Shown here: one piece after another, positions 1 through 64,000 of the stretch
Layout: each line of letters opens with the position of its first letter
Position numbering within the stretch: the first letter of the stretch is position 1
Assembly (NCBI GenBank): GCA_965637545.1
Contig: OZ281497.1
Span: 22,072,001-22,136,000, forward strand
Source of the DNA: Phallusia mammillata
Lineage: Eukaryota
DNA length: 64,000 bases
Direction: 5' to 3'
Notes under the pieces: model-generated
Told to the model about the DNA's origin: nothing
Seen by the model: the letters and a program-made list of their open reading frames with translations, nothing else
Database searches by the model: none
Translations under genes and position numbers: made by a program

Positions 1-1359
1 ACCAAGTTGGGTGTTGTTATCAAATTGAGTTTGAGCACCAAAGGTGATTCAGTACCTGATAAAATTCGTTTTAAACGTAACAGCCAGCAGGTGTGTGTGT
101 GGGGTGTCTGTTTGTTTTTGTCTTTGGTACGTTCAGATCAAAGATATGACCACCTTGTAGTTTCCCTTTAACGCATTTTCCTTTGCTCCTTTCTTGCACG
201 GAGGTAGAATCGCATTAATTTCCGCGTATAGTGACTTCCGAAAGTGGTGCGCTAAGGCTACAGTTACAAATATTCCAAGCTCCCCTTAATCGGTAGGGCA
301 AAAACCCCTGTTTAGAAAAATCACCCATCGCCAAGTTTTCTGATCTTTTCTGATCAAAAGCAACTTTATGTATGGAACTAAGTTACATCAGCATTGATTT
401 AATGATGAAACTCGACAGTGAATTTGAAAAACACCGCCCCAAGAGAGACTTACTGAATACCAGCTCCTAAGTGCGAGGACGTTTCGTTGACAAAGTAAAA
501 AAGGTGAACAGCTTTATAGGGTGGGATTACATGTATACTTAGACGCAGTATGTGGCTAAAGCAGCCTGCCGCAAGTGCCCACGTTTTGGAAGCTTTGTTT
601 GGTAAATTAAAACCTTTATTGCAATGTTTATTTTAAAACTGACATTGCAATGTTTATTTTTGAAACCGTTATTGCGATGTTTATTTAAACTGTCAATGTA
701 GTGTTTATTTTACACTTTGTGAAGTGACTAATGGAGAAGAGATAGAATACTCTTGTGGACTCAATCCACCCACAACACACCAGCTCGTGCTGTTTAATTG
801 AGTGAAGGTTAGAAGTGAAGAAATTCATTTGTAAAGATATTTGCCAGTATTATTCTACCATCTTGCATCTTTGAGTCATGGTACAGACTTGAAATAGGCT
901 GCTCAGAAATATAAAAAGCAGAGCAGTTTCCCATTTTGATTTTTGTATGTTGCATCTCGATCCTTTAAAACGCGGCCTTTAACGATCTTTTTTGCAAATA
1001 TGTATTGTTGTTGTTAATCCTGTTAAGGCAAGAATTTTATCTCCAGGTTTGTGCCCAAATTAAAAAAGTCACTTGCAAAGACTTTGTGATAGTCGCCGAG
1101 ATCTGTATTTATCGTTGTCTTTATTCTTAGTCACAAAATCAGGACACACTTGGTTAAAAAAAAAAACGTTGTGGGCCAGATAGTCCATGGACCAGATAGC
1201 TTAGATACTGTGTAGTCTAGTAAACGTTGTTTCGTGGCTGGCCATGTCTCATTTAGTGATAAAGTGCCTCTGAAGGATTTAACCCATAAAAAGAGTATAT
1301 GCTGTCGCCAACATAAAGCAAACACTGAAAGCGCGCTGCTAAACAAACAATTGAGTTAC

Positions 1360-2945
1360 ATATATATGGCAATATAAACAAAAGCAGCAACCACTGGCCA
1401 ATCAGCTATGGGAAGTGGTAGGCATTAGAATTCAGACGAAAAAAAACGACAATTTTATTAAACTAGGCTAAAAAAACACCACGCATTTTTAAACACTGAT
1501 GACGTCATTTCCGTCGTGTTTGTAATTCGCCTGTCAGGTAATTGTTTTATGCAGTCATTTATGAGCAGTCTCTCAGAGATTGGATGGCCGTTGTTTTGGA
1601 TGGCAGTTTCTCAGCTGTATATTTGTACTTAGAGCAGCAGCAACAACTCTGATTAGTGCATAAAACACGTTTTTAACTTATTTAAATAGAAAAATTATAC
1701 AGAAATATAGATATTTAAAGAAGTGTAGATTATAATAATAGGCGAAATACTGTATAAGCAATAATATTCTAAGTCTCAGAAAAAACAAAAAACAAAAGGA
1801 TCACTCGTGCTTAAGCGTTTACTTAAATTCCTGAAGCGTTTGCATTATTCGTTTATAAAGTTTACTTTACGTTACACATTAATCTTCATACTGTACATGC
1901 GTTTATGTGTGAGCGACACTTAAATAAAGGCATCGGTAAAAGTCATTTTGTTGCCAAATACTGAGTGAAACTAAAATATGTCGTTCCAAGTTGGAACTAC
2001 TTGTCCTAACGTACATCTGTGCTGATTTATAGAAAAATATTAGGCGCGGAATGTATTTTTTAAATTTTTCGATTTTTTGTGAAAATCCGCACGCAGTGAT
2101 GCTGGGATTCACATTTTCGCACTTTCTATTTCGGCGAAATGATAATGATAAAATATGTCATTGTAAGCCTGAGCTTTTTGCACATAATTTGTTTTCAATT
2201 GTTCTGTGTTGGTATAAAATTAACACGTGAAAAAGGTTTAGTCACTGCACCTGTGAGGATATTACATATTATAGGCTCTGTTTGCCAGCAGACGTGCCAT
2301 GTAACGGTGTTAGTACTTCCGCATTGCACCTTCGCGTGTTTTTTTTTACAAAATACGTAGCTTTATCCACGGTAAAGCCGACAGACTAGCAATTACAGTC
2401 TCACCTGCACATTATATCAAACACAAATTTTGTACATCTTTATATGTTACTTGCTGTCAAGATTATAGTGTGTTTGATTATTTTGTAATTGAACATCAAC
2501 ATAATGTTGTGGAGCAATGTCGTATGAACTTCATGACAATAAAAACGGGCACATAAGCGACATGGTTGTACTATTCAGACATTTATTGAAGATAAGAAAC
2601 TACCTGTTTTTAACATAAACGTGTTTGGGAAAATTTAGAAATAAAATGACGTCGGTTTGCTTTTGGTAAGAGTAGAAAGAGGTCAAACAAACCATTAGCA
2701 CGCAAACTGTACACAGGTTGATTTATCTCCCGCATGACATCAGGCAGACGGGGTAAGGGTTCTCAGGCGTGATAAGAAGGAGAAATTTCGTAATACTTCA
2801 GGTTGAAAAACATATTAAAGCGTGTGTCTCTAACAAAACGTTTTCTCAAATCAACAAAGCAAAATGATCGGGGTCAAATGCTTAAAACGATAAAGTATTT
2901 TGTTACCGTTATTTCTTTATATATTACCACAACTGCACGTTGTAG
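1360..2945. repeat. Non-coding tandem duplication, copy 1
   Basis: 1360-2787 aligns by eye with 3085-4497 (anchors 'tggcaatataaaca..gcagcaaccactgg' and 'gataagaaggagaaatt'). 2791-2945 aligns with 5964-6127. Confidence 0.9.
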
Positions 2946-4821
2946 CGTATTCGATACGCTTATTCGATACGCATTTCTCTCGTTTTCGAAAAAGAAAAAG
3001 GCAAAGCGTATCAGACTTCTCCGATTCTCGATGCGCTCGGCACAGGTGGATTGAATACGCTTATGCGCCAATACGCTTAGGAGTATATATGTGGCAATAT
3101 AAACAGAAGCAGCAACCACTGGTCAATCAGCTATGGGAAGTGGTAGGCATTAGAATTCAGAAGAAAAAAACGACGATTTTATTAAACGTGGCAAAAAAAC
3201 ACCACGCATTTCGCCTGCCAGGTGATTGCTTTATGCAGTCATTTATGAGCGACGTCTCAGAGATTCGATGGCCGTTGTTTTGGGTGGCAGTTTCTCAGCT
3301 GTATATTTGTACTGAGAACAGCAGCAACAACTCTACTTAGTGCACGTTTTTACCTTATTTAAATAGAACAATTATACAGAAAATATAGTTTTAAAGAAAT
3401 GTAGATTATAATAACAGGCAAAATATAAGCAATAATATAAGTCTCAGAAAAAAACAAAAAAGCAAACAGATTACTAGTGCGTAAGCGTTTACTTAAATTC
3501 CTGAAGCGTTTGCATTGTTCGTTTGTAGAGTTTACTTTACGTTACACATTATTCATCATACTGTACATGCGTTTAGTATGTGTGAGCGACACTTAAATAA
3601 AGGCTTCGGTAAAAGTCATTTCGTTGGCAAATATTGAGTGAAACTAAAATATGTCGTTCTGAGTTGAAACTACTTGTTATTAACGCACATCTTTGCCGAT
3701 TTATAGAAAAATATTAGGCCCGGAATGTATTTTGATTTACTTCTTTAATATGGACTGTTAAAAAAATGATGAATTTCGATTTTTTGTGAAATCCGCACGC
3801 AGTGATGCTGGGATTCACATTTTCGCACTTTCTATTTCGGCGAAATGATAATGGTAAAATATGTCATTGTAAGCCTGAGGTTTTTGCACATTGTTTGTAT
3901 TCAATTGTTCTTTGTTGGGCTTAAAATTAACACGTGAAAAAGGTTTAGTCACTGTTTGTACCTGTAAAGATTTTACACATTATAGGCTCTGTTTGCCAGC
4001 AGACGTGCCATGTAACGGTGTTAGTACTTCCGCATTGCACCTTCGCGTCTTTTTTTACAAAATACGTAGCTTTATCCACGGTAAAGCCGACAGACTAGCA
4101 ATTACAGTCTCACCTGCACATTATATCAAACACAAATTTTGTACATCTTTATATGTTACTTGCTGTCAAGATTATAGTGTGTTTGATTATTTTGTAATTG
4201 AACATCAACATAATGTTGTGGAGCAATGACGTATGAACTTCATGACAATAAAAACGGGCACATAAGCGACATAGTTGTACTATTCAGCCATTTATTGAAG
4301 GTAAGAAACTACCTGTTTTTAACATAAACGTGTTTGGGAAAATTTAGAAATAAAATGACGTCGGTTTGCTTTTGGTAAGAGTAGAAAGAGGTCAAACAAA
4401 CCATTAGCACGCAAACTGTACACAGGTTGATTTATCTCCCGCATGACATCAGGCAGACGGGGTAAGGGTTCTCAAGCGTGATAAGAAGGAGAAATTGTCA
4501 ACTGGAAAGTTATTTTTTACTTTTGTGTAGATTTTCTGAAAACGTATTAATTCAGATACGCTCAAAGTTAATTGATTAAGCAAGTCGCTGTTATGGTCAT
4601 ATGTGCCAACATATTTGTCAAAAAAATTTCTTGATTTTACTTGATGTTGTAAAGAAATATCTTTTGACTTGTGTCGCACTTCGAACTAATACGAAAATTT
4701 AGAAACGGTGATATAGCTTGTATTTTACTAATACGAAACATCAACAATCTATTGGCATTTGCTTTAATGTTTAAAACTTTAAGCTACAGATAAGAGGCGC
4801 GTCTTAAAGCATGTTTGTGAC

Positions 4822-5366
4822 CACTAGCGTATTTAGGGGGGGGGAAGGTGCCATGCCCCCCCCCCCTCAAGAAATTTTGACCGGCTGTTTTAGTATTGAA
4901 TCTTGCAACTTCAGACAAAACTGTAAATGGCAATGTGCGTAACGCATTGATGCTCGTCACACATCAATAAACAATGCCAATCTAGGCCACTTGGCGTCCA
5001 ACTGCGCGTATGACGTCACAATGGATTTTATAATAACTTTGTTATGTCACACTCATACAAGTGAAGATAATTCACAATGTGATTAAGAGGCAACCACTGT
5101 AAGAAACAACTGTGTCGAGTGTTAAAAAGTGTTACATATAGGCCTATACGATCGAATCGTGACTATAACGTTCGTTACTTACAGCAAGAGTAAGGGCTTC
5201 ACAGGGCCTTAGGCTAACCAGCATTTAGTTGATATTGCGAGTTTAGTAGGCACAACAGGTGCTAACAGAGAGGTCTACCGCCAGATGGCGCATTTCCGCC
5301 GCAAGGTGGCGCAAAATATTTTGTATTATTGGCCCCCCCAAAAAAACGATCCTAGATACGCCACTG
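4822..5366. mobile_element. hAT-type MITE (CAGTGGCGTA-type termini)
   Basis: Perfect 8-bp TSD tttgtgac (4814-4821, 5367-5374). TIRs cactagcgtatttagg / cctagatacgccactg (3 mismatches). Subterminal poly-G and poly-C tracts. Confidence 0.88.
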
Positions 5367-5429
5367 TTTGTGACAATACGAGCGTTAAAGTCTTATTTTC
5401 GGTTGGTTGCACAAGTGGAAACGTTACAC

Positions 5430-5879
5430 CAGTGTGGTCCAACTTTATTTTGTTGCGGGTCATTTAAAATCGTTAACTTACTACGCGGGCCAAGGTTTAA
5501 ATTTTTGCAGGAAAAACCTTTTTCTGGGCCAACTCTAGGGTAACTATACACCTTTTTTACCTATAGATAAGTTTATTTTTATACTTTATAGTTATTTACT
5601 TAGTAGAAGCTGTCAAAAATATTCAGTTTCCACTCTAGCGCAGAAATGCCCCTGAACGGTTTGGAGAAGCAGAACCCTTTATTACATAACAATGCCTTGT
5701 CATGCGTCACAATAGGAGATTTTATAGCATTTAGTGTGCGTTAATCCTGATATATTAAAAACATTGAATTACTGAAGACAAAACTTATAGTTGTCATTAA
5801 AATGTTGGGACTTTCGCGGGCCAACAAAATTATCTCGCGGGCCACAATTGGCCCGCGGGCCTGCAGTTGGACCACGCTG
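5430..5879. mobile_element. hAT (Charlie/Buster-like) MITE
   Basis: Perfect 8-bp TSD cgttacac. 15-bp TIR cagtgtggtccaact / agttggaccacgctg (1 mismatch). Subterminal cgcgggcc motifs. Confidence 0.92.
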
Positions 5880-7122
5880 CGTTACACCATCCACAAAGAA
5901 GAAATAAGTCTATAGCTTTCTAGATTTTTGTCCATCTTCAACCCCTGTTGTTGGACGGTATTGTAATATTTCAGGTTAAAAACATATTAAATGTGTGTCT
6001 GTAACAAAATGTTTTCTCAAATAAACGAAGCAAAATAATCGGGGTCAAATGCTCAAAACGATAAAGTATTTTGTTACCGTTATTTCTTTATATATTACCA
6101 CAAGTTGTCGCTGACTCTGCACGTTGTATCGGGGATGAATCATGACAATCCGTACTGTCTTGCAGTTGGTTTCATGCTTCAGTTATTTGACGTCCTTTGG
6201 GAAAAACTGTCTCTAGACGTTTTTCTGAAGTTCTCAGAAAGGTGAATCATTGCGCATCAGGCGGGTTGGTTTTTAAGTAAGGGTTACTCATTCGAACTTT
6301 ATGAGGGTTGGTTGTTGAGCCTTAACATGTCTGCTTAGTACAGCCCATTTTGCGTAGGTGTCTATAATGGCACTGGATTATTATCAATACGCTTTTAGAA
6401 GGCCTGGAATATCCTGTATTGTATTCTTTACAGAATGAATATTTTAGATGAGATCTTTTTTGTATGCGGTTTAATGATGACCAATAGCATTTCGTCTGGA
6501 TAATTTAAAGTATTAGGAATATTATATTGTATAAAAGTTCGTCAGCAAATCTTTTCTGTTTATGAGGTTTTGAAAGACATTGAACTCGCAAAATGCTGGT
6601 AGACTGGTTATTAACTAACTTAAACCAATCAAGCTACGGTGGCAACTAAATAGTGATATTGTGCTTTTTTTGGATACTTTTGTGTCACATTTTATGTCGC
6701 ACGCTTCACTTGCAACTTGTATTGGAATGTTAGAAAACTTACTGTGGGTTTATAGAGAAAGATAACTCCCCAAATTTAGATTTGAAAAGCGAAATGCTAA
6801 TGACATCATCAGTGATAAAACATTTGATTTATAAATCATGTCGCGTTTTAAATCTATTTGTGCCGTTATTTTCTTCATAAAACTTATGAACAAATCCATA
6901 TATGGTGCTTCACTGTATGTGTTTACATACGTTTTTCGATAGATATGACTTTAAAATGTTTTAAACATCTAACTTTGTTTTTGTCAATAAATAATGCAAT
7001 GCAGGAAAGATTATTGTGCACAATTCCAACTGTAATCCTGCAACTGTCTCATTTAGCGAGTTAGTTTTTATACCTCCTAATTGTTGCGGTAAAAGGTTTG
7101 ACTTTGTATTGTTTTTCGTTTT

Positions 7123-8211
7123 TACTTGAGTGGATTATCTGACATATTTGTCGGAGAAAGGACCAATGCGTATTTTTAGTCACGAGCAGCACCGAACACT
7201 TTTAGAAGGTAACGATTTCGCGTAAGCAGCGCATTGTAATCGCTATGGCTGACTACATTGTGAACTACCAGCCATTGTGAACTACCAGGCTTGGTTGGCC
7301 GTCAATGTCAAAATAAATGTAACCTTTGAAAACCCGCACACCTTGGCATGGGTTTACTGTCCTGTATAGCCCACTAGTAGCAACATCCTTTCTTGTTACT
7401 ATGAGGCGTACGCTAGTGTTTTCACCTGTTCTTACGCGGTTTTGTTTAACTTGAATTAACGCAAAACTTAACCATAAAAACATACTGACGAAGTAGCAGT
7501 ACTCAGGTAACAGAATCGATCAACATAAAGCTGCTAAAACCGTCGATATTGTTAGTCCACAAACTTTAGCTGCGTTCGGCGACATAGGGTATCTTTGGTA
7601 TCAGAAGGAAATATCTTTGGCAAACTAATTGTCACACTCATCCACATGCATTTGAATTCATAGGGGACATTTCGCCAAAAACGTATTAAATATTATTATT
7701 TGCAGTTGGTAGTGGCGTTATGGTGGCCATTAAACTTCGTTACATAACTTCAAGTAATACGTTTTCAAGTCAGTAGCCAAAAAACATTTCAGTGCATCGA
7801 AATTGCCATTGTCATTACTGCTTAATGGAACAAGTGATATTTAAAAGGCAAATAAACAAATCCCCTACAACGAATTTTCTGGGCTTTAAGTTAACGCATT
7901 GATATATTAAATAAAGGAACCATAACTTTTGAGAGCTTGCGAAAAAATATTTCGCCATCCATAATTTTATTCAATGGTTCGCTGGCGTCAAGTCAACGAC
8001 TAGTCTCGCACAAATGCATGTTTTGTTTGGTATGGCTTCACGCTTTTGTCCAGATGTAATTTTTCATTGGTATCTCGCTTTGTGTTTAAGAAGTTTAGTA
8101 GAGTTGAGCTCAACTGCGATATAGCTTTCAAACGTGACTCTCGTTTATTTAATCTGTTTTGCTGACAAGTTAGTTCAAGTTTTCCGAGGCGTATATATAC
8201 CATGTCTGACT
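7123..8211 (-). pseudogene. Possible decayed multi-exon gene of unknown family
   Basis: Several AG...GT bounded blocks read as protein-like sequence (LPKIFPSDTKDTLCRRTQLKFVD*QYRRF*QLYVDRFCYL..; GENTSVRLIVTRKDVATSGLYRTVNPCQGVRVFKGYIYFDIDGQPSLVVHN). They contain stops and a 17-bp internal duplication near 7256-7290. No family recognised. Confidence 0.25.
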
Positions 8212-10147
8212 GTGGAATTTACTTTGATTTGAACCTGAGGTTTGTAAATAGACCCTTTAGCTATGGCAAAATAACCTGTGAAGTTAATGAAAGACCCAAT
8301 TTTAAATGGTCGTTGTATGGTTTAGCATCTACTATGCAGTATATTACGGAGTAATGAACATGTGTTGAATTGTTAAGGAAGGAATCCGTCGATAAACGTT
8401 AGGAACTGCTCATATATGATTTAAGAATAGTTGCCGGATTTAAACTACAAACAAAGAAAAATACTTCAAGCAGATGTGAATAAATTTAGGAACTAATACT
8501 CTCTGAAGCTTTTTTTTCTACACCACAACTAATAGGTAGACTCCGGGAGTCGTTAAAGTGCTGACTTCTGATGTGTATGGGACAAGAACATTCACGAGTC
8601 AGTGGTCATGAACCTATTGTGACGGTAACTACTTTAGAGTGGTGATTTAGACTGATTACGGGTTGTGCTAGGTACAGTCGACAGTTTAATTTAGTAGAGT
8701 CAGTTGTTTATGCCTTTATCATAGAATTTTTCTCAGAAACTATTACTGGCACTGTGCGACACAATGTCGGAAAGACTGTCATACCGTGACCAATGGCATT
8801 TTGGGCATGAAAAACACGGTATATAACTTTTGGACCCAAGTAAACAGTGCAAAGTTTTATTTAGTGGGTTTGCATGTCTGTCCATAATAAGTTTTGATGT
8901 TTCAATATAATAGTTTAGAATTAAAAAACATAATTGGTCGCTTAACGGTAATACTGGTAGTGAGGTTTTGTTCTGTTTCTAATTCTGCGGGATACGAAAA
9001 AGTAACCAATATCTGCGCAAACACACCTGTAAGTAAAATGATTTCGTTTCGAGTTTGCCGTGTTTCGATTAGTGACAAAAAATGACACGTTTCTAGCTTT
9101 GTTTTGGTCGCTATAACAAAGCATGTGGTGACACGTCAGTTATCGAATCATAATGCCGGAAACAGGTGCCCACTGTAAAAGTTGAGCAAAATGATTCCAT
9201 AAGTTTCAATGCACTGTAGGTCTATAATGGTGTACATTTGGACATATTGTTTTGTCAGTGGACATTTATGCACTAAACTGCAATGTTGAATTACAGTGGT
9301 TTCAGTGGTTGCTTGATGAATTTTAGTCAGTCTGAAGTTTTATATAGAATTATCTGGTTAACTTATACAGTCTGCGAACCTGAACGAAAAACTAGTTGAA
9401 AGCATTTTTTTCATTCAATTTGTGCTATTCTTTAGAGTCAAGTAAAAGTGAAATTATAAGGAAAAAAAGATAATTATCTTTATTTGTTGTGTGAACAATA
9501 GTACCAAGTGCACATTTTAAAAATTTTAAGCTACCATAAAGGTTTTGCACCCATAGACCACTGAAATCTATCTAGCATCTTCGCCAGATTGGGACCTCTT
9601 TGTGTACTAGACCTATATTGTTTAATGTCTGGTTGTTCCAAAGAACGTTGGTTTAAAACATCAAGTTATAAGACCAAAAAGTGCCAAGTTTTGGCCTCTA
9701 TGCTCCCCGGATTACACCACTGCGTGTATGGAATATTTTTAGCAATATCAGGCGTTCTATATATTGACTAATTCTGAGTTAGGCGTGCATTAAATAACTT
9801 TGAGTTGTTCAATATTTTATCCCAGGTTTTTAGTTACAAAACAACACAGATTTGACCGATTAGGCGTACATTAAATGAAAGTATCGAAAAATCTTTTTAA
9901 TTATTTTCCAGTTAAAGAATGTGTGAAAGGCAAACTAAAGTTATGTAATTTTTCACCAGCCCATAGTTGCAATACTCGCTCGTTTTAACCATAATAGTAA
10001 CTATACCTATGATAGTAAGATATTTACATTCGATAGGATACTGGCATACTGACATACTGTGTTACTGTTGGTAGGTCTATCATGCGAGTTACTTGCTGCA
10101 GTATATTGTGTTGGGTAACCAATAGTGGTATGTGCAGGTAGTTAAAA

Positions 10148-10591
10148 TAGAATGCATCGAATCGGCTTTTTGTGGGTTCGAGCGAAACCGCATATTCAGC
10201 TTTTTGCTGTTTTGCCAAATCAGTTCGGCCGAATCACTCGAATCGTTGTATGACGTCACTTGAAGTCGTACACTGCGCGTTTGACATGAAAAAGCTTTTT
10301 TCCTCCAAGCAAACAGTGGTGTATTACAGATGGTTGTGTTTCATTATCATTTTAGTTCTGTGGGGTTTAAGGTTACCTCACCCACGGTTGCCAGTCTGTC
10401 AAAGAATTACTGGCTTTATGTCTGGAGTGGGGAAAAATCACGATAATTAAAGCGATTTTAGGCAGTTTGAAAGATTGTGTAGTACCCTACTAAGCAGAAA
10501 AAGACAGGTTATTCGGCCAAAAACAAATCTTTGTAAAAATGGCCTACTCAGTCGAAAAAATTCGGTAAACCGAATATTCGGTACATCTTTA
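10148..10591. mobile_element. Degenerate hAT (TAG..CTA termini) MITE
   Basis: Imperfect TIR tagaatgcatcgaat / attcggtacatcttta. Repeated ccgaat/attcgg subterminal motifs. Imperfect flanks agttaaaa / gtttaaaa. Confidence 0.55.
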
Positions 10592-11749
10592 GTTTAAAAC
10601 ACCGAGTTATGTTTTGGCCCTTATGTCCCCCTGACTATGCCACTGTACATATGACATTTTCTTGCGATAATAGAAGACATTTCATTTCTTGACGAATTCT
10701 GAGGCTGAGACACTGCGTTACTCATTATTATTGTTTCTGGAATTTCAACCAACCACCTCACAGAATAGCAAAGTTTTATAGTGTAAGGCACACTTTTTAG
10801 TATACAAGAGTGAGGTTTGTAAGTGACGCGACTGTCCTAAGTATATTTCAACGTATTTAACATGTTTATATGAAGCGTCGTTATCACTCCACGTAGTAAC
10901 GTGGTTTTGTGATTATTTTCCACAAAAGTGTTACTGCTTTCCCTCTCAGTCTCAATTGTACGCGTCTGCGCAATTGCTAAATTTGATATTTGAACAATCG
11001 ATTTCCCACAATTTGGGGATATTCATTTGGATTTTTTGATTTTTTTTTATCCAACTCTAACCGAGTTTAAACAGCACACAAGGGTGTTTTACCTCTTCTC
11101 TGTTATAAGAAAAACGCTCGATTTCCCTTCAAATGAAAGGAAGGAAATAATTAAGATGAGTAAGGAAACACCAGTTAGATGTCTATTTACGGTTCCATAC
11201 ATGCAGTGACAGACGTAAGTGGTTACTTATATGGGACAGGGTCAGCAACATTTAAACAGGTCGCGTGCGCACATCGTTAGGCAAAGAATGTTACCTCAAC
11301 TGAAACCAATTAAGCAGCAGGATACGGTAAGCAATGCTCCAAAGGATGTGAATAAAATTAGGTTAGACCCACTTGTAGTCGACGACCAGCAAATTAAGTC
11401 GGGCATAACATGGTCCTGCGAAAAGTAATTGCCCGAGTCAGCAAGTGTTACAGTATAGCAAGTGCTACATATTCATATGTTAATTAATTTTATATCTTTA
11501 CGGGAGTGGTGAGAAACGAGTTTTGATCACCTTATTTATTCGAAACCCGACCGTTTATGCTGCTTACAACTGAGAGCGGCTTATAATTTTAATATCAGGC
11601 TGACATTTTTTGACTGCCTAGTATGCTACTATATGCGTTTAATGAGTGTGTAAAAACAATAAAATCGAGCAAATAAAGTATGTTTTTAAATTTCATTAGC
11701 CTGTACATGTACGGTATTTACACGTTTGGCTTTATTGATGCATTTAGAA

Positions 11750-12077
11750 CAGTGGATGACTTTCGGGTGGTCCACAGGACGTCCACCAAATTTGGTGATA
11801 AACTGGAGATGATTGCAGATTACATTTTGAAAGAGTATCAAAATGTTAGCTGTTAATAATTGTATCTCACTTCTTGAAAATCGGTTTTTGAAAAATGATG
11901 CTTCAACTCCAAATGGTTGTTTCGTATGGTTGTTTCGAATGGTTGTTTCGTATTTCCCAAATGGTTGTTTCGTATTTCGTATTCGGTTGCTTTAATGTTC
12001 CTCGAAAATTAAATGGTCCATGATATTATGTTTACTGGGTCGGTGGTCCATGGCCTAAAACGAGTTGAGAACTACTG
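11750..12077. mobile_element. Degenerate hAT MITE with internal atggttgtttcg x4 repeat
   Basis: cagtgg ... gttgagaactactg termini. Near-perfect TSD atttagaa / ctttagaa. Confidence 0.65.
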
Positions 12078-12758
12078 CTTTAGAATAAGAGAAAGTAGGT
12101 TACTACCTTTCGTTGACGATGCTTTTCTTATGTTTTGGTAACGCTGCATTTAATTCAGTAGCATTTGAGCATTTCGAATCGGCTATGGGACTTTGTATAT
12201 TTTCTTCTAGAGGTCTAATCGAAATTAGTTGACGAGAAGGGAAAAAAACATTAAACTACAAATTGCGTCTTATTCATAAGTGTACTACAGCATAATATTT
12301 AACGCTCATGTCAAAAAATGAACATAATGTCAGAATTTTATTTGTAAAGAACTTCTTACTATTTAACAAACCATTGAAGATGAACCACTCATAATAAGTT
12401 AGGTGGATTATAGTTTGTGTGCTTGTTCATGTGGGTTCAGTTTAAAGGCCTTTGTTCGGAGGATTTGTGAAGGAATGATCTTTAACCATTTTTTTCAAGT
12501 AAACCTATTTTTTTTACCAATAATTTAGATATAAATTGCGACCAGTACATCTGTTACACATTTTAAATTCTGAAATCAGAATCTGGCGTTTATGTGGATT
12601 AAGTATTTACTTTGTGATAAAAGGATTTTCAAACTTTCTTGTAGCCTGTAGATATGTTTGGTTATAAACGCTCATCTTGGTCAGTGTTTGCCGAGTAGCC
12701 TCAGTCAGTTACAGTCGCAGGAAAGACCACAAAATATTACTCTTCGCTTTGTCTAGAC

Positions 12759-13101
12759 CTGTGATTCTCAACAACCTATATGCCAGTATAGTTCAAACAA
12801 CTGTGTGCCACGCAAGTGTGTCGTGAGAGATTTCAAAGTGTACCGCGAAATATTCCCTATATTAAAAATGCAAACATTCCCTGGTGTTTTAGGACTTCGT
12901 GACGACAAGCTAGTGTGTATGGCAACGTTTCAAAGCTCATATTTTTGTTATTGGTAATGAAAAGCATCCTTACCAACCACAATAAAAGTGAACGTTAACA
13001 TTCTTTGAACAACTTTTGGTGAGTTTACCTGCGAACTGTGCCGCGTGAGAAAATTGTAGTTCGTTAATACGCCGCATGCTTAAAAAGTTTGAGAACCACT
13101 G
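12759..13101. mobile_element. Degenerate hAT MITE
   Basis: TIR ctgtgattctcaa / ttgagaaccactg. Flanks gtctagac / ggatagac. Confidence 0.65.
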
Positions 13102-13864
13102 GGATAGACTCTAGAATTAGTCAAAGCTAAACAAATACATTTCGTTTTGGCTGTGTCTGTTTGGCAACCAAATGTTATTCAAAAACGTAAAAAAAACAAT
13201 AAGATAAGTTTGCAACGGCCGTTAACAAAGTATATTTTCCTAATATGTAAGTTATATCTATTAAATGTTGAAAACATTTTATAAGATGTAGCCAAAACTA
13301 ACATCAGGCGAAGGTAATGTCAAGCCATAAGCAAACAAAAAACTTGTATTAAAAAACATGATCTACTTGGAATCTGTTTGTGTTCAACCCTTCCTACCAG
13401 TTATGTTAATATTTAACGAAAATTAACCGTACATACTGTGGACAGACGCGAAACAAACCCTGTTTAAGAAGGTGTCTCTATTTTTGTGTGCTTACCTACA
13501 CAGGACCGTTGACTGAAAAACGTAGAGTCGTATATGACGTAATTGTTACGGGTTTAGTCAATATTTTTTTTTTTTTTTTAGAGTCATTCCTTATTGCGTC
13601 CGATCGGACTGAAATAGCAGAAAAGTCCGATCGGACCAGCGGCCATGGAAACGGGATAATAGTTATCACTTTTTGTAATATCTGAAAATGACGAATCATG
13701 TGCCCCTATTTGATCAATATTTAACGAATATCAAAACCACCGATATAAATAAGAAACTAACATGTCACGAATTCAAACTTTCCAACAGTAGTAGAAAAAC
13801 ACTCAACAGCAAATACATCGCCCTCAACCCTACGTTTTGCTTCACAGATAAATCAGTAGACAGG

Positions 13865-16465
13865 ATGCGAAACTCAACTCTGTTGCAAGTGGTTGTTGGT
13901 ATCGTTGCACTTCTTGCAATAGTGGTAGTTTACAATAATTTATCAGGCAATGGTAGCCTCCACACCAGAGTGTTGACTTCTATTAGAGGATTTCAGGCTC
14001 CGACGCCAGTACCTCGTTCCACCGAGAAAAACATCACTGCTCCTCCTGAAAAGACTGAGGAAGAACTTTTCATGGAAAGAATGAAGAAGCGACAGGATGA
14101 GCGCAAGGCATTGATACGTGAAACCTGCAAGAGATTCGGTAAGGCTTGTGATGAAAAGATGATATTTTACGTGGCACGCTTGTAGTACGTAGGCCATTGT
14201 TCGGCAACCTTTTAGACAACGCGTGTCAAATCATTGCTGTGACAAAATTGTAATGATTAAGCATGCCAACATTTTGTCTGTTGCGGTGGTTGCTGCTAGC
14301 TAATTTAAATAGTAATTACGTACCAGGTTAATTTGTATGTGTAATTTGTGTTTTTGGTACTATTGTATCACAACGAACTGAAAACACGTGATGTAAGTAA
14401 GTTTATTTTTGCGCTGTTTAAGCGACAGCGTGGCGAAAGACCCTAAGATCACCTTATCAGCCACCCTCGTAATAGATGTTACTTCGTCAATCTGTACGTT
14501 ACTTAAATATAAAGTCAAAAATAACTTGGTGTGCCATGAAAAATCACCTCGGGTGACAACCTTGGCACGCGCAGGGGCGACGACCTCTGATGTAGGCAAT
14601 CCTGGGGGCACACTTTAGGTTACAGTGGACCAAGCTGTGTTGTTTGTAATCGTCTTACTTTGAGATCAGTATTACAAACAACAGCGATTTGCCATTTCAC
14701 TTGTTAGCGTTATACGTTTTTGTTTGTAGGCAATAATACTGAACATAATACGTACATAAGTGGAATAAGTTATACTAGGTTATGCTCATTCTTTCTCTTT
14801 CTCTACTTTCTGGTAGAATCTACTTGTAAGAAACTTAAACGTTACAACTTCAAATGCAGACATACAACAAAACATCAGCCACATGATGCCGATGATGTTG
14901 GTGGACAAAAAATACAAAGTGATTCATTGTAGCATGGGAAAAACTGGAACAACCAGATGGAAAGAACTGTTTTGGCAACTGTTAGGACTCGATAAAAAGG
15001 ACGTAAGGAATACCACACGTTCTAGATCTAGATGGTATGTCAATGTATGAATATTAAACTCAGATATGCCTATAGTTTAGGGTGCAAAAATATCAACGAA
15101 CGAAGATTGAGGCGCCTCAAAGAGAACAGTTTCTTCGCAATTCGGGCTGGATCCAAACAATGAACGTTCGCGAACCGTTCGAACGAATGTTGTCCGCATA
15201 CAGACAAAAGTTGGAAAAAGCGACTTCTGAATTTCCGGATCGTTCTAAAGCGATTCGTGCCAAGTACGGCCCAAAAGGTATATATTTAGGCATTTTTTAC
15301 TTTTCTTTGTAGCAGTGATAAACAGCCCTGGCTTCGCTGAGACGAAATGAGTCTCTGTATATTAAGGTTTCAAATGTTTTCAAAGCAATCGCTGTAAATG
15401 CTATACCGAGGTTTTCGCCAAAGGAAAAAAATGTTTCAGGTTTTAGGATAATTATTTGTATTTTAAGGTATGGTTTGTTGCCTAAACGAGCTATAGATAA
15501 ATTTTACGCATCAAAGACTAGAAATGCTTGGAAATACCCCTTTCTTGATTTTCTGGCTATTTTGGCGGTTACTCCATGAAATATTAACAGACAAAAACAC
15601 AACCCAAATGTTTAGTTTTTAAACTGCGTCACAATCGTATATAGTTGTTAAAATGTTTGAAGGTCACTGAATTGGGTTTCATAGTAAGTTTTATATTCAT
15701 TTTGTCAGATGGAAAATTGGCCACATTTAGTGATTTCATCAACTACCTGGTTCTTGGTGCCCCTGAATCTCTGCAAACCGGCAACGAGCATTGGACGAGA
15801 TTCAGCTACCCTTGCACGCCTTGTGCTATTGATTACGACTTCATCGGACACCAAGAAACCATAGGCGAGGACGCCAGGTAAAGCTAATAAACTTTACTTA
15901 CGAATATGCACCAGGGTTGTAGCTTAATTGTAGATAGTCAGAATTTTCGGATCGGGTTCATGAGTTTTTTATGTCGCAATTTTACAATATTGGTTTGCAT
16001 TCACAATAACTATGTAGACGCAAATCAGAAAATTGCTGTTTTGTTACCAAAAGATTTTCTGACATGAGCATTTTAAATTACAAGTCATATTATTGCAAAA
16101 ACCCTCTCGGAACGTGTGTCATTGCGCTGGTCTCTGCGTGAGTTATTATTACAATATGTTACAGTATAATACAGAGCAAATTACTGTAATCTTGTGTGAG
16201 CAAACCACAGTTCTTTTCTCTTTACTCGCTTTATTACAGGTATTTCCTGAAGCTCATCGATGCACCAAAGCATATCACACACGGACCAGCGTATACCCGC
16301 CACAGCGACGAAGAAATGACACTTCAGTATTACGCAACCGTGGAACCTCGTGAGCGTATCATTCAACTCTACTCACTTCTGCTACAAGATTACCTTATGT
16401 TCGGCTATCCTCCACCCAAAGCCCTTACTCGTTTGTTCGGAAATGGCAATCCATCGTGGCAATAA
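13865..16465 (+). CDS. Carbohydrate sulfotransferase, Sulfotransfer_2 family (CHST8-14/HNK-1ST-like), type II membrane protein, ~346 aa. Exons 13865-14138, 14860-15034, 15081-15277, 15709-15877, 16240-16465.
   Basis: GT-AG exons join in frame (1041 nt). N-terminal TM anchor (LLQVVVGIVALLAIVVVY), 5'-PAPS motif CSMGKTGTTRWK, 3'-PAPS motif VREPFERMLSAY, then NEHW, CTPCAIDYDFIG and DYLMFGY, all typical of this family. Confidence 0.92.
14195..14589. mobile_element. Degenerate hAT MITE in the first coding intron of the sulfotransferase
   Basis: Flanks acgtaggc / atgtaggc. Termini cattgttcggcaacc ... cgacgacctctg. Subterminal ggcacgcg motif. Confidence 0.55.
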
Positions 16466-17009
16466 TAGCATATTCCATCTAGTCTGTATAAATGAGCCTG
16501 CAAGCAAATTTTTGTACGTTTAAGAAACATTTCAAAAACACAACTTAACTTGCATTGCCCTTTCACATTCCGTTGTGGCTTTATTTGATAAAGTGATGTC
16601 TTTAAAAGATTGTGTTTCCAGTTCCGCTGTTGTGTCTTTATTTTCCACTCTATTGGCCTGCTGATACAGCAATAAGTTGTACATAATTTTTTACCAAACG
16701 CTCCAGCACATAACATATATGCAACTGCTAGAATGGAAGATCTGCACTGTAGGTTGTCCCAAAACCATTTGTTCCATATGCAATATTATACGTGATGTAA
16801 ATTTTTGATTACAAATGCAAATCATGTTTACTGATGAAAAGTTTCTGGTGTGTGAAAATATCCGCCATTGTCATAGACAGTGCATTAGGTTGCCGAAATA
16901 TAACTCTCAGTCTCTAAATAAAATGTGTTTCAAACATTGCCTTCTTTAAATAAGCTCTCGCAGTCAGGCATAAGCTAAAGAGTGGCTATCTTACAAGCTT
17001 ACATTAGAT

Positions 17010-17646
17010 CAGTAATTTTCAACCGGTGTTCCACGAAACACTAGTGTTCCGTGAAAGATCGTCAGGTGTTCCGCGAGAAATTTGCTGGTTTGAACATAGG
17101 ATTCTAATGTTTTAGAGTTAGACTTATATGGTTTGACTAGAGTTTTATGTCGAACACCGGTAGAAAATCACTGATTCGTTTATGAAAGTATTTATCCGCC
17201 ACCACTATTTTAAATGTTCCATAATGATTGGCTTCATTTATTGTGGTGTAATAATAAGACTCGTTGTCTAATAATAAATAGCTCAATCTCGGGTAGATAG
17301 CTGACGGTTAGTGCAATTTAGCTTTGAGAATAATATAACATTTAAAGTCTATCTCAGTCGAAACGAGATTTAACAAGCTTTCTGACGTTCAGCAAACATT
17401 ATTGCGCCAAAAACGATGAATCACGGAACAGCTAGTGCCAGGCGAATATAGTATTTAGGTACAATAGTAGTTTTAATGTTACGTTTTCATAAAACATCTC
17501 CCCAACTTCAATAGCGCTATATGAGCGTTTTCATCTCTTTCAGTCAGAGCCTAGTTGTTTCATTGCTTCAAAATTTCGTTTGGTGTTTCGCAAAATTATT
17601 TTAATGCATAAAGTATTCCGTGACTCAAAAAAGGTTGAAAACACTG
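17010..17646. mobile_element. hAT MITE; duplicated copy at 35220-35733
   Basis: TIR cagtaattttcaacc / ggttgaaaacactg. TSD cattagat / catcagat. Subterminal gtgttccg motifs. Confidence 0.8.
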
Positions 17647-18532
17647 CATCAGATCACATGGTTAAACTTGTAAAGCTTTCTTCAATTTTAAACAGAAAGG
17701 AAAAATAAACAAATACCAACAGATTTTTAGGGGTAAAGACGAACAATAACGACATTAGAGGTCAACTTTCAAAAGGCAAATTTGCTTGACTGACGAGACA
17801 TGTTTTTACCCTAAAGCGCAACATTTTGCAGTGAACCTGTGTTAAAGCCTAACTTTTTAAACTTTATGCAAAAAAAAAAAAAAACGTTTAGGAAATCAAT
17901 AATAGTTTCCTAAGGTGGAAATGAACCCAATCTGTAGTTTAATGCACCAACGAAGTAAAAAAAGTATTTTTTGTGTCTCGGGCGACACCTACCCGGAGGA
18001 CAGAATTTTGGTCAAAATCCTGAGCAACTAAAACGGATGAAAACGCACACCAGTAATCACCTATTACAAGTTGAGGCAAACTGAAATTGTCGTAGTTGGT
18101 GTCTAGGTATAAATTTCTTCTAAAATACAAAAATACACAGTTACCTAAAACCTACTCAAGTGTTGTACACGTAGGTCGAAAACGCATTCAAGTTAGTAGC
18201 AATATTTTGCCCATACTTTTGTATGGCAGATGTTTGTGATATGGTCGTTTGCGGACATAATTGTAATTGTATCTCATTAAAAAATATTTAATAAAATAAC
18301 TAAGGATTTTTGCGTAGACAAATTTGGAAAACGTTCATTTATACATTTGAACTATAAATAATCTATTACGTTATACCTGTGGTCTTCAAACTTGTTTTTG
18401 CCAACTTTTAACTATCCGTCAGTTTAGGGCTCTTAAATTCCGTTTTGTACATTTTGTACTAATTCCATACGTCGTATGACTGGTACTTATGCAGGCAGGT
18501 CAGATTTCATAAAAAAGTTTTTGGATCAAAAA

Positions 18533-18954
18533 CAGTGAACCTCAACCGCGGCTCTGAAGGCCGCATGCGGCTTCCGACTACGTATTTTGCAGCCCTCAAC
18601 AAACCTCAGAAATTTACTAAAGATTATTATAACTATGAATAGCAACAAATCTCGATATTTCAGACATTAGAATATTTAAAAGTTTATATTGGAGTATATT
18701 TAAACACTTCAACCCAATCAATCTAACGGCGATAATAATTACGTACAGCAGTTAACTGTTATCCGCCTGTGTCTAATAAGTCAGAATCAGTAGGCTTTCT
18801 GCAGATAAGTGTTATTGACAAAAATTAGCTTCTCATATTCTTGTTGTTTGCTGTTATCCTGCATTCGCTTTTAAATCGTTTTTTGCGGCTCCTTACACAA
18901 TTAAAAAACTACCTTTTGGCCCTGATGACAATGAAAAAAGGTTGGGGACGATTG
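18533..18954. mobile_element. hAT MITE; duplicated copy at 36598-37019
   Basis: Termini cagtgaacctcaacc ... ggttggggacgattg. The paralogous copy retains a perfect TSD, atctaaac. Confidence 0.72.
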
Positions 18955-19515
18955 ATCTACACCGTTTATTTAATCGGAGTCCACATTAAGTAACAAGGTA
19001 ATAACTTGATAGATTTACAACTTTGATCTCACACAACTAGCATCGCACGCTTTATCAACTTAACACACTAACTTCAGACTTACGAGGAAAAGCGCTAGAC
19101 AAAAAAGGCGTTGATTACAAGCACGCTTTTCGCACGGATACAAACGTGCTAAAGGCAAAAATCGTCTGTTGGTCAATGCAAGCAACAATGTTAGTAACGA
19201 TACCTAAAAACACATGTAGAAATATAGCGAAGAAATACAGATTAGGGCTAAATATTTTTGAAATCAAATGCTGTCCCATAACCAAGTGTACATATTTTTG
19301 GAGCATAAATAGGTCAAGAAGTCCTATGACACTAAATGCACACCCAAAGGATTGTTAATTGAAGCATTGTTTGTCGAGCAAGAAAAATGCCAGTGTCAAC
19401 ACCAAAAAACGGAAATCTGAACATCTTTTTTCTTAAAATCCATTCACAAAAGTTAAGTATGTTTCAAAGAAGTATGGTTAACACCCCAAGTACAAACCAA
19501 CAATGGAGCCAGTTC

Positions 19516-21634
19516 TTAACAGTAACAACCGCTGGTTGTTGAGTTACTGGTTGTTGATGGTGATTTTAAGGATGGACTTGTAGTCAGTTTCTGGAAGAGG
19601 GTACCTGCATTTGTAAAACGTTTGAAATAACCTTTGCGTCATCACAAATTATACATTACTTTCATGTAATAATTACAACCTATTGCAACATCCGCTCAAT
19701 TCCTTGCTAAAGATATTTACACATAACCTAATTTCTATAGTATTATAGTATGTGTTTGGAACAAGTAGCATAATGTGTAACAGCGCTGCGTTTATCTATG
19801 ACTTAATAATTTACCTGTATCTGACTGGTTGGTTGCTTGTGACCGACTAGTAGGGATTGGTTGACTGATTTTCAGGTTACTGGTTAATTCTGCAAAGCTG
19901 TTTGATGCATGACTTGTTGGTAATAATTCTATTGTTGTTGATGGTTGATTTGTATCCATACGTGACGTGGTTGGTTCTTCACACGGATTGCCTGGATGAG
20001 TTGTTCAAAACAAAAGTATGTTTCATAAATAAGAGAATGTACGCTGCAGGTAGTATCGTTATAGCGCAGTAATGGTTGGCCAAAATGTTTTATCAAATAT
20101 ACCGCCCAGATTTAAACAAATCAATGCCTAAATTTTTACAGCCGATCAATTTAGATCGAACAAAGAACTTTTCGTTGTCTGCACAAAAACTCGACCGTCA
20201 GAGTACTATTGGGTGTTTTACATAAGTTTTTTTTTACATTTTTATGTGTCCTTTGGGGTGTTATTAAGGATTTTGCTTTACCGAATATTCGGTTTAATAT
20301 CACAATTTTGTGTCGGGATCATATAGACAAGATAAAAAAAAGAAACCAACCAATGTCACAGATTGGAATGACTTCGGAGTAAATGTTTGTAAGAACAGCA
20401 GCAAGTTGTTCAAAGGATTCCACCGTGGTTACTCTTTCATTAGATATTCCTCCATTGGCGCTTATTTGAAGTTGTTCATGGCTTAGTCTTGTGCCAATTC
20501 CAATTGCGTACACGGTGACGTTGTTAGATTGCGTCAGCTCAAAGCTTGAAACGCACAATAGTTGTAAGACAACTATTTGGTGTGCAAATATTGTCCTTCA
20601 TTTCTCATTACATAGTCTCGTGTTGTTCAATCAGTACATTGTCAGAAAATGGGTATGAATTGTTAAAAGTTTTGGAACCTGTAATTAGGCCGTTGGTGAT
20701 CTGTCGCTTTTCCATCAGTAATGAGAATTAGGACTTTTTTGGCAAAATTTGCTTTTGTCGATTGATTGAAGTTGATCTACAAAAAACGTAAAAAGAGGCC
20801 TTTTCTATTTTGTCTGCAAAAATATTGTCTAAAATGTATATAAATGTTGTATCCCTATTTCAGTTTTTTGACCGTTTTCTCATTTATGTTGTTTAAACCT
20901 CCGTAACAAAAAAAAACGATGAATGCAAATTTACCTTTACTACATGCTCGATGGCCCTTGCAGTATAGGTATTGGATGCTTTTAAATGCATCATATTCAT
21001 GAGAGAGTGTTGTAAACATCGGACTGTTTTGCATTCACCAAGTTTAGTAGGCGATTGATAGTGATGTCGACTGGTTGACAAATAAGTAAGGCTAAAAAGA
21101 GTTTAAGAGTTTTATTTTGTTTTAATAAAAATTTAGACTTTAAGGTTTACTTTCAGCCATTTAACTGGCCATATTGAAGAACTCCAACTTGTAAGCAGGA
21201 ACAAATAGAACGAGTGAAGCTTGAAGACGAATTTAGAAGACCTGCTTTCATTGTTTCGAATGTTGTACTGGTTATTGAGTTCGAAGAGTCAAGAAGTAAA
21301 ATCAGATCAGTGCTGTTTTGTTCGAGTGAGGAAGCTGTAAATTTGCAACCACTAAGTAAAGACATGTCCTATTTCAGATCTAGATTGGTTATAATTCATA
21401 GGCAAGATCTGCGGACAAATATTTATTGCACAGTGTAGTGTGCTCTTGCTTAGTCAGACGCGTCACCGAAATAATTGCGTACAAGAAGTCACTTAAGCGT
21501 ATCAACCGTCCAAATCTCAGAACAGCAACAACGACCTTATTATGCGAAATATTGCGAAAAAACATTTCCTCACCTGTTAGTGGCACGTAAACAAAAACAA
21601 GTAAGAGTGCCCTGTAGGTTTGTCCCAAGTCCAT
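19516..21634 (-). pseudogene. Single-VWA-domain gene (paralog 1), pseudogene, 7 exons
   Basis: Signal-peptide exon MDLGQTYRALLLVFVYVPLT (21634-21574), then a VWA domain with DLILLLDSSNS, NTYTARAI and VLILITDG. In-frame TGA at 21153-21155 where paralogs have AGA. An 8-bp deletion (ggttggaa, relative to 37610-37617) shifts the hydrophobic tail out of frame. Confidence 0.85.
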
Positions 21635-24318
21635 TGCAAGGTAAATTTCCGCTGGCAAACTTTAGCAGGCACTTGTTGAGTTAACTACTTTAATTTGGAT
21701 GAATGACGATATAGCTCCCAATTCATTAACCTTTTTTTAAACATACGAATCAAAAATGAAGCTAGATAATGTTAAAATTAACTGTTTATGAAACAGTGAC
21801 AAACCACTAGTTTTGACTTTGGTGAACAATTGCCTAAACATAACCTATAATATACAATAAGTGTTAGTGAATGCCATTCTCGTTGAGCTGGCCTCGACCT
21901 GTCGGACTCGTGTTGACTTAAATTATTATTTAACACAACATTGCCGACGTAGAAACAACATTCAAGGTTTAAATGGCTGAAAGCTTGACTTGGTTGTACC
22001 TTCTGCTATTATTGAGTATGGTGCGTGTAAGACGTTTCGTTTAAAATTAAAATGAGATAAACTGTAAATGAACTAGACTGGACGTAATGTTTCCGTTTTG
22101 GCAGTTTATTCTAGTTCATCGTTATGTTCGTATGTGGCCTTGTACTGAGATGGGAGCCTGGAAACCCCCTGTGGTCAAGAGTTACGGTCTTTTGTATCAA
22201 AAAGTGCGGTATTTTGTCTTGTTATAGCAAACATTTGGCGTCATATGTAGGTATAAGATGACAGCACCAATTGTTAGATGGTCGGATATCAACACGCCAC
22301 TTTATCCACTTTGGTCTATTGTTGTGAGTATATTAAATAGTCATTCGGTATACGCCTATTAGGATAGTGAAACAAACTAGTCAATTACCAAATAGGAAAC
22401 CTAAGTAACCTCCCTTTTGGAAACTACACTGTACATAGACAACTTCACTATTTAAACTTAAAATAGGTGCAGTATGTTTTTATATTGCACCAGATAATTG
22501 GCCTAGCGACATCTTTATTATCACACAAATTATCTAAGCTCTTTTTCGCCTGCCAGGCCATCGCCGATTGATTGAAATTTAACTGCGTAATAGTATTTCC
22601 TAATTTATTATGATGTTGAAAGGTTTTATTGTATAAGCTAGTTACAAACTCACAACACTCACTCAAAACTTACTCCTGAATAAATATAACGTTATAAGTG
22701 TGGTCGTCAGACTTAATTCTGTCCACTTTAAATAAGGCAGTGTAAGAAAATTGTTTTACTTTGTTTTTTCCTTTTTTTATTTTCTTTCGTACACCATATA
22801 ACTTCCCTACGGTACATGGTATGTACAACACAACGAAATTATTTTATGACGTAGAATTATGCTAACAGGTCAGATTCCTGAAATGTGAACTGTGATGCTT
22901 AATCCCGTATTCAATTAAAAATAAAGTTAAAACAGATATGACATATACGTCTACAATTTGATCTCACGCAACTGGCATCACATTCTTCACCAATCTAACA
23001 CATTGACGTCAGACGTACGATGCAGCGCTACAAAACTGCCACAAAAATGACGTTGATTCCAAAAGCAGATCTCCATTCGCGCGGGAAAACGTGCTAAAGG
23101 CAAAAAAAGCTCTTTTGTTCGTATATCATAAAAATCATACACATCTCTATTCTTTACAGATGTACACATATGCATATGTCAGATTTGGGTCAGATTCTCT
23201 AATAATGTAACCTTTGATGCCTAATCCTGTATACAAACAAAATCAAGATAAAGCAATAATGTAGTGATATAACAGGGTCTAAATTTAAATCTCACACAAC
23301 TGCGACTACATGCTTCACACAACACAACACACCAACAAAGCGCTACACAATTGCCGAGAAGAAAGAGCGTTGATTACAAGCACGCTTTTTGCACGGAGTG
23401 CAGGTCAGGTTTAGTTGTCGATTTATGGTTCACAATCACAAAAGAGTTTTAGAACGTCACCTTCTGGCATATTCGGAATCGAAAACCAATTTTACAGTAA
23501 ACGCGGCGATTATGATATTGGGTAAAATAAAAGCAAGTAAACAAAATAAAAAGTGAGACAACGCACACATTAAGGTGGATCTACTAACGTAAGAACTCAC
23601 AGTAGAAAGGTTCGCTAAATACCGATAGATGGCGTAAAGAGCGCAGTTATTTAAAATAACAGTGAGACTGGCATGGAGTTTGGGACTAAATTTAACATGA
23701 CACTCCCGGGGACGAATCACGATCAAGGTTTTTTATATCGGTATATGTGTCAGGCGCGCACTCGGACCATTCGGCACAGGTGAGGTCCTCCGTCAGCATT
23801 TTTTACACAAACATATTTGCGTGTGCCACCTACCGAAAATTATCACGCCTGATTATTATGAGTTCTTACGTAAGTAGCTCCACCACCTATTAACAATCGC
23901 TTAAAAGTACTTAAAAATATTTTGCATAAGTATAAACATTCAAAAAGAAACGTGCGATGAAGCATGTCGAGCAAAACGTTTAGGGTAAACTAAATGTGAT
24001 AATTAATTTATCCGCATTTTTATAAAAGTTGAGAATAACCAACAGAAATTTTCGAAATTGAATATCACGTTTGAATTAAAAGCACATAAACAGCAACATA
24101 CGAAAAAAAGAATACATTATCATTAAAAGCCTTTTAACAAAAAAGCTTTTGCCTTATAAGACTTAGCAGTGCGCGGTGAAGACAAGTTTTTGAAGCTCAA
24201 GCACACAGAAAGTGGTTTCAAAGAAACAATCAGAAAAAGCATTAATGTCAAAAAACTTTGCCCTTTACAGATTTTTATCGTGACAAATGTCTTAGTACGT
24301 TTAAAACCAAAAATGTCA

Positions 24319-26434
24319 CTACGGACCAACATAACGACAGATTTTGCTGACAATTATGGTCTTGCTGGTTGTTGAAGGTTGGCTGGATGATTTGGGCGTT
24401 TGAGTGGTGGTCAGTTTCTCGTACAGAATACCTAAAGAAGTAAACCAACGAGTAGCAAATGGTTAAATCTTACATCATAATATCTTATTGCTTTAACCAA
24501 GACTTAGGTAACTTGAATGATAACGACGTGTATCCGTTCGTACAATATGTGTTTATTTGGAACTAGCACATTAACTCAAAATTTGAAAGGACTATTCCGA
24601 CAAGTGCGTTACAACTGTCAACTACATACAAACTGTCATGTTTTACTTGTTGTTCCTTTTGATCCAGTATCTGGCTGGTTGGTTGTTGTCGTGGATGACA
24701 CATTATTTGACATTGGTTTGTATGTGGTGGTTATTGGTGTATCGGTTGATAAGGTTGCCAATTTTTCGCAATCTTTAAAAATATAACACTTCTTGAGGAA
24801 AACAAAAAACATCTAGCATTCTGATGGCGTCAAACGTTGTCTGCTTGTAATTTGGGTTAATTTTTAATTTGACGTTTGTAAAGTTTTATTTTATATCACC
24901 GGGATAAAAACAAATACTGTTGTCCATTAGGCGGAAAAATGCAGAACTAAAGGTAAAACTAGTTTAAGACATTTTATTTTTCAAACGTTGAAATAACGTA
25001 TACACTGCCTTGTAAGGAACAAACCCAAAACGCAGGTGGGGACGACATGGGAGTAAATGTTTGTAAGAACAGCAGCAAGTTGTTCAAAGGATCCCACTGT
25101 TGTGACTCTTTCATCAGATACTCCCCCGTTGGCGCTTATTCGAAGTTGCTCATAGCTTACTCTTGTGCCAATTCCAATGACGTAGACGGTGACGTTGTTG
25201 GATTGCGTCAGGGCAAAACTAAAACAAAGTTTGTTGTGCATGTATTTGCGTACTTCTTTTTTTCCTTTCATATTTCTCTGATCTCCTACGATATTGTTTC
25301 AGGTAAGTTGCAATTTCAAACCTGCTATCAAGTAGTTTGTAATCAGTCGCTTGTCCATCAGTGATAAGAATAAGAACTTTTTTGGCGAGAGGTGTAGTGG
25401 ATTTCTTAAAGTTGATCTACGCAAAATGCGCATGCGAGCAAATTCTATTTATGAATACTAAAACAAATTGACTATAAGTAAACTTAAAGACGAAATATAC
25501 ATGGTTTGCAACCGAACACAAATTTTGCATCTCGACATTTCAATTGTTATCTTATTTATGATATTCGTTCAAAATGCATAAAAGTCTATAGACTACAACA
25601 AAACTTACCTTTGCCACACGTTCGATGGCCCTTGCAGTGTAGGTATTAGCTGCTCTCAAATGTTCCATTCTTACAACAGAATCTTGGAAACAACTGACAG
25701 TTTTGCAGTCACCAAGTTCGGTAGGCGAATAATAGTGCCTTACACTCGTTGACAAATATGTAAGGCTAAAAACAGTTTTAGAAGTTGAGAGATAATTACT
25801 TTGTTTAAATTAACTTTGGTATTTGCTTGTTTACTTTCTTCCGTTTAGTTGGCCATATAGAAGAACCCCAACCTGTAAACAGGAGCAAATTGAACGATTG
25901 AAGATATGAGATGAGTCTATAAGAGCTGTTTTCAAACTTCCAAACTCAAGGCTGTTAATTGAATTCGAAGTGTCGACAAGTAATATCAGATCAGTGCTGG
26001 TTTTTTCGAGTGAGCTAGCTGTAATTTTTTAATCACAAAATTAAAATATAATCAGGTTTTGAAAAAGCATGTGATGGGTTGACGGTACCTCAGATATGAA
26101 ATATTTGCAATCAACAAAATGTGTAAAATATTGTCAAATTGTTTTTGAACCTACAGATGTTTACCTCAATGGAATGTTTTTTAAACTATGATTGATTTGT
26201 TATAATAGGTGACTACATTGTCGTTGCCAGATCAACGGCTCGCCTTGAGAACATTTACTAATCCAAAAGATTAAGATATATATATATATATATATATATT
26301 TGGAGTGTAAGGGTTGTATGAACAAAATACGTTACATGTAAGCAACAAAATATTCCATGATTTTTATTGTTACCTGCAGATAGCACATAAACACAAACAA
26401 GCAACACTGCTCTGTAATATTGAGTCAAGTCCAT
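24319..26434 (-). CDS. Secreted single-VWA-domain protein with Ser/Thr-rich tail (paralog 2), ~310 aa, 7 exons
   Basis: Signal peptide MDLTQYYRAVLLVCVYVLSA (26434-26374). MIDAS DTSNS...NTYT...ITDG. All exons are GT-AG and join in frame. Ends ...KICRYVGP* with no hydrophobic anchor. Confidence 0.82.
26276..26298. repeat. (TA)n microsatellite in intron 1 of VWA paralog 2
   Basis: Direct TA dinucleotide run. Confidence 0.9.
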
Positions 26435-27020
26435 AGTAAGATTCCTTTCTCGGTTGAAATTCAGTAATTGCTGTCCTGAAAACTTCCAGGCCGGTTTGAG
26501 GATAACTGCAATTCTTTTTGTTAGAATGCTGCGGTTTAAGAGGCAAGTTAAACACCGTATAATATTATGTTTCAACTAAAATAAGGCCTTGCTGTAACAG
26601 CTTTACCCAGTCAGAAATTTATGTCCGGGCCAAGCACAATTATGTTTGGTAACGCTAGGCAGCCACACATGGGCGGCACCTGGGTGCCTTGCTTAAGTTG
26701 TCATATATGTGTGGCGTATGTTCAACAATGAAACACTTCGAGCTTGGCGCCGAACGTTCCAGTTATGTTTGGTCCATACACGATGCCGTACGATCGGCCT
26801 AAGATAATAACCAGGTATGACGGCCCGGTTTTTAGCCATACCAGGTCCTAGTTTAAATATTGTTTGAACCACACATAACCAATCATCTAATATCCTTGGC
26901 ACTGCCAGATTTTGCCGTCTTTCAATATGACACTTCCAATAATATTTCCTGACAATGTATTAAAAAGAAGTACAAAACGAAATATAAAGGACGCCTGGTT
27001 TTGATCGGTGGCCTGGGCAA

Positions 27021-27430
27021 GCATAAAACACACAGTTTGGAGGGCCTGCGAAAAGCATAAGACACACAGGTTGGAGGGCCGGCGCAAATTATAAGACACA
27101 CAGTTTGAAGGGCCGATGCAAAGCATAAATAACACAGTTTAGAGGGCCGGCGCAGGGCATAAGACACACAGTTTGGAGAGCCAGTGCAGGGCATTTGACA
27201 CATAGTTTGGAGGACTGGCGTAAGGCATAAGACACATAGTTAAGATGGACGATGCAAAGCATAGGACACACTGATTGGACAGTCTGGGCAAAGCATAAAA
27301 CACACAGTTTAGATGGCCTGCACACAGCATATAACACACACTTTGGAGGGCCTGTGCAAAGCATAAGACACAAAGTTTAGATGGCTGGGACAAAGTATAA
27401 GACACACAATTTGAAAGGCTGGGGCAAAAG
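27021..27430. repeat. 34-bp minisatellite, ~12 diverged copies (consensus gcataagacacacagtttggagggccNgNgcaaa), subterminal in the transposon
   Basis: Units start at 27021, 27055, 27089 ... 27395, an exact 34-bp period. Confidence 0.93.
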
Positions 27431-27464
27431 CATTCTAAGTCACATGGCTGGCAAACAGACCAAC

Positions 27465-29472
27465 CTATGCATCGTCGCAAGAGTCAGTGTCATCACCTGG
27501 GTTTTCATTTGGCTGTTGGATTTTTGCCCTTTTCACACGCCCGCCATCCCAGTCACCAACCCCTGGAAGGCCCCGTTTAACTGCAGTGCCTATTTCCTGG
27601 TGACTGGCACCATTGTGTCTGGTGTATGGCAGCACATCTACAAAAGTTAAAAACAAAAATTCAATGAATTGAATTTTAAAATCCGTATCATCATAATGAT
27701 AATTACAAAAAAGTTTAAAGAAGTCTTACCTATCAAAAAAGCAAACAAAGGATGAGTTTTAAAAGAAATTTTAGTCTGTTTCCTTCCACAACCCAATCCA
27801 CTCCATGAAAATTTAAGTGCTAGATTTTTCGTCATAAACAACTTGATGAAGTTGCGTAATGTGCCTCGCAGGCCGTCCATATCAATAACTTTTCCAATTC
27901 TTTTCTTGTCCTTCAAGTATGTAAACATGCAATTATGATCACACATAAAACATCGAAACAAATAGAAATGTTTGTCATCCAGTAGTAGGACTGGCAATTA
28001 AATGATAATTTAAGTTACAGTAAAAAAAAACAGATTTTGTTAACACACTACCTGACAATTAAGAGTATTAAGTATTATTGCCCTTTTAGGTGAAAATGTA
28101 GCTTACATTTATTTGAGTGATTAATTCAAGCAGATCTTTTTCATTGTCCGCTGGCTCATGAAAGAAACTTTCTGTCACGGTCGCACACACTTCTTTTTGT
28201 TTCAGTAGTTCAACAATGGTTTCTAGTTTGTCGTCCATCCTTTCCATCTTAGCCATTAGGGCTTGATATTCATTACTATTTAAAGGTCTTTGTTTTGGTG
28301 GTAATGGCCGTTTAAATGTATTTCTGAACATAAAATGAGGTAATTTAACATTTTATGACATAGAAATAAGGAGGTTAAAACAAAAGGAAACCTTAATGCA
28401 ACAATATGCCTTGATCATTGATTATAAATAGCATCAATATGTAATTGAAATAATACAAAAACACAACAGGTCATATTGATAAAGTGGAGTACCCATTGAA
28501 GCAATATTCAGGAGCTAGTGATATGTACATACATTCTTGGTGATGTGTCTGTCCTTATTAATGGTGAAATGTTCTTCGAATAATGAGGTTCTTCTTCGAA
28601 GGATACGTCTGACTCGGAGTCCTCAAAATTACTTTTGGTGTATCCCTTTTTTATACACCGATCATAAGTACCTGCAAATATATAATACAGCCAGTCATGC
28701 TTATAACAAATTTTTTAATACACTTACTAGCTTGACAGAGAATAGTACATGGGCATGTGCACCATTCTTTTTCTGCCACAACTTCTTGTTTGGTCAAATC
28801 CTGCACGTTACACATCTCTGGTGGCCATTTGCAAGCCTCCGTGCCCACCATCCATCCTTTAGGCCAGGGGCGGGCCAGATCCGGCCCGTGACGGGGTTTT
28901 CAGCGGCCCGCGGACAGTTTCCGGTCTTACATGATAATGTGGCCCGCGGCCACAGTCTGCCACAATCACCCACTACTTGCTTACTATGTCAAATTATAGT
29001 TGTAACGGACAGTAACGCTCCCCAATAATAAAAAAAAACTTTCCTGCCGTTGTTACCATTGCACCATACGTCCATTGTTACGACATAACTGCCAACCTTA
29101 TGTGTGGTCTGCTTTCACGGTTTCCTTTGTTTCCACACGTGTACCCTAGTTATAGTGTTTCAGCAGTACCTAAGTCTGTGGTGTATGCATTAAATTTGCT
29201 GTGGTGAATAATTTTATGTTATATCAGTTAGATTGTTTGGACTGTATTGTAATTGTGACGTTCTTGATTGTATTTGGTTTAGTTTAGGTGGTCAAGAATC
29301 CGTTTTAAATCACTGGATAAATACGCGATTAATGTGTCGATTCAGGAATCCGGCCCGCCAAGTACTTCGTTTTCCCATATCAGGCCCGCCGACTGGAGAA
29401 GTTGCCCGCCCCTGCTTTAGGCACAACATCATTTGTGCCGTCACCAAACTTTACACAGACAAAGTTTTTCAT
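27465..29472 (-). pseudogene. Spliced accessory gene of the transposon (DUF4806-like C-terminus), disrupted
   Basis: N-terminal FVCVKFGDGTNDVVPKGWMVGTEACKWPP is recovered after removing the nested MITE. Coiled-coil segment LMAKMERMDDKLETIVELLK. C-terminal LFMTKNLALKFSWSGLG..KISFK and GDWDGGR. This matches my recollection of accessory proteins of animal CACTA-like elements; no search was run. Confidence 0.65.
28865..29414. mobile_element. hAT (Charlie/Buster-like) MITE nested in the transposon accessory gene
   Basis: Perfect 8-bp TSD ctttaggc. Perfect 11-bp TIR caggggcgggc / gcccgcccctg. Repeated ggcccg motifs. Confidence 0.95.
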
Positions 29473-29514
29473 TTTTTCAGCTCTGTAAAATCTCTATTGA
29501 AAACATATATAATT

Positions 29515-31564
29515 TTAATTTTGCAGTAAATTAATAGCAACAAATTTTTCTTTGTATGGCAGTATAATACACTTTCTTATTTCTTGATTAACTTTTAGCA
29601 ATTCAAAATCTTTTTTTAAACCATACACTAAATTTTTCCACTTCTTTAGAATTAACAGGTAATTTAAAAAGTGGATAATTCTTTACATACTGCTGAACGA
29701 TAAAATATAATTTAGAATCAATGTCACAAATGTCACACACTTTGTAAACTTCATTTTTGTGCAACACAGTGGAGTCAGCAATTGTATTTCTTTTAATAAG
29801 AAAATTACTATTTGGCAGTTTACAAGTCTTGTAATAACATAGTGTAAAAAAGGTGGGCGGAAAATCTATTACGAGGTTAATCTCAACCAATGCTATAGCT
29901 TGTTTTTCACGAAAACATTGCCTAGAATCATCAAATGAATACTGAAAATTTTGGTTTTCATAATATGCAAATCTTGCAATTTGTTGTAAAGGTTTGAAAC
30001 CAGATTTGACAATATTTTTCAAAGAACCCAAATAATTTTCAAATGGGAAACAGTTGATGTTTTCTAGAGAACCATATTTTTTGTAATCATCAGACAAATG
30101 AATTAAACAATGTACATTATAACTGACAAATGATTTACCATAAATAAGTGCACACTTACAAACAAAATCTTTTAGCATTTTAGCACTTAAATTTAATTCT
30201 TGTTTTGTAATGTTGACAGATAATAAATATCTCATAGCTACTGAAAATCCCAAAAAATGATAGTATCGTTCAGTAGAGAGGATGTTTTCATTTTTTAATA
30301 AAACTATTCCTACATACAGCATAAATAATCTAAATTCTGTTGCTTTCCAGTAAAGCAAATCAGGGCCTCAATTTTCTGTTAAATTCAAGGGGTATAAATT
30401 CTTTGTATCTCTTAATGTTCTCACTGATCAACATTAGAGCTGTTGATGAAAGCTTTGGTGGAAGTTGTCGTGGAACTCCTCTCCACCAGATTAACAATCG
30501 CCGCATTACTCCTAAACATGTCAAGTGCATATAATCTAGTACAAAGCCTGTAACCATTTCCACATTAAAAGCTGTCAGAACTGAAGTACCAGTGTGGTGG
30601 TTGGAATCGATTTGATGCGAAAAGTCATCATCAGTTCGACTTGGCTCATCTGTTTTCAACTTGCACACCCGATTGTCGAAATATTCACCTTTTACCGTGC
30701 ACCTTTCACAGCTGTGGTAGCCAGTGTGAGACTTGATTAGTTTCAGACTGGAACGAGCTGGAGCATCACAAACATATATTCCTGAATTTCCAAGTTTGTA
30801 AGTAAGGGTATCGCTGCAAATTGGATTGCTTTGCAAATCTTTTATGTCATTTAGTAGTGAATCCAAAAAAACACTCGGGTCTGGCATCTCTCTGTTTGAA
30901 GATTTGTTTGTGCAATAAATTCCTGCACATAGTGGTTTCATATTGACATTTAAAATTGACATAAGTATTGGATAAACTTTAAAATTTGGTGACCCATTAA
31001 ATAAAGGCAAACCATCAATATTGATTAATAAGTAGTACTTTGTTTCACATGTTGATGCCACTTGTCTGATCAAAACTGATTTAAGATTATCTTTCCAATT
31101 GTTAAAGTGTACATAAGCACCACCTAACATATTTTCATAGCAGAGCTTTGGATGTGGCAGCAAAGTGTAAAAACTTGCTGGCAATTCTTTATGAAAGGGT
31201 TGCAAAACTTTGAGTAGTCGAGATACTGCAATTTTTGGTACATTTGGTTCTGTTATTGCCCAGTGCTGAATTGCATTTGTAAGGCTCGGTTTGGTATTAT
31301 ATGCCATTGGCATTGTCTCTGTTGGCTGTAAAATAGGTGCAGAATCAGAGCCAGACATTGATGTTATTGAGTTGGTTGAACTACATATGCTTTCACACTC
31401 ACTGTGTGGTTCAGAATCTTTCATGCTGTGGGTATCTTCCGCAATTATTAAAGCTGCTGCTGCTTGTAGTTTCCTTTCTTCGAAGATTGCTTCCTTCTCC
31501 ATTTCTGTGTTCTTTTTAAGTTGCTGAATGTTTTGTACGCTGCACCCTTTTTTGGTGGCATCAT
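29515..31564 (-). pseudogene. CACTA/EnSpm-like DDE transposase, frameshifted
   Basis: Motifs INIDGLPLF, VCDAPARS, HTGYHSCERC, LDYMHLTCLGV, WKATEFRLFMLY, YNVHCLIHL and FPFENYLG. Clear frameshift at ~30360 and probable ones at ~31490 and ~29610. Confidence 0.9.
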
Positions 31565-32923
31565 TAACCTACGTATTTTAGTCAGATCCAAAATAAACAA
31601 TATAGTCGTCGTACACTAGTAAACCTCCTTGATTAAGACTTTCCCGCCGCCAAGCAACACGTGATCGCTCTTAGTCCGGATTCAAAACGTTCAAGATTAG
31701 CATTAACCAATCAGGACAAACAACGTTTCGTAAAGTTCACAGGTCAAATGATTGCGCAAGTATTGTGCAATTTGGGTTCAACAACGTTTACTTGACAATT
31801 GACATGATTTGTGACATGTGTAATATCTATGTAATTGACGCCCTGAGTTGTCAAAAATTAGGCGCTAACGAACCGTCACGTCAACTTTAGGCTCGCTAAA
31901 GGTACAAAAAAAATAATGATCACACATTAATTGCATTACTTTTATTTTTTTTAATGTTTACCAATTCAAGTCGTCGTACGAATTGTCTTAAAACTATCGC
32001 GTGAAAATGGTGTCAATAATAACATTGTCAACCAATAGCTTAATATTCTCTCAGATACCGCATTTCGCCAGACTCGAACAGGTGTGGCGCCACACTCTCG
32101 GCACCCAAGTATGGCATTTTCTTGCTTAATCTTATCAAAGCCAAGTGTAATTATACAACATTTGCCATTTTAGGTCCTAGTATGGCGAAACCATGTAAGA
32201 CCCATAGAAACAAATATGGCGTATGCTCTGTTAAGTATGAATCGGCCGATCCTGGCATAAACGATAGAAAAACGAGTGTTGGTCGGGTATGGCCCGGGCG
32301 TTAGGTGTAGAAAATTTTTGACTGGGTATTTATTTGAACCGACAAAATGTACTTCCTTTATCATTGCATCCAACCTAATGCTATGTATCAGAAGCGCAAA
32401 ACATTACTTATGAGCATATTTTGCCACTGCAACGACCCGTCACATTGGTGTAGTTACATGGGGTCATGCACAACTAGGCCCACGCAGGAACAACATCCAA
32501 CATTTAAAAAAATCATAACATTGGTTTATCAAACTCATATAAACTGTGAGGTCATTAATTCGTAATTCCGGAATCCGCAAGTGGGCCGAAGCACACTAAT
32601 ATGTTTTTTTCCTCTACGTGCTAGTAAACAAGTATGCAGGTGAAATAATCGAAAATATGTGTTAGTTTTAAACGCGTTTACATTTCACGATAGGCATGCA
32701 GTTACACTCAAACGTCCGACAGCAAAGCCTCGTTTGTCTGTCACAAAGCACTAACAACTATAATTATAAGTGGTACGTTCAATAGGAAAATCATACCTGA
32801 CGGTAGACCCACATTTAGCATATTTTCGATAGGTGGCGGACGAGAACTAGTATTTAGGAATTAAACAGATTCGTGCGTTTAGTTTTTTTTTCAGCCAACT
32901 AGTTTGAATTAAACCAAAAACAT

Positions 32924-34665
32924 CTCGATGGTATGTCAATGTATGAATATTAAACTCAGATATGCCTATAGTTTAGGGTGCAAAAATATCAACGAACGAA
33001 GATTGAGGCGCCGGAAAGAGAAAAGTTTCTTCGCAATTCGGGTTGGATCTAAACCAGGGGTGGGGAACCTACTTAGTACTGCGGGCCGCATGAATTGCAC
33101 AACATTTTCGGGCGGGCCAAATATTTTTTTATTTTCAAATTCCGTGTAAAAATGCCCTAAGCACACAAGTGTTTTATATTTCATCGCTCCGGATTTTTTT
33201 ATATTTCATCGCTCCAGATTTTTTTCTTTGCTGTTACTTATTTGCAACAAACATGGAATTCAGGTTTATCACTTAATTCGACTAACATTTTTCCATTCTT
33301 CTGGAATACCCTAGCTCCGTTATACCGAATACATTTTATAGCTCTAAAATCAATTTAAAACTAACACCACATGGCAAATACTGCAAGGAGAGGTCGAGTG
33401 ACTGTTACGTCACAAATAGAATCGAGTGACTGTTACGTCACAAATAGAACCGAGTGACTGTTACGTCACAAATACAGCAAGTGGTTGAATGTGTGGCAAT
33501 TTTTGTACGTTTGGCGTCAAACGTGGAAGTGTCGAAGTCATTTCAAGTAAATATTTGTACATAAACATTTTATTGTTTTTTTTTATGTTAAGTTTTATGC
33601 TGTACTTTAACAAAATGTTGACGCGGGCCACTTTAAAAAGGCAAGCGGGCCGCAGGTTCCCCACCCCTGATCTAAACAATGAACGTTCGCGAACCGTTCG
33701 AACGAATGTTGTCCGCATACAGACAAAAGTTGGAAAAAGCGACTTCTGAATTTTCAGATCGTTCTAAAGCGATTCGTGCCAAGTACGGTCCAAAAGGTAT
33801 ATATTTAGGCATTTTTTACTTTTCTTTGTAGCAGTGATAAACAGCCCTGGCTTCGCTGAGACGAAATGAGTCTCCATATATTAAGGTTTCAAATGTTTTC
33901 AAAACAATCGCTGTAAATGCTATACCGAGGTTTTCGCCAAAGGAAAAAAATGTTTCAGGTTTTAGGATAATTATTTGTATTTTTAGGTATGCTTTGTTGC
34001 CTGAACGAGCTATAGATAAATTTTACGCATCAAAGACTAGAAACGCTTGGAAATACCCCTTTCATGATTTTCTGGCTATTTTGGCGGTTACTCCATGAAA
34101 TATTAACAGACAAAAAAACAACCCAAATGTTTCGTTTTTAAACTGCGTCACAATCGTATATAGTTGTTAAAATGTTTGAAGGTTACTGAATAACCTTAGG
34201 GTATAATAGCCATGTAGACGCAAATCAGAAAATTGCTGTTTTGTTACTGAAAGATTTTCTGACATGAGCATTTTAAATTACAAGTCATATTATTGCAAAA
34301 ACCCTCTCGGAACGTGTGTCATTGCGCTGGTCTCTGCGTGAGTTATTATTACAATATGTTACAGTATAATACAGAGCAAATTACTGTAATCTTGTGTGAG
34401 CAAACCACAGTTCTTTTCTCTTTACTCGCTTTATTACAGGTATTTCCTGAAGCTCATCGATGCACCAAAGCATATCACACACGGACCAGCGTATACCCGC
34501 CACAGCGACGAAGATATGACACTTCAGTATTACGCAACCGTGGAACCTCGTGAGCGTATCATTCAACTCTACTCACTTCTGCTACAAGATTACCTTATGT
34601 TCGGCTATCCTCCTCCCAAAGCCCTTACTCGTTTGTTCGGAAATGGCAATCCATCATGGCAGTAA
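32924..34665 (+). pseudogene. Partial sulfotransferase duplicate
   Basis: Begins at the end of exon 2, so there is no start, TM anchor or 5'-PAPS motif. Exon 3 is split by a MITE. Exon 4 is removed by a deletion at ~34190. The last exon differs from the intact gene by one residue (E>D). Confidence 0.92.
33055..33669. mobile_element. Young hAT MITE inserted in the sulfotransferase pseudo-exon
   Basis: Perfect 16-bp TIR caggggtggggaacct. Perfect TSD atctaaac. The empty site is visible at 15151 (atccaaac). Internal 28-bp x3 repeat at ~33395-33475. Confidence 0.97.
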
Positions 34666-35219
34666 TAGTATATTCCATCTAGTCTGTATAAATGAGCTTG
34701 CAAGCACATTTTTATACGTTTGAGAAACATTTCAAAAACACAACTTAACTTGCATTGCTCTTTCACATTCCGTTGCGGCTTTATTTGATAAAGTGATGTC
34801 TTTAAAAGATTGTGTTTTCAGTTCCGCTGTTGTGTCTTTATTTTCCACTCTATTGGCCTGCTGATACAGCAATAAGTTGTACATAAATACTTTTTGTTAC
34901 CAAACGCTCAAACCAGCACATAACATATATGCAACTGCTAGAATAGAAGGTCTGCACTGTAGCTTGTCCTAAAACCAGTTGTTCCATATGCAACATTATA
35001 CGTGATGTAAATTTTTGCTTACAAATGTAAATCATGTTTACTGATGAAAAGTTTCTGGTGTGTGAAAATATCCGCCTTTGTCATGGACAGTGCATTAGAT
35101 TGCCGAAATATAACTCTTAGTCTCTTAAAAAAATATGTTGCAAACATTGCCTCATTTAAATAGACTCTCGCAGTCAGGCATAAGCCAAAGGGTGACTAGT
35201 TTACAAGCGTACATTACAT

Positions 35220-35733
35220 CAGTGATTTTCAACCGGTGTTCCACGAAACACTAGTGTTCCGTGGAAGATCGTCAGGTGTTCCGTGAGAAATTTACTGGTT
35301 TGAATATAGGGTTCTAATGTTTTAGAGTTAGACTTATATGGTTTGACTAGAGTTTTATGTCGAACACCGGTTGAAAATCACTGGTTTAAGACAATGGGCG
35401 GAAATGGCTTCTCGTTTATGAAAGTATTTATCTGCCACCACTATTTCAAATGTTCCATAATGATTTCTGACGTTCAGCAAAACTGTTTGCGCGAAAAACA
35501 ATGAATCACGGAACAGCCAGTGCCAGGCGAATATAGTATTTAGGTACAATAGTAGTTTTAATGTTACGTTTTCATAAAACCTCTCCCAAACTTCAATAAC
35601 CCTATATGAGCGTTTCCATCCCTTTCAGTCAGAGCCTAGTTGTTTCATTACTTCAAAATGTCGTTTGGTGTTCCGCATAAATATTTAAATGCATATAGTG
35701 TGTTCCGTGGCTCAAAAAAGGTTGAAAACACTG
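35220..35733. mobile_element. hAT MITE, duplicate of 17010-17646 with an internal deletion
   Basis: Same termini and flanks as the 17 kb copy. Confidence 0.8.
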
Positions 35734-36597
35734 CATCAGATCACATGGTTATACTTGTAAAGCTTTCTCAATTTTAAACAGAAAGGAAAAATAAACAAAT
35801 ACCAACAGATTTTTAGGGGCAAAAACGAACAATAACGACATTAGAGGCCAACTTTTAAAAGGCAAATTTGCTTGATTCACGAGACATGTTTATTACCCCA
35901 AACCACAAAATTGTGAAGTGAACATGTGTTAAAGCCTAACTTTACCATGCAAAAACCGTTCAAGAAAGTAATAATAGTTTCCTAAGGTGGAAATGAACCC
36001 AATCCGTAATTAAATGCAGCAGCGAAGTGAAAAACGTATTTTTGTGTCTCGGGTGACACCTACCCGGAGGACAAAATTTTGGTCAAAATCTTGAGCAACT
36101 AAAACGGATGAAAACACACACCAGCAATCACCTATAAAAGTTGAGGCAAACTGAAATTGTCGTAGTTGGTGTCTAGGTATAAATTTCTTCTAAAATACAA
36201 AAATACCTAAAACCTACTCAAGTGTTGTACACGTAGGTCGAAAACGAATTCAAGCCAGTAGCAATACTTCGCCCATACTTCTGTATGGCAGATGTTTGTG
36301 ATATTGTCGTTTGCGGACATAATTGTAATTGTACATCATGAAAAAAATATTTAATAAAATAACTAAGGGTATTTTTGCGTAGACAAGTTTGGAAAACGTT
36401 ATCATTTATACATTTGAACTAATAAATAACCTATTACGTTATACCTGTGGTCTTCAAACTTGTTTTTGTCAACTTTTAACTATCAGGTAGACGAAGTATC
36501 CGTCAGTTTGGTGCTCTTTAATTCCGTTTAATTCTCTTGAATGTTACATTTATGCAGGCAGGTCCGACTTCGTAAATAGGATCCTTAGGATCTAAAC

Positions 36598-37019
36598 CAG
36601 TGAACCTCAACCGCGGCTCTCAGGGCCGCATGTGGCTTCCGACTACGTATTTTGTGCCCCTCAACAGACCTCAGAAATTTAATAAAGATTATTATAACTA
36701 TGAATAGCAACAAATCTCGATGTTTCAGACATTAGTATATTTAAAAGTCTATATTGGAGTATATTTAAACACTCCAACCCATTCAGTCTAATGGCGAGAA
36801 TAATTACGTACAGCGGTTAACCGTTATCGGCCTGTGTCGAATAAGTCAGAATCAGTATAGGCTTTCTGCAGATAAGTGTTATTGACAAAAAGTAGCTATT
36901 GATATTCTTGTTGTTCGGTGTTATGCTGCATTCGCTTTTATTTCGTTTTTTTTGCGGCTCCTCATATACTTCAAAAACTACCTTTTGGCCCCGACTACAA
37001 AAAAGGTTGATAACGATTA
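36598..37019. mobile_element. hAT MITE, duplicate of 18533-18954
   Basis: Perfect TSD atctaaac on both sides. Confidence 0.78.
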
Positions 37020-37517
37020 ATCTAAACCGTTTATTTAGTCAGAGTCCACATTAAGGTAATAATACGACAGATTCAAACTTTTGATTTAACACAACTAGCA
37101 TCACACGCTTTACCAACTTAACACACTAACTTCAGAATTCCAATGCAAAGCGCTACAAAACTGCCACACAAAAAATGCGTTGATTACAAACACGCTATTC
37201 GCACGAGGACAAACGTTCTGAAGGCAAAAAACGTCTATAGGCAAATAAAAGCAACAATGTTAGTAGCGATAGCTAAAAACACAAACAGGAATATAGCAAT
37301 AATACAGATTAGGGGTTGATATTTTTTGAAAACAAATGCTGTCCCATAATCAAGTGTACATATTTTTTGGAGCATAAATAAATCAAGAAGTCCAATAACA
37401 CTAAATGCACACTAAGGATGGTTTAATTGAAGCATTTTTGTACAGCATGAAAAATATCAGGTCCAAAAACAAAAAATATCAGAAAGATGAACATTTTTTC
37501 TCTCCATTCATACAAGT

Positions 37518-40500
37518 TTAGTATGTTTCAAAGAAGAATGGTTCTATGTAAAGTATGCTAAACACCTCAAGTACAAACCAACAATAGAGCCAGTTCTCAA
37601 CAGTAACAAGGTTGGAACCGCTGGTTGTTGAATTACTGGTTGTTGTTGGTGATATTGAGGATTGAGTTGCAGTCAGTTCCTGGGAGAGGGTCTCTGGATA
37701 GTAAAACGCTTGAAATAACCACTGCGCTATCACAAATTAGACATTACTTTCATATGTAACAACTATAATCTATTGTAAAAAACGCTCAACTCCTTGGTAA
37801 ATATATATTTACACATAACCTAATTGCAAAAGCATTATATTATATATTTGGAACAAGTCGCATAATGTGCAACAGCGCTGGTTTTATCTGCGACTTAATG
37901 GTTTACCAGTTGTATCTGGCTGGTTTGTTGCTGGTGACCCACTGTGAGGAATTGGTTTACTGATTTCCCGGTTACTGGTTGATTCTGCATCGCTGCTTGT
38001 TGCATGACTGGTTTGTAATAATTCTATTGTTGTTAATGGTTGATTTGTGTTCATAGGTGACATGGTTGGTTCTTCACACATATTACCTGGATAAGTTATT
38101 TGTAACAAAAAAAGTTCATCAATAAGGTTGAATGCTAAATAAGTATAAAGCTACAAAAAGTAGATTCTGCTATACCAAATATTTGGCTTCGGTACAAAGA
38201 CATTGTGTCAAGTTCGGCTTAGAGACAAAACTATAATAAACAAACCAATGTCACAAATAGGAATGACTTCGGAGTAAATGTCTGTAAGAACAGCAGCAAG
38301 TTGTTCAAAGGATTCCACCGTGGTTACTCTTTCATAAGATACTCCTCCGTTGGCGCTGATTTGAAGTTGCCCATAGTCTACTCCTGTGCCAATTCCAATG
38401 ACGTAGACGGTGACGTTGTTGGATTGCGTCAGGGCAAAACTTAAAACAAAATATTTTTATTAGAAACTTTTCCCTGTAATATTACTATTCTTTATTTCCT
38501 AACAATATTTGATATTGCACTATTGATAATATGTCAGAAAAAGGTTTAGAATTCAGTGCTGGGGAATTTTAGTGGTGGGGGAAGGCCACTCAACATCTTA
38601 TCATCACTCGTGTAGGCCGCATACTATTTCACAGGCCTAGGACAGTGGTGTTTATTAATTTATAGAATGGTTGTTCTGTAATTTTTTCTTGCATAGTCGT
38701 GGGACTTACGGTTCAAGCTGAATAAAGATAAATAAACTTGCCACGACATTTCCTCCTTCACTGTACATTAGGGTTAATTTTAGCCATGAGCTCTTGGTAG
38801 TCCTACGCGGAAGTCGCCTTGTGTGCCACTACGGGACCATTGGCTCTAGTTTAAACACCGCTGCCCTAGAACTTATAAAACAGTAATGGGAAATCAGAAA
38901 AAAATACATTTTTGTTTGATTTTCTTTGACTGGTGCAGCGTGCAATATCAAGATCCTAAAATGTATTTGGGCATCGAAGGCCGCACTTAGTGCCCTAAAA
39001 ACCGCATGCGGTCTCAGTTTCCCAATCCCTGGTTTGGACTTTGGCAAATCTTACAACCTGGTATGAAGCAGGTTGGAATCTGTCGCTGATCCATCGGTGA
39101 TGAGAATTAGGATCTTTTTGGCGAAATCTGCCCTTGATGATTGATTGAAATCGATCTACACAAAATGAAAATACAGTAAGATGGTTAAATAAATTAAACG
39201 CCTGTAGCAACATAGATATGTATGTACTTCTTGGTCCTTGTCGAGTTCCTTTGGTTTGAAAACCGGTATTGAAAACAACAATTCACCGAACTTACTTTCA
39301 CGGCACGTTCGATCGCCCTTGCAGTATAAGTATTAGCTGCTTTCAAATGCTTCATATTCATGAGAGATTCTTGTAAACATCGGAACGTTTTGCATTCACC
39401 AAGTTTAGTAGGCGATTGATAGTGACTGGGACTCGTTGATAAATAAGTGAGGCTGAAAGCAAATTTTGAAAATAGTGTATCAATTAAAAAAAAATTTAGA
39501 AATGAAAGGTTACTTTCTGCCGTTTAAGTGGCCATATTGAAGAACTCCAACTTGTAGGCAGGAACAAATGGAACGCGTCAAGCTTAAAGACGAATTAAGA
39601 AGACCTTCTCTGATTGTTTCAAAACTTGAAGAGCTTATTGAATTCGAAGAGTCCACAAGTAAAATCAGATCAGTGCTGTTTGGTTTGGACGACGGGTCTA
39701 CAATGATAGAGTTACAACCGGTTTGTTGGTGGCCAATAACTCGCTGGTGGAATTTATTTTACCAGTTGTAGGTACTTTGATGGTCGTTGTTGACTCATTT
39801 ACGGGTGTTGGTTTGTCGGTGGTTATTGGCGTGAAGGTTGGTGTTTGCTCTGTTGTAAAATTCTTGCAGTCTGTATAACAACATTTATAATCCTTACAGG
39901 TCTATACGATTTCAAGCACTTTTTTATCTTCGTTGTTTAACCGGTCAAGGTTTTTAGCGGTGGTACAGTTTATAAAGTATGTTTTTGTACAGCAAGAAAC
40001 CAACCTGTGTCACAGTGTGGAACGACATGGGAGTAAATGTTAGTAAGAATGGCTGCAAGCTGCTCAAAGGATCCCACTGTGGTTACTCTTTCATCAGATA
40101 TTCCTCCATTGGCGCTTATTTGAAGTTGTTCATGACTTACTCTTGTGCCAATTCCAATGACGTAGACGGTGACGTTGTTGGATTGAGTCAGGGCAAAACT
40201 TAAAACGAAATATTCTTGCACGTAACTTTTCGCTGTAATATCACGATTCTTTATTTCTTATCAATATTTAAATTGCATTATTGACAATGTGTCAGGAAAA
40301 AGGTTTAAACTTTGCAAAATCTTGCAACCTGGTATGAAGCAGTTTGTAATCTGTCGCTTCTCCATCGGTGATGAGAACTAGGACCTTATTGGCAAAATCT
40401 GCCCTTAATGATTGATTGAAATTGATCTAAACGAAATGAAAATACAGTCAACTTGTACTTTATAAGATGGTTAAATAAATTTTACACTTATAGCTACATA

Positions 40501-43500
40501 TCTGTTTGTGTACTTCTTGGCCCTTATCAAATTTCTTCTGTTTGAATACCGGTATTAAAAACAACAAGTAACCGAACTTACTTTCACGGCACGTTCGATC
40601 GCCCTTGCAGTATAGGTATTGGCTGCTTTTAAGTGCATCATATTAATAAAAGAGTCTTGTAAACATCGGATTGTTTTGCATTCACCAAGTTCAGTAGGCG
40701 ATTGATAGTGACTTGGGCTCGTTGATAAATAAGTAAGGCTGAAAGCAAATTTTGAAAATAGTGTATGAATTAAAAAAAATTAGAAATGAAAGGTTACTTT
40801 CTGCCGTTTAATTGGCCATATTGAAGAACTCCAACTTGTAGGCAGGAACAAATCGAACGCGTGAAGCTTAAAGACGAATTAAGAAGACCTTCTCTGATTG
40901 TTTCAAAACTTGAAGAGCTTATTAAATTCGAAGAGTCCACAAGTAAAATCAGATCAGTGCTGTTTGGTTTGGACGACGGGTCTACAATGATAGAGTTACA
41001 ACCGGTTTGTTGGTGGCTAATAACTCGCTGGTGGAAGTTATTTTACCAGTTGTAGGTACTTTGATGGTCGTTGTTGACTCATTTACGGGTGTTGGTTTGT
41101 CGGTGGTTATTGGTGTGAAGGTTGGTGTTTGCTCTGTTGTAAAATTCTTGCAGTCTGTATAACAACAGTTATAATCCTTACAGGTCTATACGATTTCAAG
41201 CACTTTTTTATCTTCGTTGTTTAACCGGTCAAGGTTTTTAGCGGTGGTACAGTTTATAAAGTATGTTTTTGTACAGCAAGAAACGAACCTGTGTCACAGT
41301 GTGGAACGACATGGGAGTAAATGTTAGTAAGAATGGCTGCAAGCTGCTCAAAGGATCCCACTGTGGTTACTCTTTCATCAGATATTCCTCCATTGGCGCT
41401 TATTTGAAGTTGTTCATGACTTACTCTTGTGCCAATTCCAATGGCGTAGACGGTGACGTTGTTGGATTGAGTCAGGGCAAAACTTAAAACGAAATATTCT
41501 TGCAAGTAACTTTTCGCTGTAATATCACGATTCTTTATTTCTTATCAATATTTAAATTGCATTATTGACAATGTGTCAGGAAAAAGGTTTAAACTTTGCA
41601 AAATCTTGCAACCTGGTATGAAGCAGTTTGTAATCTGTCGCTGCTCCATCGGTGATGAGAACTAGGACCTTATTGGCAAAATCTGCCCTTAATGATTGAT
41701 TGAAATTGATCTAAACAAAATGAAAATACAGTCAACTTGTACTTTATAAGATGGTTAAATAAATTTCACACTTATAGCTACATATCTGTTTCTGTACTTC
41801 TTGGCCCTTATCAAATTTCTTCTGTTTGAACACCGGTATTTAAAACAACAAGTAACCGAACTTACTTTCACGGCACGTTCGATCGCCCTTGCAGTATAGG
41901 TATTAGCTGCTTTTAAATGCTTCATATTCATGAGAGAGTCTTGTAAACATCGGATTGTTTTGCATTCACCAAGTTCAGTTGGCGATTGATAGTGACTTGG
42001 GCTCGTTGATAAATAAGTGAGGCTGAAAGCAAATTTTGAAAATAGTGTATGAATTAAAAAAAATTTAGAAATGAAAGGTTACTTTCTGCCGTTTAAGTGG
42101 CCATATTGAAGAACTCCAACTTGTAGGCAGGAACAAATCGAACGCGTGAAGCTTAAAGACGAATTAAGAAGACCTTCTCTGATTGTTTCAAAACTTGAAG
42201 AGCTTATTGAATTCGAAGAGTCCACAAGTAAAATCAGATCAGTGCTGTTTGGTTTGGGCGACGGGTCTACAATGATAGAGTTACAACCGGTTTGTTGGTG
42301 GCCAATAACTCGCTGGTGGAATTTATTTTACCAGTTGTAGGTACTTTGATGGTCGTTGTTGACTCATTTACGGGTGTTGGTTTGTCAGTGGTTATTGGTG
42401 TGAAGGTTGGTGTTTGCTCTGTTGTAAAATTCTTGCAGTCTGTATAACAACAGTTATAATCCATACAGGTCTATACGATTTCAAGCACTTTTTTATCTTC
42501 GTTGTTTAACCGGTCAAGGTTTTTAGCGGTGGTACAGTTTATAAAGTATGTTTTTGTACAGCAAGAAACCAACCTGTGTCACAATGAGGAACGACATGGG
42601 AGTAAATGTTAGTAAGAATGGCTGCAAGCTGCTCAAAGGATCCCACTGTGGTTACTCTTTCATCAGATATTCCTCCATTGGCGCTTATTTGAAGTTGCTC
42701 ATGACTTACTCTTGTGCCAATTCCAATGACGTAGACGGTGACGTTGTTGGATTGAGTCAGGGCAAAACTTAAAACGAAATAGTCTTGTAAGAAACTTTTC
42801 GCGGTAATATCACGATTCTTTATTTCTTATCAATATTTAAATTGCATTATTGACAATGTGTCAGGACAAGGTTTAAACTTTGCAAAATCTTGCAACCTGG
42901 TATGAAGCAGTTTGTAATCTGTCGCTGCTCCATCGGTGATGAGAACTAGGACCTTATTGGCAAAATCTGCCCTTAATGATTGATTGAAATTGATCTAAAC
43001 AAAATGAAAATACAGTCAACTTGTACTTTATAAGATGGTTAAATAAATTTCACACTTGCAGCTACATATCTGTTTGTGTACTTCTTGGCCCTTATCAAAT
43101 TTCTTCTGTTTGAACACCGGTATTTAAAACAACAAGTAACCGAACTTACTTTCACGGCACGTTCGATCGCCCTTGCAGTATAGGTATTGGCTGCTTTCAA
43201 ATGCTTCATATTCATAAAAGAGTCTTGCAAACATTGGATTGTTTTGCATTCACCAAGTTCAGTAGGCGATTGATAGTGAATTGGGCTCGTTGATAAATAA
43301 GTGAGGCTGAAAGCAAATTTTGAAAATAGTGTATGAATTAAAAAAAATTAGAAATGAAAGGTTACTTTCTGCCGTTTAACTGGCCATATTGAAGAACTCC
43401 AACTTGTAGGCAGGAACAAATCGAACGCGTGAAGCTTAAAGACGAATTAAGAAGACCTTCTCTGATTGTTTCAAAACTTGAAGAGCTTATTGAATTCGAA

Positions 43501-46500
43501 GAGTCCACAAGTAAAATCAGATCAGTGCTGTTTGGTTTGGACGACGGGTCTACAATGATAGAGTTACAACCGGTTTGTTGGTGGCCAATAACTCGCTGGT
43601 GGAAGTTATTTTACCAGTTGTAGGTACTTTGATGGTCGTTGTTGACTCATTTACGGGTGTTGGTTTGTCAGTGGTTATTGGTGTGAAGGTTGGTGTTTGC
43701 TCTGTTGTAAAATTCTTGCAGTCTGTATAACAACAGTTATAATCCATACAGGTCTATACGATTTCAAGCACTTTTTTATCTTCGTTGTTTATCCGGTCAA
43801 GGTTTATAGCGGTGGTACAGTTTATAAAGTATGTTTTTGTACAGCAAGAAACCAACCTGTGTCACAGTGTGGAACGACATGAGAGTAAATGTTAGTAAGA
43901 ATGGATGGAAGTTGTTCAAAGGATCCCACTGTGGTTACTCTTTCATCAGATATTCCTCCATTGGCGCTTATTTGAAGTTGCTCTTGGCTTACTCTTGTGC
44001 CAATTCCAATGACGTAGACGGTGACGTTGTTGGATTGAGTCAGGGCAAAACTTAAAACGAAATAGTCTTGTAAGAAACTTTTCGCGGTAATATCACGATT
44101 CTTTATTTCTTATCAATATTTAAATTGCATTATTGACAATGTGTCAGGACAAGGTTTAAACTTTGCAAAATCTTGCAACCTGGTATGAAGCAGTTTGTAA
44201 TCTGTCGCTGCTCCATCGGTGATGAGAACTAGGACCTTATTGGCAAAATCTGCCCTTAATGATTGATTGAAATTGATCTAAACAAAATGAAAATACAGTC
44301 AACTTGTACTTTATAAGATGGTTAAATAAATTTTCCACTTGCAGCTACATATCTGTTTGTGTACTTCTTGGCCCTTATCAAATTTCTTCTGTTTGAACAC
44401 CGGTATTTAAAACAACAAGTAACCGAACTTACTTTCACGGCACGTTCGATCGCCCTTGCAGTATAGGTATTGGCTGCTTTCAAATGCTTCATATTCATAA
44501 AAGAGTCTTGCAAACATTGGATTGTTTTGCATTCACCAAGTTCAGTAGGCGATTGATAGTGAATTGGGCTCGTTGATAAATAAGTGAGGCTGAAAGCAAA
44601 TTTTGAAAATAGTGTATGAAAAAAAAATTAGAAATGAAAGGTTACTTTCTGCCGTTTAACTGGCCATATTGAAGAACTCCAACTTGTAGGCAGGAACAAA
44701 TGGAACGCGTGAAGCTTAAAGACGAATTAAGAAGACCTTCTCTGATTGTTTCAAAACTTGAAGAGCTTATTGAATTCGAAGAGTCCACAAGTAAAATCAG
44801 ATCAGTGCTGTTTGGTTTGGGCGACGGGTCTACAATGATAGAGTTGCAACCGGTTTGTTGGTGGCTAATAACTCGCTGGTGGAAGTTATTTTACCAGTTG
44901 TAGGTACTTTGATGGTCGTTGTTGACTCATTTACGGGTGTTGGTTTGTCGGTGGTTGTTGGTGTGAAGGTTGGTGTTTGCTCTGTTGTAAAATTCTTGCA
45001 GTCTGTATAACAACAGGTATATTCCTTTCAGGTCTATACGATTTCAAGCACTTTTTTATCTTCGTTGTTTAACCGGTCAAGGTTTATAGCGGTGGTACAG
45101 TTTATAAAGTATGTTTTTGTACAGCAAGAAACCAACCTGTGTCACAGTGTGGAACGACATGAGAGTAAATGTTAGTAAGAATGGATGGAAGTTGTTCAAA
45201 GGATCCCACTGTGGTTACTCTTTCATCAGATATTCCTCCATTGGCGCTTATTTGAAGTTGCTCATGGCTTACTCTTGTGCCAATTCCAATGACGTAGACG
45301 GTGACGTTGTTGGATTGAGTCAGGGCAAAACTTAAAACGAAATAGTCTTGTAAGAAACTTTTCGCTGTAATATCACGATTCTTTATTTCTTATCAATATT
45401 TAAATTGCATTATTGACAATGTGTCAGGACAAGGTTTAAACTTTGCAAAATCTTGCAACCTGGTATGAAGCAGTTTGTAATCTGTCGCTGCTCCATCGGT
45501 GATGAGAACTAGGACCTTATTGGCAAAATCTGCCCTTAATGATTGATTGAAATTGATCTAAACAAAATGAAAATACAGTCAACTTGTACTTTATAAGATG
45601 GTTAAATAAATTTCACACTTGCAGCTACATATCTGTTTGTGTACTTCTTGGCCCTTATCAAATTTCTTCTGTTTGAACACCGGTATTTAAAACAACAAGT
45701 AACCGAACTTACTTTCACGGCACGTTCGATCGCCCTTGCAGTATAGGTATTGGCTGCTTTCAAATGCTTCATATTCATAAAAGAGTCTTGCAAACATTGG
45801 ATTGTTTTGCATTCACCAAGTTCAGTAGGCGATTGATAGTGAATTGGGCTCGTTGATAAATAAGTGAGGCTGAAAGCAAATTTTGAAAATAGTGTATGAA
45901 AAAAAAATTAGAAATGAAAGGTTACTTTCTGCCGTTTAACTGGCCATATTGAAGAACTCCAACTTGTAGGCAGGAACAAATGGAACGCGTGAAGCTTAAA
46001 GACGAATTAAGAAGACCTTCTCTGATTGTTTCAAAACTTGAAGAGCTTATTGAATTCGAAGAGTCCACAAGTAAAATCAGATCAGTGCTGTTTGGTTTGG
46101 GCGACGGGTCTACAATGATAGAGTTGCAACCGGTTTGTTGGTGGCTAATAACTCGCTGGTGGAAGTTATTTTACCAGTTGTAGGTACTTTGATGGTCGTT
46201 GTTGACTCATTTACGGGTGTTGGTTTGTCGGTGGTTGTTGGTGTGAAGGTTGGTGTTTGCTCTGTTGTAAAATTCTTGCAGTCTGTATAACAACAGGTAT
46301 AATCCTTTCAGGTCTATACGATTTCAAGCACTTTTTTATCTTCGTTGTTTAACCGGTCAAGGTTTATAGCGGTGGTACAGTTTATAAAGTATGTTTTTAT
46401 ACAGCAAGAAACCAACCTGTGTCACAGTGTGGAACGACATGAGAGTAAATGTTAGTAAGAATGGATGGAAGTTGTTCAAAGGATCCCACTGTGGTTACTC

Positions 46501-49500
46501 TTTCATCAGATATTCCTCCATTGGCGCTTATTTGAAGTTGCTCATGGCTTACTCTTGTGCCAATTCCAATGACGTAGACGGTGACGTTGTTGGATTGAGT
46601 CAGGGCAAAACTTAAAACGAAATAGTCTTGTAAGAAACTTTTCGCTGTAATATCACGATTCTTTATTTCTTATCAATATTTAAATTGCATTATTGGCAAT
46701 GTGTCAGGACAAGGTTTAAACTTTGCAAAATCTTGCAACCTGGTATGAAGCAGTTTGTAATCTGTCGCTGCTCCATCGGTGATGAGAACTAGGACCTTAT
46801 TGGCAAAATCTGCTCTTAATGATTGATTGAAATTGATCTAAACAAAATGAAAATACAGTCAACTTGTACTTTATAAGAAGGTTAAATAAATTTCACACTT
46901 ATAGCTACATATCTGTTTGTGTACTTCTTGGCCCCTATCAAATTTCTTCTGTTTGAACACCGGTATTTAAAACAACAAGTAACCGAACTTACTTTCACGG
47001 CACGTTCGATCGCCCTTGCAGTATAGGTATTGGCTGCTTTCAAATGCTTCATATTCATAAAAGAGTCTTGCAAACATTGGATTGTTTTGCATTCACCAAG
47101 TTCAGTAGGCGATTGATAGTGAATTGGGCTCGTTGATAAATAAGTGAGGCTGAAAGCAAATTTTGAAAATAGTGTATGAATTAAAAAAAATCATTTAGGA
47201 ATGAAAGGTTACTTTCTGCCGTTTAATTGGCCATATTGAAGAACTCCAACTTGTAGGCAGGAACAAATGGAACGCGTGAAGCTTAAAGACGAATTAAGAA
47301 GACCTTCTCTGATTGTTTCAAAACTTGAAGAGCTTATTGAATTCGAAGAGTCCACAAGTAAAATCAGATCAGTGCTGTTTGGTTTGGGCGACGGGTCTAC
47401 AATGATAGAGTTACAACCGGTTTGTTGGTGGCTAATAACTCGCTGGTGGAAGTTATTTTACCAGTTGTAGGTACTTTGATGGTCGTTGTTGACTCATTTA
47501 CGGGTGTTGGTTTGTCGGTGGTTGTTGGTGTGAAGGTTGGTGTTTGCTCTGTTGTAAAATTCTTGCAGTCTGTATAACAACAGGTATATTCCTTTCAGGT
47601 CTATACGATTTCAAGCACTTTTTTATCTTCGTTGTTTAACCGGTCAAGGTTTATAGCGGTGGTACAGTTTATAAAGTATGTTTTTGTACAGCAAGAAACC
47701 AACCTGTGTCACAGTGTGGAACGACATGAGAGTAAATGCTAGTAAGAATGGATGGAAGTTGTTCAAAGGATCCCACTGTGGTTACTCTTTCATCAGATAT
47801 TCCTCCATTGGCGCTTATTTGAAGTTGCTCATGGCTTACTCTTGTGCCAATTCCAATGACGTAGACGGTGACGTTGTTGGATTGAGTCAGGGCAAAACTT
47901 AAAACGAAATAGTCTTGTAAGAAACTTTTCGCTGTAATATCACGATTCTTTATTTCTTATCAATATTTAAATTGCATTATTGGCAATGTGTCAGGACAAG
48001 GTTTAAACTTTGCAAAATCTTGCAACCTGGTATGAAGCAGTTTGTAATCTGTCGCTGCTCCATCGGTGATGAGAACTAGGACCTTATTGGCAAAATCTGC
48101 TCTTAATGATTGATTGAAATTGATCTAAACAAAATGAAAATACAGTCAACTTGTACTTTATAAGATGGTTAAATAAATTTCACACTTGCAGCTACATATC
48201 TGTTTGTGTACTTCTTGGCCCCTATCAAATTTCTTCTGTTTGAACACCGGTATTTAAAACAACAAGTAACCGAACTTACTTTCACGGCACGTTCGATCGC
48301 CCTTGCAGTATAGGTATTGGCTGCTTTCAAATGCTTCATATTCATAAAAGAGTCTTGCAAACATTGGATTGTTTTGCATTCACCAAGTTCAGTAGGCGAT
48401 TGATAGTGAATTGGGCTCGTTGATAAATAAGTGAGGCTGAAAGCAAATTTTGAAAATAGTGTATGAATTAAAAAAAATCATTTAGGAATGAAAGGTTACT
48501 TTCTGCCGTTTAATTGGCCATATTGAAGAACTCCAACTTGTAGGCAGGAACAAATGGAACGCGTGAAGCTTAAAGACGAATTAAGAAGACCTTCTCTGAT
48601 TGTTTCAAAACTTGAAGAGCTTATTGAATTCGAAGAGTCCACAAGTAAAATCAGATCAGTGCTGTTTGGTTTGGGCGACGGGTCTACAATGATAGAGTTA
48701 CAACCGGTTTGTTGGTGGCTAATAACTCGCTGGTGGAAGTTATTTTACCAGTTGTAGGTACTTTGATGGTCGTTGTTGACTCATTTACGGGTGTTGGTTT
48801 GTCGGTGGTTGTTGGTGTGAAGGTTGGTGTTTGCTCTGTTGTAAAATTCTTGCAGTCTGTATAACAACAGGTATATTCCTTTCAGGTCTATACGATTTCA
48901 AGCACTTTTTTATCTTCGTTGTTTAACCGGTCAAGGTTTATAGCGGTGGTACAGTTTATAAAGTATGTTTTTGTACAGCAAGAAACCAACCTGTGTCACA
49001 GTGTGGAACGACATGAGAGTAAATGCTAGTAAGAATGGATGGAAGTTGTTCAAAGGATCCCACTGTGGTTACTCTTTCATCAGATATTCCTCCATTGGCG
49101 CTTATTTGAAGTTGCTCATGGCTTACTCTTGTGCCAATTCCAATGACGTAGACGGTGACGTTGTTGGATTGAGTCAGGGCAAAACTTAAAACGAAATAGT
49201 CTTGTAAGAAACTTTTCGCTGTAATATCACGATTCTTTATTTCTTATCAATATTTAAATTGCATTATTGGCAATGTGTCAGGACAAGGTTTAAACTTTGC
49301 AAAATCTTGCAACCTGGTATGAAGCAGTTTGTAATCTGTCGCTGCTCCATCGGTGATGAGAACTAGGACCTTATTGGCAAAATCTGCTCTTAATGATTGA
49401 TTGAAGTTGATCTAAACAAAATGAAAATACAGTCAACTTGTACTTTATAAGATGGTTAAATAAATTTCACACTTGCAGCTACATATCTGTTTGTGTACTT

Positions 49501-52500
49501 CTTGGCCCCTATCAAATTTCTTCTGTTTGAACACCGGTATTTAAAACAACAAGTAACCGAACTTACTTTCACGGCACGTTCGATCGCCCTTGCAGTATAG
49601 GTATTGGCTGCTTTCAAATGCTTCATATTCATAAAAGAGTCTTGCAAACATTGGATTGTTTTGCATTCACCAAGTTCAGTAGGCGATTGATAGTGAATTG
49701 GGCTCGTTGATAAATAAGTGAGGCTGAAAGCAAATTTTGAAAATAGTGTATGAATTAAAAAAAATCATTTAGGAATGAAAGGTTACTTTCTGCCGTTTAA
49801 TTGGCCATATTGAAGAACTCCAACTTGTAGGCAGGAACAAATGGAACGCGTGAAGCTTAAAGACGAATTAAGAAGACCTTCTCTGATTGTTTCAAAACTT
49901 GAAGAGCTTATTGAATTCGAAGAGTCCACAAGTAAAATCAGATCAGTGCTGTTTGGTTTGGGCGACGGGTCTACAATGATAGAGTTACAACCGGTTTGTT
50001 GGTGGCTAATAACTCGCTGGTGGAAGTTATTTTACCAGTTGTAGGTACTTTGATGGTCGTTGTTGACTCATTTACGGGTGTTGGTTTGTCGGTGGTTGTT
50101 GGTGTGAAGGTTGGTGTTTGCTCTGTTGTAAAATTCTTGCAGTCTGTATAACAACAGGTATATTCCTTTCAGGTCTATACGATTTCAAGCACTTTTTTAT
50201 CTTCGTTGTTTAACCGGTCAAGGTTTATAGCGGTGGTACAGTTTATAAAGTATGTTTTTGTACAGCAAGAAACCAACCTGTGTCACAGTGTGGAACGACA
50301 TGAGAGTAAATGCTAGTAAGAATGGATGGAAGTTGTTCAAAGGATCCCACTGTGGTTACTCTTTCATCAGATATTCCTCCATTGGCGCTTCTTTGAAGTT
50401 GCTCATGGCTTACTCTTGTGCCAATTCCAATGGCGTAGACGGTGACGTTGTTGGATTGAGTCAGGGCAAAACTTAAAACGAAATAGTCTTGTAAGAAACT
50501 TTTCGCTGTAATATCACGATTCTTTATTTCTTATCAATATTTAAATTGCATTATTGGCAATGTGTCAGGACAAGGTTTAAACTTTGCAAAATCTTGCAAC
50601 CTGGTATGAAGCAGTTTGTAATCTGTCGCTGCTCCATCGGTGATGAGAACTAGGACCTTATTGGCAAAATCTGCTCTTAATGATTGATTGAAGTTGATCT
50701 AAACAAAATGAAAATACAGTCAACTTGTACTTTATAAGATGGTTAAATAAATTTCACACTTGCAGCTACATATCTGTTTGTGTACTTCTTGGCCCCTATC
50801 AAATTTCTTCTGTTTGAACACCGGTATTTAAAACAACAAGTAACCGAACTTACTTTCACGGCACGTTCGATCGCCCTTGCAGTATAGGTATTGGCTGCTT
50901 TCAAATGCTTCATATTCATAAAAGAGTCTTGCAAACATTGGATTGTTTTGCATTCACCAAGTTCAGTAGGCGATTGATAGTGAATTGGGCTCGTTGATAA
51001 ATAAGTGAGGCTGAAAGCAAATTTTGAAAATAGTGTATGAATTAAAAAAAATCATTTAGGAATGAAAGGTTACTTTCTGCCGTTTAATTGGCCATATTGA
51101 AGAACTCCAACTTGTAGGCAGGAACAAATCGAACGCGTGAAGCTTAAAGACGAATTAAGAAGACCTTCTCTGATTGTTTCAAAACTTGAAGAGCTTATTG
51201 AATTCGAAGAGTCCACAAGTAAAATCAGATCAGTGCTGTTTGGTTTGGGCGACGGGTCTACAATGATAGAGTTACAACCGGTTTGTTGGTGGCTAATAAC
51301 TCGCTGGTGGAAGTTATTTTACCAGTTGTAGGTACTTTGATGGTCGTTGTTGACTCATTTACGGGTGTTGGTTTGTCGGTGGTTGTTGGTGTGAAGGTTG
51401 GTGTTTGCTCTGTTGTAAAATTCTTGCAGTCTGTATAACAACAGGTATATTCCTTTCAGGTCTATACGATTTCAAGCACTTTTTTATCTTCGTTGTTTAA
51501 CCGGTCAAGGTTTATAGCGGTGGTACAGTTTATAAAGTATGTTTTTGTACAGCAAGAAACCAACCTGTGTCACAGTGTGGAACGACATGAGAGTAAATGC
51601 TAGTAAGAATGGATGGAAGTTGTTCAAAGGATCCCACTGTGGTTACTCTTTCATCAGATATTCCTCCATTGGCGCTTCTTTGAAGTTGCTCATGGCTTAC
51701 TCTTGTGCCAATTCCAATGGCGTAGACGGTGACGTTGTTGGATTGAGTCAGGGCAAAACTTAAAACGAAATAGTCTTGTAAGAAACTTTTCGCTGTAATA
51801 TCACGATTCTTAATTTCTTATCAATATTTGATATTGCATTATTGACAATGTGTCAGGACAAGGTTTAAACTTTGCAAAATCTTGCAACCTGGTATGAAGC
51901 AGTTTGTAATCTGTCGCTGCTCCATCGGTGATGAGAACTAGGACCTTATTGGCAAAATCTGCCCTTAATGATTGATTGAAATTGATCTAAACAAAATGAA
52001 AATACAGTCAACTTGTACTTTATAAAAAGGTTAAATAAATTTCACACTTATAGCTACATATCTGTTTGTGTACTTCTTGGCCCTTATCAAATTTCTTCTG
52101 TTTGAACACCGGTATTTAAAACAACAAGTAACCGAACTTACTTTCACGGCACGTTCGATCGCCCTTGCAGTATAGGTATTGGCTGCTTTCAAATGCTTCA
52201 TATTCATAAAAGAGTCTTGCAAACATTGGATTGTTTTGCATTCACCAAGTTCAGTAGGCGATTGATAGTGAATTGGGCTCGTTGATAAATAAGTGAGGCT
52301 GAAAGCAAATTTTGAAAATAGTGTATGAAAAAAAAAATTAGAAATGAAAGGTTACTTTCTGCCGTTTAACTGGCCATATTGAAGAACTCCAACTTGTAGG
52401 CAGGAACAAATGGAACGCGTGAAGCTTAAAGACGAATTAAGAAGGCCTTCTCTGATTGTTTCAAAACTTGAAGAGCTTATTGAATTCGAAGAGTCCACAA

Positions 52501-55500
52501 GTAAAATCAGATCAGTGCTGTTTGGTTTGTGCGACGGGTCTACAATGATAGAGTTACAACCGGTTTGTTGGTGGCTAATAACTCGCTGGTGGAAGTTATT
52601 TTACCAGTTGTAGGTACTTTGATGGTCGTTGTTGACTCATTTACGGGTGTTGGTTTGTCGGTGGTTGTTGGTGTGAAGGTTGGTGTTTGCTCTGTTGTAA
52701 AATTCTTGCAGTCTGTATAACAACAGGTATATTCCTTTCAGGTCTATACGATTTCAAGCACTTTTTTATCTTCTTTGTTTAACCGGTCACGGTTTATAGC
52801 GGTGGTACAGTTTATAAAGTATGTTTTTGTACAGCAAGAAACCAACCTGTGTCACAGTGTGGAACGACATGAGAGTAAATGTTAGTAAGAATGGATGGAA
52901 GTTGTTCAAAGGATCCCACTGTGGTTACTCTTTCATCAGATATTCCTCCATTGGCGCTTATTTGAAGTTGCTCATGGCTTACTCTTGTGCCAATTCCAAT
53001 GACGTAGACGGTGACGTTGTTGGATTGAGTCAGGGCAAAACTTAAAACGAAATAGTCTTGTAAGAAACTTTTCGCTGTAATATCACGATTCTTTATTTCT
53101 GATCAATATTTAAATTGCATTATTGACAATGTGTCAGGACAAGGTTTAAACTTTGCAAAATCTTGCAACCTGGTATGAAGCAGTTTGTAATCTGTCGCTG
53201 CTCCATCGGTGATGAGAACTAGGACCTTATTGGCAAAATCTGCCCTTAATGATTGATTGAAATTGATCTAAACAAAATGAAAATACAGTCAACTTGTACT
53301 TTATAAGATGGTTAAATAAATTTTACACTTGCAGCTACATATCTGTTTGTGTACTTCTTGGCCCTTATCAAATTTCTTCTGTTTGAACACCGGTATTTAA
53401 AACAACGAGTAACCGAACTTACTTTCACGGCACGTTCGATCGCCCTTGCAGTATAGGTATTGGCTGCTTTCAAATGCTTCATATTCATAAAAGAGTCTTG
53501 CAAACATTGGATTGTTTTGCATTCACCAAGTTCAGTAGGCGATTGATAGTGAATTGGGCTCGTTGATAAATAAGTGAGGCTGAAAGCAAATTTTGAAAAT
53601 AGTGTATGAATTAAAAAAAATCATTTAGGAATGAAAGGTTACTTTCTGCCGTTTAATTGGCCATATTGAAGAACTCCAACTTGTAGGCAGGAACAAATGG
53701 AACGCGTGAAGCTTAAAGACGAATTAAGAAGACCTTCTCTGATTGTTTCAAAACTTGAAGAGCTTATTGAATTCGAAGAGTCCACAAGTAAAATCAGATC
53801 AGTGCTGTTTGGTTTGGGCGACGGGTCTACAATGATAGAGTTACAACCGGTTTGTTGGTGGCTAATAACTCGCTGGTGGAAGTTATTTTACCAGTTGTAG
53901 GTACTTTGATGGTCGTTGTTGACTCATTTACGGGTGTTGGTTTGTCGGTGGTTGTTGGTGTGAAGGTTGGTGTTTGCTCTGTTGTAAAATTCTTGCAGTC
54001 TGTATAACAACAGGTATATTCCTTTCAGGTCTATACGATTTCAAGCACTTTTTTATCTTCGTTGTTTATCCGGTCAAGGTTTATAGCTGTGGTACAGTTT
54101 ATAAAGTATGTTTTTGTACAGCAAGAAACCAACCTGTGTCACAGTGTGGAACGACATGAGAGTAAATGCTAGTAAGAATGGATGGAAGTTGTTCAAAGGA
54201 TCCCACTGTGGTTACTCTTTCATCAGATATTCCTCCATTGGCGCTTATTTGAAGTTGCTCATGGCTTACTCTTGTGCCAATTCCAATGGCGTAGACGGTG
54301 ACGTTGTTGGATTGAGTCAGGGCAAAACTTAAAACGAAATAGTCTTGTAAGAAACTTTTCGCTGTAATATCACGATTCTTAATTTCTTATCAATATTTGA
54401 TATTGCATTATTGACAATGTGTCAGGACAAGGTTTAAACTTTGCAAAATCTTGCAACCTGGTATGAAGCAGTTTGTAATCTGTCGCTGCTCCATCGGTGA
54501 TGAGAACTAGGACCTTATTGGCAAAATCTGCCCTTAATGATTGATTGAAATTGATCTAAACAAAATGAAAATACAGTCAACTTGTACTTTATAAAAAGGT
54601 TAAATAAATTTCACACTTATAGCTACATATCTGTTTGTGTACTTCTTGGCCCTTATCAAATTTCTTCTGTTTGAACACCGGTATTTAAAACAACAAGTAA
54701 CCGAACTTACTTTCACGGCACGTTCGATCGCCCTTGCAGTATAGGTATTGGCTGCTTTCAAATGCTTCATATTCATAAAAGAGTCTTGCAAACATTGGAT
54801 TGTTTTGCATTCACCAAGTTCAGTAGGCGATTGATAGTGAATTGGGCTCGTTGATAAATAAGTGAGGCTGAAAGCAAATTTTGAAAATAGTGTATGAAAA
54901 AATCATTTAGAAATGAAAGGTTACTTTCTGCCGTTTAACTGGCCATATTGAAGAACTCCAACTTGTAGGCAGGAACAAATGGAACGCGTGAAGCTCAAAG
55001 ACGAATTAAGAAGACCTTCTCTGATTGTTTCGAAACTTGAAGAGCTTATTGAATTCGAAGAGTCCACAAGTAAAATCAGATCAGTGCTGTTTGGTTTGGG
55101 CGACGGGTCTACAATGATAGAGTTACAACCGGTTTGTTGGTGGCTAATAACTCGCTGGTGGAAGTTATTTTACCAGTTGTAGGTACTTTGATGGTCGTTG
55201 TTGACTCATTTACGGGTGTTGGTTTGTCGGTGGTTGTTGGTGTGAAGGTTGGTGTTTGCTCTGTTGTAAAATTCTTGCAGTCTGTATAACAACAGGTATA
55301 TTCCTTTCAGGTCTATACGATTTCAAGCACTTTTTTATCTTCGTTGTTTAACCGGTCAAGGTTTATAGCGGTGGTACAGTTTATAAAGTATGTTTTTGTA
55401 CAGCAAGAAACCAACCTGTGTCACAGTGTGGAACGACATGAGAGTAAATGTTAGTAAGAATGGATGGAAGTTGTTCAAAGGATCCCACTGTGGTTACTCT

Positions 55501-58500
55501 TTCATCAGATATTCCTCCATTGGCGCTTATTTGAAGTTGCTCATGGCTTACTCTTGTGCCAATTCCAATGACGTAGACGGTGACGTTGTTGGATTGAGTC
55601 AGGGCAAAACTTAAAACGAAATAGTCTTGTAAGAAACTTTTCGCTGTAATATCACGATTCTTTATTTCTTATCAATATTTAAATTGCATTATTGACAATG
55701 TGTCAGGACAAGGTTTAAACTTTGCAAAATCTTGCAACCTGGTATGAAGCAGTTTGTAATCTGTCGCTGCTCCATCGGTGATGAGAACTAGGACCTTATT
55801 GGCAAAATCTGCCCTTAATGATTGATTGAAATTGATCTAAACAAAATGAAAATACAGTCAACTTGTACTTTATAAGATGGTTAAATAAATTTTACACTTG
55901 CAGCTACATATCTGTTTGTGTACTTCTTGGCCCTTATCAAATTTCTTCTGTTTGAACACCGGTATTTAAAACAACAAGTAACCGAACTTACTTTCACGGC
56001 ACGTTCGATCGCCCTTGCAGTATAGGTATTGGCTGCTTTCAAATGCTTCATATTCATAAAAGAGTCTTGCAAACATTGGATTGTTTTGCATTCACCAAGT
56101 TCAGTAGGCGATTGATAGTGAATTGGGCTCGTTGATAAATAAGTGAGGCTGAAAGCAAATTTTGAAAATAGTGTATGAATTAAAAAAAATCATTTAGGAA
56201 TGAAAGGTTACTTTCTGCCGTTTAATTGGCCATATTGAAGAACTCCAACTTGTAGGCAGGAACAAATGGAACGCGTGAAGCTTAAAGACGAATTAAGAAG
56301 ACCTTCTCTGATTGTTTCAAAACTTGAAGAGCTTATTGAATTCGAAGAGTCCACAAGTAAAATCAGATCAGTGCTGTTTGGTTTGGGCGACGGGTCTACA
56401 ATGATAGAGTTACAACCGGTTTGTTGGTGGCTAATAACTCGCTGGTGGAAGTTATTTTACCAGTTGTAGGTACTTTGATGGTCGTTGTTGACTCATTTAC
56501 GGGTGTTGGTTTGTCGGTGGTTGTTGGTGTGAAGGTTGGTGTTTGCTCTGTTGTAAAATTCTTGCAGTCTGTATAACAACAGGTATATTCCTTTCAGGTC
56601 TATACGATTTCAAGCACTTTTTTATCTTCGTTGTTTAACCGGTCAAGGTTTATAGCTGTGGTACAGTTTATAAAGTATGTTTTTGTACAGCAAGAAACCA
56701 ACCTGTGTCACAGTGTGGAACGACATGAGAGTAAATGCTAGTAAGAATGGATGGAAGTTGTTCAAAGGATCCCACTGTGGTTACTCTTTCATCAGATATT
56801 CCTCCATTGGCGCTTATTTGAAGTTGCTCATGGCTTACTCTTGTGCCAATTCCAATGGCGTAGACGGTGACGTTGTTGGATTGAGTCAGGGCAAAACTTA
56901 AAACGAAATAGTCTTGTAAGAAACTTTTCGCTGTAATATCACGATTCTTAATTTCTTATCAATATTTGATATTGCATTATTGACAATGTGTCAGGACAAG
57001 GTTTAAACTTTGCAAAATCTTGCAACCTGGTATGAAGCAGTTTGTAATCTGTCGCTGCTCCATCGGTGATGAGAACTAGGACCTTATTGGCAAAATCTGC
57101 CCTTAATGATTGATTGAAATTGATCTAAACAAAATGAAAATACAGTCAACTTGTACTTTATAAAAAGGTTAAATAAATTTCACACTTATAGCTACATATC
57201 TGTTTGTGTACTTCTTGGCCCTTATCAAATTTCTTCTGTTTGAACACCGGTATTTAAAACAACAAGTAACCGAACTTACTTTCACGGCACGTTCGATCGC
57301 CCTTGCAGTATAGGTATTGGCTGCTTTCAAATGCTTCATATTCATAAAAGAGTCTTGCAAACATTGGATTGTTTTGCATTCACCAAGTTCAGTAGGCGAT
57401 TGATAGTGAATTGGGCTCGTTGATAAATAAGTGAGGCTGAAAGCAAATTTTGAAAATAGTGTATGAAAAAATCATTTAGAAATGAAAGGTTACTTTCTGC
57501 CGTTTAACTGGCCATATTGAAGAACTCCAACTTGTAGGCAGGAACAAATGGAACGCGTGAAGCTCAAAGACGAATTAAGAAGACCTTCTCTGATTGTTTC
57601 GAAACTTGAAGAGCTTATTGAATTCGAAGAGTCCACAAGTAAAATCAGATCAGTGCTGTTTGGTTTGGGCGACGGGTCTACAATGATAGAGTTACAACCG
57701 GTTTGTTGGTGGCTAATAACTCGCTGGTGGAAGTTATTTTACCAGTTGTAGGTACTTTGATGGTCGTTGTTGACTCATTTACGGGTGTTGGTTTGTCGGT
57801 GGTTGTTGGTGTGAAGGTTGGTGTTTGCTCTGTTGTAAAATTCTTGCAGTCTGTATAACAACAGGTATATTCCTTTCAGGTCTATACGATTTCAAGCACT
57901 TTTTTATCTTCGTTGTTTAACCGGTCAAGGTTTATAGCGGTGGTACAGTTTATAAAGTATGTTTTTGTACAGCAAGAAACCAACCTGTGTCACAGTGTGG
58001 AACGACATGAGAGTAAATGTTAGTAAGAATGGATGGAAGTTGTTCAAAGGATCCCACTGTGGTTACTCTTTCATCAGATATTCCTCCATTGGCGCTTATT
58101 TGAAGTTGCTCATGGCTTACTCTTGTGCCAATTCCAATGACGTAGACGGTGACGTTGTTGGATTGAGTCAGGGCAAAACTTAAAACGAAATAGTCTTGTA
58201 AGAAACTTTTCGCTGTAATATCACGATTCTTTATTTCTTATCAATATTTAAATTGCATTATTGACAATGTGTCAGGACAAGGTTTAAACTTTGCAAAATC
58301 TTGCAACCTGGTATGAAGCAGTTTGTAATCTGTCGCTGCTCCATCGGTGATGAGAACTAGGACCTTATTGGCAAAATCTGCCCTTAATGATTGATTGAAA
58401 TTGATCTAAACAAAATGAAAATACAGTCAACTTGTACTTTATAAGATGGTTAAATAAATTTCACACTTGCAGCTACATATCTGTTTGTGTACTTCTTGGC

Positions 58501-61500
58501 CCTTATCAAATTTCTTCTGTTTGAACACCGGTATTTAAAACAACAAGTAACCGAACTTACTTTCACGGCACGTTCGATCGCCCTTGCAGTATAGGTATTG
58601 GCTGCTTTCAAATGCTTCATATTCATAAAAGAGTCTTGCAAACATTGGATTGTTTTGCATTCACCAAGTTCAGTAGGCGATTGATAGTGAATTGGGCTCG
58701 TTGATAAATAAGTGAGGCTGAAAGCAAATTTTGAAAATAGTGTATGAAAAAAAATTTAGAAATGAAAGGTTACTTTCTGCCGTTTAACTGGCCATATTGA
58801 AGAACTCCAACTTGTAGGCAGGAACAAATGGAACGCGTGAAGCTTAAAGACGAATTAAGAAGACCTTCTCTGATTGTTTCAAAACTTGAAGAGCTTATTG
58901 AATTCGAAGAGTCCACAAGTAAAATCAGATCAGTGCTGTTTGGTTTGGGCGACGGGTCTACAATGATAGAGTTACAACCGGTTTGTTGGTGGCTAATAAC
59001 TCGCTGGTGGAAGTTATTTTACCAGTTGTAGGTACTTTGATGGTCGTTGTTGACTCATTTACGGGTGTTGGTTTGTCGGTGGTTGTTGGTGTGAAGGTTG
59101 GTGTTTGCTCTGTTGTAAAATTCTTGCAGTCTGTATAACAACAGGTATATTCCTTTCAGGTCTATACGATTTCAAGCACTTTTTTATCTTCGTTGTTTAA
59201 CCGGTCAAGGTTTATAGCGGTGGTACAGTTTATAAAGTATGTTTTTGTACAGCAAGAAACCAACCTGTGTCACAGTGTGGAACGACATGAGAGTAAATGT
59301 TAGTAAGAATGGATGGAAGTTGTTCAAAGGATCCCACTGTGGTTACTCTTTCATCAGATATTCCTCCATTGGCGCTTATTTGAAGTTGCTCATGGCTTAC
59401 TCTTGTGCCAATTCCAATGACGTAGACGGTGACGTTGTTGGATTGAGTCAGGGCAAAACTTAAAACGAAATAGTCTTGTAAGAAACTTTTCGCTGTAATA
59501 TCACGATTCTTTATTTCTTATCAATATTTAAATTGCATTATTGACAATGTGTCAGGACAAGGTTTAAACTTTGCAAAATCTTGCAACCTGGTATGAAGCA
59601 GTTTGTAATCTGTCGCTGCTCCATCGGTGATGAGAACTAGGACCTTATTGGCAAAATCTGCCCTTAATGATTGATTGAAATTGATCTAAACAAAATGAAA
59701 ATACAGTCAACTTGTACTTTATAAGATGGTTAAATAAATTTCACACTTGCAGCTACATATCTGTTTGTGTACTTCTTGGCCCTTATCAAATTTCTTCTGT
59801 TTGAACACCGGTATTTAAAACAACAAGTAACCGAACTTACTTTCACGGCACGTTCGATCGCCCTTGCAGTATAGGTATTGGCTGCTTTCAAATGCTTCAT
59901 ATTCATAAAAGAGTCTTGCAAACATTGGATTGTTTTGCATTCACCAAGTTCAGTAGGCGATTGATAGTGAATTGGGCTCGTTGATAAATAAGTGAGGCTG
60001 AAAGCAAATTTTGAAAATAGTGTATGAAAAAAAATTTAGAAATGAAAGGTTACTTTCTGCCGTTTAACTGGCCATATTGAAGAACTCCAACTTGTAGGCA
60101 GGAACAAATGGAACGCGTGAAGCTTAAAGACGAATTAAGAAGACCTTCTCTGATTGTTTCAAAACTTGAAGAGCTTATTGAATTCGAAGAGTCCACAAGT
60201 AAAATCAGATCAGTGCTGTTTGGTTTGGGCGACGGGTCTACAATGATAGAGTTACAACCGGTTTGTTGATGGTGGCTAATAACTCGCTGATGGAAGGTAT
60301 TTTACCAGTTGTAGGTACTTTGATGGTCGTTGTTGACTCATTTACGGGTGTTGGTTTGTCGGTGGTTATTGGTGTGAAGGTTGGTGTTTGCTCTGTTGTA
60401 AAATTCTTGCAGTCTGTATAACAGCAGGTATATTCCTTTCAGGTCTATACGATTTCAAGCACTTTTTTATCTTCGTTGTTTAACCGGTCAAGGTTTATAG
60501 CGGTGGTACAGTTTATAAAGTATGTTTTTGTACAGCAAGAAACCAACCTGTGTCACAGTGTGGAACGACATGAGAGTAAATGTTAGTAAGAATGGATGGA
60601 AGTTGTTCAAAGGATCCCACTGTGGTTACTCTTTCATCAGATATTCCTCCATTGGCGCTTATTTGAAGTTGCTCATGGCTTACTCTTGTGCCAATTCCAA
60701 TGACGTAGACGGTGACGTTGTTGGATTGAGTCAGGGCAAAACTTAAAACGAAATAGTCTTGTAAGAAACTTTTCGCTGTAATATCACGATTCTTTATTTC
60801 TGATCAATATTTAAATTGCATTATTGACAATGTGTCAGGACAAGGTTTAAACTTTGCAAAATCTTGCAACCTGGTATGAAGCAGTTTGTAATCTGTCGCT
60901 GCTCCATCGGTGATGAGAACTAGGACCTTATTGGCAAAATCTGCCCTTAATGATTGATTGAAATTGATCTAAACAAAATGAAAATACAGTCAACTTGTAC
61001 TTTATAAGATGGTTAAATAAATTTCACACTTGCAGCTACATATCTGTTTGTGTACTTCTTGGCCCTTATCAAATTTCTTCTGTTTGAACACCGGTATTTA
61101 AAACAACAAGTAACCGAACTTACTTTCACGGCACGTTCGATCGCCCTTGCAGTATAGGTATTGGCTGCTTTCAAATGCTTCATATTCATAAAAGAGTCTT
61201 GCAAACATTGGATTGTTTTGCATTCACCAAGTTCAGTAGGCGATTGATAGTGAATTGGGCTCGTTGATAAATAAGTGAGGCTGAAAGCAAATTTTGAAAA
61301 TAGTGTATGAAAAAATCATTTAGAAATGAAAGGTTACTTTCTGCCGTTTAACTGGCCATATTGAAGAACTCCAACTTGTAGGCAGGAACAAATGGAACGC
61401 GTGAAGCTCAAAGACGAATTAAGAAGACCTTCTCTGATTGTTTCGAAACTTGAAGAGCTTATTGAATTCGAAGAGTCCACAAGTAAAATCAGATCAGTGC

Positions 61501-64000
61501 TGTTTGGTTTGGGCGACGGGTCTACAATGATAGAGTTACAACCGGTTTGTTGGTGGCTAATAACTCGCTGGTGGAAGTTATTTTACCAGTTGTAGGTACT
61601 TTGATGGTCGTTGTTGACTCATTTACGGGTGTTGGTTTGTCGGTGGTTGTTGGTGTGAAGGTTGGTGTTTGCTCTGTTGTAAAATTCTTGCAGTCTGTAT
61701 AACAACAGGTATATTCCTTTCAGGTCTATACGATTTCAAGCACTTTTTTATCTTCGTTGTTTAACCGGTCAAGGTTTATAGCGGTGGTACAGTTTATAAA
61801 GTATGTTTTTGTACAGCAAGAAACCAACCTGTGTCACAGTGTGGAACGACATGAGAGTAAATGTTAGTAAGAATGGATGGAAGTTGTTCAAAGGATCCCA
61901 CTGTGGTTACTCTTTCATCAGATATTCCTCCATTGGCGCTTATTTGAAGTTGCTCATGGCTTACTCTTGTGCCAATTCCAATGACGTAGACGGTGACGTT
62001 GTTGGATTGAGTCAGGGCAAAACTTAAAACGAAATAGTCTTGTAAGAAACTTTTCGCTGTAATATCACGATTCTTTATTTCTGATCAATATTTAAATTGC
62101 ATTATTGACAATGTGTCAGGACAAGGTTTAAACTTTGCAAAATCTTGCAACCTGGTATGAAGCAGTTTGTAATCTGTCGCTGCTCCATCGGTGATGAGAA
62201 CTAGGACCTTATTGGCAAAATCTGCCCTTAATGATTGATTGAAATTGATCTAAACAAAATGAAAATACAGTCAACTTGTACTTTATAAGATGGTTAAATA
62301 AATTTCACACTTGCAGCTACATATCTGTTTGTGTACTTCTTGGCCCTTATCAAATTTCTTCTGTTTGAACACCGGTATTTAAAACAACAAGTAACCGAAC
62401 TTACTTTCACGGCACGTTCGATCGCCCTTGCAGTATAGGTATTGGCTGCTTTCAAATGCTTCATATTCATAAAAGAGTCTTGCAAACATTGGATTGTTTT
62501 GCATTCACCAAGTTCAGTAGGCGATTGATAGTGAATTGGGCTCGTTGATAAATAAGTGAGGCTGAAAGCAAATTTTGAAAATAGTGTATGAAAAAATCAT
62601 TTAGAAATGAAAGGTTACTTTCTGCCGTTTAACTGGCCATATTGAAGAACTCCAACTTGTAGGCAGGAACAAATGGAACGCGTGAAGCTCAAAGACGAAT
62701 TAAGAAGACCTTCTCTGATTGTTTCGAAACTTGAAGAGCTTATTGAATTCGAAGAGTCCACAAGTAAAATCAGATCAGTGCTGTTTGGTTTGGGCGACGG
62801 GTCTACAATGATAGAGTTACAACCGGTTTGTTGGTGGCTAATAACTCGCTGGTGGAAGTTATTTTACCAGTTGTAGGTACTTTGATGGTCGTTGTTGACT
62901 CATTTACGGGTGTTGGTTTGTCGGTGGTTGTTGGTGTGAAGGTTGGTGTTTGCTCTGTTGTAAAATTCTTGCAGTCTGTATAACAACAGGTATATTCCTT
63001 TCAGGTCTATACGATTTCAAGCACTTTTTTATCTTCGTTGTTTAACCGGTCAAGGTTTATAGCGGTGGTACAGTTTATAAAGTATGTTTTTGTACAGCAA
63101 GAAACCAACCTGTGTCACAGTGTGGAACGACATGAGAGTAAATGTTAGTAAGAATGGATGGAAGTTGTTCAAAGGATCCCACTGTGGTTACTCTTTCATC
63201 AGATATTCCTCCATTGGCGCTTATTTGAAGTTGCTCATGGCTTACTCTTGTGCCAATTCCAATGACGTAGACGGTGACGTTGTTGGATTGAGTCAGGGCA
63301 AAACTTAAAACGAAATAGTCTTGTAAGAAACTTTTCGCTGTAATATCACGATTCTTTATTTCTGATCAATATTTAAATTGCATTATTGACAATGTGTCAG
63401 GACAAGGTTTAAACTTTGCAAAATCTTGCAACCTGGTATGAAGCAGTTTGTAATCTGTCGCTGCTCCATCGGTGATGAGAACTAGGACCTTATTGGCAAA
63501 ATCTGCCCTTAATGATTGATTGAAATTGATCTAAACAAAATGAAAATACAGTCAACTTGTACTTTATAAGATGGTTAAATAAATTTCACACTTGCAGCTA
63601 CATATCTGTTTGTGTACTTCTTGGCCCTTATCAAATTTCTTCTGTTTGAACACCGGTATTTAAAACAACAAGTAACCGAACTTACTTTCACGGCACGTTC
63701 GATCGCCCTTGCAGTATAGGTATTGGCTGCTTTCAAATGCTTCATATTCATAAAAGAGTCTTGCAAACATTGGATTGTTTTGCATTCACCAAGTTCAGTA
63801 GGCGATTGATAGTGAATTGGGCTCGTTGATAAATAAGTGAGGCTGAAAGCAAATTTTGAAAATAGTGTATGAAAAAAAATTTAGAAATGAAAGGTTACTT
63901 TCTGCCGTTTAACTGGCCATATTGAAGAACTCCAACTTGTAGGCAGGAACAAATGGAACGCGTGAAGCTTAAAGACGAATTAAGAAGACCTTCTCTGATT
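37518..64000 (-). CDS. Giant multi-VWA extracellular protein, 5'-partial: at least 20 tandem VWA domains with Thr/Pro linkers, then a Ser/Thr stalk and hydrophobic C-terminus
   Basis: Example exons: B 45869-45713 (157 nt), C 45557-45460 (98), D 45330-45137 (194), E 45002-44895 (108), A 44829-44646 (184). All are GT-AG with compatible phases; total 741 nt = 247 aa per unit. Motifs DLILLVDSSNS, LQVGVLQYG, ANTYTARAI, KVLVLITDG, VTVYVIGIG. Terminal exons 38439-38246, 38086-37907, 37693-37518. No exonic stop or frameshift noticed by eye. Confidence 0.88.
38554..39031. mobile_element. Degenerate hAT MITE in the C-D intron of the terminal VWA unit only
   Basis: Termini cagtgctggggaa ... ttcccaatccctg. 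Flanks gtttagaa / gtttggac correspond to the empty site gtttaaac in the other units. Confidence 0.72.
39296..64000. repeat. Coding tandem array (macrosatellite), period 1280-1287 bp, >19 copies, open-ended at the window edge
   Basis: Homologous positions at 39568, 40852, 42137, 43420, 44700, 45980, 47267, 48554, 49841, 51128, 52410, 53697, 54979, 56266, 57548, 58828, 60108, 61392, 62673 and 63953. Confidence 0.98.

Follow-up and report, generated by a model that had tools for sequence, protein, structure and literature searches.

In LPA (apolipoprotein(a)), kringle IV type 2 is a phase-symmetric multi-exon cassette present in many head-to-tail copies, near-identical in exons and introns alike. 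LPA arose from a neighbouring paralog, and its edge repeats are more diverged. In teleosts, one of two duplicated genes, piccolo b, carries a zinc-finger domain amplified 8-16 times, for which unequal crossing-over among homologous sequences is blamed (PMC3484663), and a study in yeast describes tandem duplicates of FLO cell-surface genes that form chimaeric alleles by ectopic recombination (PMC3512402). We describe here a giant VWA gene of a sea squirt that adjoins two single-unit relatives, paralog 1 and paralog 2, within the window, the whole 64,000-nt stretch of DNA analysed. Its minus-strand array holds 28 near-identical five-exon VWA units, comprising 27 intact 741-nt cassettes and one terminal unit (U28), and reaches beyond the window as far as extended coordinate 74353 (the numbering of the window carried on). 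The overall explanation that we favour, with somewhat less than even confidence, is a cassette with a body of paralog 1 type (type 1), possibly a linker of paralog 2 type (type 2), and later exchanges at its margins. The array and a representative cassette are arranged as follows:

39698..64000, minus strand: tandem array as far as it lies in the window, from cassette U27 to part of U09 (27 full cassettes in the whole array)
47397..48683, minus strand: representative cassette U21 (splice sites and phases read from the sequence)
48500-48683, minus strand: U21 exon A (Pfam VWA profile match, below cut-off)
48280-48436, minus strand: U21 exon B (splice sites read)
48027-48124, minus strand: U21 exon C (splice sites read)
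47704-47897, minus strand: U21 exon D (Pfam VWA profile match, below cut-off)
47462-47569, minus strand: U21 exon E (splice sites read)
47397-47461, minus strand: U21 junction intron (E-to-A), 65 nt (65-nt skip in RNA-type contigs on U26/U27)

Tandem Repeats Finder (longest period 500) missed the array, which was detected by a repeat search and blastn. The array period is 1280-1287 nt and its units are 95-100% identical to a central unit. All 27 cassettes have 741 coding nt in phase 1/1 with zero stops and every GT..AG site kept, and the gapped columns of the unit alignment are intronic in 14 of 14 cases. Exons recur head to tail together with their introns, with symmetric phase and an open frame in each copy, and unequal exchange amplifying a phase-1/phase-1 cassette would fit such near-identical units. 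As the original prediction had it, exon E ends and exon A begins in phase 1, and the splice joining them is present in RNA-type contigs. These contigs derive from 4 runs of one study, the RNA nature of which is a guess; they are without introns, carry B-C-D-E-A with the 65-nt skip and CT..AC ends on the plus strand, and, matched at U26/U27, confirm all five exon ends, the terminal and signal exons being outside their coverage.

Pfam and feature searches were run exon by exon. Exon A alone matched PF00092 at profile positions 1-46 (E=5e-4, 20.7 bits) and exon D alone at positions 128-172 of 174 (E=1e-3, 19.7 bits), both below the 23.8-bit cut-off because the VWA domain is split across four exons, and an Atlas feature search with exon D led to VWA clusters. 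The MIDAS motif is present in every unit (DxSxS as DSSNS in exon A, the later T..DG as LITDG in exon C), and the linker exon E encodes 36 Thr/Pro-rich residues. The single-unit relatives and the spacer lie at lower coordinates:

19792..21634, minus strand: paralog 1, single-VWA gene (in-frame TGA)
21571-21634, minus strand: paralog 1 signal exon
21151-21334, minus strand: paralog 1 exon A
20351-20544, minus strand: paralog 1 exon D
19792-19991, minus strand: paralog 1 exon E
24636..26434, minus strand: paralog 2, single-VWA gene (open exons and GT..AG sites)
26371-26434, minus strand: paralog 2 signal exon
25835-26018, minus strand: paralog 2 exon A
25025-25218, minus strand: paralog 2 exon D
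24636-24772, minus strand: paralog 2 exon E
27019..32900, no strand: spacer from the giant gene's downstream block to paralog 2 (repeat and transposon-like ORFs)
27019-27433: 34-bp tandem repeat in the spacer
29603-31502: transposon-like ORFs in the spacer (Pfam DUF4218, E=5e-7)

On the minus strand, paralog 1 (ATG 21634) follows downstream of paralog 2 (ATG 26434), and the peptide motifs quoted in the original prediction, which described the cassette as a chimera of the two, are all present in the sequence. The paralog 2 gene appears intact, and paralog 1 has an in-frame TGA at 21153-21155. Cassette exons A, B and C have nucleotide identities of 84/85/80% to paralog 1 vs 71/78/74% to paralog 2, and third-codon-position identities across the three exons of 0.80 and 0.61, respectively. 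The tree of A+B+C is (paralog 2,(paralog 1,(array))) with support of 97/95, paralog 2 being the most distant of the three genes, and AU rejects array plus paralog 2 (p=0.0008). The predicted closeness of A and B to paralog 1 is thereby borne out, and C shares it.

Exon D had been assigned to paralog 2 on motif resemblance. Its ML tree does group the array with paralog 2 (85/86), but AU does not reject array plus paralog 1 (p=0.20). The third-position identity of the cassette to paralog 1 is 0.81 in the 5' half of exon D and 0.78 in the 3' half; in the latter, identity to paralog 2 is 0.66 and a likelihood ratio of 42 stands against the swapped relationship. At synonymous sites, exon D behaves as A-C do, and its type-2 ancestry was not confirmed. 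Its likeness to paralog 2 is apparently a conversion patch in paralog 2, together with three residues:

25077..25218, minus strand: exon D of paralog 2, its first ~140 nt, a putative conversion patch of array type (mismatch density)

Over ~142 nt, this patch differs from the cassette at 8 positions, with mismatches dense on either side, and has a third-position identity to the cassette of 0.91 vs 0.61 in A-C (p=0.0008); the terminal unit likewise matches paralog 2 within it (0.94). Since identity between paralogs 1 and 2 rises there to the level seen between cassette and paralog 1, the direction was probably from array to paralog 2. Peptide-motif resemblance can mislead where likeness runs from array to paralog, as it seems to have done in exon D. 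A breakpoint in intron C, placed at the end of a (cassette, terminal / paralog 1, paralog 2) site pattern (Fisher p=2e-9), was rejected as confounded because the pattern vanishes in the 5' half of exon D, where paralog 2 carries array-type sequence.

At the 3' end of the array, the terminal unit is divided within exon D, and its second part belongs to a block that is duplicated at the paralog 1 locus:

38336..39697, minus strand: array-type part of U28, exons A, B, C and first ~104 nt of D (identity to cassette)
38548-39031: unrelated insertion in U28 intron C (breaks the blastn match)
37884..38335, minus strand: remainder of U28, of paralog 1 type, comprising the last ~90 nt of exon D (which ends at 38246), then intron D and the terminal exon E
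37884-38086, minus strand: U28 terminal exon E with stop (paralog 1-like)
32922..38335, minus strand: downstream copy 1 of a ~5.5-kb duplicated block, U28 mid exon D into 3' flank
14913..20448, minus strand: downstream copy 2 of the ~5.5-kb block, at the paralog 1 locus (self-blastn)

Identity of U28 to the cassette is 98% in exon A, falling to 83% in intron C, and 92% in the 5' half of exon D; the two remain 92% identical until about cassette coordinate 47794, near which mismatches between the terminal unit and paralog 1 end (window position about 38336). From there the terminal unit ends like paralog 1, as predicted and strongly so, with identities of 94.8% over the last 97 nt of exon D, 84.9% in exon E and 86% in the 3' flank, and an exon E local score of 245 against a null of 22. 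Self-blastn matches block copy 1 (32922-38335) to 15026-20552, and identity between the copies climbs in steps with distance from the gene (about 85%, then 94%, then 99%). The likeness to paralog 1 begins mid exon D and at a younger similarity level than in A-C, which argues for a later exchange at the 3' end of the giant gene. This end is apparently part of a younger 5.5-kb exchanged block and not simply an untouched original end.

Beyond the opposite end of the array, 1.4 kb upstream of the giant gene start and outside the gene, lies a truncated paralog 2-like relic comprising a 5' flank, a signal exon and an exon A fragment. The flank and signal exon are 63.5% identical to those of paralog 2 over 244 nt (z about 24), with z about 8-9 against paralog 1 and against the giant gene's own 5' end, and the fragment of exon A shares 79% identity with paralog 2. 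The relic is dead, with an ATG followed by TAA and an intron shrunk to about 24 nt, and apart from it the region upstream of the giant gene has no homology to the region upstream of paralog 2. A type-2 5' end, which the original prediction placed in the gene itself, is thus found only as this dead relic outside it. The presence of a type-2 relic upstream suggests that a [type 2][type 1] pair was duplicated at the locus and that the giant gene occupies the type-1 position.

The predicted likeness of exon E to paralog 2 is upheld weakly. Cassette exon E is colinear with exon E of paralog 2 (codon shuffle 1/500, z=6.1), with lower similarity to the terminal unit (z=2.8) and to paralog 1 (z=0.3). 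The branch pattern of cassette (K)/paralog 1-type/paralog 2 is 19/27/11 in exon E, inverted with respect to 25/22/62 in A-C (Fisher p=7e-6; a second aligner gives 2.5e-4); a third aligner loses the amino-acid signal (p=0.25-0.7), while the nucleotide signal persists. Exon E is short and low in complexity, and alignment may favour two sequences of equal length; these comparisons weakly suggest a lean towards type 2. Rooting exon E with an outgroup and polarising its indels failed, the nearest other family members (L004-L007) having unrelated 3' ends. Intron identities were dropped as a clock because lax-gap global alignment gives about 62% even for shuffled sequence, and third codon positions and local-score shuffles were used instead. 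Cassette intron D has no similarity to intron D of paralog 2 (z=0.7) and aligns to nothing. The cassette donor motif ACAACTGGTAAA is identical to the coding sequence of the terminal unit and not to that of paralog 2, the junction intron resembles terminal unit exon E (z=4.2), and exon E and the junction intron form one open frame of 57 codons with a stop at the acceptor.

There may have been no graft at all, an alternative that we regard as possible but doubtful. The cassette would then be a single coherent lineage, namely the type-1 member of the upstream copy of the cluster, expanded by an internal tandem duplication that began shortly ahead of exon A and stopped close to the end of its own terminal exon; the short exon E would be ancestral and kept in paralog 2, the paralog 1-type exon E would have diverged, and the paralog 1-like end would reflect later conversion from paralog 1. 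This history needs the fewest events and agrees with the uniform third-position identity of cassette and paralog 1 from A through D, with a donor motif, junction intron and open frame of type-1 exon E character, with later exchanges that are independently shown, and with the in-frame TGA of paralog 1, which may be decaying. It is opposed by the likeness of cassette exon E to the more distant paralog 2, yet not to paralog 1, while similarity between the two paralogs is kept. It also requires exon E to have evolved fast in the cassette and paralog 1 and very slowly in paralog 2, the opposite of the pattern in A-C.

The deletion fusion of the original prediction, in which type-2 exon E was joined to type-1 exon A, would yield a cassette of A1-B1(-C) plus D2-E2 and a first unit with a type-2 signal peptide and exon A (DTSNS). 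It draws on the motif resemblances, the ML tree of exon D, the lean of exon E and a type-2 gene that once lay upstream, and we now consider it improbable. Exon A of the 5'-most unit is of cassette type (DSSNS; 95.7% identical to the cassette), and the signal exon of the giant gene, at extended coordinate 74953, is 84.4% identical to paralog 1 vs 69.8% to paralog 2, a level equal to that of exon A (84.2 vs 70.7). Array homogenisation cannot reach the signal exon, and the type-1 signal exon would have been lost in a deletion that fused a type-2 gene with its type-1 neighbour, which leaves the fusion model unsupported; the type-2 signal exon sits in the separate dead relic, and exon D is type 1 at synonymous sites. 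The duplicated cluster, the mosaic gene and unequal amplification survive from that proposal, while the simple two-gene deletion fusion with a breakpoint before D does not. A mosaic produced by assembly, with repeats collapsed or mis-joined at the array edges, is very improbable, for although arrays of 97-100% identity assemble poorly, the unit count may be wrong and two DNA runs contain just about 0.6 of the edge region's sampled words, the breakpoints lie in unique diverged sequence outside the identical core (terminal unit 77-92% to the cassette; paralogs 1 and 2 70-85%), unit lengths and variants follow an ordered pattern, and transcripts (RNA-type contigs) confirm the cassette structure.

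For the favoured reading of a type-1 body with a possible type-2 linker, we infer the order of events, the direction of the exchanges and the graft of exon E, whereas the anatomy, expression of the spliced cassette (RNA-type contigs), the relic, the positions of the breakpoints and the unequal levels of similarity are observed directly. An ancient duplication of a tandem VWA pair would have produced two [type 2][type 1] copies; of the upstream one, the type-2 member would survive only as the truncated relic, and the type-1 member would have become the giant gene. The cassette would be type 1 from signal exon through exon D, with the Thr/Pro-rich exon E, perhaps with intron D, grafted from the neighbouring type-2 gene by unequal exchange at a point within the conserved exon D or immediately beyond it. 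The end of exon E may then have been linked to an exon A start by an illegitimate join, creating the phase-1/phase-1 cassette with a junction donor inside GGTAAA, which is coding (Gly-Lys) in type-1 terminal exons. Unequal crossing-over would have raised the cassette to 27 copies that are still homogenising, the edge units least so. Later, array sequence may have converted ~140 nt of paralog 2 exon D, and paralog 1 and the terminal unit would have exchanged a block running from mid exon D through 5.5 kb of 3' flank. A graft costs one event more than plain internal duplication. Counted against it are the terminal unit-like donor motif and junction intron, and an intron D unlike that of paralog 2 though the relic flank still aligns to paralog 2.

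It is conceivable, if on balance unlikely, that the locus keeps all intermediates in the birth of a giant gene: two single-domain paralogs, a truncated donor relic, a donor-grafted linker exon, and a junction intron derived from former C-terminal coding sequence, the stop codon of which now gives the acceptor AG. The steps by which a 270-residue protein grew to one of roughly 7,000 residues could in that case be read directly and tested across haplotypes. More generally, the locus can be viewed as dated layers (an old duplication of the cluster, the formation of the cassette, homogenisation that still continues, and two exchanges that came later) and provides a useful worked example, expressed product included (RNA-type contigs), for annotating giant genes that lie hidden in tunicate genomes.

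It is textbook knowledge that domains amplify and that tandem paralogs exchange sequence, and the locus represents a known kind of process; few clean cases keep precursors, relic and junction together. With LPA KIV-2 it shares a multi-exon symmetric-phase array, an origin from a neighbouring paralog and diverged edge repeats. The LPA unit has two exons and a kringle, whereas that of the giant gene has five exons, with VWA and a Thr/Pro linker, and, unlike the LPA case, the array is still flanked by single-domain paralogs and a relic. In piccolo b a single exon is amplified (PMC3484663), as opposed to a five-exon cassette with a new junction intron in 27-28 copies. The FLO genes are likewise paralogs of a surface/adhesion-type family that swap segments to form chimaeras, but they are yeast genes and intronless (PMC3512402), whereas exchange tracts at the VWA locus end within exon D and extend into flanking DNA. 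Mucin VNTRs similarly give very large extracellular proteins with Thr/Pro-rich repeats, which lie inside one large exon (PMC13345508), whereas the repeat of the giant gene is a folded VWA over four exons with a 36-residue linker exon.

With the window extended by the adjoining 30 kb (L001-L003, numbered on past 64000), the giant gene in this 240-Mb genome contains a repeat of 1280-1287 nt that runs from 38.2 kb, across the window edge, to extended coordinate 74353. All of the genes discussed are on the minus strand. Exon A is present in 28 copies (U01, the 5'-most, to U28, the terminal unit), and the 65-nt intron that separates exon E from the next A is phase 1 on both sides. When exons were searched singly, the start of the Pfam VWA profile was matched by exon A and its end by exon D; units carry the motifs DSSNS and LITDG, and exon E encodes a Thr/Pro-rich linker. 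Each of the 27 full units has 741 coding nt, zero stops, and every GT..AG site retained, with variation in unit length due solely to intron indels (14/14 gapped alignment columns are intronic). Homogeneity is 95% in U01, 99-100% in the centre, and 96-98% in U25-U27. Across U02-U08 (extended 64083-73067; L001 and the window end), variants in exons A and B are common to alternate units (U02/U04/U06 vs U03/U05/U07), suggesting that the 5' part of the array has a higher-order repeat of two units.

Features of the locus (P1 and P2 are the single-VWA neighbours, paralogs 1 and 2; types 1 and 2 denote P1-like and P2-like ancestry)
47397-48683, minus: representative cassette U21, with exons A 184 nt, B 157, C 98, D 194, and E 108 (sum 741 nt)
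39697 (exon A), minus: terminal unit U28, cassette-like in A-C, then D and E with stop
21634 (ATG) to near 19792 (exon E end), minus: P1
26434 (ATG) to near 24636 (exon E end), minus: P2
29603-31502, minus: two adjoining ORFs (380 and 251 aa) in the spacer upstream of P2
27019-27433: 34-bp tandem repeat, 12 copies, near the spacer ORFs
15026-20552 and 32922-38447: 5.5-kb block common to both loci, its proximal end being the P1-like end
Cassette 47897 to ~47756 and P2 25218 to ~25077, minus: array-type patch in the exon D 5' half
Extended 76694-76392 (L002 ~2392-2694; G000:C4 ~22148392-22148694), minus: type-2 relic, 1.4 kb upstream of the giant gene signal exon

P1 and P2 are built alike, with a signal exon followed by A-E and introns at identical positions. 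In P1, an in-frame TGA (21153-21155, minus) stands two codons ahead of the donor site of exon A, where the cassette and P2 have AGA (Arg); P1 may be a young pseudogene, or the TGA may be a polymorphism or assembly error. P2 looks intact. The second spacer ORF matches DUF4218 and is transposon-like. A 484-nt unrelated insertion (38548-39031) sits in intron C of the terminal unit and of no other unit; short parts of it (38840-38872 and 38958-39000) are matched by RNA-type contigs that then continue into dissimilar sequence, a behaviour expected of dispersed repeats. All three genes have a ~150-nt element downstream (19016-19161, 22952-23107, and 37080-37231; identity 72-78%), which may be either a conserved 3' element or a fragment of a repeat. 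A direct repeat of ~1.4 kb (1360-2787 and 3085-4496, 88% identity) has no relation to the VWA genes.

The original prediction placed cassette exons A and B nearer to P1, and this was borne out: identities in A, B, and C are 84, 85, and 80% to P1 vs 71, 78, and 74% to P2. With four more distant family members of the same exon structure as outgroups, the A+B+C tree was (P2,(P1,(terminal unit, units))), with support of 97/95 for P1 plus the array, and AU tests rejected both units+P2 (p=0.0008) and terminal+P1 (p=0.004). Exon D had been assigned to P2, and its ML tree does place the units with P2 (support 85/86); AU tests on this exon rejected neither units+P1 (0.20) nor units+terminal+P1 (0.13). 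Third-position identity between cassette and P1 is uniform (0.80 in A-C, 0.81 and 0.78 in the 5' and 3' halves of D), and that between cassette and P2 is 0.61 in A-C, 0.66 in the D 3' half, and 0.91 in the D 5' half (p=0.0008 vs A-C). In this 5' patch, P2 is likewise matched by the terminal unit (0.94), and the identity between P1 and P2 climbs to that between cassette and P1; this is most simply read as a conversion of P2 by array-type sequence, rather than cassette exon D inherited from a type-2 gene. For the D 3' half, retaining the A-C relationships is 42 times likelier than swapping them, and the paralog-2-like motif quoted there depends on three residues.

The first unit had been expected to have a paralog-2-like signal peptide and exon A. 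Instead, U01 has a cassette-type exon A (DSSNS, 95.7% to cassette) and cassette-type B-E, and the giant gene signal exon (ATG extended 74953) is 84.4% identical to P1 and 69.8% to P2, nearly equal to the exon A figures of 84.2 vs 70.7. Since the signal exon lies outside the repeat, array homogenisation cannot account for its P1 likeness, and the prediction fails. On these comparisons, the signal exon and exons A-D of the cassette are all type 1. The 5' flank and signal exon of the relic match P2 at 63.5% over 244 nt, with an alignment z of ~24, compared with ~8-9 when P1 or the 5' end of the giant gene itself is used. TAA directly follows the relic ATG, the intron is shrunk to ~24 nt, and the fragment of exon A, which reads FLLDDSSNSIDNREFK, shares 79% identity with P2 and 71-74% with P1 and cassette. 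Together with the type-1 signal exon, the relic gives a cluster order of type-2 relic, then the giant gene at the type-1 position, followed by block, spacer, P2, P1, and block.

The terminal unit does end like P1, as proposed, tracking the cassette to ~cassette coordinate 47794 (window ~38336) and P1 beyond. Against the cassette, its exon A is 98% identical, the figure falling to 83% by intron C and standing at 92% for the 5' half of exon D; against P1, the remainder of exon D is 94.8% identical, exon E 85%, and the 3' flank 86%. Identity in the 5.5-kb block goes stepwise from ~85% to 94% to 99% with distance from the gene. In A-C, divergence between the giant gene and P1 is much greater (third-position identity 0.76-0.80, introns near saturation), so the P1-like end, from mid exon D, would be a younger exchange and not simply the untouched end of the old partner gene. 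Transfer from P1 to the terminal unit is favoured, because the cassette and P1 still show the older level of identity (0.78) across the 3' half of D.

Cassette exon E is colinear with P2 exon E (codon-shuffle 1/500, z=6.1), with weak similarity to terminal unit exon E (z=2.8) and none to P1 exon E (z=0.3). Three-lineage branch counts (cassette/P1-type/P2) are 19/27/11 in E vs 25/22/62 in A-C (Fisher p=7e-6; 2.5e-4 with another aligner; 0.06 to 0.7 at the amino-acid level). These counts and shuffle scores suggest a separate history or very different rates for exon E, which leans to type 2; this exon alone may be type 2. Against the type-2 origin originally proposed for it, besides the amino-acid values, the cassette donor motif ACAACTGGTAAA recurs unchanged within the coding sequence of terminal unit exon E, which the junction intron also resembles (z=4.2). 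None of the outgroups was able to polarise exon E, and cassette intron D gave no alignment to any sequence compared. In the closest outgroup gene (L004 ~1900-2040, G000:C4:20868500-20874500, minus), which is without linker exon E, exon D continues into a short hydrophobic tail and stop, and the tail looks like a membrane-anchor signal.

The mosaic is real, with at least four layers. An old duplication of a type 2-type 1 pair would be the first, and a joining of the exon E end to exon A, yielding the phase-1/phase-1 cassette, the second; amplification with continuing homogenisation, weakest at the array edges, would have followed, and then later exchanges, seen in the P2 patch and in the P1/terminal block. 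We infer both the sequence and the direction of these events. The best-ranked model, and a tentative one, is that unequal exchange, at or after exon D, grafted in a type-2 linker before join and amplification. Internal duplication of a type-1 gene only, with the exon E likeness to P2 due to retention, is somewhat less probable; the donor motif and junction intron are on its side, and the lean of exon E to P2 is on the other. Direct fusion of two genes, as first proposed, is improbable, with the lean of exon E in its favour and the type-1 signal exon and exon D against it.

An assembly artefact is scarcely credible. Intron-less contigs from four runs of one study, whose RNA status is a guess, have the order B-C-D-E-A with exon ends exactly as predicted, and the 65-nt skip is present with CT..AC ends on the plus strand; a multi-unit spliced message therefore exists, presuming these runs to be RNA, with the contigs covering its interior and neither its 5' nor its 3' end.

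A second VWA-unit array of the same family lies at L007 (G000:C4:20951000-20957500, with matches to 20963302; plus strand). It repeats every ~3.27 kb, comprises four units or more, and has Thr-rich stretches following exon D. The Phallusia mammillata genome may have evolved multi-VWA arrays on more than one occasion.

The giant gene combines domain-cassette amplification with exchange between tandem paralogs, both of which are already known processes, as exemplified by LPA KIV-2. Further examples are piccolo b (PMC3484663) and FLO chimaeras (PMC3512402). The giant gene locus is a well-preserved new example of these processes, and not a new mechanism.

What the first reader, a model, noticed from the sequence alone, without database searches (positions are those of the whole stretch)
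37518..64000. A macrosatellite that is one gene: at least 20 near-identical 5-exon cassettes encoding a giant poly-VWA protein
Seen in sequence: the 1.28 kb repeat has no long ORF, but its five GT-AG exons splice head to tail in frame to 247 aa. No unit has its own signal peptide or stop, and a single stalk/tail lies at 37.5-38.1 kb. The MIDAS (DSSNS...T...TDG) is retained, and linkers are Thr/Pro-rich with NxS/T sequons. Established: MIDAS VWA domains mediate metal-dependent adhesion (integrin I domains, matrilins, collagen VI). Inference: a >4,900-aa beads-on-a-string multivalent adhesin or matrix protein whose valency is set by repeat number. It could be masked as satellite DNA or fragmented by annotation pipelines.
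Basis: partly seen in the sequence, partly recalled or inferred. Interest (0 to 1): 0.92.

Follow-up and report, generated by a model that had tools for sequence, protein, structure and literature searches.

The report
Giant repeat-built VWA adhesion gene
A 1.28-kb DNA repeat in a sea-squirt-like genome is the body of one very large gene: each copy carries five small exons for one adhesion (VWA) domain plus a sugar-bearing spacer, and RNA evidence shows that the copies are spliced head to tail in frame.

Summary
From 38,519 to the window end there are 19 full units and one cut unit of 1,280-1,287 bp, on the minus strand. The 18 complete inner cassettes (u01-u18) are 96-99.9% alike. All have the same five exons (108+184+157+98+194 = 741 nt = 247 codons), AG/GT at every site, phase-1 borders and no stop.

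One RNA-like public run holds a 771-nt contig. That is 741 + 30, a closed k=31 path of the spliced cassette. It carries all five predicted joints, including linker-to-A (65-nt intron). A DNA run of the same organism has none of them.

The exons match VWA domains (collagen VI alpha-3, mussel PTMP1), and the MIDAS motif is intact. The 3' end, at 38,086-37,518, has a stalk exon and a tail exon with a hydrophobic end. It is supported by homology with two neighbouring single-VWA genes but not by RNA.

The 5' end and signal peptide lie outside the window. The function, a multivalent tethered adhesin or matrix protein, is inferred.

The kind is known: LPA kringle IV-2 is a multi-exon coding repeat, and sponge and octopus genomes have annotated near-identical poly-VWA proteins. 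The scan's note s1-399165 covers the same array in the next window.

The parts
39803..64000 (-). Homogeneous part of the array: units u01-u18 complete and u19 cut by the window end. Each has a 1,280-1,287 bp period and a five-exon cassette of 741 coding nt.
   Evidence: Same exon lengths, AG/GT at all sites, no stops, 96-99.9% identity. Two-unit higher-order pattern in u10-u15.
51323..51430 (-). Exon E of the example unit. It is a 108-nt Thr/Pro linker, phase 1 at both ends, and spans the unit border.
   Evidence: Sequence reading. The equivalent exon 39870-39763 is present in the spliced RNA-like contig.
51258..51322 (-). 65-nt intron between linker exon E and exon A. This is the head-to-tail joint.
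   Evidence: GT..AG. The same joint, 39763 to 39697 (skips 65), is seen in run X13 and not in DNA run X1.
51074..51257 (-). Exon A (184 nt): start of the VWA domain, with the DxSxS part of the MIDAS.
   Evidence: Pfam VWA positions 1-46. Collagen VI alpha-3 9han_C, E = 6e-10.
50854..51010 (-). Exon B (157 nt): middle of the VWA domain, with a two-Cys loop and the NTYT threonine.
   Evidence: Present in the spliced contig.
50601..50698 (-). Exon C (98 nt): the LITDG strand, which holds the MIDAS Asp.
   Evidence: Pfam VWA positions 100-118. Spliced contig.
50278..50471 (-). Exon D (194 nt): C-terminal third of the VWA domain.
   Evidence: Pfam VWA positions 127-172. D-exon profile against PTMP1 4cn8, E = 9.4e-10. 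The acceptor of this type is confirmed by the C-D joint in X13.
38246..39802 (-). Last, diverged cassette u00: A 39697-39514, B 39452-39296, C 39155-39058, D' 38439-38246. A repeat-element insert lies in the C-D intron. The cassette is intact, with 84% aa identity to the canonical cassette.
   Evidence: No stops; dN/dS 0.52 against u09.
37907..38086 (-). Stalk exon (180 nt, phase 1/1), rich in Ser, Thr and Pro. Homologous to linker exon E and to the stalk exons of the paralogs.
   Evidence: No RNA contig covers it.
37518..37693 (-). Tail exon: S/T-rich stretch, then a hydrophobic end, then the stop TAA at 37520-37518.
   Evidence: Kyte-Doolittle 15-residue maximum of 1.94 near the C-terminus. 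Homologous to the paralog tails.
37422..37427 (-). ATTAAA, a candidate polyadenylation signal about 90 nt after the stop.
   Evidence: Sequence reading only.

Best explanation
The 1.28-kb tandem repeat is the body of one minus-strand gene.

**Structure.**
- Each unit is a symmetric, phase 1/phase 1 cassette of five exons.
- Four exons (A-D) encode one complete VWA domain with an intact metal-ion site (MIDAS).
- The fifth exon (E) encodes a 36-residue Thr/Pro spacer that is likely O-glycosylated.
- The donor of each E exon splices across a 65-nt intron to exon A of the next unit.
- The mRNA is therefore a 741-nt periodic reading frame. The protein is a string of at least 19-20 VWA beads on mucin-like spacers, about 4,900 residues inside the window.
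- After a last, diverged cassette come a Ser/Thr/Pro stalk exon and a tail exon with a hydrophobic C-terminus. This tail is a possible GPI signal or membrane anchor.

**Origin (inferred).** The gene probably arose from a small family built as signal peptide, one VWA domain, mucin stalk and hydrophobic tail. Two members of that family lie next to it. The segment 'A-D plus stalk exon' would have been duplicated by unequal crossing-over and has since been homogenised.

**Function (inferred).** It is probably a cell-surface-tethered or matrix protein that binds a ligand through many identical metal-dependent sites. Avidity and reach would then be set by the repeat number.
For: **Shown**
- Array and exon plan.
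- All 18 cassettes are in frame without stops.
- Every length variant between units lies in an intron: 8 variants, none in the 741 exon columns, chance about 0.001.
- Exon divergence is 1.2% and intron divergence 2.0%.
- dN/dS is 0.3-0.5 against u01, u00 and the paralogs.
- RNA-like run X13 holds a 771-nt contig (741 + 30). Its pieces are exons B, C, D, E and A, and its loose ends are the end of A and the start of B. Its joints skip 140, 618, 134 and 65 nt, all GT..AG on the minus strand. DNA run X1 has none of these joints.
- DNA run X11, from another study, holds a closed 1,311-nt contig (1,281 + 30) of the unspliced unit. This shows the tandem arrangement independently.
- VWA identity.
- Splice phases of the signal-peptide, stalk and tail exons in the paralogs fit the cassette borders.
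- Exon E aligns with the stalk exons.
- A cDNA-derived Phallusia mammillata protein of the family has VWA, a Thr stalk and a hydrophobic end.

**Inferred**
- Glycosylation, anchoring, ligand binding, and valency as the selected trait.
Against: - The 5' end and any signal-peptide exon lie outside the window.
- No RNA contig covers u00, the stalk or the tail, so the 3' end rests on homology and splice logic.
- The RNA evidence is one low-depth contig (depth 9.3) in one run whose RNA label is a guess. Short contigs cannot show that one molecule spans many cassettes.
- The tail's hydrophobic stretch contains a Glu and is followed by 8 more residues, which is atypical for a GPI signal.
- Both neighbouring paralogs carry lesions.
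- With only 1-2% divergence between units, the absence of stops alone is weak evidence. About 1.8 stops would be expected by chance among 39 variable exon sites (my estimate).
- The single exons fall below Pfam's VWA cut-off (19.6, 12 and 18.5 bits against 23.8). The joined product was not scanned.
Confidence: 0.78

Rival explanations
1. The array is a young, transcribed coding satellite without a working product. A VWA cassette would have amplified by unequal crossing-over and is spliced because its sites are intact. The locus would be decaying like its two neighbours, and no functional giant protein would be made.
For: - Both adjacent paralogs carry lesions. One has an in-frame TGA and an 8-nt tail deletion; the other has a frame change before its hydrophobic end.
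- RNA depth is low.
- The hydrophobic tail is atypical.
- The 5' end was not seen.
- High identity between units means little time has passed for stops to accumulate.
Against: - 18 of 18 cassettes and the diverged u00 are intact.
- All indels are intronic.
- Exons are less diverged than introns.
- dN/dS is 0.3-0.5, even for the older u00 and par1 comparisons.
- All 90 splice sites are kept.
Confidence: 0.13
2. The closed 771-nt contig comes from a circular RNA, or from separate one-cassette transcripts, and not from a long periodic mRNA.
For: A k=31 assembly cannot tell a 741-nt circle from a tandem 741-nt repeat.
Against: - The genome offers the forward E-to-A splice at every unit border, with a normal 65-nt GT..AG intron.
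- No unit has a start signal, signal peptide, stop or poly(A) signal of its own.
Confidence: 0.04
3. The copy number is an assembly artefact: a few units were inflated.
For: Near-identical tandem units are hard to assemble. The window ends inside the array.
Against: - The units carry an ordered pattern of variants: an edge-to-centre identity gradient and a 1282/1287 two-unit alternation.
- An independent DNA run gives a closed unit contig.
- In run X1 the word depth over the array bins is roughly 44-65 times that of the unique flank. The tool warns that this is not a copy number.
Confidence: 0.03

Closest known systems
Human LPA kringle IV type 2 repeat (PMC4378929, PMC11515395)
   Same: - A coding macrosatellite: a kb-scale unit holding whole exons, repeated in tandem tens of times.
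- Units are nearly identical and in frame, so the protein grows by one domain per unit.
   Different: - LPA has two exons per 5.5-kb unit; here there are five exons per 1.28 kb.
- The domain is a kringle, not VWA plus a mucin spacer.
- Copy-number polymorphism is documented for LPA and was not tested here.
Collagen VI alpha-3 N-terminal VWA array (PDB 9han_C)
   Same: - Best solved match of exon A (E = 6e-10, several domains hit).
- Many VWA domains in a row in an extracellular protein.
   Different: - The collagen VI domains are old and diverged.
- No collagen triple-helix part is seen here.
- Collagen VI has no Thr/Pro spacers between domains and no hydrophobic tail.
Mussel byssus proximal thread matrix protein 1 (PDB 4cn8)
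   Same: - Best solved match of the D-exon family profile (E = 9.4e-10).
- A secreted invertebrate matrix protein made of VWA domains. That it binds collagen is from my own knowledge.
   Different: Only two VWA domains, no repeat array, no mucin spacers.
Annotated but unstudied invertebrate poly-VWA giants: Sycon ciliatum XP_065193054, Argonauta hians GAB1600458, Branchiostoma LOC144905190, Haliotis LOC124110407
   Same: - Found with exon D alone, each with 7-12 matched stretches.
- Sycon and Argonauta carry VWA repeats that are 94-100% identical to one another.
   Different: - Only about 30% identity to this cassette.
- Other partner domains (TSP1, EGF).
- Fewer VWA copies (8-12).
- None has the VWA-linker-only plan.
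Abalone VERL (PMC9265791)
   Same: 22 tandem protein repeats. The inner ones are homogenised by concerted evolution and the end repeats are diverged, the same gradient as seen here.
   Different: ZP-N repeats of an egg coat protein; no VWA domain.
Small tunicate VWA-stalk-hydrophobic-tail family (P. mammillata CAB3257162, the two paralogs in this window, loci L001 and L002)
   Same: - Same four-exon VWA plan.
- Shared NN(I/V)TVYAIG(I/V)G...SANGG signature.
- Same stalk and tail exons.
   Different: Those genes have one VWA domain. Here the VWA-plus-stalk segment is amplified at least 20-fold.

Membership tests
VWA domain (Pfam PF00092) | Match to the family profile over the whole domain | tested here: inconclusive
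   - Exons A, C and D hit profile positions 1-46, 100-118 and 127-172, in order.
- Each is below the cut-off: 19.6, 12 and 18.5 bits against 23.8.
- Independent support: exon A against collagen VI alpha-3, E = 6e-10; D-exon profile against PTMP1, E = 9.4e-10, and vWF A3, about 1e-3.
VWA domain with MIDAS | DxSxS, a downstream Thr and a later Asp (TDG) at the expected places | tested here: met
   - DSSNS at cassette residues 16-20 aligns with the DGSNN site of collagen VI.
- NTYT lies at residues 102-105 and ITDG at 132-135.
- All are invariant in the 18 cassettes.
- This is motif level only; metal binding was not tested.
Multi-exon coding tandem repeat (LPA KIV-2 type) | The unit contains whole exons with matching splice phases, so that units join in frame | tested here: met
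   Phase 1 at both cassette borders, 741 nt per unit. The spliced joint is seen in RNA-like contigs.
Multi-exon coding tandem repeat (LPA KIV-2 type) | Copy number varies between individuals and sets protein size | not tested
Tunicate VWA-stalk-anchor family | N-terminal signal peptide exon ending in phase 1 | not testable with these tools
   It is present in both paralogs. For the giant gene it would lie beyond the window end.
Tunicate VWA-stalk-anchor family | C-terminal hydrophobic segment after a small-residue site (GPI-type signal) | tested here: inconclusive
   - S-G-S is followed by a 16-residue hydrophobic stretch (KD maximum 1.94).
- That stretch has an internal Glu and an 8-residue extension.
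- No GPI predictor was available.
Collagen VI | Gly-X-Y triple-helical region after the VWA domains | tested here: not met
   No such exon lies between the last cassette and the stop. The gene resembles only the VWA array of collagen VI.
Gel-forming mucins | VWD/C8/TIL assemblies and a cystine knot; the PTS repeats lie in one large exon | tested here: not met
   Only VWA (A-type) and short Thr/Pro exons are present in the window. The 5' end was not seen.

The most novel reading that the evidence does not exclude
The repeat number is polymorphic, so individuals make adhesins of different valency and length. In addition, the 65-nt E-A intron stays open in the linker frame until the TAG of its own acceptor. 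It could therefore act as a built-in truncation point at every unit: retaining any one of these introns would release a shorter, untethered form. One locus would then give a tunable set of tethered and soluble multivalent VWA proteins. The origin of such a gene from a single-domain GPI-type gene would be readable in the same window.
Probability: 0.15. Interest if true: 0.7.

Novelty: new member of a known kind. Interest (0 to 1): 0.5.

Why it matters
- It is a clean case of a satellite-like array that is really coding sequence. Repeat masking or short-read assembly would hide a protein of roughly 5,000-8,000 residues.
- No close protein was found in a library of 1.84 billion representatives.
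- The locus also shows how such a gene is born. The single-domain relatives, the diverged end unit and the homogenised core sit side by side.
- If the copy number varies, it offers a natural experiment on how valency tunes metal-dependent adhesion in a chordate relative.
- The principle is already known from LPA, DMBT1-type genes and other repeat giants, so this adds a case and does not change a concept.

Tried and rejected
- **Alternative acceptors for exon D** (50505 and 50498). 50505 is excluded by splice phase, and the X13 joint selects the 50471-type acceptor over 50498.
- **The gene continuing to the VWA units at 26 and 21 kb.** Rejected: each has its own ATG and signal-peptide exon, and the tail exon at 37.5 kb ends in a stop.
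- **The search for homologous proteins with the Phallusia relative.** It returned only itself, because low-complexity Thr words filled the candidate list.
- **The look-up of encoding contigs with a window ORF.** Nothing on record.
- **Relatives in loci L001 and L002.** Each has a single VWA unit and no array within 10 kb.
- **Self-BLAST of the giant hits.** It failed twice before a windowed version worked.
- **Literature searches.** No paper on an ascidian poly-VWA or GPI-VWA family was found. One search was rejected for a term that was too long, and the macrosatellite search gave nothing useful.
- **Runs X11 and X14,** which I had hoped were RNA, proved to be genomic DNA.
- **Joined 247-residue product.** It was not sent to Pfam, structure prediction or homology search. 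Joining was done only inside scripts, to count frame, stops and substitution rates.
Full report
**1. The repeat**

Tandem Repeats Finder only picked up a small 18-nt motif recurring about every 1,283 bp. An anchor search then placed unit starts at 39,803 ... 62,908, with spacings of 1,280-1,287 bp. Aligning the units gave 96.3-99.8% identity to unit u09 for u01-u19. A first unit at 38,519-39,802 (u00) is only 76% identical. GC skew turns positive exactly over the array. The window ends inside unit u19.

The identity matrix shows two things:
- A gradient from the 3' edge (u01 96-97%) to the core (99-99.9%).
- A two-unit alternation of 1,282- and 1,287-bp variants in u10-u15. u12 and u14 are 99.9% alike, and u11 and u13 are 99.7% alike.

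This is the signature of unequal crossing-over in a real array.

**2. The cassette**

Six-frame reading of one unit shows VWA-like pieces only on the minus strand. Reading the sequence gives five exons with consensus sites and consistent phases:

| Exon | Coordinates | Length | Phase |
|---|---|---|---|
| E | 51430-51323 | 108 nt | 1 in, 1 out |
| (intron) | 51322-51258 | 65 nt | |
| A | 51257-51074 | 184 nt | ends phase 2 |
| B | 51010-50854 | 157 nt | ends phase 0 |
| C | 50698-50601 | 98 nt | ends phase 2 |
| D | 50471-50278 | 194 nt | ends phase 1 |

- Projected through the alignment, all units keep these lengths and AG/GT at every site.
- Joined inside a script only, all 18 complete cassettes are in frame with no stop, and 16 of 247 residues vary.
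- Each cassette has the DSSNS, NTYT and ITDG motifs, six Cys and seven NxS/T sites. Its 36-residue linker has 14 Thr and 5 Pro.

**3. Constraint**

- Mean pairwise divergence is 1.18% in exons and 1.99% in introns.
- 39 of 741 exon sites and 44 of 546 intron sites vary. Among the variable exon sites, 21 are silent and 18 lie in codons that change the residue.
- All eight length variants are intronic, none in exons (chance about 0.001).
- Nei-Gojobori dN/dS over exons A-D:

| Comparison | dN/dS |
|---|---|
| u09 vs u01 | 0.32 |
| u09 vs u00 | 0.52 |
| u09 vs paralog 1 | 0.34 |

The array is therefore under moderate purifying selection. The absence of stops alone would be weak evidence at this low divergence.

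**4. RNA evidence**

The run search found 20 holders in 8 studies, none on record as RNA. I laid window 36500-40060 on four runs. I chose that stretch so that it held no two full copies.

- **X13 (guessed RNA).** It holds one 771-nt contig. Its pieces are exon B (39452-39296), C (39155-39058), D (38439-38298 continuing at 40056-40005), E (39870-39763) and A (39697-39514). Its two loose ends read as the end of exon A and the start of exon B.
  - 771 = 741 + 30, which is what a k=31 assembler emits for a closed path. The spliced message is periodic with the predicted 741-nt period.
  - The joints skip 140, 618, 134 and 65 nt. All are CT..AC on the plus strand, which is GT..AG on the minus strand.
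  - The C-D joint selects the 50471-type acceptor.
- **X1 (715 million letters of DNA contigs).** It has none of these joints.
- **X11 (from another study).** It holds a 1,311-nt contig (1,281 + 30) of the unspliced unit. This is independent DNA evidence for the head-to-tail arrangement.
- **X14.** It is also genomic.
- **Depth in X1.** Word depth is about 350-390 on the unique flank and 17,000-25,000 over the array bins. The tool warns that this is not a copy number, but it argues against a handful of units (all).

Limits of this evidence:
- It is one contig in one run, at depth 9.3.
- Nothing in X13 lies on u00's own variant, the stalk or the tail.
- A contig cannot show that one molecule spans many units.

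**5. The 3' end**

- After u00, exon D' ends at 38,246 in phase 1.
- A 180-nt stalk exon (38086-37907, phase 1/1, Ser/Thr/Pro-rich) has the same kind of donor (..ACTG|GTAAA) as exon E.
- A tail exon (37693-37518) starts in phase 1. It runs through an S/T-rich stretch to a hydrophobic segment and the stop at 37520-37518.
- ATTAAA follows at 37427-37422.
- The hydrophobic stretch scores a KD maximum of 1.94. It has an internal Glu and eight further residues, so a GPI or membrane anchor is possible but not shown.

**6. Relatives in the window**

tblastn with the exon peptides found two more VWA units on the minus strand. Both are single-domain genes with the same plan:
- An ATG and signal-peptide exon ending in phase 1 (26432-26372 and 21634-21574).
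- Exons A-D.
- A stalk exon.
- A tail exon.

Paralog 2 has an in-frame TGA at the end of exon A and an 8-nt deletion before its hydrophobic end. In paralog 1, the hydrophobic end is out of frame with the S/T part. Exon E aligns with the stalk exons: it shares the leading Cys, is 52% identical to the stalk of paralog 1, and has the same donor.

I infer that the cassette is 'A-D plus stalk exon' of such a gene. It would have been amplified because both of its borders are phase 1.

**7. Relatives elsewhere**

Exon D alone, searched against 1.84 billion representative proteins, gave 25 hits and none above 55% identity.

- **Giant poly-VWA proteins.** The best hits are Sycon ciliatum (4,041 aa), Haliotis (3,005 aa), Branchiostoma (6,024 aa) and Argonauta (1,682 aa), at about 30% identity with 7-12 matched stretches each.
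  - Sycon has 9 VWA and 10 TSP1 domains, in repeats that are 96-100% alike.
  - Argonauta has 8 VWA domains that are 94-99% alike.
  - Near-identical VWA arrays inside genes therefore recur in invertebrates, and none of them has been studied.
- **Short hits at 38-55% identity.** These are exon-sized ORFs on tunicate-like contigs. One is a cDNA-derived Phallusia mammillata protein, mis-named integrin alpha-8, with VWA, a Thr stalk and a hydrophobic end.
- **Loci L001 and L002.** Each carries one VWA unit with the same exon plan and no array within 10 kb.
- **Family signature.** NN(I/V)TVYAIG(I/V)G...SANGG is conserved across the family.
- **Solved structures.** Exon A matches collagen VI alpha-3 (6e-10). 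The D-exon profile matches mussel PTMP1 (9.4e-10) and vWF A3.

The species was not verified here. The scan's notes call it Phallusia mammillata. My only evidence of my own is that the nearest named relative comes from that species.

**8. How it probably works**

Shown:
- A periodic, spliced, open message of VWA-plus-linker cassettes.

Inferred from established knowledge of MIDAS-bearing VWA domains and of Thr/Pro mucin spacers:
- A long, stiff, glycosylated string carrying at least 19-20 identical metal-dependent binding sites. The count would be about 31 if the scan's note that the array runs on for about 14.8 kb is right.
- It would be secreted through a signal peptide encoded upstream and perhaps held at the cell surface by its tail.
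- It would bind a matrix or surface ligand with high avidity.

**9. Comparison and novelty**

- The genetic design is that of LPA kringle IV-2 (PMC4378929, PMC11515395).
- The homogenised core with diverged end repeats resembles abalone VERL (PMC9265791).
- The protein design resembles the VWA array of collagen VI alpha-3 and the unstudied invertebrate giants named above.
- It is not a collagen or a gel-forming mucin, because their defining parts are absent in the window.
- I found no paper on an ascidian gene of this kind.

I rate it a new member of a known kind: real, neat and probably unannotated, but not a new principle.

Noticed in passing
window 26432-24290 (-): Paralog 1 is a single-VWA gene with its own ATG and signal-peptide exon, exons A-D (C is one codon shorter), a 126-nt stalk exon and a tail exon. 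The VWA part is intact, but the hydrophobic end lies in a different frame from the S/T part of the tail. This is either a frameshift or an assembly indel.
   Followed up: partly
window 21634-19450 (-): Paralog 2 has the same plan, but with an in-frame TGA at 21155-21153 (end of exon A) and an 8-nt deletion before the hydrophobic end. It is probably a pseudogene.
   Followed up: partly
window 51258-51322 (-) and the same intron in every unit: The 65-nt E-A intron stays open in the linker frame until the TAG that forms its own acceptor. Retaining it at any unit would add about 21 residues and then stop. No retained form was seen in the one RNA-like run.
   Followed up: partly
window 51363-59062: A two-unit higher-order repeat: 1,282-bp and 1,287-bp variants alternate. 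Like variants are 99.7-99.9% identical; unlike neighbours are 98.4-98.9% identical.
   Followed up: yes
window 38520-39030: About 490 bp of extra sequence is inserted in the C-D intron of the last cassette. Part of it (about 38,880-39,000) is extremely deep in DNA run X1 and also present in the RNA-like run, so it is a dispersed repeat element.
   Followed up: no
window 29603-31502 (-): Two adjacent long ORFs of 380 and 251 aa. The second hits DUF4218, a transposase-associated domain. This is a probable transposon between the giant gene and paralog 1.
   Followed up: partly
window 26900-27480 (-): Overlapping ORFs with a repeating Cys-rich peptide pattern (..PSKLCVLC..). This looks like a minisatellite and was not examined.
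   Followed up: no
L001 5126-10261: In an unnamed 1.06-Mb ENA contig, a single VWA unit of the same family has a hAT-type transposon (DUF4371, Dimer_Tnp_hAT) inserted in its A-B intron.
   Followed up: no
runs X12 (organism B) and X20 (organism C): Two other organisms hold 7-15% of the sampled words of the stretch, so a related array or cassette may exist in sister species.
   Followed up: no
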